Assembly: GCA_026770705.1 (NCBI GenBank) | Contig: JANJGN010000024.1 | Coordinates: forward strand, 26,908,001-26,972,000 | Reading direction: 5' to 3' | Source: Isurus oxyrinchus | Lineage: Eukaryota | Length of the DNA stretch: 64,000 nucleotides | In this document: positions 1-64,000 of the stretch, piece by piece | Layout of the letters: every line of letters starts with the position of its first letter | Position numbering within the stretch: the first letter of the stretch is position 1 | Notes under the pieces: model-generated | The model's input: only the letters and a program-made list of their open reading frames with translations | Database searches by the model: none | Told to the model about the DNA's origin: nothing | Position numbers and translations under genes: made by a program

Positions 1-12400: not shown

Positions 12401-15400
12401 TCTGCTTGGCTCTGCCGAGTGCAGTTTGGCTATATATGTCTCGGCCAGTATCTGTTTGACTGTTTGCCTCTGTTTGTCTCTGCCAGGCATTATTTCCCCT
12501 GCTTGGCTCCGCTTGTCTCTGCTGGGCTCTGTTTGGCTCTGTTTGGCTCTGCCAGGCCCAGTGAGGCTATAGTTGGCACTGCCAGTCTGTGGTTGGCACA
12601 CTTTGGCTCTTTCTGGCTCTTTTTGACTCTGCAGTATCTGTTTGCCTCTGTTTAGCTCTATGTGGATCTGTTTTGCTCTGTTTGGCTCTGCCAAGGTCTG
12701 TGACTCTGTTTGGCTATGTTTGATTCTGCCAGGGCCTATTTGGCTCTCTTTGATCTGTTTAGCCCTGCCAGTTTCTGTTTGGCTCGGTTTGGCTCTGCCA
12801 GGCAGTATTTGGCTCTGTTTGAATCTGTTTGACTCTATTTGGCTCCCTTTAGCTCTGTTTGTCTCTGCCTGGCTCTGTTTGTCTCTGTTTTGAGTATGCC
12901 TGGCTTGATATGAGACTTTTTGGTTATGCCACGCACGGTTTTGTTCTACCAGGCTCAGTTTGGCTCTGTTTGTCTCTACAAAGACTGTTGGGCTCTGTTT
13001 GGCTTTGTTTGGCTCTGTTTGTCTCTGCTTGGCTCTATTTGGCACTGATTGGCTCTGTTTCACTCTGTCTGGCACTGCTGGCCTCTGTTTGGAACTGTTT
13101 GGTTCTGTAAGGCTTTTCAAGGTTCTGTTTGGCTCTGTTTGGCTCTGAAAGGCTTTTCAAGGCTCTGTTTGGCTCTGTTTGGATCTGCCAGTATCTGCTT
13201 GGCTCTGTTTCTCATTGTTTGCCTCTGTTTTGCTCTGCCTGGGTCTGTTTGGCTATGTGTGGCTCTGTCTGGCTCTGTTAGGAGTTGCAAGGCACTGTTT
13301 GGCTCTTTTTGGATCTGCCAGGCTCTGTTTGGCTTTGTTTGGCCCTGTTTGGCTCTCCCAGGCTCACTTTGACTATGCATGGCTCTGCCAGGATTTGTTT
13401 GGCTCTGTCGCTGCAAAGACTGTTGGGCTCTGTTTGGCTCAGTTTGGCTCTGTTAGGCTTTGCAAGGCTCTGTTTGGCTCTGCTTGGATCTGCCAGTCTC
13501 TGCTTGGCTCTGTTTCTCTTTGTTTTCCTCTGTTTTGCTCTGCCAGAGTCTGTTTGGCTATGTTAGCTCTGTCTGGCTCTGTTAGGATTTTCAAGGTTCT
13601 GTTTGAATCTGCCAGGCTCTGTCTGGCTCTGTTTGGCACTGATTGGCTCTTTTTCGCTCTGTTAGGCTCTGTTTGGCACTGATGGGCTCTGTTTGGCTCT
13701 GCTTGGCTCTATTTGGCTCTGCCAGGCTCACTTTGGCTATACACAGCTCTGCCAAGATTTGTTTGGCTCTGGTTGCCTATGTTTGGCACTGTTCGGCCCC
13801 TGCCAGGCAGTATTTGGTTCTTTTTGGCACTGCCACATTCTGTTTGGCTTTGTTTGATTCTGTTAGGTTTTGCAAGGCTCTGTTTGGGTCTGCCAGGCTC
13901 TGTTTGGATCTCTTTGGCTATGTTTGGTTCTGTTTGGCTCTGCCAGAATCTTTTTGGCTCTGTTTGGTTCTGTGTGGCTCTGCCAGGCCCTTTCTCGATC
14001 AGCCAACCTCTGTTTCGGTCACTTTCACTCCCTTTAGCTCTGTTTGAATCAGTTTGACTCTATTTCGCTCCCTTTCACTCTGTTTGGAGCTGGCAGGCTC
14101 TGTTTGTCTCTGTTTGAGTATGCCAGGATATGTATGAGACTGTTTGGCTATGCCAGGCTCTGTTTTGTTCTACCAGGCTCAGTTTCGCTCTGTTTGGCTC
14201 TGCCAGGACCTGTTTGGCTCTGTTTGCCTATGTTTGTATCTCTTTGGCTCTGTCAGGCACTATATGTCTCTGTTTTGCTCTGTTTGGCTATGCCGAGTGC
14301 AGTTTGGCTATGTATGGCTCTGCCAGGATCTGTTTGGCTGTTTACCTCTGTTTGTCTCTTCCAAGCATTATTTGGCCCTGCTTGGCACTGTTTGGCTCCG
14401 CTTATCTCTGCTGGGCTCTGTTTGGCTCTGTTAGTCTTTCCCAGGCTCTGTTTGGCTCTGTTAGTCTTTCCCAGGCTCTGTTTGGCTCTGTTGAGCTCTG
14501 CCAGGCCCAGTGAGGCTATAGTTGGCACTGCCAGGCTGTGGTTGGCACACTTTGGCTCTTTTTGGCTATGCCAGGCTCTTGTTGGCTTTTTAGCTCTTTT
14601 TGAATCTGCTCTCCTTGGCTCTGTTTGGCTATGTTTGGCTCCGTTTTGTTCTGTTCAGGTGATTCTTGGCTCTGTTTGTCTCTGCCAGCCTCTGTTAGGC
14701 TCTGTTTGTGTCTTCCAGAAGCTGTTTGGCCCTGATTGGCTCTGTTTGGCTCTGCTTGGCTGCGCCAGGCTCTGTTTGGCTATGCCAGGTTCGGTTTTGC
14801 TCTGCCAAGCTCTCTTTTGCTCTCCCTAGCTCTATCAAGCTCTGTCATGCTCTGCCACACTCTATTTTCCTCTGTTTGGCTCTGCCTTTCTCTGCTTGGC
14901 TCTGTTTGGCACTAATTGGCTCTGTTTCACTCTGTTTGGCTCTGTTTGGCACTGCTGGGCACTGCCAGGATCTGTTTGGCTCTGTTTGGCGCTGTTAGGC
15001 TTTGCCACGCTCTGTTTGGCTCTGCTTGGCTCTGTTTGGCATTGCTTGGATCTGTTTCGCTCTGTCTGGCACTTCTGGGCTCTGTTTGGCTCTGTTTGGC
15101 TTAGTTTGGCTCTGTTAGGTTTTGCAAGGCTCTGTTTGGCTCAGTTTGACTCCATGTGGCTCTCTTCAGCTCCGTCTGGAACCGCCAGGGCCTGTTTGGC
15201 AATATTTGCCTATGTTTGGCTCTGTTTTGCTGTGCCAGGAATTGTTTGGCTCTGTTTGCCTCTGTTTGGCTCTACCGGGCGTGGTTTGGCTATGTATAGC
15301 TCTGCCAGGGTCTCTTCGTCTCTTTGCCTATGTTTGGCTCAGTTTGTCACTGCCAGGCATTATTTGGCTCTGCTTGGCACTGCTTGGCTCTGCCTGGTGC

Positions 15401-18400
15401 TGCTTGGATCTGCCAGTCTCTTTTTGGCTCTGCCAGGTCCAGTGTGGCTCTGGTTAGCTCTGTGAGACCCTGGTTGTCACTGTTTGGCTCTGCCAGGCTC
15501 TGATTGTACATTTCTGTCTCTTCTTGGCTCAGCCAGTCTCTGTTTGGCTCTGTTTGTCTCTGCAAGCTTCTGTTTGCCTCTGCCAGTCTCTGTTTGGCTC
15601 TGCTGGTCGCTGTTTGGCTCTGATCGGCTCTAACTAGGTCTGTTTGAGTCTGTTTGGCCATGTTTGCCTCTGCCAGGGCCTGTTTTGCTCTCTTTGGCTC
15701 TGTTTGCCTCTGGCAGGCTCTGTTTGGCTCTGTTTGGGTCTGCCAGGGATTGTTTTGCTCTCTTTGTCTCTGTTTGCCTCTGGTAGGCTCTGTTTGGCTC
15801 TGTTTGGGTCTGCCAGGGACTATGTGGTCCTGTTCGGCTCTACCATGTTCTATGTGGCTCTGTTTGACTCTCTTTGGCTCTGCCAGGCAGTATTTGGCTC
15901 TGTTTGGCTCTGCCAGCCTCTATTTGGCTCTGTTAGGCTTTCCCAGACTCTGTTTGGCACTGCCAGGCTCTGGCTGGCTCTGTCTAGCTCTTTTTAGCTC
16001 TGTGAGGCTCTGTTTGGCACTGTTGGGATCTGCTTGGCCCTGTTTGGATCTGCCAGGTTCTATTTGGCACTGTTTGGCTCTGTTTTGCTCTGTTCTTCTC
16101 TGTTTAGTTCTGCCAAGCTCTCCTTGGCTCTGTTTGTGGTATGTTCAGGCGCGACTTGGCTCTTTGTTTCTGCCAGCCTCTGTTTGGATCTGTTTGTGTC
16201 TGCCAGAAGCTGTTTGGCTCTGTTTGGCTTTGTTTGGCTCCGTTAGGCTCTACCATGCTCTATGTGGCTCTATCTGGCTCCATTATGCTCTATGTGACTC
16301 TGATTGGCTCTCTTTGGCTCTGCCGGGCTCCACAAAGCTCTCTTGGCTCTGCCAGGCTCTGTTTGGCTATGCCAGGTTCTGGTTTGCTCTGCCAAGCTCT
16401 CTTTGGTTCTCCTTATCTCTATTAGGCTCTGTAAGGCTCTGCCATGCTCTGCTTGCCACTGTTTGGCTCTGTTTTTCTCTGTTTGTCTCTGTTTGTCACT
16501 GCTGGGCTCTATTTGGATCTGTTTGGCTCTGTTTAGCTCTGTTAGTCTTTGCAAGGCTCTGCTTGGCTCTGTTTGGCTCTATTAGGCTTTGCAAGGCTCT
16601 GTTTGGCTCTGTTTGGCTCTGTTAAGGCTGTGCAAGGCTCTGTTTGGCTCTCTTTGGATCTGCCAGTCTCTGCTTGGCTCTCTTTCTCTTTATTTGCCTC
16701 TGTTTTGCTCGGCCAGGGTCTGCTTGCTTATGTTTGGCTCTGTCTAGCTCTGTTAGGAATTGCAAGGTTCTGTTTGGCTCTGTTTGGATCTGCCAGGCTC
16801 TGTTTGTCTCTGTTTGGCACTGATGGGCTCTTTATGGCTCTGTTTAGCTCTGTTTTGGATTTGCCAGTATCTGCTTTGCTCTGTTTCTGCTTGTTTGCCT
16901 CTGTTCTGCTCTGCCAGGGTCTGTTTGGCTATGTTTGGCTCTGTCTGGCTCTGTTTGCCTCTGCCGGGCTTACTTTGACTATGCATGGCTCTGCCAGGAT
17001 CTGTTTGGCTCTGTTTGCTCTGCAAAGACTGTTGGGCTCTGTTTGGCTTTGTTTGCCTCTGTTTTGCTCGACCAGGGTCTGTTTAGCTATGTTTGGCTCT
17101 GTCTGGCTCTGTTAGGATTTGCAGGATCATGTTTGGCTCTGTTTGGATCTGCCAGGCTCTGTTTGGCTCTGTTTGGCTCTGTTTGCCACTGATTGGCCCT
17201 GTTTTGCTCTCTTAAACTCTGTTTGACACTAGTGGGCTCTTTATGGCTCTGTTTGGCTCTGTTTGGATTTGCCAGTCTCTGCTTTGCTCTATTTCTACTT
17301 GTTTGCTTCTGTTTTGCTCTGCCAGGATCTGTTTAGCTATGTTTGGCTCTGTCTGGCTCTGTTTGCCTCTGCCGGGCTTACTTTGACTATGCATGGCTCT
17401 GCCAGGATCTGTTTGGCTCTGTTTGCTCTGCAAAGACTGTTGGGCTCTGTTTGGCTTTGTTTGCCTCTGTTTTGCTCTGCCAGGATCTGTTTGGCTATGT
17501 TTGGCTCTGTCTGGCTCTCTTTGGCTCTGCCAGGCTCACCTTGGCTATACACAACTCTGCCAAAATCTGTTTGGCTCTGTTTGCCTATGTTTGGCACTGT
17601 TTGGCTCTGCTTGGCACTATTTGGTTCTTTTTGGCTCTGCCAAGTTCTGTTTGGCTCTGTTTGGCTTTGTTTGGTTCTGTTAGGCTTTGCAAGGCTCTGT
17701 TTGGCTCTGCCAGGCTCTGTTTGGGTCTCTTTGGTTATGTTTGGCTTTGTTTGGCACTGCCAAGTTCTGTTTGGCTCTGTTTGGCTTTGTTTGGTTCTGT
17801 TAGGCATTGCAAGGCTCTGTTTGGCTCCTTTTCACTCTGCCAGCCTCTGTTTGCATTGTTTTGTCTCCCTTTGGCACTGTTTGGCTCAGTTTGACTCCAT
17901 GCAGCTCTCCGCAGCTCTGTTTGGCTCTGTCTGGCTCTGTTAGGATTTTTAAGGTTCTGTTTGGCTCTGTTTGGATCTGCCAGGCTCTGTTTGGCTCTGT
18001 TTGCCACTGATTGGCTCTTTTTTGCTCTCTTAAGCTCTGTTTGACACTAATGGGCTCTTTATGGCTCTGTTTGGCTCTGTTTGGATTTGCCAGTCTCTGC
18101 TTTGCTCTGTTTCTACTTGTTTGCCTCTGTTTTGCTCTGCCAGGATCTGTTTGGCTATGTTTGACTCTCTCTGGCTCTCTTTGGCTCTGCCAGGCTCACC
18201 TTGGCTATACGCAACTCTGCCAAGATCTGTTTGGCTCTGTTTGCCTATGTTTGGCACTGTTTGGCTCTGCTAGACACTATTTGGTTCTTTTTGGCTCTGC
18301 CAAGTTCTGTTTGGGTCTCTTTGGTTATGTTTGGCTCTGTTTGGCGCTGCCAAGTTCTGTTTGGCTCTGTTTGGCTTTGTTTGGTGCTGTTAGGCATTGC

Positions 18401-21400
18401 AAGGCTCTGTTTGGCTCCTTTTCGCTCTGCCAGCCTCTGTTTGCATTGTTTTGTCTCCCTTTGACACTGTTTGTCTCAGTTTGACTCCATGTGGCTCTCT
18501 GCAGCTCTGTTTGGCTCTGTCTGGCTCTGTTAGGATTTTTAAGGTTCTGTTTGGCTCTGTTTGGATCTGCCAAGCTCTGTTAGGCTCTGTTTGGCTCTGC
18601 TTGGCTCTGTTTGGCACTGATTGGCTCTTTTTGGCTCTATTTGCCTCTGTTTTGCTCTGCCAGGGTCTATTTAGCTATGTTTGGCTCTGTCTGGCTCTGT
18701 TTGCATAGACAAACCACGCCTGGCAGAGCCAAACAGAGCCTAACAATTCTTGACAGAGCAAAACAGAGCCAAACATAGGCAAACATTGCCAAACAGGTCC
18801 TGGCAGCTCCAAACAGAGCTGAAGAGAGCCATATGGAGTCAAACTGAGCCAAATAGTGCCAAAGGGAGACAAAATGATGCAGAGGCTGGCAGAGCCAAAA
18901 AGAGCCAAATAGAGCCTTGCAATGCCTGACAGAACCAAACCAAGCCAATCAGCGCCAAACAGAACCAAACATAACCAAAGAGACCCAAACAGAGCCAAGT
19001 TTGTTTGTCGCTTTGCCTATGTTTGGCTCTGTTTGTCACTGCCAGGCATTATTTGGCTCTGCTTGGCACTCCTTGGCTCTGCCTGATGCTGCTTGGCTCT
19101 GCTGATCTCTTTTTGGCACAGTTTGGCTCTGCTAGGCTCTGATTGTACATTTCTGTCTCTTCTTGGCTCAGCCAGGCTATTTTTGGTTATTTTTGGCTCT
19201 GCAAACAGCTGTTTGGCTCTGTTTGCCTCTGTCAGTCTCTCTTTGGCTCTGTTGGTCACTGTTTGGCTCTGATTGGCTCTGCCAAGGTATATTTGACTCT
19301 GTTTGGCCATGTTTGACTCTGCCAGGGCCTGTTCTGCTCTCTTTGGCTCTGTTTGCCTCTGCCAGGCTCTGTTTGGCTCTGTTTGGGTGTGCCAGGGACT
19401 GATTGGTCCTGTTTGGCTTTCTTTGGCCCTGTTTGGCTCTACCATGTTCTATCTGGCTCTGTTTGGCTCTGTTAGGCTTTCCCAGACTCTATTTGGCTCT
19501 GTCAGTCTTGGTTGGCTCTGTTTGGCTCTTTTTAGCTCTGTGAGGCTCTGTTTGGCACTGTTGGGCTCTGCTTGGCTCTGTTTGGATCTGCCAGGTTCTA
19601 TTTGGTACTGTTTGGCTCTGTTTGGTTCTGTTCGTCTCTGTTTGCTTCTGCTAGGCTCTCCTTGGCTCTGTTTGGCTATGTTTGGCTCCGTTTTGGTCTG
19701 TTCAGGTGCTGCTTGGCTCTGTTTGTCTCTGCCAGCCTGTTTGGCTCTGTTTGTGTCTGCCAGAAGCTGTTTGGCCCTGCCTCTATGTGGCTCTATTTGG
19801 CTCCATTATGCTCTATGTGGCTCTGATTGGCTCTTTTTGGCTCTGCCAGTCTCCACAAGGCTCTTTTGTCTCTGCCAGGCTCTGTTTGGCTTTGTTTGTG
19901 TCTGCCAAATACTGTTTGGCTCTATTTGGCTTTGTTTGACTCTGTTAGGGTTTCCCAGACTCTGTTTGGCTCTGCCAGGCTCTGGTTGGCTCTGTTTGGC
20001 TCTTTTTAGCTCCGTGAGGCTCTGTTTGGCACTGTTGGGCTCTGCTTGGCTCTGTTTGGATCTGTCAGGTTATATTTGGCACTATTTCGCTCTTTTTGGC
20101 TCTGTTCATCTCTGATTGGTTCTGCCAGGCTCTCCTTTGCTCTGTTTGGATCTGTTTGGCTCTGCTGGGCTCTGTTTGGCTCTATGTGGCTCTGTTTAGC
20201 TTTGCAAGGCTCTGTTTTGCTCTGATGGCATCTGCCATGCACTGTTTGGCTCTGTGTGGCTATGTGTGGCTTTGTTTGACTCTGCCAGTGTCTGTTTGTG
20301 TCTGTTTGGCTCTGCATGGCTCTGCCAGGCTCTTTCTGGCTCTGCCAGCCTCTGTTTGGTTCGTTTTGGCTCCCCTTGGCTCTGTTTGACTCTCTTTGGC
20401 TCCCTTAGACTCTGTTTGGCTCTGCCAGGCTCTGTTTGGCTCTGCCAGGCTCAGGTTGGCTATATTTGGCTCTAACATGATCTGTTTGGCTCTGTTTGCC
20501 TGTGATTGGCTGTGTTTTGCTCTGCCATGCACTATTTGGCTCTTCTTAGCTCTGCCGAGCTCTGTTTGGCTCTGTTAGGCTTTCCCAGGCTCTGTTTGGC
20601 TCTGATTGGCTCTGCCAGGACCAGTGTGGCTTTGTTTGGCTCTGCCAGGTTCTGTTGGGCTCTGTTTGGCTCTGTTAGGCTTTCCCAGGCTCTGTTTGGC
20701 TCTGATTGGCTCTGCCAAGACCAGTGTGTCTTTGTTTGGCTCTGCCAGGCTCTGATAGGCTCTGTTTGTCTCTGCTTGACTTGCCAGGATCTGTTTGGCT
20801 CTGTTTTTGTCTGCCAGAAGCTGTTTGGCCCTGTTTGGCTTTGTTTGGCTCTGTTAGGCTCTACCATGCTCTATATGGCTCTGTTTGGGTCCATTATGCT
20901 CTATGTGGCTCTGATTGGCTCTCTTTGGCTCTGCTGGGCTCCACAGGGCTCTCTTGGCTCTGCCAAGTTCTGTTTCGCTCCATTTTTGTCTGCCAAATAC
21001 TGTTTGGCTCTGTTTGGCTTTGTTTGGCTCTGTTAGGCTCTGTTTGGCTATGCCCGGTTCTGTTTGCTCTGCCAAGCTCTCTTTTGCTCTCCTTAACTCT
21101 TTCAGGCTCTGTCATGCTCTGCCATGCCCTGTTAGCCTCTGTTTCGCTCTGTTTTTCTCTGCTTGGCTCTGTTTGGCACTGATTGGCTCTGTTTCACTCT
21201 GTTTGGCTCTGTTTGGCATTGCAAGTCTCTGTTTAGATTTGCCAGGCACTGTTTGGTTATGTTTGGTTCTGTCTGGCTCTGCCAGACTCTGTTTGGCTCT
21301 TTTTGGATTTGTATGTATCTGCCAGGCACTTCCTGGCTATGAATGGCTATGCCAGGATTTGTTTGGCTCTGTTTGCCTATGATTGCCTCTGTTTGGCTCT

Positions 21401-22657
21401 GCTGCACTCTGTTTGGCTCGGTTAGGCTTTCCCAGGCTCTGTTCTACTCTTTGGCTCTGCCAGGCCCAGTGTGGATCTGGTTGGCACTGGCAGGCTGTGG
21501 TTGGCACTGTTTGGCTCTTTCAGACTCTGCCAGGCTCTGGTCAGCTTTGTTTGGCTCTTTTTGGCTCTGCCAGCCTCTGTTTGCCTCTTTGTGGCTCTGT
21601 TTTGCTCTGTTTGTCTCTACCAGGGTCTGTTTGGCTCCGTTTGGCTCTGCCAGATGCTATTTTGCTCTGTTTAGCTCTGCCGACCTCTGTTTGACTCTGT
21701 TAGGTTTTGTAAGGCTTTATTTGCTCTGTTTGGCTCTGCAAGTCTCTGTTTGGCTCTATTTGGCATTGCCAGGCCCTGTTTCATTCTGCCAGGCACTGTG
21801 TGGCTCTGTTTGGCTTTTCCACATTCTGTTTGGATTTGCCAGGGTCAGTTTGGCTATGATTGGCTCTGTTTGGTCTGCCAGAATCTGTTTGGCTCTGTTT
21901 GGCTCTGTGTGGCTCTGCCAGACTCTTTTGAGCTCTGCCAGACTCTGTTTCGGTCACTTTGAATCCCTTTTGCTCTGTTTGTACCTATTTGGCTCAATTT
22001 GGCTCCCTTTAGCTCTGTTTGGAGCTGCCAGGCTCTGTTTGGCTCTGTTTGAGTATGCCAGGTGCTGTATGACACGGTTGGGCTATGCCACCTCTGTTTG
22101 AATCTGCCATGCTCAGTTTGGCTATGTTTGCCTCTGCCAGGATCTGTTGGGCTCTGTTTGCCTATGTTTGGCTCTGTTTGGCTCTGCAAGGCCCAGTGTG
22201 GCTCTGGTTGGCTCTGCCAGGACCTGGTTGGCACTGTCTGGCTCTTTCTGCCTCACTCAGGCTCTGGTTGGATCTGTTTGTCTCTTTTTGGCTCTGACAA
22301 GATCTATTTGGCTCTGTCTCACTCTGTTTGTCTCTGTTTCACTCTTTTTGGCTGTGCCTGGGTCTGCTTGGTTCTGTTTGGCTCTGCCAGGGTTTCTTTG
22401 GATCTGATTTACACTCTTTGGCACTGTTTGGATCTGTTTGCCTATGTTTGGCTCTGTTTGGCTCTGCCAGTCTCTGTTTGGCTATATTGGTCACTCTTTG
22501 GTTCTGTTTGGCTCTGCCAGGGTCGGTTTGGCTATATTGGTCACTCTTTGGTTCTGTTTGGCTCTGCCAGGGTCTGTTTGGCTCTGCCTAGCTCTGTTTG
22601 GCTCTGCCAGGCTCTGTTTGGGTCTGTCAGGCACTATTTGGCTCTGTTTGGCTCTGC
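6404..22657 (-). repeat. Same 10-bp satellite in inverted orientation ((TTTGGCTCTG)n on +), about 16 kb, with higher-order duplications
   Basis: Continuous TTTGGCTCTG/CCAGGCTCTG periodicity and recurring diagnostic variant blocks. Confidence 0.97.
18704..18999 (+). repeat. Local ~0.3-kb inversion inside the satellite
   Basis: Monomers switch to CAGAGCCAAA on + between about 18704 and 18999, then revert. Confidence 0.92.
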
Positions 22658-22698
22658 CCGCTCCTAAACTTCCCCGCAACGGGGGGAAAATTCTGCCC
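22656..22698. mobile_element. Right terminus (TIR) of a PIF/Harbinger-type non-autonomous DNA transposon
   Basis: ...GGGGGGAAAATTCTGCCC matches the right TIRs of other MITEs here (AAAATTTTGGCC 24856, AAAATTCTGGCC 33299, AAAATCCAGCCC 39898). Confidence 0.6.
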
Positions 22699-22767
22699 AT
22701 GGTTCTTTGACTGAAGAACCCCTTTTACCTGATTTCTGCTTTGTTAAAGCAAAATGCATTAAATAAG

Positions 22768-22899
22768 ATAAAAACAAAAAACTGCAGATGCTGGAAATCC
22801 AAAACTAAAACAGAATTACCTGGACTCGAATCAACTCTTTTCTTCTCCGCCGATGCTGCCAGACCTGTTGAGTTTTTCCAGGTAATTCTGTTTTTGTTT
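22768..22899. mobile_element. Short Penelope tail insertion with internal inversion and 13-bp target-site duplication
   Basis: TGCATTAAATAAG at 22755-22767 and 22900-22912 flanks a minus-strand tail piece fused to a plus-strand tail piece. Confidence 0.8.
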
Positions 22900-23292
22900 T
22901 GCATTAAATAAGTATAATTTTAAAAACAAATTACTTCCATGTAAATAAATTATTCAATTTAATGATTTACTGTTACTCTGATTGAATGGATAATGGAATT
23001 GGTCCACAGAAAATAAGTGGTTTCTGTGTGGAAGGTGTGTCTTGAATATTTCAGCCACACTATATGGGCTAGTTACAAAACATCAATACCCCAATGAGAC
23101 GTATGCATTTCCTTCCTCCCTTCATCAAACCGAGTTGATCAAAGTGCATGGTCAGATCTGTCACTTCAAACGCTTAAACTGAAATAAACACAATCTGAAG
23201 AAGAGACACCATTCGTGATACAGGATTTTGTACCAAGGAATTGTGAGTACATAAAATATTTTGAAGATAGAAGAGGACGGAGAATAGAGAAC

Positions 23293-23341
23293 ATGTTACT
23301 GCAGCTGATGATTTTCTTTGTCACATGGATTGGTGTAGAAG
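23293..23341 (+). CDS. Exon 1, signal peptide MLLQLMIFFVTWIGVE(G)
   Basis: ATG in AACATG context, hydrophobic 16-mer, strong phase-1 donor G|GTAAGT, in frame with the V exon. Confidence 0.72.
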
Positions 23342-26300
23342 GTAAGTGCTCTGATTAAAGTCCTTTAGCCTAATTTCTGTAATACAGATATTGTTCAGAT
23401 TCCAACTTATCACAAAGGTTTGCTGATGGGGAATACTAAACAGTCAAGTGTAACACTACTGGATCATTCAAATACAATTCTGTACTAAATAATATAGCTT
23501 AACTGTACTATTTTGATACAAAGTTTCTACTTATGTCCTTAAATGATTCATATTTAAATATAATAATGTGATGGAAAATTCTTTCCTAATAAGTTACAAC
23601 TTTTACAATGTATAGATTTTGCTAGAATCTTATTATGGATTGAACATCAAGGGTGATTCAGGCACTCAAATCCACAATGTTCAAAACGTAACATCTTTTC
23701 TGGCTGCATGTATAGAATCTTTACAGTGAAAATTAATATCAATTTATTACTTAACTTCTAACCTGTATTGTTATAACAATGGTTTAGTTTGTGAGCCGAG
23801 ATTATATACTATAAAATTCACCCAAACATTCAGGCCCCAATATCAGCTCGGAGGTACAATGCAAGTGTCCTTTAAAAACAAAAATATGGCGATAGTTACA
23901 GCAAAGAAGGTCATTCAGCCTATCATCTCAATGCTGCCTGAGAAAGGGCTGGCCAGCCTAATCCCACCTTTCAGCTCTTGGATCATAGCCTTGTGGGTTA
24001 CGGTAACTCAAGGCATATCCAAGCCATTGGCCAGCAGCGTCTCAGTAGTCAGAGCAAGTCAGAGTCTGAGCAGCCTGCCTCTAACTTTGCTGAAACCATG
24101 GGGTTACACCATGAAGGAATGGTAGGAAAAGGAACAGCAAAGCTAAGTAGTTGCACAAAGGTCTGTGTACATAGATGTATGTGAAAATGTTATGTTATGA
24201 ATGTATGGTCAGAATTTTATGCTTGGCGTGCGGGCGTGCGCCCGAGTGTAATATGACGCGCGATGAGGTCGGGTGTGCATCCCGGCATCATCACGCACTC
24301 GCGCGATATTTCATTTGGCGGGCATGCGCTGGATTTGTCTGCAGTCCCACCAATAGTTGAAAGGCCTATTAAGGCCTTTAACAAGGTAATTAACTTGAAA
24401 TTTATGCTGCCAATCCAACCTAACAGTTGACAGGCAGGCGAAAAGGCCAAGCGACCTTTACATTTTTTAGGAAACCTCATCCACAAGCAGGATGAGGTTT
24501 CCTAAAGCTGTCACACATTAAATAAAACTTAATTTTGAAATTAAAATTATGTCCCATGAGGGGACATGTTTTATTAAGTTTTTATTGTATTTAATAATCT
24601 TTTTAAAAAGCACTTCAATCTCCCTGAGGCAATTCTGTGAAAACAGTTCCGTGTCTCAGGGAGATTGAAGCGCTCTTTCGCGCACATGTGTGCCAGGCCT
24701 GCTCTCCCTCTTCCCCCACCCGCACAGGTAGCTCTGAGCACTGCCGCTCATGACCAACACAGGGTGGGCCTTAATTGGTCTCCCCTGTGAAATCGGGGTC
24801 CCAACCGCCCCCACCCGCTCCCACCAAGCCCGCCCGACAAGGGAAAAATTTTGGCCTATGCTCTCTGATTCACTCGTATAAGCGGTATTATTTTGTACCG
24901 CTTTCCCATCCTGCGCATGTTGCTGGGTGACAAGTTACCTTATGACTTGTTTGATAATTGTTTGAATACTAGAATTGATTGGGACCCAAAGGTGGATGTG
25001 CAAGGGTTGGTTGTTTGTAGGACTGCTTTATCTCAGCACCATGAGATGGAGGGGAGACATCAGTCCATAGTTGAAACCTAGGGCAGAATATTGCAGTCAG
25101 CGTGCAGGGGCGTGCCCAACAAGCCGACGCGTAAAATGACGTGAGATGATGTCGGGTGTGTATCCGCGTCTGCCTCCTTCCATCCTCGCCTAGCCCACCT
25201 GACATAGGTAAGATTCAGCCCCTAATGTGAACCTTAAATTAGTAAAGGCATCCCTTGAATCTCAAGCAGTAATGAGGCTGGTGCTACACAAGCAAGGTAC
25301 AGATAGCCCTAGTGGGGGTGGGGTGGGGTGAAGGGAAGGGATCAAAATAGGTTAAAATGTAGAGATAAAATAATGGATGGAAATACATTTAAAAATAATG
25401 GAAATAGGTGGGAAAAGAAAAACCCATATAAATTATTAGAAAAAAAAGGGGGGATCGGAAAGGGGTGAAGAGGGGTGGGGAAGGAGGGGAGAGTTCATGA
25501 TCTAAAGTTGTTAAACTCAATATTCAATCCAGAAAGCTGTAAAATACCTAGTCGGAAGATTAGGTGCTATTCCTCCAGTCTGCGTTGAGTTTCACTGGAA
25601 CATTGCAGCAAGCCAAGGACGGACATGTGGGCATGAGAGCAGGGCGGTGTGATGAAATGGCAAGCGACAGGGAGGTCTGGGTCATGCTTGCGGACAGACC
25701 GAAGGTGTTCCATAAAGCGGTCACCCAGTCTGCGTTTGGTTTCTCCAATATAGAGGAAACCGCATTGGGAGCAGCGAATGCAGTAGCCTAAATTGAGGGA
25801 AGTGCAAGTGAAATGCTGCTTCACTTGAAAGGAGTGTTTGGACCCTTGGACGGTGAGGAGGGGGGAAGTAAAGGGACAGGTGTTGCACCTTCTGCGGTTG
25901 CATGGGAAGGTGCCATGGGAGGGGGTTGAGGTGGAGGGGGTGATGGAGGAGTGGACCAGGGTGCCCCAGAGGGAACGATGCCTGCAAAATGCCACCAGGG
26001 GTGGTAAAGGGAAGATCTGTTTGATGGTGGCATCATGCTGGAGTTGGCGGAAATGGCGGAGGATGATCCTTTGAATGCAGAGGCTGGTGGGGTGGTAAGT
26101 GAGGACAAGGGGGACCCTATCATGGTTCTGGGCGGGAGAGAAAGGTGTGAGGGTGGATGCATGGGAGATGGGCCGGACACGGTTGAGGGCCCTGTCAACA
26201 ACCGTGGGTAGAAAACCTCGGTTAAGAAAGAAGGAAGACATGTCAGAGGAACTGTTTTTGAAAGTGGCATCATCAGAACAGATGCAACAGAGGTGAAGGA

Positions 26301-29300
26301 ACTGAGAGAATGGGATGGAGTCCTTACAGGAAGCGGGGTGTGAGGAGCTGTAATTGAGGTAGCTGTGGGAGTCGGTAGGCTTGTAATGGATATTGGTGGA
26401 CAGTCTATCACTAGAAATTGAGACAGAGAGGTCAAGGAAGGGAAGGGAAGTGTCAGAGATGGACCACATGAAAATGATGGAGGGGTGGAAATTGGAAGCA
26501 AAATTAATACATTTTTCCAGATCCAAACGAGAGCATTAGGTGGCACCAAAGCAGTCATCGATGTATCAGAGAAAGAGTTGTGGAGGGGGCCTGAGTAGGA
26601 CTGGAACAAGTACCCATAAAGAGAAAGGCATAACTGGGGCCCATGTGGGTACCCATAGCCACACCTTTTACTTGGAGGAAGTGAGATGAGCTTGAGGAGA
26701 AATTGTTCAGTGAGAGAACAAGTTCAGCCAGACGGAGGAGAGTAGTGGTGGGTGGGGATTGTTCGGGCCTCTGTTCGAGGAAGAAGCGGAGAGCACGCAG
26801 ACCATCCCGGTGGGGGACAGAGGTGTAGAGGGATTGGATGTCCATGGTGAAGAGGAGGTGGTTGGGGCCAAGGAACTGGAAATTGTTGACATGATGTAGG
26901 GTGTGAGAGGAATCGCGGATGTAGCTGGGAAAATACTGGACAATGGGGGAGAGAATGGAGTCAAGAAAGCAAGAAATGAGTTCCGTGGGACAGGAACAGG
27001 CTGACATGATCGGTCTGCCAGGACAGTGCTGTTTGTGGATTTTGGGTAAGAGGTAGAAGCGGGCTATCCGATGTTGGGAGACTATGAGGTTGGGAGCTGT
27101 GAAGGGAAGATCTCCAGAGGAGATGAGGTCAGTGACAGTCCTGGAAACAATGGCTTGATGTTCAGTGGTGGGGTCATGGTCCAGGGGGAGGTAGGAGGAA
27201 GTGTCTGCGAGTTGACGCTCAGCCTCTGCGAGGTAGAGGTCAGTGCGCCAGACAACAGCACCACCCTTGTCAGCGGGTTTGATGAAAAAGTCAGGGTTGG
27301 ACCTGAGAGAATGGAGTGCAGCAAGTTTAGAAAGAGACAGGTTAGAGTGGGTGAGAGGAGCAGAGAAAATGCGACCACTGATGTCACGCTGTCTCATCTT
27401 CTGACAAGGTACTTTACAGCCTTTCAGACTGAATATTGAGTTCAATGACTTTAGATCATGAACTCTCTCTTCCTTCTCCATCCCCTTTCCGATCCCCCTT
27501 TTTCCAATAATTTATATATATTTTTATTTTCCCACCTATTTCCATTATTTTTAAATGTATTTCCATCCATTGTTTTATCTCTACCTTTTAGCCTATTTCA
27601 ATTCCCCCCCATCCCACCCCACCCCCACTAGGACTATCTGTCCCTTGCTCGTCCTGCTTTCCATCCTTAATGTCCCCATTAGCACATTTTTTAGTTAATA
27701 TCACCACCGTCAACACCTCTTTGTCCTTTTGTCTATGACATCTTTTGGCAATCTCCACCTATCACTGGCCCTCTATCCAACTCTACCTGTCCCACCACCG
27801 CACCCCCCCCCCCCCCTTAAACCAGTTTATATTTCACCACTTTTCTATTTTTCCTTAGTTCTGTTGAAAAGTTGAAGAGTCATACAGACTCAAAATGTTA
27901 ACTGTGTTCCTCTCCGCAGATGCTGTCAGATCTGCTGAGTTTTTCCAGGTATTTTTGTTTTTGTTTTGGATTTCCAGCATCCGTAGTATTTTGCTTTTAT
28001 CTAAGTGTTTTTAGCACCTGTGTTACTGTATTGCTGAAGTTCAACACCTTATTTCCAAAGTCGTCATTATATTTACAGTGAGTGGTGATGATCAATCAAT
28101 ACCCTTCTGGCTGTAGGCAGAGGAGGACATGGTTAGGAGCCCATAATTAGACAATTGTTTCCATAGGTAAAATTAAAAGATGCTGTAATAACACATGTAG
28201 CACTCAGATCAATGTCGATATGGTGTGATAGTCAGCTGGCAAATCGGAGATACACTGCTGACTTTCCATTGTAAATTCACTCCACTGGAGCTGTGTGCAT
28301 GGAATCTTGCATACATGCACAGAGGTGTGTCCATGAATGATTCACTTTTAACATGAAAACACAAGAACAGGAGGAGGCCATTTTATCCTTTAAGCCTGTT
28401 CTGCCATTCTATGGCTAATATTAACAATACAAGAGCACAGGCAGGGTTGCTAACATCCCCAAGACATTAACAAGATTTTAAAAAGATGCTTCCGCAGTTC
28501 CCAGGAATTTCAATGAAAATCCTGAGAACCTTCAAATTAGACATTGCACCTGGCTGGAGTTATACCACAATTCAGGTAAGCTCCAAACAGACTGTGATGT
28601 ATTTCAATTCTTCTTTAATTTGTTGTTGATGCAAACCAAAGCTTCCACTTCTGTGTTACATCCTAAAGCCATTTCTCCTTTGATGTAAAAGTGGTACATT
28701 GACATAGGAACAGGAGTAGGCCATTCAGCCCTTCAAATCTGTATGTCATTCTATTAGATCATAGCTGATCTGCAACCCTACTCGAATTATCTGCCTTTTC
28801 TCAATATCTTTTAGTACCTTTGTCTAACAAAAACCTACAGGCATGCGTCAATCAGTGCCTTAATCCATCCCTGTTAGAATTTAAACAAAACTCTTGCGGC
28901 ATCACAATGTATGAAGTAACATCTGTGGTGATTTCCGGTGACAAAAATTAAGTGGAAATGCTGTAGGTTACAACTTAAAACCCCAGAGATATGCTCCATG
29001 TACAAAGCTTGGCTTTAAAAAAATACATGGAATTAGCAGACAATGTTGAATGGGTGAGATAACGATGAACGTTTTGGTCCTGAAATTCTGAAGAATCTGC
29101 GGCTGCAATTGTGCAGCCTCGCAATGGAAATAAAGCAAGAGACTTGGACAGTTCTTGGAATTTCATGGACTTTGTGGGCTTGGAATGTTAGGAACTTTCT
29201 CAACAGCAGGAATAGTTTATACCTTAGTGAGAAATTGTAGGTACTGTAGAAGGACACAATTCAGTGAAATTGCGCTGTGTGACATCAGATTTCTTTTTTC

Positions 29301-32300
29301 TCTCCACTTCTGTGAAAGCAATCACTTGAAGCCCCGTCTCGTATTTCAGCAAAAGCTTTATTATAAATCAGTTGATCTTAACTTAAATAGTGAGAGCTGA
29401 GAGAGGGAGCCTGAGGGGAACCAACATAAGAGGGCGGGACGCAGATGAACCGGCAGCATTGAGTTAGTGAGGACAATCTGGTAGAGTCAGAGCTTATGAA
29501 CGCTGAAATCTGAGAAAGAAATCTTCAAAAGTGGCCTCACTGCCACAGAAGGAACAGGCAGGTATGAGTTTGTTTCTTTATTTTATTAAATTGTTCATTT
29601 CTCACTGTTAAAATTCATTTCCATTGTGTTTTCGATTGGTAGGTGTAAACTCCAGTGCCTTTTGTTAACTATCTTAGGGTCTTAGTCTTTCAGTGGTCAG
29701 TTTCTTAGAATTTTATAGATCAGCATAGGGCAATGTGGTTGAGTCTTAACAGTCATAGCACCCTCAGTTGTAACAAACCTATATGGAAAATGGCACAATT
29801 GGTTTTTCTACACCACATGAACTGTAGTGGCTCTTGACGGCAGCAAATTTTTTAAGAGATGAGCAGTAAATGCTGACCTTTCCAGCAATGCTTGCATCCT
29901 AAGAATAAACATTATTTTTTAAAAATCTCAGTATCTTACAGATGTCAGTTTCTTAGATTTTTAGAATTCAGTGTTAGGTTTTTTATCAGTCAGTAGTAAT
30001 ACAATGGCAGGTCAGCTGGGATTCATTGCATGTGTATCTTGTTCTACATGGGAACTCCAGGATACTTCATGGAACCTGGATAACCAATGTGCAGGAATTT
30101 CTGCCAGTTTCCCGAGTTCAAGCTCCAAACATCAGTGCTTGAGAAGCAGCTGGAGTCATTGTAGTGCGTCCGAGGGTCTGAGGATATCTATGTTCCAGGA
30201 TGTGGTCACCTCCATGAAAGTACAGGGGGTGAGGGAAAGACACAGGTAGTGTTGTAATTCTCCCAGTGGTACCTACTAATTAGCTTTCAGTTTTGAATAG
30301 GGGGGAGAGTCTTTTAGATTCCCCAACCAGCAAAAAGTATCTCCCAGCGTCTACCCAATCAAGACCCTTTAGAATCTTGTATGAGATGGCCTCTCATTCT
30401 TCTAAAGTCTAGAGAATATAGGCCCAATTTACTCAGCCTCCCATTTTAAGACATTAATCCTAGGCATTAATCTAGTGAAACTGCACTGTACCGGCCCCAA
30501 TGTAAGTACGTCCTTCCTTAAATATGGAGACCAAGCTGCGCACATAATAATTCCAGTCATGATCTCATTAAACCCTTGACAATTGTAGCAAGACTTATTT
30601 ATTCTTTTACTTCAACCTGCTTGCAATGAAGGCCAACATGTCATTTGCCTTCCTAATTGCTTGCTGTAGCTAACTTTCTGTGTCCCTTGTACAATTACAT
30701 CTCTCTGAACATCAACATTTACAAGTTTCACATCCTTCAAAATATGTTCTGCTTTTCTATCCTTACAACCAAAGTGAATAACCTCACGCTTCTCCACATT
30801 ATATTCCATCTGCCTCCATAGTGCCCATTCACTTAACCTGTCTATATTTCTGCAGCATCTTTATATCATCCTCACCTCTTGTACTTCCACCTAACTTTGT
30901 ATCATCAAATTTAGATTTTTTACTCTCAATCTCTTTATCTAAGTCATTAATATAGATTGTAAATAGCTGAGGCCCTTGCAGCACTCCAAGAGTTACAGCC
31001 TGCCAACTTGAAAATGTCCCTTTTATCCAAACTTTCTGCTTCCTCTCTGTCTATCCTCCATCCATACTAATTTTTATTTTATTTTCATGGGACACCGGTG
31101 TCACTGGGTAGGCTAGCAATTATTGCCAATCCCTATTGCCCTTGAGAACTGAGTGGATTGTTAAGCCATTTAAGAGTCAACCACATTGCTGTTGGTCTAG
31201 AGTCACATGTAGGCCAGACCAGATAAGAACAGAAGATTTCCTTCCCTAAAGGACATTAATGAACCAGATGGGTTTTCCTGACAATTGACATCATTAGACT
31301 TTTAATTCCAGAATTTCACCATCTGCCATGGCAGGATTCAAAACCCCAGAGAATTACCTGGGTATCTGGAGTATAATTCCGGTGACAATACCACTATGCC
31401 ACTGCCTTCCCCTACTATTAGCCCTAGCTCCATGAACCTTTGTCTTACTTGGTACCCTTTTGTGTGGCACCTTATCGAATGCCCTTTGTAAGTCCAAGTA
31501 TACTACATCTACTTATTGACCCTATTGATTACATCCTCAAAAAACTCTAATAAATTTATTAAGCACGATTTCCTTTTCATAAAACCATGTTGACTTTGTT
31601 TAATCAATAAAATATTCATGTTTACAATATATTGTGGTCATTTAGATAGGCCTAATGTACATCAATAACTTAGGGGATTAGAACCACCATTTAAACACTG
31701 TTCAATTCAATAAATATGTTTGGGGTTATTTTTGCTGTCATTTTGTGCATTGCAGGTTAATTTCCTCTCTTTACAGCAAAATGGTGAATTGTGAATTATA
31801 CATATTTAAAAATAAATAATAAAAATTCTCCATTATTTGTAGATCAGTCTGATTGGACATAAGATCATGTTAGCAATGGATAAATTTTGTTCCTTTAGGT
31901 GGTCCAGTGATTGGGGAGGTGACTCAGCCAAGTCTGGTCAGCGTCCTGCGAGGGAAGTCAGCCACGTTAAACTGTACATTTAATTACATCGCAAATGACA
32001 GCGATTGGATCCATGTATCCTGGTATGAGAACTCGTCAGGGAACATTTATAGACGATATAAAACAAATGAGAAGTTCTGCATCCCTGCCATTGCTCCAGG
32101 TGCTTTTGGCCACTGTGCTATGATTTTGAAGATTGAAAATGTTACTTTTGAAATGTCTGATAATAAGTATACCTGTACAGTGAAGGTACCGACCGCCTAC
32201 CCACCATTAGAGAAAAAAGGACAAGGAACACGATTGCATGTTGATGGTAAATTGTATATTTTGTCATAAATGTTTATATATATGGTATAACTAAATTCTT

Positions 32301-35300
32301 TAAATAAAAAATAGCATAATTACAGGTAAAGATAATAGAATATCATCTCCAATGTGATAACTTATTAATTGCTGAAACCATGGGCAGGATTTTGTGTTTT
32401 GGGTTGGCACACTGATGTCAGGGTGAAATGGGGGTCCCAACTTTGCACTGTGTTGGAAGCAGTTATCTGACAATGATTTTCCCCAAACTGGCCAATAAAT
32501 GGTCAGAGGATATGCTCACTGCCATATTAAGGATGGCAAAACTGGCAGATCAACAGAAGGCCCGCCAACAACCTGCCATTGCAGGTAAGGGATAGAGAGG
32601 GTGCCTCCATCTTGAGGCATCCTTCTTCGTGCTTTTGAAATTCATGGGCCTGAATTTTTTGTTCATTAGGAAGCGGAAAGGAAATGGGCCTCCGGCCGCG
32701 ATTGGCCCCCGACCGCGATTTCATACTGGCTGGCCAAATGCACTGAGAAATGCTCAGCGCTGCTGGGGTGGGGGTGGGAAGAGAGCAGGCACCGACCTAA
32801 CTGAGGGTGCAGGTGAGCACTTGCAGTGAGATCCCTGAAGGCAGACAGCTGCCCAGGGAGCTGCAGACCTCCACAGAACAAAGGAACGACAAAAATGCTA
32901 CAAAACATGTCCATGCAGCACAATCAAGCACTTGAAAGCATACCTCATTAAAAAAAACAGTCCCCAGTTATCTCTTTTCATTTCATTTTACCATAGAGAT
33001 TTCATCCTGCCCTGGATCAAGGTTTGAGCAAAAATGTGAATGCCACCTGGGACAATGGCTCATCCGCCAACCGTAAATGTGGACGGGCCATGTAAGTTCT
33101 CCGTTAATTGCATCATTAATGGGCTTAATTGCCCGTTTAATTGTTGGCGGGTGCGCTTCCAACTACTGGGTGCTCCCGCCGAGCAAAATATCACACGAGT
33201 GCGTAATGACGTCGGGACGCTCACCTGACATCATTTCACGCTATTTCACATCCATTAGGGCCGGGCTTTCACCCACCCGCAGGACATAAAATTCTGGCCA
33301 TGAATTTAAAAAGGGCCACAGCTGCCAGGCCACCATTGTGGAGGGGGTGGGGGGGACCATGCTCCAGGGTGGCGTGCAGCCACAAGCTATGATTAAGTAG
33401 GTAGGGAAAGCCTCAAAGCCTGGCACACTGATCTACTTGTCTGCCACCTGGATATCGTCTCCAGGCAGATGGTCTGCTCCTGAAAGCTGCAGGGGGCCTG
33501 CACACCGGCTGGAAAATTCCAGCTGGCCTCTGATAATTGATCTTCAACTTATCTTAATTGCCTACTTGCCACTGGCAGCCTGGCCGTGGGATGTGATCAG
33601 CAAGCTGGCACACCAGCCAATGGTGCAAAATTACATGTCCACCTTCACCTCCATACTTGCCCACATATTGGGGTGAAAGTTCAGCACCATGCAAATGCAA
33701 TTACATAGAAGGTAATTGGTTAAAAATGTCAGATGTAAGGTTAGATAGGTTCTATATCTGTCGAAGGGTCATGAAGACTCGAAACGTCAACTCTTTTCTT
33801 CTCCGCCAATGCTGCCAGACCTGCTGAGTTTTTCCAGGTAATTCTGTTTTTGTTTTGCATTTCCAGCATCCTCAGTTCTCTTTGTTTTTATCTATATTTA
33901 TGATGTTTGTATCTTATGGGAGACTGCCCGTTTTACTACTGAATTTTTACATGTAGCTTCTTAGATGTCAACTTTAACTGCAATAATTCCATTTTGGCAT
34001 CTTATAATATTTGTGTATATGCATTATACATATAATTAATGATTTTCCATTCTAATTCTTATTTTTTTCTTAATTATGCAGAATAATTCAATTTAACTTA
34101 AATTCTTGGAAAAAAAAATCCAACATAATTTTAGATCTTTCATTACTTGAAAATCCAGAAACAACTTTGTGGCACCGTACCATAAATCCTATCTAATTTT
34201 AGGGTATCTATTGGCATGTTAAAGCAATAACATAAATCAAAAAGTGTCACTACAAAATAAAGAGAATATAGATACATACTGCACATTTATTACAAAAACA
34301 GTGATGCATGACATAGGCAAAAAGTGGGGTCCACATTGGTATGCATTGGATAAATTTGGGTTTAAAGATGTTAAATCCCAAAATTCCCATTAAAAATAAC
34401 AATGGGATTCATGCAAAATTTGACATTTTAGAGAAAAATGTAAGAATGAATAACTGAAACGCCTTTCTTGTCACAAAAGTGAAGGAGCTTTTGTGTGACT
34501 CTATTACTCAATGGGTTAGGCAATCTTCCAAGATTGAGATACAAATTATAGTCCCTGAGTATCCTCTGCATAATTTATTGAAATTAAGTTGCAATGTGTA
34601 ATGAGTGTGTAAAAATGCTTGACATTGGTTTAATATTGCTTCCTTTATCATTTATATGCAACATAACTTTAGTTTGTATTGTATGTTACAGTTCTGCCAT
34701 CTCCTCCGGCAATCTCTATTACTCAGGGAATATTAGTAGCTGAGAAAGAGTCTGTTTTGTCTTGCCATGCTGCAGGATTTTATCCTCAGAATATCTCCAT
34801 TAAATGGCTGCACCAAGAACAAAGTATTTCTCACAATGCTCTATCTTCACAACCAGATGTTAAATTGAGATATACGACTCGAGAGTCCACCTCCAGAAAC
34901 TCAGATGGCACATTTAACACTACCAGTCAATTGATTTTTATCCCCACTTTGCAAGACCATAGGACAATCTGTATTTGTCAGGTCCATCATATGACAAATA
35001 AAGAGCGAATAATAAAAGAGATACGGCTAAATGTGAATTGTAAGTATGTGAAACTCATGTGTTTTTTTATAGGCCTTTTGTTTTTAATTTTTAATTTGTA
35101 GCTGACTTCTAATGTAAGTTTGAAGTGGCCTAGCTGCTGACTGCTTCGTTGAAGCTTCAGAAGGTAATTAGGCAATATCAGGCTGGAGTGCACATATGAT
35201 GGCACGCTGAGCTTGGAATGCCCAGAATAGGATACTGTCTTGTCAGCTGTGACCTGGCTCTGAAATCCAGCTCAGATGGTTGGGATGATTTAGAAGCAGG

Positions 35301-38300
35301 ATTAGGCCACTCGGCCCCTCAAGCCTGACCTGCCATTCAATAAGACCATTTCTGATACACATTGCCACCTAACCCCGATAACCTTTCACCCCGCCCTTGA
35401 TTATCAAGAATCTATCTACCTCTGCCTTAAAACTATTCAAAGACACTGCTTCTACTGCCTTTTGAGGAAGAGTTCCAAAGGCTCACGTCCCTCTGAGAGA
35501 AAAATTTTCTCCTCATCTCTGTCTTAAATGGCTGACCCCATGGCTGGAATTTTCCAGCCCTCCCGCCCCCACCTCTCCCCGCAGTGGGTTTCCCTGAGGC
35601 AGAGTCAGCAAGCCATTGAAATCCCCATTCACATCGCTGGACCGGAAGATCCTGCCATCATGGAGGGCTGGGACATTGTGGCCCTTATTTTTAAATAGTG
35701 ACCCCTAGTTCTAGATTCTCCCACAAGAAGAAACATCTTTTCCACATCCACCCTATCAAGAAGGCATTCTAGATGTAATAGTCTTATGTAAGTTGAACAT
35801 TCTCAATGAAACTGACCTTGCAGCTGGAGTTTCTCTTTTGTAGTTGGGTCAAAAGCACATCATTTGACAATGCAGGAAGAGATAGACTTTGAATCTGACT
35901 ATTCTATACCTGATTTGGGAGTGCTAATTTTAAATTGGACTTGCAATGTTCTTGAAGAGGACTAATTTTCAGGACTGTAGGGGAAAAGCTGGTTTGTGGG
36001 AGTTGAACAGCTTAGACTTGGACAAGTCTAAGAACTTACACAGGTCTGATAGGCCCAATGACCTCCTTCTGTGCTGTAAGATTCTATTATATTTTCAAAC
36101 TTGTCTTGCGACAGTGAATGGTTCAGATAGTAAGGGATCCAGTTTTAAAATGAGGAAGATGGGGATGAAAAGGGGAATCAGGAGACATTTTTAACCTCAG
36201 GGTCTAAATTTATTAAATGAAATGCAAGCGAAGACTTCTATTTTTAACATAAATTATCTCAGTACCTGTTAGGTGTGCCTTTGAAGACACAAGGGTTGGG
36301 GAAAATCTTAAGAAGGTAAGAATTATCTCCTAAAAAAGGGAAAAATGTTGCCAAAGACTGACTAACTTTCAGGGTTAGAATGGTAGTATGTAGTTTACGT
36401 ATAGTTTCATATTTTTCTGACCACAAAAATATGAGGAAGAGAAATACCACCACAAAAAGGAACGGAGGAGGAATTGTACAGGACCCACATTTTCGTCCTT
36501 GACGTTGGGTATTGGGAGTTAGGAAGATTCTTGGCTTGGCCTGTGGACTGGAGCCAGGCCAGCCGATCCTGAAAAAGTTTGGAGGCAGCCACAGGGGTTG
36601 TCAGGTGCAGAGGAGGGCTGTTTAAAAGACTTGATGCTGTGGGACTTTGTCCCAGTTAAAATAAAAACAGAAAGACCCTCATCACTCACACTCTCTCACC
36701 CTCCACAACCTCCCCATGCTCCATTCATGTCATCTCATACCGCCCATCCACCTCTGTGACCCCTCTGCCCCATGCCAAGGTATGACCACCCATCAGCCCT
36801 TATAACCCCTCATGCCCCAGTTGCCAGGGTAAAGCCCCAATATAACCCCAATGGTCCCTCATGCCCCCCCTCCCCCAACATGCTAAGATATGCCTCTCAC
36901 AAACAACCCCTATGACACTTCATGTCTCCCATGCTAAGGTAAGTTCTCAAACTATGGCCCATAATGCCCCTTTTCCATGCTATGGCATTTACATGCCCAT
37001 TCACCCACAATATAGTGTGCACTGAATGCTATCGTGACAGCAGGATGTGCAAAGAAACGTTTTAAAAACCGGGCATTCATTGATAACTTTCCACTTTCTT
37101 TAAAAAAATCTCCTTTTCACTATAGGGCAATAAAAGTTTCAATCCAGACCCTTTAAAGTTTCAACTTTACCTTCAAGTTTACCTTGTATAAATAAACATT
37201 GTGAAATTGACAGCAGAGATCAGTGCCACGGGCATCAACCAGGCAATGTTTTCCCTGGGGTTCAGGTGTTTCAAAAAACTAATGGATTTCTGGTGTCTCA
37301 GCCAAACCTCATTATGTATTCTTTCCTGAGAGCCCAGACACCTGAACTCCATGGAAAACATTGCTTGATTGACAGCTCTGGTTTTCTGATTTTTGCTGTC
37401 AATTTCAAAATGTTTATTTACTCAAGGTTAAGAAGTTTCTAGTGCCGGCAGCTTCAGCTATTGAAACTTTCAAGGGTCTGGATGATTGATATTTTTATTA
37501 CCCTGCTGTAAAAGGAATTTTTTTAAGAAAGTTATTAATGAATTACTGTTTTTAGAATTTTTTTTATACACATCCTACTGTCACTAAAGGTTTATTTGCT
37601 TCTATACAGCGCATAGTGGGTGAATGGGCATGGAGGTGCCATAACCTGACATGGGAAGCATGATGGCCCATAGGGATTGTTTAGGTCAGTATACCTTGGC
37701 ATGGGGGACATGAGGAGGAACTTACATTTTAAAAGGGCCCCTCATACAGACTATGATTCACAATACCTCTGAAGTGCCGTGAGCCTTGAAAACCTGGGCC
37801 GACTCCACAAAAATTGCGAAGGATTAGAAGATGCCTATCCCGCAGTGGAGCTGGCCAGGTCAGAAGTGCGGGCTGGGGGCTTTTGACCCAAACCAGCCCA
37901 CAGTATTTAAAGGCTCTGTTGAAAATTGGAATCCCTGGGAATGGTGTCAGGAATCCTGGAATCAGGTCTCAGCTGTCATTTTTAAAAAGCTCCTGAGTCA
38001 TCCCAATTCGGTGAAAATCCAGGCCGAAGTCAAGCTTTGTTATTCTTGCACATTTTCAGTGACTGGTTTGAAAGTGGTATGAACTTGAGAGTGGTTGTCA
38101 GCCTGTCTTTTGTTTAGGAATAAAATTCCATTTAACATTCAGTCACTCCATAAGTGTAATAAGAAGAACAATAATGTCAATACTTTTTAAAAAACAGTTC
38201 TGCGGCCTTGGATAAATATTATAATACAAGATATGTATTCACACAGGAAGAATGTACCCTCAATTAAGGCATTTAATTCCAGTCAGTTTTGTCTAGTTAC

Positions 38301-41300
38301 TGACCAGGTTATTGAACCTGTCTATATGACTAATTACTTTCCATTTCCATTGTTCTGCTTCAGATGGTCCACAGCTTGACATATATTACAGAACTTCTGA
38401 CTCAGATATGCCCCATCCACTGCTTCAAGACTTCATTCATGTTAAGCACCAGTCGTTTCTTGAACTAAACTGTACAGCGGACAGTAACCCAGCATCCACA
38501 GTTATCTGGATAAAGAAATCTGGGGAGCAAAGTGGAGACATACAATTGGCTGCTGGAGTAAATATTTCGATTCTGAAGGAAATGAGTGTTGATAATTCAG
38601 ACAGTGGAAAGTATATTTGCAAAGCGCACAATGCACATGACTCAAAAGAATATGCTGTAAAGATATACTTAATATCTGATTTGCGAAGTAAGTGCCAAAG
38701 TGAATGCCTTTTTTTCCTTTATGAATTATTGGTGTGGAACAAACTGAGGCAAGAGCAACTTATTATACACATAAAGCATCCACACATCTTTTAGCTTTCC
38801 AATGCCTATTCACATGTCAAACCAAGATGATTTGATTCTCTGGAATACAGTTCATTAAGTAAAATAACCTGATGATCAATAAGGCCATAAACTATTCAAG
38901 GTATAGTGCCTACAAAAAGGATTAGATGAATACTTGACTCCTTCACTTAATTTGATATCACAAAAATATCTGGGGATTAACCATCCATGTTTAGAGAATT
39001 GCTGAATACCTCTAGATTTCCCTCACTTGAACCATCTTGCACTAACTAGTCTGAAGAAGATTAATATTAATATTAAAGTGACCAACCATCCATCGAAAGA
39101 CCAGTAGACTGCTGAGAAATGGAGTTAACCTCAAAGAGAAAGTCGCACACCAAAACCATGAATGAACATTTCATCATGAGCATACACATTAGAATAAAAT
39201 TAGCAGCATTAGAAGTATACAAGGTATTTGAATAGGAGTTATTAACTGACAATTAGCATCTGAGGTTACTACAGCAGTTTGAATGGATCACAGTAAATCA
39301 CTACAAATAGAGATCTACTTACCTGAAGTTGATATTATGCTTATGGTTGAAAATTGACATGAAGGCAACAAAATTTGTTTAGGTTAGATTTCCTATTTAG
39401 CTGCAAAGTTAACAGCTTTGAGCAGTAAGTATGTAAAATATATTAGGACTAGTTTGATCTGTACATTTCTGAGGGGCTCACAGTTTAGTAATATTCCTAG
39501 GTCTTATACAAAATTGTTCATGAAAATTAACATAAGGCTGGATTTTACAAGGCAACATGTCCCCAGCTAAAAGGTCAGGGGTTAGGGGAGTCCGCCCACA
39601 ATCCCCAATGTTGATGAGCCTGGGTAAGTCTGGGATCAAGGGTCTAGGTGAGGGGAATTGGGGGACCAGGTTCAACAGGCCAGGGGAAAGTTTAAAGGCA
39701 GGGGGTCACCTTGTTGCTGGGGGGAGGGGGACGCCTCCAAAGGGGCCATTAATTGCCCAATTAAGGGCCTCAAAAAATAGCATCCTGCCCTCCCATAGAA
39801 TTTCAGATAGGCTGGGGATGTGGGTAGGGAGCTGTAAGGCTGGATTTTTGGTGCCCTCTTCCTTCAAGCATGCTGGTGAGGAGCATAAAATCCAGCCCGC
39901 AGAGTTTAGTGGCCTCACCTCTCTTTGTATTGCTTGTGCTAGTTTCAGAGATATCAGCATAATTAACCTCTGCTATCATCATATCTCATCTTCTTCTTTC
40001 TCACGGGCATTAACCTTGCTTGTGTTCTCGAGAACTTCACTTACAAACAAGTTAACTCACAAACTCTATAGTCCTGGCTAAATGTGGGGCATCAAGTCAG
40101 ACTGTATGCTGGACAGTTCTGCAAACTGTTCTGATTCAGAATGCACAGATGTGGTTGAAACTTTTTTCATCTGTTTTGAGGTTTAAAAAAGCCCAATTGG
40201 CTCTCAGGCCTTTGAAGCAGATTGAGGCATTAAAGCAAAAAAACAGCCCTGTGGCTAAATTTAATTGTCATAGTGTAAAATGTAACTTATATTTTTTTTA
40301 TTTCTTCAGAACTTAACTTTAGATATTAGAAATTTTATTGCCAGAGAAAATAAAGTGGATGTAATTATTTTGAAAAAGCATTTTGAATGATTTGATTGGT
40401 TCTTAACAAATTGTTAATAGTGAATTGTTTATCGCTGGATAAACCTTTGCTATTATAACTGTTGGCTTCCATTCTAAACATTTCCCATGGATTTTCAATG
40501 TTAAATGTTGATATTCAAATTGTGATTCAACATCTTGTCACATGACCCAAGATTTTGTAATGTGAATATAAATATACCACAATTGCCCAGGCCCAAATAT
40601 CACAAGGGTTAAACTCAACATTTCAGCTGATCAATCATTTCTGGAGAAAAAATATATACATTGAAGGAAAACAGCTTAACAACAGACAGGTTAGCAGTGT
40701 TTGTGAAAATACCTTTATCTGTAGTAGATAATACTAAGTTTAAAACAGTGATATTACCTTACCAAGACATACTGAGTTATAGAAATAGATGTATTCCTAC
40801 TTTCTACACAGTGGGACAGAAATCCTGCACTGAAATTATTGGAGAAAATGAAATTTAATTCACAAATGGTAATGATCATACAATATTGAGTCAGTAAACC
40901 ATGAACGCAATTTAGCTCCTATTTGCCAGCATTCTTTTACACTGAAGCAGGTCGTAAGAAACTCAAAATACTTTTCTGTTCCTTCACAGGTGGTTTTCCT
41001 ATCCAATCTATAACATTCCCAATCTTTGTGGTCTCTGTCACTTTATTACTGATCTGTTACAGTAGACTGGAAGGTAAAGGTAAATAAATTAACCGACATC
41101 TAACGTGAAGCACAAATGTGAAGTGACAGTTTTAATAGATATTGACTCAGTCACTGGTTGACGTGATTTGGTTTGGTTAAGAGGATTTGAAATGAGAAAG
41201 AAAGTAAGTCACCAAACCTGCTCAATAAAGTGTTCATATGATGATTGGTCATGGGAAAATTATAGTCAGCACCACCGAGTGGTTGCAAGATATCGTAAAT

Positions 41301-44300
41301 GAAGTATCAGAGAGATAGCATGTTGGCAAATTATGGATGTGCATGGCTATTTAGTGCTGAATCTCCGGATTAAGTAAAGTGGTAATTTAAAAGGATGATC
41401 ATAAACAACTGTAAATGGAACTAAGTGGAAAGGTGTAGACATTTTATTTTGAAACACAGGGGCTTAAGCTGAAATAAGATCATAAAAAAATACCTTTCTG
41501 AAAATGATTAATAACGGATTGCAGTTTTGGGGGTAATAAAGTGGCGTGTTTATATTTCGTTTAAAAGTCTGAAATTTACTGGAATGTGGTGGCTTAGAAG
41601 GATATAATAGCATTGAAATGCAATGTTGTGGTTACACAGTCCAGCAGTCCCTGTGTGTGGAAGTCCTGTTCAAGGCAATTGCATAATTATTCAGTCTCCC
41701 TCATGAATTACAGACAGTAAAGGTAAATAGGTGTGCCAGGTCCTGAACGTGTAGTCCTTCAACAAGGGCAAGAGTTTACCAAATAACTCAGGTGAAATGA
41801 TAAAACAAAAATAGAATTACCTGGAAAAACTCAGTAGGTCTGGCAGCATCGGCGGAGAAGAAAAGAGTTGACGTTTCGAGTCCTCATGACCCTTCAACAG
41901 ATCTGATGCCTGCTTTCCTGTTCTAAGTCTAGGAGCACCATCGGAATTTTGAAAGGGGTTTCTCATGGCTGAAAAATTTGCACATTGCAAGTAACATGTC
42001 AGCAGCCAGCAGGAGTATGGTGGGCAGTGTCATCTGTAGCAGTAATGTTGAAAGAAACAAACACCATAAACAACTTATGCATCAAAACATTGCAGAAATA
42101 GATAAGCAGAAATGGTGAAAAGAAAGCTGTCAATATAATAATAATCAAATAGAGCTTAAAAATCTCCCAAATGTTACAGCAACAAAGCATATAAAAAGAG
42201 TGACCAGATGAAAAAATTGACATTGCAGAATATTCCTAATAATCCACAATTCTACTCCTTTCACAGGTCAGTACTGCCCTTACAACTGTAGGTAAGTCAC
42301 AAGCTAACCTCTCACTCTTTTAGTGTAAATGTTGGAATCAACAGTTTGAGATCATTTGCACCAAAGAACATGCATATTTACAACACCGGAAACAACCTTA
42401 ATCATGCAGTTCAGGAAGTTCTAAACCTCAGACCCTGACTTCCTTTTACACTCTGCGCCAGATAGCAGGGTTTGGACGAACTGAAGTTTCCCGAGACTAA
42501 AGTATGGAATGCCAGCCAGGAGAGCATTGCAATTGTCAGTCAGCTTGGAAGTCACAAACACTTCCAAACACCACCTTCTCCAACCCCAACCACCACGAAC
42601 CTCACCTCCATCCGCCATCACCCAGAGAGGCCTCCAAGCCATCCCCCCTGACCCCCAGACCTCCCATTCCCTACCCCCAAACTTTTGGCCCGGGCCCCCC
42701 ACCACATATCCACCAGGATCACCAACCAATCCCATCCTGGAATCAGGCCATGGTCAGAATCAACACCACCCTCACCCGAGATTAACCCCCATACCCCCAC
42801 CAGAGGTGTGGACATGGATCTACCTTGTCCTAGGGCCTCTGCTGGATCACTCCCCATTCAACTGAAAGCCAAGTCTGTCAGTCAGGGGAATCTGTCGGTG
42901 ATGACACACATACAAACCGTACCCCATGGATATGGGGCAACCCTGACTTCTGGGTCACCTGGGCCCTACTGAGACTGTAATAGAGACTGGATCAACTGAG
43001 GCTTTCAAAGGGCAATTGGATAATTGGCTGAAAGGGAAAAAAAATATTGCCAGGCTACGGAGAAAAGGCAGGGAAGTGGCACTAGGTGAGTTGCTTCTTC
43101 AGAGGGCCAGCACAAACACGATGGGTTCAATAACTCCTTCTGGATTTTAAACACTCACAGCTGGTCAGCTAAATTAAAATCCTGCCTTATGGCAGTAACC
43201 CTGCTTGGTCTGGATGACAGATTCTGACAACACAGGAGCAATGGAGGGTCTGGGACAGGTAGTGGAGTGGTAGAAAGATGCATCATCAGTAAGTAAGTAT
43301 GTAAGTTGAATACATGGCCAGGATTTTCCTATGGTGGGCAGGCTGACGGGAGCAGACTGGGTTGGGCATGGAGCCAATTGCCACCCGCGATTAGCTACGT
43401 GCTGCCATTTTACGAGGACGGGCCAATTAAGGCCCGCCCAGCATAATATGTGAGCATCACGTTACCTGTGCAGGCTGGGGTGGGGGGGGGGGGGGGTGCG
43501 TTGGTGGTGGGGGGGGGGTGCGGGGTGGCGGGGAGGAGGGAGAGTTGGGGCCAGCGCTTATTCGTGTGCATGGAGCTGCCTCAGGGAGATTGAATGGATA
43601 TGAAAATAATTAAAGTATCGATTTAAAAATTTATTCAAACATGTCCCCTCATGTGACTGTGTCACATGAGTGGAGGTGTGTTTTAATACTTATGAAAATG
43701 TATTTATTTAATAAAAGGTTCAGGAAACCTCATCTCACCCGTGGAAGAGGTTTCCTGAAAAACAAGAAGGCCACTTGGGCTTTTTGTCTGCCCGCCAACC
43801 TTAAGTCTGAATGGGCAGCGTTCTTAAGTGCTTTAATTAATTTCTTAATGGCCTTAATAGGCCGTTGACATTTCTGCGGGTGCGCAGCCGACTCCGGCAC
43901 GCGCCTGCTGGACGAAATATTGTGATGGCACGCGATGACGCCGGGAAAGTTGCCCGACATTATCATGCGTCATTTTACATGTCGGCGTGTCTTGCCCCCG
44001 CATGCCTACTGGAGGATTCAGCCCCATGTTTTCAGATGATGTGTAGATGAGGAAGAGGACGGGATCAAGCATAGATTCTTGGAGGACTCCAGAAGAGGTC
44101 TGGGGGCTGGAAGAGAAGACATTCCTGGAGATGTTCTAAGTTTGGATAGGTAAGAGTAAAACTAAGCAACAGCAGTCCCACTGAGCTAAATAACTCAGAG
44201 ACATTGGAAAAGGATGATGTGATTGATCATGACATAGGCTCCAGGAAAATCAAAAGGCTTAAAATGTGTTAGTGAGCTATGGTAACAGCCATAGAATATG

Positions 44301-45727
44301 TCATTTTACTTTGATTAGGGCTGTTTCAGTGCTATGGCAGGAGAGGAAACCTGTTTGGAGCAGATTGAAGCAGGGAGTTATAGAAAAGATAGGCATCATT
44401 TTAGGAGATGAAAGGACATTCAAAGAGATTGGCAGGGAAAGAGAAGTCAGTAATTTGTGAGGACAGAGAGAAAAAGTAATTCATTTTTGAGGAGACAGTA
44501 ATGGCAGCATTTTAAAACAGAGATAGAATGTACTTGAAAGGGAACTGTTTACAATGTCAGCTAGCTTGGGGACCAAAAAAAACATTGGAGGGTGGGGAAT
44601 TTAGTGAAATCAGTGTCAAGGTAGAAAATGGGGTCTCTTGGATGAGATGAGCTCAAAGAAGTCATGACGGGAAATGAGAGAGAATCTAGAGAAAGGTGGG
44701 GGTTGAGGGCAGGGTTGGTCTTGGATGATTTAGATGGTAAGTAAGGGAAAGAGAAGTAGCAAGAGCAGCTGAATGGTTGGTCTCAATATTAGTGACAATG
44801 AAGTCCATGAGCTGCTCACGCTTGTTGAAGGTAATGGTGAATGGCCGGCAGGAGATATAGATTCAAGAAATGGTTGGTAGTCGAGAAAAGAAGAGCGAAT
44901 TGAATATCAAGACTATGAACTGAAGCAGATAAACCAAACATGAGCACAAGACAAGTGCACTTAAGAGGTTTTACCCAACATATATAAATCACAAATCTAG
45001 GATGTGACTCCTTACTGGAACTTCAGACTTACAAAGCACAATACAAAGTGAAACAAGAAAGTCTAATCACAGTATCACTGAAGACTGTGGCTTAAGCCAC
45101 AAAAGACCCAAGCCGTTACCTCCTCTCAAACATACCACCACAAATAACATCCAGTGCTTTTTGCACAGAGCACAAATCATTCAGCTTCATTTATATTGCT
45201 AAGGCACTGCATCAGTAGGCAGTGTGATTTTAGAAGCAATAAGTCATCCTCAAATTTACCAGACCTCTGCAAGGATTTAACAATTAAAGTGCAGGACAAT
45301 AACTTGGCTGGACTGCCATAAAGCCTTTTTTCTCAGCTAATCTCAGTCCTTTTTTAATCAAAATATGGACAAAAAGATAGCAAATCATCTTTTAACGTGA
45401 AGGCTTGTTTACCTCCTGAGCAGTGTTAGCAGCTAATTATAGTTCTTCATTGCCTCAGTAAAAAGTAAATAAATTAAGTTGTATGATGTCTGTGGTAGAA
45501 GCTGATTTGATAGATTAAATTACCTTGCACATTTTATGCTTTATTTCCATAGGGCAATTTTAAATGAGATTCACTGCAGCAGAATGATAGATTCATCCCT
45601 TACAGCTTTGCCATTTTTTTTTCTCATTAGGAACTCAAAGCAACATGGGAACCAAGGAAGATCAGGTGAAAGTGACACTGTAGAAGATGTTGATGTCCAT
45701 AAGGAAATAACAACATCAGAACTCTGA
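23293..45727 (+). CDS. 7-exon IgSF type I membrane protein: leader-V(J-type)-C1-C2/I-TM-cytoplasmic, ~426 aa (424 with the upstream TM donor)
   Basis: Join 23293-23341, 31899-32246, 34692-35039, 38364-38687, 40990-41079, 42267-42291, 45631-45727. All introns are GT-AG, phases 1,1,1,1,1,2 are compatible, and the 1281 nt are open to TGA. Confidence 0.82.
24207..24856 (+). mobile_element. PIF/Harbinger-type MITE
   Basis: TIRs GGTCAGAATTTT / AAAATTTTGGCC, 3-bp TSD TAT. Same family as 32647 and 43316, which are in the opposite orientation. Confidence 0.72.
25081..25221. mobile_element. Short Harbinger-type MITE
   Basis: GGGCAGAAT...ATTCAGCCC with TSD CTA. Confidence 0.62.
25288..28002 (-). mobile_element. 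Penelope-like retroelement (RT + GIY-YIG), 5'-truncated and frameshifted, with inverted pseudo-LTR
   Basis: RT motifs IKPADKGGAVV, FYLLPKIHK..GRPI, DIQSLYTSVP and GVAMGTHMGPSYA (26555-27390). Also FLDL, YKPT..HSYL...SSHP, and GIY-YIG YCIRCSQCGFLYIGETKRRL..RF.EH (25567-26526). 27395-27650 is an inverted copy of 25288-25560. Confidence 0.93.
29400..30310 (+). mobile_element. Decayed CR1-type LINE 5' region (ORF1 N-terminus)
   Basis: MAGQLGFIACVSCSTWELQD followed, after a frameshift, by CRNFCQ...LEKQLESL, resembling the CR1 ORF1 Cys/leucine-zipper start. Boundaries approximate. Confidence 0.5.
30315..31620 (-). mobile_element. Decayed CR1 LINE ORF2 3' part, interrupted by a SINE
   Basis: MEYNVEKREVIHFG is a CR1 RT C-terminal motif; RT-like sequence resumes after 31412. 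Confidence 0.72.
31075..31412 (-). mobile_element. tRNA-derived DeuSINE (SacSINE1-like)
   Basis: Core GTCACATGTAGGCCAGACCAG..CCTTCCCTAAAGGACATT..GAACCAGATGGG, tRNA-like head and LINE-shared tail. Inverse of the copy at 48204. Confidence 0.8.
31899..32246 (+). CDS. Exon 2, Ig V-set domain with built-in J-like G strand
   Basis: Acceptor TTTTGTTCCTTTAG|. Translation VTQP..VSVLRGKSATLNC...VSWY...LKIENV...YTC...GQGTRLHV. Phase-1 donor G|GTAAAT. Confidence 0.93.
32382..33687. mobile_element. Harbinger-type MITE (TSD CAT) containing a nested MITE at 32647-33299 (TSD ATG)
   Basis: Outer ends GGGCAGGATTTT / AAAGTTCAGCAC; inner ends GGCCTGAATTTT / AAAATTCTGGCC. Confidence 0.68.
33758..33892 (+). mobile_element. 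Penelope tail fragment with hammerhead-like core
   Basis: CTGTCGA-A-GGGTC-atgaa-GACTC-GAAAC-GTC-AACT, with a TCTATAT direct repeat at 33751 and 33891. Confidence 0.78.
34692..35039 (+). CDS. Exon 3, Ig C1-set domain
   Basis: C1 signatures LSCHAAGFYPQNISIKWL, RNSDGTFNTTSQL and CQVHH. Acceptor TTACAG|, donor T|GTAAGT, phase 1-1. Confidence 0.93.
35290..35760 (-). mobile_element. CR1 LINE 3'-end fragment with a small MITE inserted at 35542-35683
   Basis: Typical CR1 3' end (AGAAGCAGGATTAGGCCACTCGGCCC...); the insert starts with the TIR-like GGCTGGAATTTT. Confidence 0.65.
36520..38025. mobile_element. Foldback (long palindromic) non-autonomous DNA transposon
   Basis: Nested inverted matches centred near 37300 (37178-37269 vs 37337-37430; 37142-37164 vs 37461-37483; 36991 vs 37616). 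Right end GTGAAAATCCAGGCC; left end approximate. Confidence 0.72.
38364..38687 (+). CDS. Exon 4, Ig C2/I-set domain
   Basis: (LNVN)YGPQL...LELNCTADSNPASTVIW...DSGKYICKAHN. Acceptor TTCTGCTTCAG|, donor A|GTAAGT. Confidence 0.92.
39536..39898. mobile_element. Harbinger-type MITE
   Basis: TIRs GGCTGGATTTTA / TAAAATCCAGCCC. Confidence 0.65.
40990..41079 (+). CDS. Exon 5, transmembrane segment (SGFPIQSITFPIFVVSVTLLLICYSRLEGK)
   Basis: Polypyrimidine acceptor CTTTTCTGTTCCTTCACAG| and an uncharged hydrophobic stretch. Two phase-1 donors, after 41073 and 41079. Confidence 0.78.
41802..41900 (-). mobile_element. Penelope tail fragment with hammerhead-like core
   Basis: Reverse complement reads CTGTTGAAGGGTCATGAGGACTCGAAACGTCAACTC. 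Confidence 0.8.
42267..42291 (+). CDS. Exon 6, 25-nt cytoplasmic micro-exon (GQYCPYNC R)
   Basis: Acceptor TCCTTTCACAG| and donor AG|GTAAGT. It converts phase 1 to phase 2, exactly as the last exon needs. Confidence 0.66.
43316..44024 (-). mobile_element. Harbinger-type MITE (TSD CAT)
   Basis: GGCCAGGATTTT...GGATTCAGCCC; inverted homologue of 24207-24856. Confidence 0.72.
44030..44850 (-). mobile_element. Highly decayed L2-type LINE fragment
   Basis: Purine-rich + strand; the minus strand near 44780-44820 reads EQLMDFIVTNIET, an L2-like ORF2 motif. Confidence 0.45.
45631..45727 (+). CDS. Exon 7, cytoplasmic tail NSKQHGNQGRSGESDTVEDVDVHKEITTSEL*
   Basis: Acceptor TTTTTTTTTCTCATTAG|, phase 2, stop TGA at 45725-45727. 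Confidence 0.66.
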
Positions 45728-46569
45728 ACATCTGGGAATTCTCATCAACAATCTGTTAATCTTGTTTTCGACAAAGTATCATTTAGCCCAGAAGTTTGTT
45801 TATGCTGAGCCCTTTTCGGAGACCCATGGCCCATGTGAAATCTATCTTCTCTAAAAATAACAGTATTTACGTAGGGAATAAGATAATTTTGTTCTCTTGG
45901 CTAATCTAACCTATTGCTTAAGGCATTCAGCCACTCCAATCATTTCATAAAACAAACTTTTGCCCCAAAAACTGCAAATGTTCATCTCAAGAACATACTA
46001 TCAGATGATGGTGCCATCCTCAGTGAAGAGCACCGGCTCATCTTGTTGATTTGGTTCATTTTATTTTGTCTCATTTACAATGCCAAAATATTAATTACTT
46101 TTGAGAGGAGTAATATGTCCAAGAGACCTAAAACCAGTTTGATGTGGCCCTGAAAAATTGCCCCACTCAATAGAGAGTCAGACACTAGCCTCTGAAATTG
46201 ACTTTATTACACCCTTTCATAGTCCTGAGGTAACAAACCAAGTAAATATTAAGAGAAATTCCTCTTCTATCTTAAAATTAAAATAAGAACACAAGAAATA
46301 AGAGAAGAGTAAACCTCTCGGCCCATTGAGCCTGCTGCACCATTTAATTTAATCATGGCTTCTTTTGAGCTTCAACTCCATTTTCCTGCCCCCTCTCCAT
46401 AATCCTTGATTCCCTGAGAGACCAAAAATCTGTCCATCCCAGCCTTAAATGTATTCAACAACGGAGCATCCACAACCCTGTGGGGTAGACAATTCCAAAC
46501 ATTCATAATCCTTTGAGTGAAGTAAGTTTGCCCCATCTCAGTTAATGATCGGCCTCTTATCCTTTTTTT

Positions 46570-47630
46570 ACTTCTTTTCATGAGATGTGGGCGTCACTGG
46601 CTAGGCCAGAATTTATTGCCCATCCTTAATGGCCCTTGAGAAGATGGTGGTGAGCCACTATAGCCCATATGGTGTAGGTACACCCACAGTGGTGTTAGGA
46701 AGGGAGTTCCAAGACTTTGACCCAACAACAGTGAAGGAACGGTGATATATTTCCAAGTCAGGATGGTGTGTGTCTAGGAGGAAATTTGCAAGTGGTGGTT
46801 TCCACTCTGTGCAGCCCTTGTCCTTCTAGGTGGGTAGAGGTCATGAGTTTGGAAGGTGCTGTCAAGGGAAGCTTGATGATTTACTGCAGTGCATCTTGTA
46901 GATGGTATACACTGCTGCCACTGTGCATTGGTGGTAGAAGGAGTGCAAGTTTAAGGTGGTGGATGGGGTGCCAATCAATTGGGCTGCTTTGTCCTGGATG
47001 GTGTCAAGCTTTTTGAATGTTGTTGGAGCTGAACTCATCCAGGCAAGTGGAAAGTATTCCATCACACTCCTGACTTGTGCCTTGTAGATGGTGGACGGGC
47101 TTTGGGGAGTCCAGAGGTGAGTTGCTTTCCACAGAATTCCCAACCTCTGGCCTGCCTGTTGTATCCACAGTATTTATATTGTTGTTCCAGTTCAGTTTTT
47201 GGTCAATGGTAACCCCCAGAATGTTGATAGTGGAGGATTTAGCGATGGTACTGCCACTAGCTGTCAAGGGGAAATGATTGGATTCTCTCTTATTGGAGAT
47301 GGTCATTGCCTTGCAATTGTGTGGCACAAATATTACTTGCCACTTCGCAGCCAAAGCCTGAATGTTGTCCATGTCTTGTTGCTTATGGACATGGACTGCT
47401 TCATTTTCTGAGGAGTCATGAATGATGCTTAACGTTGTGCAATCATCAGCAATCATCTCCACTTCTGACCTTATGATGGAATGAAAGTCATCGATGAAGC
47501 AGCTGAAGATGATTGGGCCGAGGACACTACCCAGAGGAACTCCTGCAGTGATGTCCGGGACTAAGATGATCTAAGATGATTGACCTCCAATAATCACAAC
47601 CATCTTCCTTTATGCTAGGTATGACTCCAA
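46570..47630 (-). mobile_element. CR1/L2-clade LINE 3' part (SINE-partner family), inserted into a CR1 3' fragment (46285-46560, 47630-47695)
   Basis: IADDCT, LGVTIDQKLNW and IYKAQVRSVMEY.PLAWMS..PTT.KKLDTIQDKAA. The 3' tail TTTATTGCCCATCC..TAAT.GCCCTTGAG is shared with the SINE. Confidence 0.85.
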
Positions 47631-48203
47631 CTCCTGAGACCGTACCCTCGTGTTTTACTTTGCCCCGCCAGTGGAAACAATCTACCCTATTAAGTTCACA
47701 GACTCTTGTATGTTACCATTATGTTACCAAGCGGCAGGCAACAACTTCAGGAAATTGAAGCAACAAATGGTCCACTTTATCCCAGAACATTAATAGCTAT
47801 GATTTTTTTGCTTATTTCACGATTGAAAATAATTCAATAAATAGATGACTCATAATTATGCAGGATTACTCTTCTTTGTAATAAATATACAGAATTGAGA
47901 TGGTGCGATCATTTCTTTCCCTGCCCTGAGGACAAGTCTCTGCATTTCATTTGAACTTAACTTCTATTGATGTTTAAGAGTCAAACATATAACTGGAATG
48001 AGGGAACCAAGCTTGGTGGACACAGATCTAATTCGCGGTAAATGAAATCACTCATTGTCATAAGCAGAATGATCACCTAAGCATTAAATACAACATGGAA
48101 CCAACTAGCATACATGAAACTATACCATACTGCCATTAAAATATATTTATTTTTCGCACATTTGATGAAAAGGGAACATGGGAGGAGGGCAGCTCAAAAG
48201 CAT

Positions 48204-48520
48204 GGGGAGGCAATGGTGTAGTGGTTATATCACTGGACTAATAATCCAGAGATCCAGGGGAATGCTCTAGGAGGCCTGGGTTCCATAGCAGATGGTGGAA
48301 TTTGAATTAAAAATCTAATTATTGTTGTAAAAACCCATTCTGGTTCACTAATGTCCATTTAGGTAAGAAATTCTGTTATCCTTACCTGGTCTGGCCTACA
48401 TGTGACTCCAGACCACACAGCAATGTGATTGACTCTTAAATGCCCTCTGAAGGGAAATTATAGATAAGCAATAAATGCTGACCTAACCAGCGACAGCCAC
48501 TTCAAATGAATTTTTAAAAA
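48204..48520 (+). mobile_element. tRNA-derived DeuSINE (SacSINE1-like)
   Basis: A-box TGGTGTAGTGG, core CTGGTCTGGCCTACATGTGACTCCAGAC, tail AATAAATGCTG. Confidence 0.82.
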
Positions 48521-49979
48521 TGTAATGTAAACTTCAGGAATGCACACAACTAGAGTTGGAAAATGTGGAAAAGACACAAGCATGGCGTGGAACTTAGGTC
48601 GTACAGATCAAGAGGCCCTTATGTTGAATTGGAGATCGGCCGAGTGTATTAGGTATGTTAGATTTGAAAAATTTTTTGTATTGCTCCAACTTCCTCTAAG
48701 TCATGCTCTTACCATACCCTCTGCCTCACTGTAAACCACAGAATCCCAGGAGGCCTAACTGTACTTCCTGATGTCACCCTTACTCCGAGAACTGCAGAGA
48801 ATTTTCATGCATGAGATGAGTCAAAGTAATGAGGGGATGGGTCAAAACCACAGTTAGGATTACAGATCAAATCAGGCATGAAATGTTGACTGCTAAATTT
48901 ATGTGTCAGAATGTTAAAAAAAATGATCATTTCATCTAGCTTTCTTATGACAGATGGCACAATGATGATAGCAGCTGTCAATCTGCAGACTAACTTCATC
49001 CGCAGCTGTTATTTAATTGGCCTCATTTATATTTAGGTTTCGCTAACATTTTTGAAAGAGTGCTGTGAGTTTACAGCTTCTCTTACATATTTGGGACTGT
49101 GAATGACGCTACATAAATGTAAATTTTTACTTCCTTTCTTTACCACCCTCAGCCAGATGGGGTTTGTCCTCTTACCAGACCATTGGGTTTAACACAGGTG
49201 ACCTCCAGCAGGTCAGTCCAACAGTGTGGTCACATCAACAACATTGTTCATGTTAGGTGCTTTGACAGTGGTGATTGGCCTAGTCAGCTTCGTTCATGAA
49301 ATCTGCCAAAGGCAATTATCAACAGACATACCACAGACTATCCGAATAGACTTCAACTCGCAGAGAAGATTTTTGGTGAGCATGATGGGCAAACGATATC
49401 TTTGAGTTTACAAAGTAATACTGGGTCAATAAGAACACACTATGTACACACTTGTCTGATTCTTTAACGACAATATATCAATGAAGGGAATCCAAAATAG
49501 GGGTCATAAATATAAGATTGTTAACATCAAGAAATTCCGGAGAAACTTCTTTATCCGGAGAATGGTAAAAATGTGGAACTTGATGTTACAAGGTATGGTT
49601 GAGGTGTATAACATGGATAACTTATAGGAAAAGCTATGTAACTACATGAAAGAGAAAGGAATAGAATGACATGCCGAAAGGGTAAGTTAAAGAAAGTCTG
49701 GAGAAGGAGCCTTGTAGAGGGTAAACATTGGCCTAGACTAGTGGGCTGTGTGGCTTGTTTCTGAGCTCTCCATTTTATGTAATATTAAATGAAGCAATGT
49801 CTTGGCTTAACCCAACCAACATGAAATCAAGATTACTGCCATCACTATCCTGAATGTTAATTCAGAAATAATGAGTTATTTTGAGTAGATTTCAGTTCAC
49901 ATCCTAGCAATAGTATAGCTCTTGAGAGGAACATAACCAGGCTAGCAACAACCAGCTATCAGACGGCTTTTTAAAAAAT

Positions 49980-50630
49980 TCTTTCATAGCATATAGGCAT
50001 TGTTGGCTAGGTCAGCATTTATTGCCCATTCCTAATTGCCCTTGAGAAGCTGGTGGTGAGCTGCCAACTTGAACCTCTGGAGGCCATGTGGTATAAAGCT
50101 AAATGGTGCAGGTACACACACAGTGCTGTTAGGAAGAGAATTTCAGGATTTTGGCCCTGTGACAGTGAAGGAATGGCCATATAGTTCCTCAGGAGGATGG
50201 TGTGTGCCTTGGGGAGAAACTTGCAGGTGGTGGTGTTTCCACGAACCTGCTGTTCTTGTCCTCCATTCACAGGTTTGGAAGGTACTGTCGAAGGAGTCTT
50301 GGTAAGTTGCAGCAGTGAACCTTGTGGATGGTACACATCGCTGCTGCTGTGCATCTGTGTTGGAGGGAGTGAATGTTTAAGGTGGTGGATAGGGTGCCAA
50401 TAAATTGGGCTGCTTTGTCCTGGATGGTGTTAAGCTTCTTGACGGTTACTGAAGCTGCACTCATCCAGAGAAGTGGGGAGTATCACACTCCTGACTTGTG
50501 CCTTGTAGATAGTGGACAGGCTTTGGGGAGTCAGGAGGTGAGTTACTCTCCACAGGATTCCCAGCCTCTGTTGCCACAGTATCCATATTACTAGTCCAGT
50601 TCAGTTTCTGGTCAATGGTAAGCCACAGGA
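49980..50630 (-). mobile_element. CR1/L2-clade LINE 3' fragment (same family as 46570)
   Basis: KKLNTIQDKAAQFIG and the same 3' tail. Confidence 0.8.
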
Positions 50631-51199
50631 TGTTGCTTATATTTAAGTAGAGAAGAGAAAAGAGACTGAATAATTAAGTAATATAAGAACAATGCAAGAG
50701 ATTTAAAACATTTCACTTTCTCCTCTGCTTCTATATCCTTCTTGTAGTAAAGAGACCAGAACTGCACACCATGCACCATGGCTGGTCTAACAGAGGTTCT
50801 ACACATGTTTGAAATAATGCAAAAACAGAGAAGTTATATTTCTTTAGAAATGAACTCTATTATTTTTTCTTAATGCCATCATTTGACTGCACTATTACTT
50901 GTAGTGATTTGTATATCTGTATCCCATCTACCCATCTAGACTCATGTTTTCCAAGCAGTATATGTGGCCTCTTTATTCTCCCCACCAAAATGTATCATCA
51001 ATGTTTATCTATATTGAAAGTAATTTGGCAATTACTGGTTAATATCTTGTCTTTTGTTGCAGTTTTCTTCAGTGTTAACTATACCAGCCAATATGGATTC
51101 ATCCGCAAATTTTAAACTTTTGTATTCCACTTCCAGGATCCAAATCACTGTGGACCAATCTCCACCGAAAATCACTCTGAGTTACCCACACTTTAACCC

Positions 51200-52660
51200 A
51201 TCCATGGTACCGCTACTTTTGGATGATGGGAAAAGCTTATAATGGGATGTTTAATTTGTCCATCCATTTGATGGCCCTCTGAGCTGTCGAATGGAGAATT
51301 GAGATGCCTGCTAAAACAGAACTTAGTGAGGAGATTCATGTGATGTGTTCCCAATTGTGTTTCGGGTCTTCCCTCACCTTCCATTTATGGAGCGGGTGGC
51401 TGCATCGTCCATGCCCCATGCAGATTCTGTTGAGTGCTGTCCACTGTCTTTGAGGAAAGTCAAAGCCAGAGACTTCTACTGTTGGGTGTTGGGTCAGTAA
51501 CAAGGTGTTTGTTCTTGCCCCGCTATTGCCCCATTGAATAGTGGATCAATACCATCTGCATGAATATTAGCTGCTGTTTCCCAGAATGGCTGATCTGATT
51601 TTAAGTGGATTGGTGGATTTTTAAGACCTTTGTGAATGGGAAGACTGATATTATTCATAACTTTTTCCATCTCACAATGCATGATATCATTGTGGTAAAT
51701 GATAGGTGGGGCAATGTGGGACAGCACTAGGGACCATTTGAGTCTCCCTGACACAGTCCTTGTGGTGGCACTCAGCTGCATTTCCTTGATCTTTGTGTGA
51801 TGGCTGCAGGTCCATGAGGCATTTCCTGGATGAGTGCAGCTCCAGCAACACTCAAGCGGATCAACATCATTCAGGACAAAGCAGCCCGCTTCACTGGCAC
51901 CCACCCACCACCTTAAACCTTCATTGGCTCCACCACCAATGCACATTGCTAGCAGCATATACCATCTGCAAGATGTACTGCAGCAACTCACCAAGGCTCC
52001 TTCGACAACACCTACCAAATGCATGACTCCTACCACAATGGCAACAGGTGTATGGAAACACCACTACCTATCCTCCTAGCAACACACTATCCTGACTTGG
52101 GACTATGTCACCATTCCTTCACTGTCATGGAGTCAAAATCCTGGATAGCAATGTGGATGGACTTGCACTGCATGGACTGCAGCAGTTCAAAGAGGCAGCT
52201 CACCACCACCTTCTCAACGGCAATTAGGAATGGGGAACAAATGCTGGCCTTGCCAGCAATGCTCCCATCCATGAACAATGAAAGAAAGGCAGAAAAGTAT
52301 TCAGCAGCAGATGGACTCGGGCCATAGTGCAAAGTGTTCTGGCTGTGCTTTCCCATCACATTCCAGCAAGTTTCTGGAGCAGGTTCAGGCTGGTTTTACA
52401 TGTTTGGTTAACCTTGATGAGATGAGGCTAATAGGTGAGAATCCTGTCCAGGCTGACATCCAGCTATTTTGTGTGAGGATCATGGGTAAGTCACTTCTGC
52501 AGAAGGACATGTTGAGTTCTTTCTTGGTGACATTATTGCTCAGGTGGAACGCCGACTCAACTGTCTTCCTGGAGATGGTGGGGCTGCCATATCCAGAAAT
52601 AACATCCCAGTAGATCCAGGTCACTTGTGAGCAACCTCTAGCATTGATACCCACGTCAGC
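51200..52660 (-). mobile_element. Decayed Vingi/Ingi-like LINE ORF remnant, split by a + strand CR1/L2 fragment at about 51815-52280
   Basis: KTVESAFHLSN...ELN, NLLQKLAG..W..TARTL, SAAEY, VLSHIAPP, LKS..PFW and GFDFPQRQWTALNRI..GHGRC...LHKW occur in colinear order. Confidence 0.68.
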
Positions 52661-53398
52661 AGTGACATGTCATTAGTGTAGACAAACCACCAGGATTTGG
52701 TTCAGAGTATGTGTGCTATATAGACATTGAAAAAGGCTAATGTGTCATCCACAGTGACTCATCATTGTCTAGTTTGTTCCAAACTCTGTAGATCACCTTT
52801 TAAGTATTTCCCACTGCTATTGTCACTTTTGGTTTATCATAATTTTTTTTTTGCCTTTCCATTCTTAAACAATTAATCAGCTCTCATCCCTATAGTAACA
52901 GTGTGAAGTTAAACAATGATGTAATAAAACAGATGACCATTAATATAGGTTACCTGAAAGATCAGTTGCTGAGGAGAAGTAGTCAATATAATTTTGCCTT
53001 AAAGTCCTGTTTTGAGTTATATTCGTGAAATGCCCTCACAGTTTTGTAACTTCAACATAGGCCAGAATGGACCAGAATTGTCAAATTGCTACAAAATATG
53101 CATGCATATAGAGTTTTGTTAAAAAAATCTTTAAGTACATTTATCTTGTTCCTGTTTATCTTGTTTCCGGAGATGTTGCCATATCAAGCTTACAGCAATG
53201 TTCTATCATGTTCATTTTATCTCTCATGGTACCATTATCTCTGTTTGCTTATGACATTATGATAACTGGGAATAGAGTGAGAGCTATTTTCTGCACATGT
53301 ACACAGTGTACCGACATCACCATGGTTCCCAGTTTCAAACTGAAAGCTTTAATTGGGCAGCTTTGAATATGGTGTCATGAGACCAAATCCAATTCTTC

Positions 53399-53538
53399 AA
53401 TAAAAGCAAAATACTGCAGATGCTGGAAATCTGAAATAAAAAAAAGAAAATTCTGGAAAAACTCAGCAGGTCTGATAGAAACTGTGGAGAGAGAAACAGA
53501 GTTAATGTTTCAAGTCCATATGACCCTTCTTCAGAGCT
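53399..53538 (-). mobile_element. Penelope tail fragment (other subfamily) with canonical CTGAAGA hammerhead core, decayed
   Basis: Minus strand CTGAAGA-A-GGGTC-atatg-GACTT-GAAAC-ATT-AAC followed by the GCTGAGTTTTTCCAG tail. Confidence 0.7.
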
Positions 53539-56500
53539 CTGAGCACAATAAAAACTTTTGCTTTCTTGTTTAAACAAGGAAGGGATTATTGTAATTGTTT
53601 CCAGGGTAAACAAAAGGAGTGCGATAACAGATGCAGTAAAATGGTATCAATCGTTTCCTAGCATCTGGTGTGCTGAGATAACTGGAGCGAACAGGAGTAA
53701 GAAAGCAATAATAGTACTCGGACTATAAACATGACATCAGCCATGGCAGACAAAAATTTGGAATAGGGACCCAAAAGATACCCCACTGAACTTTTGGTAA
53801 ATAACTTTAAAAACGAATTGATTGAAGTTACAAGAGCTGTTTGCTCTGGAGAGAGAAAGAGAAAGAGTGAGAGAGAGTGGCAGTTGTTTGCATTTATTGA
53901 GAAAATTGATCTGTCCAAATCTACTTTGTTTTGGACTGATGCTGAACATCTAAATCTGATTCTTGCACGTCATCACTCACCTCACCTTTTAAAACTCCAG
54001 GCATTTTGCTTTTCGCAAACGTTTGGAAAGTAACATCCTGTTGGACTGTTGCTTTTGTGTTTAATTAGAGTTGAAGTACTTGCAATTTCTGGAATGCTTT
54101 TTTTGAATTAACACCCTTAAGGGTGTTAATAAGCAGTGACAGGCAGGAGCAGAGAAAATTTGAACTTCAGTTGTTTTGATTGTCCCTCATGGTGGAGTCT
54201 CAGAGATCCCTTTATTCCCCCAGAGCTACTTGAAGGTTCATTAGAGTATGAAAGTTTTAAGCTGCTAAGGTAACTTTTATAAGAATGGAAATACAAATAT
54301 TTATATATGAGTGTTTGTGTGCAAAGAAGTGTTTGTGTGCAAGAAAGCATTTGTATGTTAGCTTTAATGTGTTTTCTTCCCTAAATTGTCATTTGTGTGT
54401 GGAGTTCAGCACTTTGAGTCAAAAGCCTTAGATTATGAGTTGGATTAAAGGAAAAGTACATTCAAACATTCCAATGTTTTGAGTAAAAGATTTGAGTTGA
54501 GATTTATGGCCAAAATCACAATTCCAAAGTAATGTAAAGATAAAACATGTTTTTCCTTTGTTTAAGATGAACCAGCCTTTGCACCACCTCCTTGCAGAAT
54601 AGTAGAGAATAACTTTCCACCAGCTTCCAAGCTGATTGGAACTGATGAATTAGTTTTAGTCCATAGGAATTGGCATTCTAAAAATTCTGAGGAAAATTTT
54701 CCTGAAATTCAAAGAGATTCTAGGAAAACAAAAAGACATAAACATAGGTCTAGGTGGCTTCTATTGTTAAAAAAGGGTTTATTTTGAAGAAGAGATGAAT
54801 TAAATATGAAAGGAAATCTGTAACCCAACTGCACTGTTATTTGAATCTGGGACAACCTTGAGATGTGAAAAGTGGAGTGTAATTTAGCAGGTTACTTTTG
54901 AATAACTAGGATGCTATACAAGATAAAGAATATGTTTAATAAATATATGGGACTTTTAATCTGGATACAAATTTATACACATGAGCAGGATCTCATTTTA
55001 ATTTTGACAGTGCAAATTACAGTTCTTACAAAATTAAAAATTTGAGGCTTGGTTTCCGATAAAGTTCTCAAAGGGGAATTTTTATTTTAAAAGGTTTGAC
55101 AACAATTCATACTAATTCAAATGCTGCAAACCTTTTGTATTTTTAAGTCTGTTCCCAAAATATAAAGTTAAGCTCAAGGCATTGACAAATTTTGGCAGAA
55201 ATCCAATTTTTGGCAGAGTTATGAATCGGGCATAATTTTAAAATGAAGAAAAAAGGTCAGACACAATCTAGTGGGTTACATTTGAGAAAATAAAATGTTG
55301 TTTAAGGAGAAGATAAGGGGAAGGACTTTTGGGACACTCGCCTGACATCAACACATACTATTTTACTCCTGATTAGTTTGGGCTCTTGCCTGCCTGCAGG
55401 ACTTAGAATTCTGCCCAAGGAAGCAAAACAAGTTAATGCCTGGAATCAAATAGAAATGTTTGATTTCTGTTTTAAAAATGTTATGAGAATACTTTATTGG
55501 ATTGTAAAGTCCCTCCAGACAACCTGAACAAGATAAGAAGGTAACTATTGCATGTGTAAGATGAGGAAATGAGTAATGATAGGAGATAGAGCTAGGAAAA
55601 GAGGACACATTATACAAACTTCTTAAGAGAACTGAATTTCATAATCTGGCCATCACCTGAAACCTTGGACCGCACAGGGGGAGATAAGCAAAGTTCTAGA
55701 GACAGGAAGCCCCATTGGCATGGAACGGTTAACATGGCCTAAAGAGGAAGGAAACATTTTAAATGATCCAGATCATAGAGAAACTGACCTTAAGTGAATC
55801 TTAGGATGATCATGGTCAGAAGGTATAAAAAAACTTATAGGTAAAGGTGTAAGGAATCTGTAGTTGAGGCGATTGAAGGGTAAGGAGAAATAATACTTAA
55901 CAACAATTTATCACAAGAAGGATTCAGTTAAAGGGAGAGCTGGAAAAAGGATAATTAGATGTATTACTGACCATATCAATGTGCCTGTGAGCTATAAAAA
56001 GTAAAACCACAGGATTAACATGATGACAGGTAGAGTTAAGCATATCCCAGAGAGAACCGCCACTGGAAGTGAAGATATTAAGGAATTGATGCCGAGGTGA
56101 GACAGCAGCAGGAGATAGAGAACCAAGAAACAAGTGAGGGGAGTGGCTCCCCAGGACATGCCAGAAGTGAGGGATAAAGTAATGGTTAAGGAGACGCTGG
56201 AAAGAATAGAATCTACCCTGTGATGGCAAGGACTTTACTGGATAGCGACACATATATGTTTGGAAGCGTTGGTCACATGTGAAAACTTATATCTCACAAT
56301 CTGTTTCTGTCAGCAGGAAAGCAACCAGAAGCTCGCTTAACTATTTTCTTTCAGGTGAAACCCCAGAGCAATGACAATTTGGAGGATGGCAGCAGCTGTA
56401 CTCATCCTCGCCACAAAATTAATAGCATGGGAGGCGCCAACTGTGAACATCGATAAGGACTTTTGTCTGCATCTAGAGCAGTATGTACAATAATGAAAGG

Positions 56501-56844
56501 AAGGAGCAGAGGGTGGACAAGGAAACTGAGCCTTTGGCTTTCTGATAGAGTCACTACCAGTAGCCATCATGTTATTCAGGTTATATTATCAAGAGGGGAC
56601 AGTCTGACTCAGGTAACATTGCCCCAACGTTTACACTAATGACACGGCTGGAAATGTAGACATAAAGGCAGAATACAACACCAGCTCAGGGATGGCATCC
56701 AACACAGATCTAAACATTGCAAGGGATGGACTAATCTGCCACCATTTGTTTGGGAGTTAAGATTAGAGAGATAATATTGCCTAGAGCAATGTATAAATGT
56801 GTTAATCGATTTGGTTATAACAATATGAGATGCTTTAATTCATC

Positions 56845-57352
56845 AATCACAGAATCACAAAATTATTATGGTTTAGAAGGAGGCCATTCGGCCCATCATG
56901 TCAGCACCAGCTCCCTGAATGAGCATCATGATTCAGTGGCATTCTCCTGACTTTTCCCCGTAACCCTGCACATTGATCATATTTAAATAATCATCTAATG
57001 AACTCTTGAATGCCTCGATTGAATATGCCTCCACCACACTTCCAGGCAATGCATTTCAGACCCAAACCATGTGCTGTGTGAAAACATTTCTTTTCACATC
57101 GCATTTGCTTCTTTTGCAAATCCCTTTAACTCTTTGTCCTCTCATTCTCAATCCTTATATGAGCGGGAACAGTTTCTCCCTATCTACTCTGCCCAAGCCG
57201 CTCATGATTTTGAACACCTCTATCAAATCTCCTCTTAGCCTTCTCTCCAAGGAGAGCAGACCCAACTTCTCCAATCTATCTTTATAACTGAAATTTCTCA
57301 TACCTGGAATGATTTTTGTAAACCTCCTCTGCACTCTCTCCAATGCATTCAC
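56845..57352 (-). mobile_element. CR1 LINE 3' fragment
   Basis: ALERVQRRFTKIIPGM..FSY.DRL.KLGL.SLERRLRGDLIEVFKIM. Confidence 0.88.
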
Positions 57353-57424
57353 TTCCGTTCTAACTTCAAATGACCGCCTCCAGACACTTTCTTCAGAAAT
57401 CCACCACCAGCAACAAAGACCGTT

Positions 57425-57506
57425 CCAATATTTCTTTCTCCACAGATGCTGCCAGGCCAGCTGAGTTTTTCCAGCACATTGGTTTTATTTCAGACCTTCA
57501 GCATCT
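57425..57506 (+). mobile_element. Decayed Penelope tail fragment
   Basis: CTCCACAGATGCTGCCAGGCCAGCTGAGTTTTTCCAGCA. Confidence 0.6.
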
Positions 57507-60500
57507 CTCTCAGCTCATGTTCTAATCAGCTCTATCCAATTCCTAAATTGAGCTTCATTTTCCTATTTAACTATTAAACCATTATATAAAAATTATATAA
57601 AAATAAGGACAGGGCGTACAACTTTAAAATGGGAACTAAAGTCAAATTTCATCTCCTCGTAAATTATGCCTTGTCCAACACTATTCTGCAATTATGTTTC
57701 CCAATGAAGTATGAAGCACTGTAGCTTTATCACAATCACCTAGTCCTATATCTAAAGCTCAAGTCGACTCCAACTTGTAACTCACTGCCATATATTCAAT
57801 ACCATTATATAAACGTGGTTTAAATTGCAGCAGGCAGCTCAAAATTAGTTTTTTGTTTAATAAAAGCCGCTAGTCTTTTGTTATTATTATATAATTGATT
57901 TACAATGACAAGTCAGACTAAAGTGATCCCCTACCTTTCAGCAATTTACCATTCCATAACAATACACAGCTCAATAATGAACCACCTTCCATCAAATCTT
58001 CAGGCTCAGAAGGGCTAAATTTAATGAATAACAACAATTTCATGCATTCATTACTATAATGCTACACGTGAGCAATGCAAGACAGTTTTAGAAAATTTCT
58101 AATGTCTGACTAGGGCTTTCTAATTTTACCTTGGGGACCTGATATGTCAACTAGCCCTTTTATTGCAGAGAAGCTTCAACAGCATCCATAAGACAGTGCA
58201 AGTGTTTTCTGTAAACTGAGATGTAGCTTTGCAATTTAGCTGTCATTCCTCCTCCAAAGCAAGTACCATCAAAGTGGCTGGCATAACACATGCCTCCCGC
58301 CACAGGTCCTGTTGTCACACTAACGACTAATGTCCATCATGTAGTTGCTGAGGAAACTCAGTCTTTGGATAACAATTGCTGGAAAGCATTATCTGAAGAG
58401 GGTTATAAATATGAATATACAAGCTATATACAGAAGATAGGGCTTAACGTAACTGAATTGCAGACAGGCAAGCAGCTAAGGCTGAAGCTCTATGCCTTCA
58501 GCTAGTGGAATCATTTTTCTGTGGGATGTGACGCAGATACAAGCTGTGGTCAAGGACAGTGATAATGCACTCACATTTTATGGTGGGTTGTGCTGCTTGT
58601 GAGAAGCTCCCATTGCCAACCAAGAGGGAACTTAAACTGCAACCACTGTCTACTGACTTGATGAGACTCCTTGAGTGCAAGGTAAGTATGGTGCCTTTGG
58701 CGTAGAGGTGGCTCCAAGGTGACATAGTACTGCAGGGCACTGTTAATGATCGATGAGACACAATGTTTAAAGGAATATAGCAGAGGAGACCTGTCATGGG
58801 GGTGGGCAAAAAGGTCAAATTCTTCCCACTCAGCTCCAGATAATACAGCAAGCCACAACTCTAACTGGGTACGATGTTCAGCTAGGGCCAAAGTGCTTAT
58901 CAAAGTACTGATAAGCTACTCAGTTTCAGCTGGTTAAATTCCAGTAGTATCTCCAGGTACGCTTGTTCTACCAACTTGAGCCAAAGTTTTTTGAACCTGG
59001 GTAGTGGGCTGTGCAGCTCCTTGGAGAGAATGTGCACTCCTGACCAGGCAAGCAAAAATTTTGCTGATGAACATTTCTTAGTAGCTTCGTTCAGAGACTC
59101 AAGTTGCTGATGGGTTTCCAAATATGGCAGATATCCAGCTGGCCATAAGAAAGCAGTCGCTGGTGAAAAGTACACACAGGCAACTAGACACAGAGAAAAG
59201 CTGCCTTCATGGCCAATATTTGTAATGTCATTGCAGTATATAAGCTGTGAAGTTTTTAAGATTAGTTTTGCTCAAGAAACACACTAAATCCATTTCTTTC
59301 ATAGTGTTAAACAAAAAGATAGCCAGGAATTAATGACCCCGACCTTGACCTCAACCTATCAATTAATTCAAGCATTTCATCCCAAACTTCAACATAATCT
59401 ATAGGTTAGGTTTGCAATAGATTTAGAGAGAAGGTATTCACTTTATGTGATTGGGACTATTAGTTGATCACCATGTCCAACCATGAAACAAAACCACAGG
59501 CATCCTGTAAATTCTGTCTCTTCCGGATCTTTAATTTTTTCATTCAAAAAGTATTCCATGTTCTTTAGTAAAATAAGTAGTCTCACAGGGTCTTTCTGTA
59601 AGTGGAGTGTTATATAGAAGCAGACCTGTTAATGGCCATTACAATCTGATTTCACCGCTTCCTATCATAAATTAAATTGAGAAATCAGCTTTCTGCCCCG
59701 AGCGATGTGCTTGCAGCATAATGAGGTCTTCAATTAGCACAGCAACAATTAACTTTTAAAGGGACATTGCTTTTTTAAAAAATTGTTCTTGGGATGTGTG
59801 CCTTGTTAGCAAAATCAACATTTATTGCCATCCCTAATTGCCTTTGAGCGCATACTAGTGAGCCACCTTCTTAAACCACTGCAGTCCACACGGTGTAGAT
59901 ATACCCTCAGTGCTGTTAGGGATAGAGTGGCAGTGGTGACGAAAGCTGATGCTACTGGCAGGGCATTTCAATTAAGTGTAAACACCAGATGTATAGGAAG
60001 CAGAAAAATTTCAATTCTGCTAAACAGTTGCTGCTACACTTCATCAGAATGATCAAAAAGACAGATCTGCAGTCAACTTGCATGCAGCATCCTACCTGAT
60101 GGGGAACACAGGCCATGCCAATAATCACTACTGCATTTCACCTGCTGAGTAAAGAGCCACATGTAAAACCCATTTACATGGCACCCATTTCCACATTAAA
60201 AAAATATGGAGACTAGCCCCTCAACATAGCAACTGATAGTGATTATATCTGTTAAGATTCCAGATGGCCAAGTGCTTTGTTTGATAAACATATCAGAAAA
60301 AGTAGAGCAGACCCTACAGTCCAGAACCTGCTCCATCATTCAATAATGTCATGGCTGAACTTCCCCCAAAACTATTCTCAGGTCCTTTGATTCTCCTATG
60401 TATTGATCTCAGTTTTGCATATACAGCGCATCTGAGAATCCACAGCTTGTAGGGTGGATTCCAAAAATCAGAACCCTCTAAGTGAAGAAATTTCTCATCT

Positions 60501-61404
60501 CATTGCTAACTGACCAATCCCTTTGGTCTCCAGTTCTAAACTGTCTAGCCAGGGGAAACAACCTCTCAACATGTCTTGTCAAGCTACTTTCTTGCTAACA
60601 TCACTGTCTGTAAGTTCTCCATTTTTTTCATGGTTCATTTGTAACTGCCCCTTCTGCATCCATGTCTGTCCAGTATTCAGGCAACTATTATCTCATTCTG
60701 TGTGTGTGTTGTGGTATGTCCATAACAGCGTCAGCCATCTCTGTACATCGCATGGATGTCAGTGCGCTTGTGACCACCATACATTCAGCATGTATTCTCC
60801 GCTAGGCATCTATTATTGGCCTATAATCTCTCAATGCCTGTTGTGCATCAATTCAACTGTCCCTGCACTGGAGGACTCAGATGACTAAAAACAGTCTCAC
60901 ATCTTGCAGATTCTAATGAAGAGACAATTTTTAAAAAATTTTGAACTGTAGTTCACCAGGGAGGTGATAGCATTCCTTATGGCTCAACAGGGTTTTATCA
61001 TTTGCTGACCTGGATACTTGTTTACATGCCACTTCCTTCCAAAAAACTGCACAAATTGGAATGATGCAGTGCCTTACAGGCTCAGTATTTTCTATAGTGC
61101 AGTGGCCTTTTCCCAAAGGGCAGCAAACAGCAGAGTGGTATAATGCTAGACTCCAAAAAGAAAGTTATATAAATTACGGAATAGAAGGCATTTTCAAGTT
61201 TTTTTTTCCTAAGTGCTTTGACTTCAAAGGTCACCTGCATTGCGTTGGAATACATGGTTAATTTATAATTCAGAAATCAGAATGCACTCAGATGGTAAAA
61301 GGATTCTGAAGTCCAATTGGACAGGGACCAAGGATTCTGAAGCCAGTAGGTCAGATGCTGATCTAACAGGAAATCCACCCAATTACTGACAATGAGCCAT
61401 CAGG

Positions 61405-64000
61405 TCACAAAGTCATAGAGGTCTACAGCACAGAAAAAGGCCCATTGAGTCTGCGCCGGTCAAACAAGTACCTAACTATCCTAATCTAATTTTCCAGCAT
61501 GAGGCCCATAGCCTTGTATGTCATGGCATCGCAAGTGCACATCCAAATACTTCTTAAATGTTATGAGCATTTCTGCCTCTACCACCCTTTCAGGCAGTGA
61601 GTTGCAGATTCCCACCACCCTCTAGCTGAAAATATTCTTCCTCACATCCAGTCTAAACCTCCTGCCCCTTACCTTAAATCTATGCCCCCTGGTTATCGGT
61701 CCCTCCACCAAGGGGAAAAGTTCCTTCCTATCTACCCTATCTATGTCCCTCATAATTTTATACACCTCAATCATGCCCCCTATCAATCTCCTCTGCTCTA
61801 GGGAAATTAACCACAGTCTATCCAATCTCTCCTCATACATAAAACTCTCTAGCCCAGGCAGCATCCTGGTAAATCTCCTCTGCACTCTCTCTAGTGCAAT
61901 CACATCCTTCCTATAATACGGATTCTAGAACTGCATGCAATACTCTAGCTGTGGCCTAACCAACATTTTATACAGTTCCAGCATAACCTCCCTGCTCTTA
62001 TATTCTATGCCTAGGCTAAGAAAGGCAAGTATCCCATATGCTTTCTTAACCATCTTATCTACCTGTCCCGCTACCTTAAGGGACCGGTGGATATGCACAC
62101 CAAGGTCCCTCTGACCCTCGGTACTTCCCTGGGTCCTACTATTCATCTTGTATTTCTGTGCCTTGCTTGTCCTGACCAAGTGCATCACCTCACACTTATC
62201 CGGATTATATTCCATTTGCCACTGATCAGCCCATCTGACCAGCCTGTCTGTATCCTCCTGTAATCTAAGTCTATCCTCCTCACTATTTACCACCCCACCA
62301 ATTTTCGTGTTATCTGTGAACTTACTTATCAACCCTCCAAAATTCAAACCTAAATCATTTATATATACCATAAACAACAAGGGACCCAACACCGATCCCT
62401 GTGGAACCCCACTGGACACAAGCATCCAGTCATAAAAACACCCCTCAGAGCATCACCCTCTGCTTCTTGCCACTCAGCCAATTCTAGATCCAATTTGCCA
62501 AATTGGCTTGGCCCCATGGGCTTTTACCTTCATTATCAGTCTCCCATGCGGGACCTTATCAAAAGCCTTGCTGAAGTCCAAGTAGATCACGTCAAATGCA
62601 TTGCCCTCATCTACACACCTGGTCACCTCTTCGAAAAATTCAATGAAATTGGTCAGACATGACCTCCCCTTAACAAAACCATGCTGACTGTCCTGGATTA
62701 ATCCCTGCCTCTCCAAGGGTAGATTAATTCAGTCCCTTAGAGTTACTTCCAATAGTTTCTCCACCACTGAGCTTAGACTGACTGGCCTGTAGTTCTCAGG
62801 TTTATCCCTTCCTCCCTTTTTGAATAACGGTACCACATTGGCTGTCCTCCAGTCCTCTGGCACCTCTCCTGTGGCCAGAGAGGTATTGAAAATTATTGAC
62901 AGTGCCCCTGCTATCTCCTCCCTTGCCTCACTCAACAGCCCAGGATGCTTTTCATCCGGGCCTGGAGATTTATCTACTTTTAAGCCTGCCAGACCACTTC
63001 GAACCTCCTCCCTTTCTATGCTAATTTACTTAATGATATAATAATCCTTCTGCCTGATTTCCATACCCACGTCATCCCTCGCACTTGTGAACACTGACAC
63101 AAAGTATTCATTTAGAACCCTACCTACGTCTTCCAGCTTCACACTCAAATTACCACTATGGTCCTTAATGGGCCCTACTCTTTCCCTAGTTATCTTCTGA
63201 CTCTTAATGTACTTATAAAATAACTTTGGATTTTCCTTTATTTTACCTGCCGATGTTTTTTCATGCCCTCTTTTTACTCTCCTAATTTCCTTTTTATGTC
63301 CCCCCTACACATTCTATACTCTTCTTGGGCTTCCACTGTTTTGAGCCCTCGGTATCTGCCATAAGCCTACCTTTGTCTGTTTATCCAATGCTGTATATTC
63401 CTCAACATCCAGGGTTCCCTTGTCTTTACTGGAATATGTTGGACCTATATTCTTCCTATTTCTTCCTATTTCCTTCTTGAATGAGTCTCACTGCTCTGAC
63501 ACAGATTTACCTAAAAGTAGCTGCTCCCAGTCCATTCTGGTCAAATTATATCTGATCTTATTAAAATTGGCCTTCCCCCAATTTTGAACTCTGATTCTGG
63601 CCCATCTTTGTCCTTTTCCATAACAACCTTGAATCTAATGGAGTTATGATCACTTTCTGCAAAATTCTCCCCCACTGATACCTCTACCGCTTGCCCGGCT
63701 TTAGTCCCTAAAATTAAGTCCAGGATCGCCCCCTGTTTTGTAGGACCTTCTACGTATTGGCTTAAAAAGCTCTTCTGGATGCATTTTCAGAATTCCGCTC
63801 CCTCTAAACCTATCACACTATGACTAACCCAGTTAATGTTGGGGAAGTTGAAATCCCTCACTATTACTACACTATTATTTTTACACCTCTCCGAAATTTG
63901 CCTACATATCTGCTCTTCTATTTCTCTCTGACTGTTTGGGGGCCTATACTACACTCCGAGCAAAGTGATTGCTTCTTTTTTTGTTTTCAGTTCTACCCAT
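61405..64000 (-). mobile_element. CR1 LINE ORF2 (RT region), frameshifted, continuing past the window end
   Basis: PEDWRTANVVPLFKKG...NYRPVSL, QHGFVKGRSCLTN...YLDFSKAFDKVPH, SGVPQGSVLGPLLF..YINDL and LERVQRRFTRMLPG. Confidence 0.95.

What the first reader, a model, noticed from the sequence alone, without database searches (positions are those of the whole stretch)
23293..45727. Intact non-rearranging receptor with germline-joined VJ + C1 + C2 domains
Seen: seven exons splice in frame into a ~426-aa type I protein. The V exon itself encodes the J-like G strand (GQGTRLHV) and is followed by a true C1-set exon (CxAxGFYP..I.IxW, NSDGTF, CxVxH) and a C2/I domain. No RSS was found. Known: C1 domains are largely limited to Ig/TCR/MHC, tapasin, B7, SIRP and nectin/CADM-type proteins, and a single-exon VJ joined to C1 is the proposed layout of the pre-RAG antigen-receptor ancestor. 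SIRP is V-C1-C1, NKp30 is a lone VJ, and nectins/CADM are V-C1-C2 but typically lack a clear GxGT J motif. Inference: this is a chondrichthyan hybrid between antigen-receptor-like and nectin/CTX-like families, possibly uncharacterised. I cannot assign an orthologue.
Basis: partly seen in the sequence, partly recalled or inferred. Interest (0 to 1): 0.8.

Follow-up and report, generated by a model that had tools for sequence, protein, structure and literature searches.

The report
Shark V(J)-C1-Ig membrane receptor gene
This is an intact shark gene for a surface protein with an antibody-like V domain (J piece built in), a true antibody-type constant domain and a third plain Ig domain; sharks and rays share it, databases hold it under misleading automatic names, and I found no paper on it.

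Summary
Seven GT-AG exons on the + strand (23293-45727) read in frame for 424 codons: leader, V-set exon ending in GQGTRLHV, C1-set exon, I-set exon, TM exon, a 25-nt micro-exon and a tail exon. There is no RSS. The C1 exon meets all three classical C1 sequence hallmarks, and its model (pLDDT 87) has a C1-type strand order.

Gene models from Pristiophorus, Hemiscyllium, Scyliorhinus and the ray Hemitrygon match every exon at 50-72% identity. They confirm the exon 3 to exon 4 junction (35039 to 38364). Their names ("sialoadhesin-like", "Siglec-10/11", "syg-2-like") are automatic misnomers. The sawshark has a second paralogue, and a conger eel protein (V(J)-C1-C1-Ig) looks like a distant relative.

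Outside this family the nearest sequence relatives are SIRP, B7-H6 and UrIg2, at 42% identity or less. Nectins match only by fold and layout. The tail has no ITIM or ITAM and ends in a conserved class I PDZ ligand.

My reading: a new architectural variant among non-rearranging V(J)-C1 proteins, probably an adhesion or recognition receptor. Expression, the leader exon and synteny remain unproven. This scan has met other SIRP-like V-C1 families in this genome, but not this gene.

The parts
23293..23341 (+).
   Evidence: The donor AAG|GTAAGT is perfect. No homologue or RNA supports it. The intron to the V exon would be 8.5 kb and holds a retroelement.
31716..31755 (+). Alternative candidate leader exon B: ATG, MFGVIFAVILCIA, then 1 nt, phase 1, 143-bp leader intron
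   Evidence: It has the highest hydrophobicity of all ATG / phase-1 / GT candidates between 22657 and 31880. The donor CAG|GTTAAT is weak. The short intron gives the 'split leader' layout of antigen-receptor V genes. Untested.
31899..32246 (+). V-set exon with the J-like G strand (KKGQGTRLHVD) in the same exon. Canonical Cys/Trp/YxC residues, an extra conserved Cys pair (C-IPAIAPGAFGH-C) and 4 N-glycosylation sequons.
   Evidence: Pfam V-set 27.5 bits. Best PDB sequence matches are Ig light-chain V domains, at E 2e-4 and weaker. 64% identical to the P0009 V domain. The Cys pair is conserved in P0009 and P0182.
34692..35039 (+). Classical C1-set exon: FYP in the BC loop, 13 residues from the B-strand Cys to the C-strand Trp, C-QVHH after the F-strand Cys, and NSDGTF
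   Evidence: Pfam C1-set 46.9 bits. PDB sequence matches are UrIg2, SIRP alpha/gamma and B7-H6. The AF2 model has pLDDT 87.2 with strands A B C C' D E F G. Structural matches are MHC II, beta-2-microglobulin, SIRP d2 and nectin-like D2.
38364..38687 (+). I-set / C2-type Ig exon (GPQLDIYY...LELNCTADSNPASTVIW...DSGKYICKAHN...)
   Evidence: Pfam Ig_3 37.3 and I-set 35.3 bits. Homologue models read NVN-Y-GPQ across the junction. The contig pattern in run X5 fits a 35039 to 38364 splice.
40990..41073 (+). Transmembrane exon (GFPIQSITFPIFVVSVTLLLICYSRLE); no charged residue in the helix
42267..42291 (+). 25-nt cytoplasmic micro-exon (G-QYCPYNC-R), juxtamembrane Cys motif
   Evidence: Found by a frame and splice-site scan and read. 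Aligns with RYGPCNCR (P0009), WCGPCNSG (P0097) and RCFLCNRR (P0026). Strong polypyrimidine acceptor, GTAAGT donor.
45631..45727 (+). Last coding exon: NSKQHGNQGRSGESDTVEDVDVHKEITTSEL, then stop. Acidic cluster and a C-terminal S-E-L (class I PDZ-ligand form).
   Evidence: The tails of P0097 (ITTSEL), P0026 (IMTSEF) and P0009 (KITEF) keep [S/T]-E-[L/F] at the C-terminus.

Best explanation
Window 23293-45727 (+) holds an intact, germline-fixed (non-rearranging) gene for a 424-residue type I membrane glycoprotein.

Layout, from the N-terminus:
- signal peptide
- V domain whose G strand carries a J-like GxGTxLxV motif, encoded in the V exon itself
- one classical C1-set domain
- one membrane-proximal I-set domain
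- an uncharged TM helix
- a cytoplasmic tail of about 45 residues

It belongs to a small gene family conserved in sharks and rays, with at least two paralogues in a sawshark. A conger eel protein is a probable distant relative. The family's V-C1 part lies in the SIRP / B7-H6 / UrIg2 sequence neighbourhood, but it is not orthologous to any of them.

Inferred working:
- The glycosylated V domain at the tip binds a conserved ligand.
- The C1 domain may pair with another chain, as C1 domains usually do.
- The tail has no ITIM, ITSM or ITAM and there is no charged TM residue. It has juxtamembrane cysteines, an acidic cluster and a conserved C-terminal [S/T]-E-[L/F]. This tethers the protein to PDZ scaffolds.

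So it most likely acts as a cell-cell recognition or adhesion receptor, in the manner of nectin, CADM or CRTAM, rather than as a SIRP-type inhibitory or activating immune receptor.

Shown: gene structure, domain types, absence of RSS, conservation, nearest relatives. Inferred: expression, ligand binding, dimerisation, PDZ anchoring.
For: - Exon model with canonical splice sites, open frames and 424 codons.
- Domain types by Pfam.
- All three C1 hallmarks described in PMC2785349 are visible in the exon 3 translation.
- C1 exon model at pLDDT 87 with a D strand and an EF helix. Classical C1 domains are among its top structural matches.
- No RSS.
- Orthologue-level hits P0009, P0011, P0026, P0097 and P0024 at 50-72% identity cover every exon. 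Paralogue P0182.
- Family C1 HMM: members score about 200 bits, the next best about 60 bits.
- Careful ML tree of C1 domains. The five family rows form a clade (99/91*). That clade plus P0182 and the two Conger C1 domains has support 94/86. It lies apart from the B7-H6 ectodomain clade (97/99*), mammalian SIRP d3 and the UrIg2-like domains.
- Named relatives: SIRP at 26-28% identity over V-C1. SIRP alpha d3 scores 40 bits, SIRP gamma d3 42.7, B7-H6 54.3 and UrIg2 66.6 (summed) in the PDB profile search.
- Conger P0160 shares the V J-motif (RGAGTNLSLHV), the C1 domain (42% identity) and the C1-to-Ig junction LNV[NR]YGP.
- Tail motifs are conserved across species.
- The contig break pattern in run X5 matches a spliced 35039|38364 junction.
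Against: - No direct RNA evidence. The laid runs are contigs of guessed kind and mostly run colinear with the genome through introns. The splice in X5 is inferred from contig ends, because I could not see the 30 unplaced letters.
- The leader exon is ambiguous: 23293 versus 31716.
- Function rests on motifs alone.
- V-domain similarity to anything outside the family is weak. It scores 18-19 bits against the mammalian SIRP V domains in my set of retrieved proteins, and PDB E-values are 2e-4 and weaker.
- The backbone of the C1 tree is unresolved, and the tree holds no Ig, TCR, MHC, tapasin, nectin or CRTAM rows.
- Structure does not separate classical C1 from nectin-like D2. Z-scores of 12-13.7 are all tied.
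- The whole-protein model of orthologue P0009 was unusable (pLDDT 40).
Confidence: 0.6

Rival explanations
1. It is the elasmobranch orthologue (or co-orthologue) of SIRP: a myeloid V-C1-C1 receptor for CD47 that has swapped its last C1 domain for an I-set domain and lost its ITIM tail.
For: The only named full-length relatives found by the word search are SIRP alpha and beta, at 26-28% identity. Within the proteins I retrieved, the family V HMM aligns end to end only with mammalian SIRP V domains. SIRP has the same J-like motif and the same C1 hallmarks.
Against: The architecture differs (one C1 plus an I-set). There are no ITIMs and no charged TM residue. The C1 tree does not join the family to mammalian SIRP d3 or to the reptile, amphibian and coelacanth SIRP-like clades. 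Similarity to B7-H6 and UrIg2 is as high as to SIRP. Other notes of this scan report separate SIRP-like V-C1-ITIM families in this genome, which would be better candidates (unchecked).
Confidence: 0.1
2. It is a divergent member of the nectin / nectin-like (CADM) / CRTAM adhesion group (V, C1-like, C2/I, TM, PDZ-binding tail) whose second domain happens to keep classical C1 motifs.
For: The overall layout is the same, including a C-terminal PDZ-type motif. The best VIA matches of the C1 model include Necl-4 D2 (Z 13.2) and Rst D2 (Z 13.7). Atlas neighbours of orthologue P0009, by structure and by features, include CADM1/3-like and nectin-3 clusters. Nectin-3 D3 matches exon 4 at 25.5 bits.
Against: No nectin or CADM chain appears among the 60 best listed PDB sequence matches of the C1 exon or of the family profile. 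SIRP, UrIg2, B7-H6, IgM and MHC do. Pfam C1-set outscores C2-set_2. FYP, the 13-residue spacing and xVxH are all present; the paper found them lacking in C1-like domains such as CD80 d2 and Lutheran d2 (PMC2785349). CRTAM could not be tested because no tool gave me a sequence for it.
Confidence: 0.15
3. It is a Siglec-type sialic-acid lectin, as the automatic names of its orthologues say (Siglec-10/11/13, sialoadhesin-like).
For: Automatic names. MAG, Siglec-8 and CD22 appear among weaker PDB and fold matches through the third domain and part of the second. Atlas feature neighbours are named Siglec.
Against: From established knowledge of the family, Siglec V domains carry an essential F-strand Arg, have a B-E intrasheet disulfide in place of the B-F one, and are followed by C2-set domains. 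Here the V domain has the canonical B-F Cys pair, the F strand reads YTCTVKV with no Arg, a J-like G strand is present, and the second domain is C1-set.
Confidence: 0.03
4. It is a surviving relic close to the pre-RAG antigen-receptor precursor, in the sense proposed for UrIg and UrIg2.
For: Single-exon VJ followed by a C1 domain. A possible short split leader. The top summed PDB hit of the C1 exon is UrIg2. The best PDB V matches are Ig light-chain V domains.
Against: UrIg and UrIg2 have three or more C1 domains and no I-set domain (PMC12227049). The UrIg2-like C domains of the white shark do not group with this family. Linkage to the MHC or the antigen-receptor complex could not be tested, and the window holds no neighbouring gene. 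PDB is dominated by antibodies, so top V hits to light chains carry little weight.
Confidence: 0.08
5. It is an unexpressed gene copy whose open frame is retained by chance or by recent death.
For: No run on record as RNA holds the stretch. Most contigs are colinear with the genome.
Against: Seven exons are open with canonical splice sites. All exons, including the 25-nt micro-exon and the C-terminal motif, are conserved across sharks and a ray. The contig pattern in X5 fits a spliced form.
Confidence: 0.04

Closest known systems
SIRP family (SIRP alpha/beta/gamma; structures 2wng, 4i2x)
   Same: N-terminal V domain with a J-like G-x-G-T-x-L-x-V strand encoded in the germline. It is followed by a classical C1-set domain with FYP, a 13-residue Cys-Trp spacing and xVxH. 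It is the best named full-length sequence relative (26-28% identity; 40-43 bits for d3).
   Different: SIRP is V-C1-C1 with ITIMs (alpha) or a charged TM residue (beta). This gene is V-C1-I-set with an uncharged TM helix and a short PDZ-type tail. The C1 tree does not unite them. One 2026 survey dates the SIRP family to Tetrapoda (PMC13262535).
B7-H6 / NCR3LG1 (structures 6yjp, 3pv6, 4zso)
   Same: V followed by a classical C1 domain. It gives the best single-stretch PDB sequence match of the family profile (54.3 bits, spanning the end of V and the C1).
   Different: B7-H6 has two ectodomains and no I-set domain. The ectodomain C1 domains of vertebrate B7-H6-like proteins form their own clade (97/99*) that excludes this family.
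UrIg and UrIg2 (PMC12227049; structure 9dmx)
   Same: Non-rearranging elasmobranch genes with a single-exon VJ domain followed by C1 domains. UrIg2 is the top summed PDB hit of the C1 exon.
   Different: UrIg is VJ plus 3 C1 and secreted. UrIg2 is VJ plus 9-11 C1 plus TM. Neither has an I-set domain or a PDZ-type tail. The white-shark UrIg2-like C domains do not group with this family.
Nectin / nectin-like (CADM) / CRTAM adhesion molecules
   Same: Three-Ig layout (V, C1-type fold, C2/I), single TM helix and a short tail ending in a PDZ-binding motif. Fold matches to Necl-4 D2 and nectin-1 D2, and Atlas structural neighbours. This is the group it most likely works like.
   Different: The sequence of domain 2 is classical C1, not the CD80-like C2-set_2 type. 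The V domain has a J-like motif. There are no nectin or CADM sequence matches to V or C1 among the 60 best listed. The C-terminal motif is class I ([S/T]-E-[L/F]); the nectin and CADM C-terminal motifs differ from it (from my own knowledge, not tested here).
Siglecs (the automatic names of the orthologues)
   Same: A V domain followed by Ig domains. The third domain has the ..C.ADSNP...W.. look of Siglec, CD22 and MAG C2 domains.
   Different: No F-strand Arg, a canonical B-F disulfide, a J-like strand and a C1-set second domain. It is not a Siglec.

Membership tests
Rearranging antigen receptors (Ig/TCR) | V and J (and D) as separate gene segments flanked by RSS (heptamer, 12/23 spacer, nonamer) | tested here: not met
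   V through the J-like strand is one open exon, 31899-32246. No heptamer-spacer-nonamer anywhere in the window, and lone heptamers occur at the chance rate.
Classical C1-set Ig domain | (F/Y)(F/Y/H)P at the start of the BC loop, 13 residues between the B-strand Cys and the C-strand Trp, and xVxH after the F-strand Cys (PMC2785349) | tested here: met
   C-HAAGFYPQNISIK-W gives 13 residues. FYP is present. C-QVHH is present. Pfam C1-set scores 46.9 bits against a cut-off of 21.
Classical C1-set Ig domain | C1 strand topology (A B E D / C' C F G, with a D strand) and structural similarity to Ig, MHC and beta-2-microglobulin constant domains | tested here: met
   The AF2 model of exon 3 (pLDDT 87.2) has strands A, B, C, C', D, E, F and G plus an EF helix. 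Foldseek's top matches are MHC II alpha2/beta2 and beta-2-microglobulin. VIA ties these with nectin-like D2 and RAGE C1 (Z 12-13.7), so structure alone does not exclude the C1-like class.
SIRP family | V-C1-C1 ectodomain | tested here: not met
   The third domain is I-set/Ig_3 with none of the C1 hallmarks.
SIRP family | Cytoplasmic ITIMs (alpha) or a charged TM residue for DAP12 (beta) | tested here: not met
   The TM sequence FPIFVVSVTLLLICY is uncharged. The tail has no [ILVS]xYxx[ILV] or YxxL/I pair.
SIRP family | Groups with SIRP domains in a phylogeny | tested here: inconclusive
   The C1 tree backbone is unresolved. The family is not sister to mammalian SIRP d3 or to the SIRP-like clades. 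The tree has no outgroups.
SIRP family | Binds CD47 | not testable with these tools
   Needs protein binding assays.
B7-H6 (NCR3LG1) | V-C1 ectodomain that groups with B7-H6 C1 domains | tested here: not met
   The B7-H6 ectodomain C1 clade (97/99*) excludes the family. This gene also has an extra I-set domain.
UrIg / UrIg2 | Single-exon VJ followed by three or more C1 domains, linked to the MHC (UrIg) or to the Ig/TCR complex (UrIg2) | tested here: not met
   Only one C1 domain, followed by an I-set domain.
Nectin / nectin-like (CADM) | V, CD80-like C2-set_2 and C2/I domains, with sequence relationship to nectin/CADM domains | tested here: inconclusive
   Layout and fold agree. Only exon 4 gives a nectin sequence match (nectin-3 D3, 25.5 bits). 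Exon 3 scores higher as C1-set than as C2-set_2. No nectin or CADM sequences were available for a tree.
Nectin / nectin-like (CADM) | C-terminal PDZ-binding motif | tested here: met
   A PDZ-type C-terminus is present (-TSEL, -TSEF, -ITEF). It has the class I form, which is not the nectin or CADM motif (the latter from my own knowledge). Binding itself was not tested.
Siglec | F-strand arginine for sialic acid, a B-E disulfide in the V domain, and C2-set domains after V | tested here: not met
   The F strand reads KYTCTVKV, with the canonical Cys and no Arg. The second domain is C1-set.

The most novel reading that the evidence does not exclude
The family is an ancient gnathostome lineage, found in elasmobranchs and with a V(J)-C1-C1-Ig relative in a teleost. 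In it an antigen-receptor-type VJ-C1 module sits on an adhesion-molecule chassis: a membrane-proximal I-set domain and a PDZ-anchored tail. If it maps to the MHC, the antigen-receptor complex or one of their paralogons, it would be a third independent non-rearranging VJ-C1 lineage beside UrIg/UrIg2 and SIRP. It would also be a living link between adhesion IgSF proteins and the antigen-receptor stem.
Probability: 0.12. Interest if true: 0.75.

Novelty: new variant of a known kind. Interest (0 to 1): 0.45.

Why it matters
Classical C1-set domains are largely confined to Ig, TCR, MHC, beta-2-microglobulin, tapasin, SIRP and a few relatives. Germline-joined VJ-C1 genes in cartilaginous fish are the material used to reason about what the RAG transposon invaded (PMC12227049, PMC10751288).

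This gene adds a conserved elasmobranch family with a layout not described in any paper I could find: VJ-like V, one true C1, an I-set domain and a PDZ-type tail. It shows that public shark and ray annotations mislabel the family as Siglecs. It also suggests that SIRP-type V-C1 modules predate tetrapods, where one recent survey places the SIRP family.

The weight is limited. Other V(J)-C1 families are already known or noted in this genome. Function, expression and chromosomal linkage are all untested.

Tried and rejected
- **Exon 4 acceptors at 38391 and 38405.** The first gives a TAA with the phase-1 donor. Both were dropped once the strong acceptor at 38363|38364 proved to fit the frame, the homologue junction NVN-Y-GPQ and the X5 contig.
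- **Alternative exon 3 donor at 35043/35044.** Rejected for the same reasons.
- **Word search with the bare C1 exon.** It found nothing. This is uninformative, because only proteins of 63-201 aa were eligible.
- **Protein Atlas with the window's exon.** Closed for new sequences. I used orthologue P0009 instead. It gave only architecture-level neighbours (Siglec, nectin, CADM).
- **The look-up of encoding contigs.** Closed, so there are no orthologous loci, no synteny and no extra V exons.
- **Read laying.** No listed joint for exons 3-4. The listed joints all lie within or between high-copy intron repeats. Most contigs are colinear with the genome, so the runs look like DNA or pre-mRNA. Only the contig ends in X5 speak for splicing.
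- **AF2 of the whole orthologue P0009 with a 10-row alignment.** pLDDT 40, discarded.
- **Regex search for the exon 6 motif of the homologues.** Failed. A splice and frame scan then found the exon.
- **V-only word search.** Found only a paralogue and no named outside relative.
- **Literature.** The UrIg 2023 paper (PMC10530332) is not held. The search for 'PRARP' returned only unrelated papers. No paper describing this family turned up.
- **Joined protein.** All searches of the window's gene were exon by exon. Natural orthologue models served as the full-length stand-ins.

Full report
**What is there**

The + strand between 23293 and 45727 carries seven exons with canonical GT-AG boundaries and no internal stops. 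The total is 1275 nt, which is 424 codons plus TGA.

| Exon | Coordinates | Content |
|---|---|---|
| 1 | 23293-23341 | Leader, MLLQLMIFFVTWIGVE, donor GTAAGT |
| 2 | 31899-32246 | V domain |
| 3 | 34692-35039 | C1 domain |
| 4 | 38364-38687 | Third Ig domain |
| 5 | 40990-41073 | TM helix |
| 6 | 42267-42291 | 25-nt micro-exon, QYCPYNC |
| 7 | 45631-45727 | NSKQ...VEDVDVHKEITTSEL, stop |

Exons 2 to 5 are all phase 1-1, the usual pattern for Ig-superfamily genes. The window has no N.

The window's gene was searched exon by exon, and natural orthologue models served as full-length stand-ins.

**Domain types**

Pfam calls exon 2 V-set (27.5 bits). It calls exon 3 C1-set (46.9 bits, with CD80-like C2-set_2 second at 38.5). 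It calls exon 4 Ig_3/I-set (37/35 bits).

The V exon has the canonical Cys, Trp and YxC residues. It ends in KKGQGTRLHVD, so a J-like GxGTxLxV G strand is encoded in the V exon itself.

There is no heptamer-spacer-nonamer RSS anywhere in the window. Lone CACAGTG heptamers occur at the chance rate.

Exon 3 meets the three sequence hallmarks that Hatherley et al. use to separate classical C1 from C1-like domains (PMC2785349):
- FYP at the start of the BC loop
- exactly 13 residues between the B-strand Cys and the C-strand Trp
- C-QVHH after the F-strand Cys

An AlphaFold model of exon 3, built with a 25-row alignment, reached pLDDT 87.2. It shows strands A, B, C, C', D, E, F and G plus the EF helix.

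Foldseek ranks MHC class II alpha2/beta2 and beta-2-microglobulin first. VIA-align ties these at Z 12-13.7 with SIRP d2, RAGE C1, Necl-4 D2 and Rst D2. So the fold is C1-type, but structure alone cannot separate classical C1 from the nectin-like class. The sequence hallmarks make that separation.

**Is it a real gene**

An exhaustive HMMER search with the C1 exon, together with the names returned by the word search, found orthologue-level models:

| Protein | Species | Automatic name | Length |
|---|---|---|---|
| P0009 | Pristiophorus japonicus | sialoadhesin-like | 408 aa |
| P0011 | Hemiscyllium ocellatum | Siglec-10 | 272 aa |
| P0097 | Scyliorhinus torazame | Siglec-11 | 234 aa |
| P0026 | Hemitrygon akajei (a ray) | syg-2-like | 342 aa |
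| P0024 | not on record | (fragment) | 138 aa |

tblastn of these models on the window hits exactly my exons and nothing else:
- V 64%, C1 67% and D3 53% to P0009
- D3 68% and tail 71% to P0097

All the models read LNV[NK]-Y-GP across the C1-to-Ig junction. This fixes the exon 3 to exon 4 splice at 35039|38364 and rules out the nearer AG dinucleotides.

The micro-exon aligns with RYGPCNCR, WCGPCNSG and RCFLCNRR in the homologues.

A V-only search added a sawshark paralogue, P0182 ("Siglec-13"). Its V domain is 53% identical to that of P0009 and has the same extra Cys pair.

**RNA evidence is weak**

No holder is on record as RNA. Most contigs laid on 32760-38759 are colinear with the genome through introns.

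One run gives an indirect sign of splicing. In run X5:
- one contig ends exactly at 35039
- the next starts at 35010 and runs on into the intron
- a third has 30 unplaced letters followed by 38364-38447

This is the pattern a 31-mer assembly graph gives where spliced and unspliced forms branch at the donor. I could not see the 30 letters, so this is an inference.

The leader is also open. A second candidate, 31716-31755 (MFGVIFAVILCIA), lies 143 bp upstream of the V exon. It would give the short split-leader layout of antigen-receptor V genes, but it has a weak donor.

**What it is related to**

A family C1 HMM scores members at about 200 bits and everything else at 60 bits or less, so this is a distinct orthogroup.

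The next relatives of the C1 domain are:
- SIRP-like proteins of reptiles, amphibians and coelacanth
- NCR3LG1 (B7-H6)-like proteins
- a white-shark UrIg2-like protein

Against solved structures the family profile scores as follows:

| Match | Bits |
|---|---|
| SIRP alpha d3 | 40 |
| SIRP gamma d3 | 42.7 |
| B7-H6 (one stretch) | 54.3 |
| UrIg2 (summed) | 66.6 |

No nectin or CADM chain is among the 60 best listed matches.

The V domain is only weakly like anything else:
- Ig light-chain V domains in PDB, at E 2e-4 and weaker
- mammalian SIRP V domains, at 18-19 bits, within my set of retrieved proteins

PDB is rich in antibodies, so the light-chain hits carry little weight.

A careful ML tree of 51 C1 domains gives these results:
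- The five family rows form one clade (99/91*).
- That clade joins the paralogue P0182 and the two C1 domains of a Conger conger "MAG-like" protein, at 94/86.
- The group stands apart from the B7-H6 ectodomain clade (97/99*), mammalian SIRP d3 and the UrIg2-like domains.
- The backbone is unresolved.
- The tree has no Ig, TCR, MHC, nectin or CRTAM rows, because no tool gave me those sequences.

The Conger protein (P0160) is V(J: RGAGTNLSLHV)-C1-C1-Ig-TM. It shares the LNVRYGP junction motif, so the family may be older than elasmobranchs.

**How it probably works**

The TM helix is uncharged. The tail has no ITIM, ITSM or ITAM. Instead it has:
- juxtamembrane cysteines
- an acidic cluster
- a C-terminus conserved as -TSEL, -TSEF or -ITEF, which is the class I PDZ-ligand form [S/T]-x-hydrophobic

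The V domain is conserved about as well as the C1 domain between distant sharks (64% against 67%). It carries four N-glycosylation sequons.

I therefore read it as a cell-surface recognition or adhesion receptor with a fixed ligand, anchored to PDZ scaffolds. It works like nectin, CADM or CRTAM while being built from a SIRP- or antigen-receptor-type V-C1 module. This step is inferred, not shown.

**Comparison and novelty**

- It is not a rearranging receptor (no RSS).
- It is not a SIRP. The third domain is wrong, it lacks ITIMs and a charged TM residue, and the tree does not unite them.
- It is not B7-H6 or UrIg/UrIg2, by both architecture and tree.
- It is not a Siglec. It has no F-strand Arg, it has a canonical disulfide, and its second domain is C1.
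- Nectin/CADM membership is unproven: layout and fold agree, sequence does not.

UrIg and UrIg2 are published non-rearranging VJ-C1 genes of elasmobranchs (PMC12227049).

Other notes of this scan report many SIRP-like V-C1-ITIM genes and B7-H6-like genes in this same genome. These are unchecked leads.

I found no paper describing this V(J)-C1-I-set family. One survey dates the SIRP family to Tetrapoda (PMC13262535).

My verdict: a real, intact and conserved gene, and a new architectural variant among known non-rearranging V(J)-C1 proteins. It is already present but misnamed in public annotations. It is of moderate interest until expression, linkage and ligand are known.

- The Atlas did not take new sequences.
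- The whole-protein model of P0009 failed (pLDDT 40).

Noticed in passing
window 2-4033 and 6613-22656: Two very large arrays of a 10-bp satellite. The unit is CAGAGCCAAA for about 403 copies, and its reverse complement TCTGTTTGGC for about 1607 copies. The two arrays are in inverted orientation, with extreme AT skew (+0.7 and -0.6). The second array ends about 640 bp upstream of the candidate start codon at 23293. The long 'ORFs' listed there (LALFGSVWLC...) are artefacts of the repeat.
   Followed up: partly
window 25567-27481 (- strand), inside intron 1: Two adjacent long ORFs (319 and 308 aa) of a retroelement. The upstream one has a weak RVT_1 match (22.8 bits). By eye, the downstream one has a GIY-YIG-like stretch (CGFLYIGETKRRLGDRFMEHL) as in Penelope-like elements, but Pfam gave no hit for it.
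   Followed up: partly
window 61622-62716 (- strand): Fragments of a reverse transcriptase of the LINE type (RVT_1 37.3 bits for 61925-62425). P0026, the ray gene model, starts with a matching RT-like peptide (MDFSKAIDKV...), so that model is probably fused to a repeat at its 5' end.
   Followed up: partly
window 38688-38794 and 35040-35101: The open frames that read through the donors of exon 4 (SKCQSECLFFLYELLVWNKLRQE...) and exon 3 (CKYVKLMCFF...) resemble the C-termini of the models P0011 (SKCKSECSSLYEYSVQNKLRYE) and P0024 (CKYVHFMLFHYN). Either those models are read-through artefacts and intron starts are conserved among slowly evolving sharks, or truncated secreted isoforms exist.
   Followed up: no
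window 31716-31755: A strongly hydrophobic ATG-initiated mini-exon (MFGVIFAVILCIA, phase 1) lies 143 bp upstream of the V exon. It is a possible alternative or true leader, and would give the short split-leader layout of antigen-receptor V genes.
   Followed up: partly
window 33560-33960 and 35160-35760: Intron stretches with contig depth in the thousands to hundreds of thousands in all four runs laid. They are high-copy repeats (probably SINE-like) in introns 2 and 3.
   Followed up: no
P0160 / P0093 (Conger conger, not in the window): A teleost 'myelin-associated glycoprotein-like' model is in fact V(J-like)-C1-C1-Ig-TM. It shares the C1-to-Ig junction motif LNVRYGP with the shark family, and is another misnamed relative.
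   Followed up: partly
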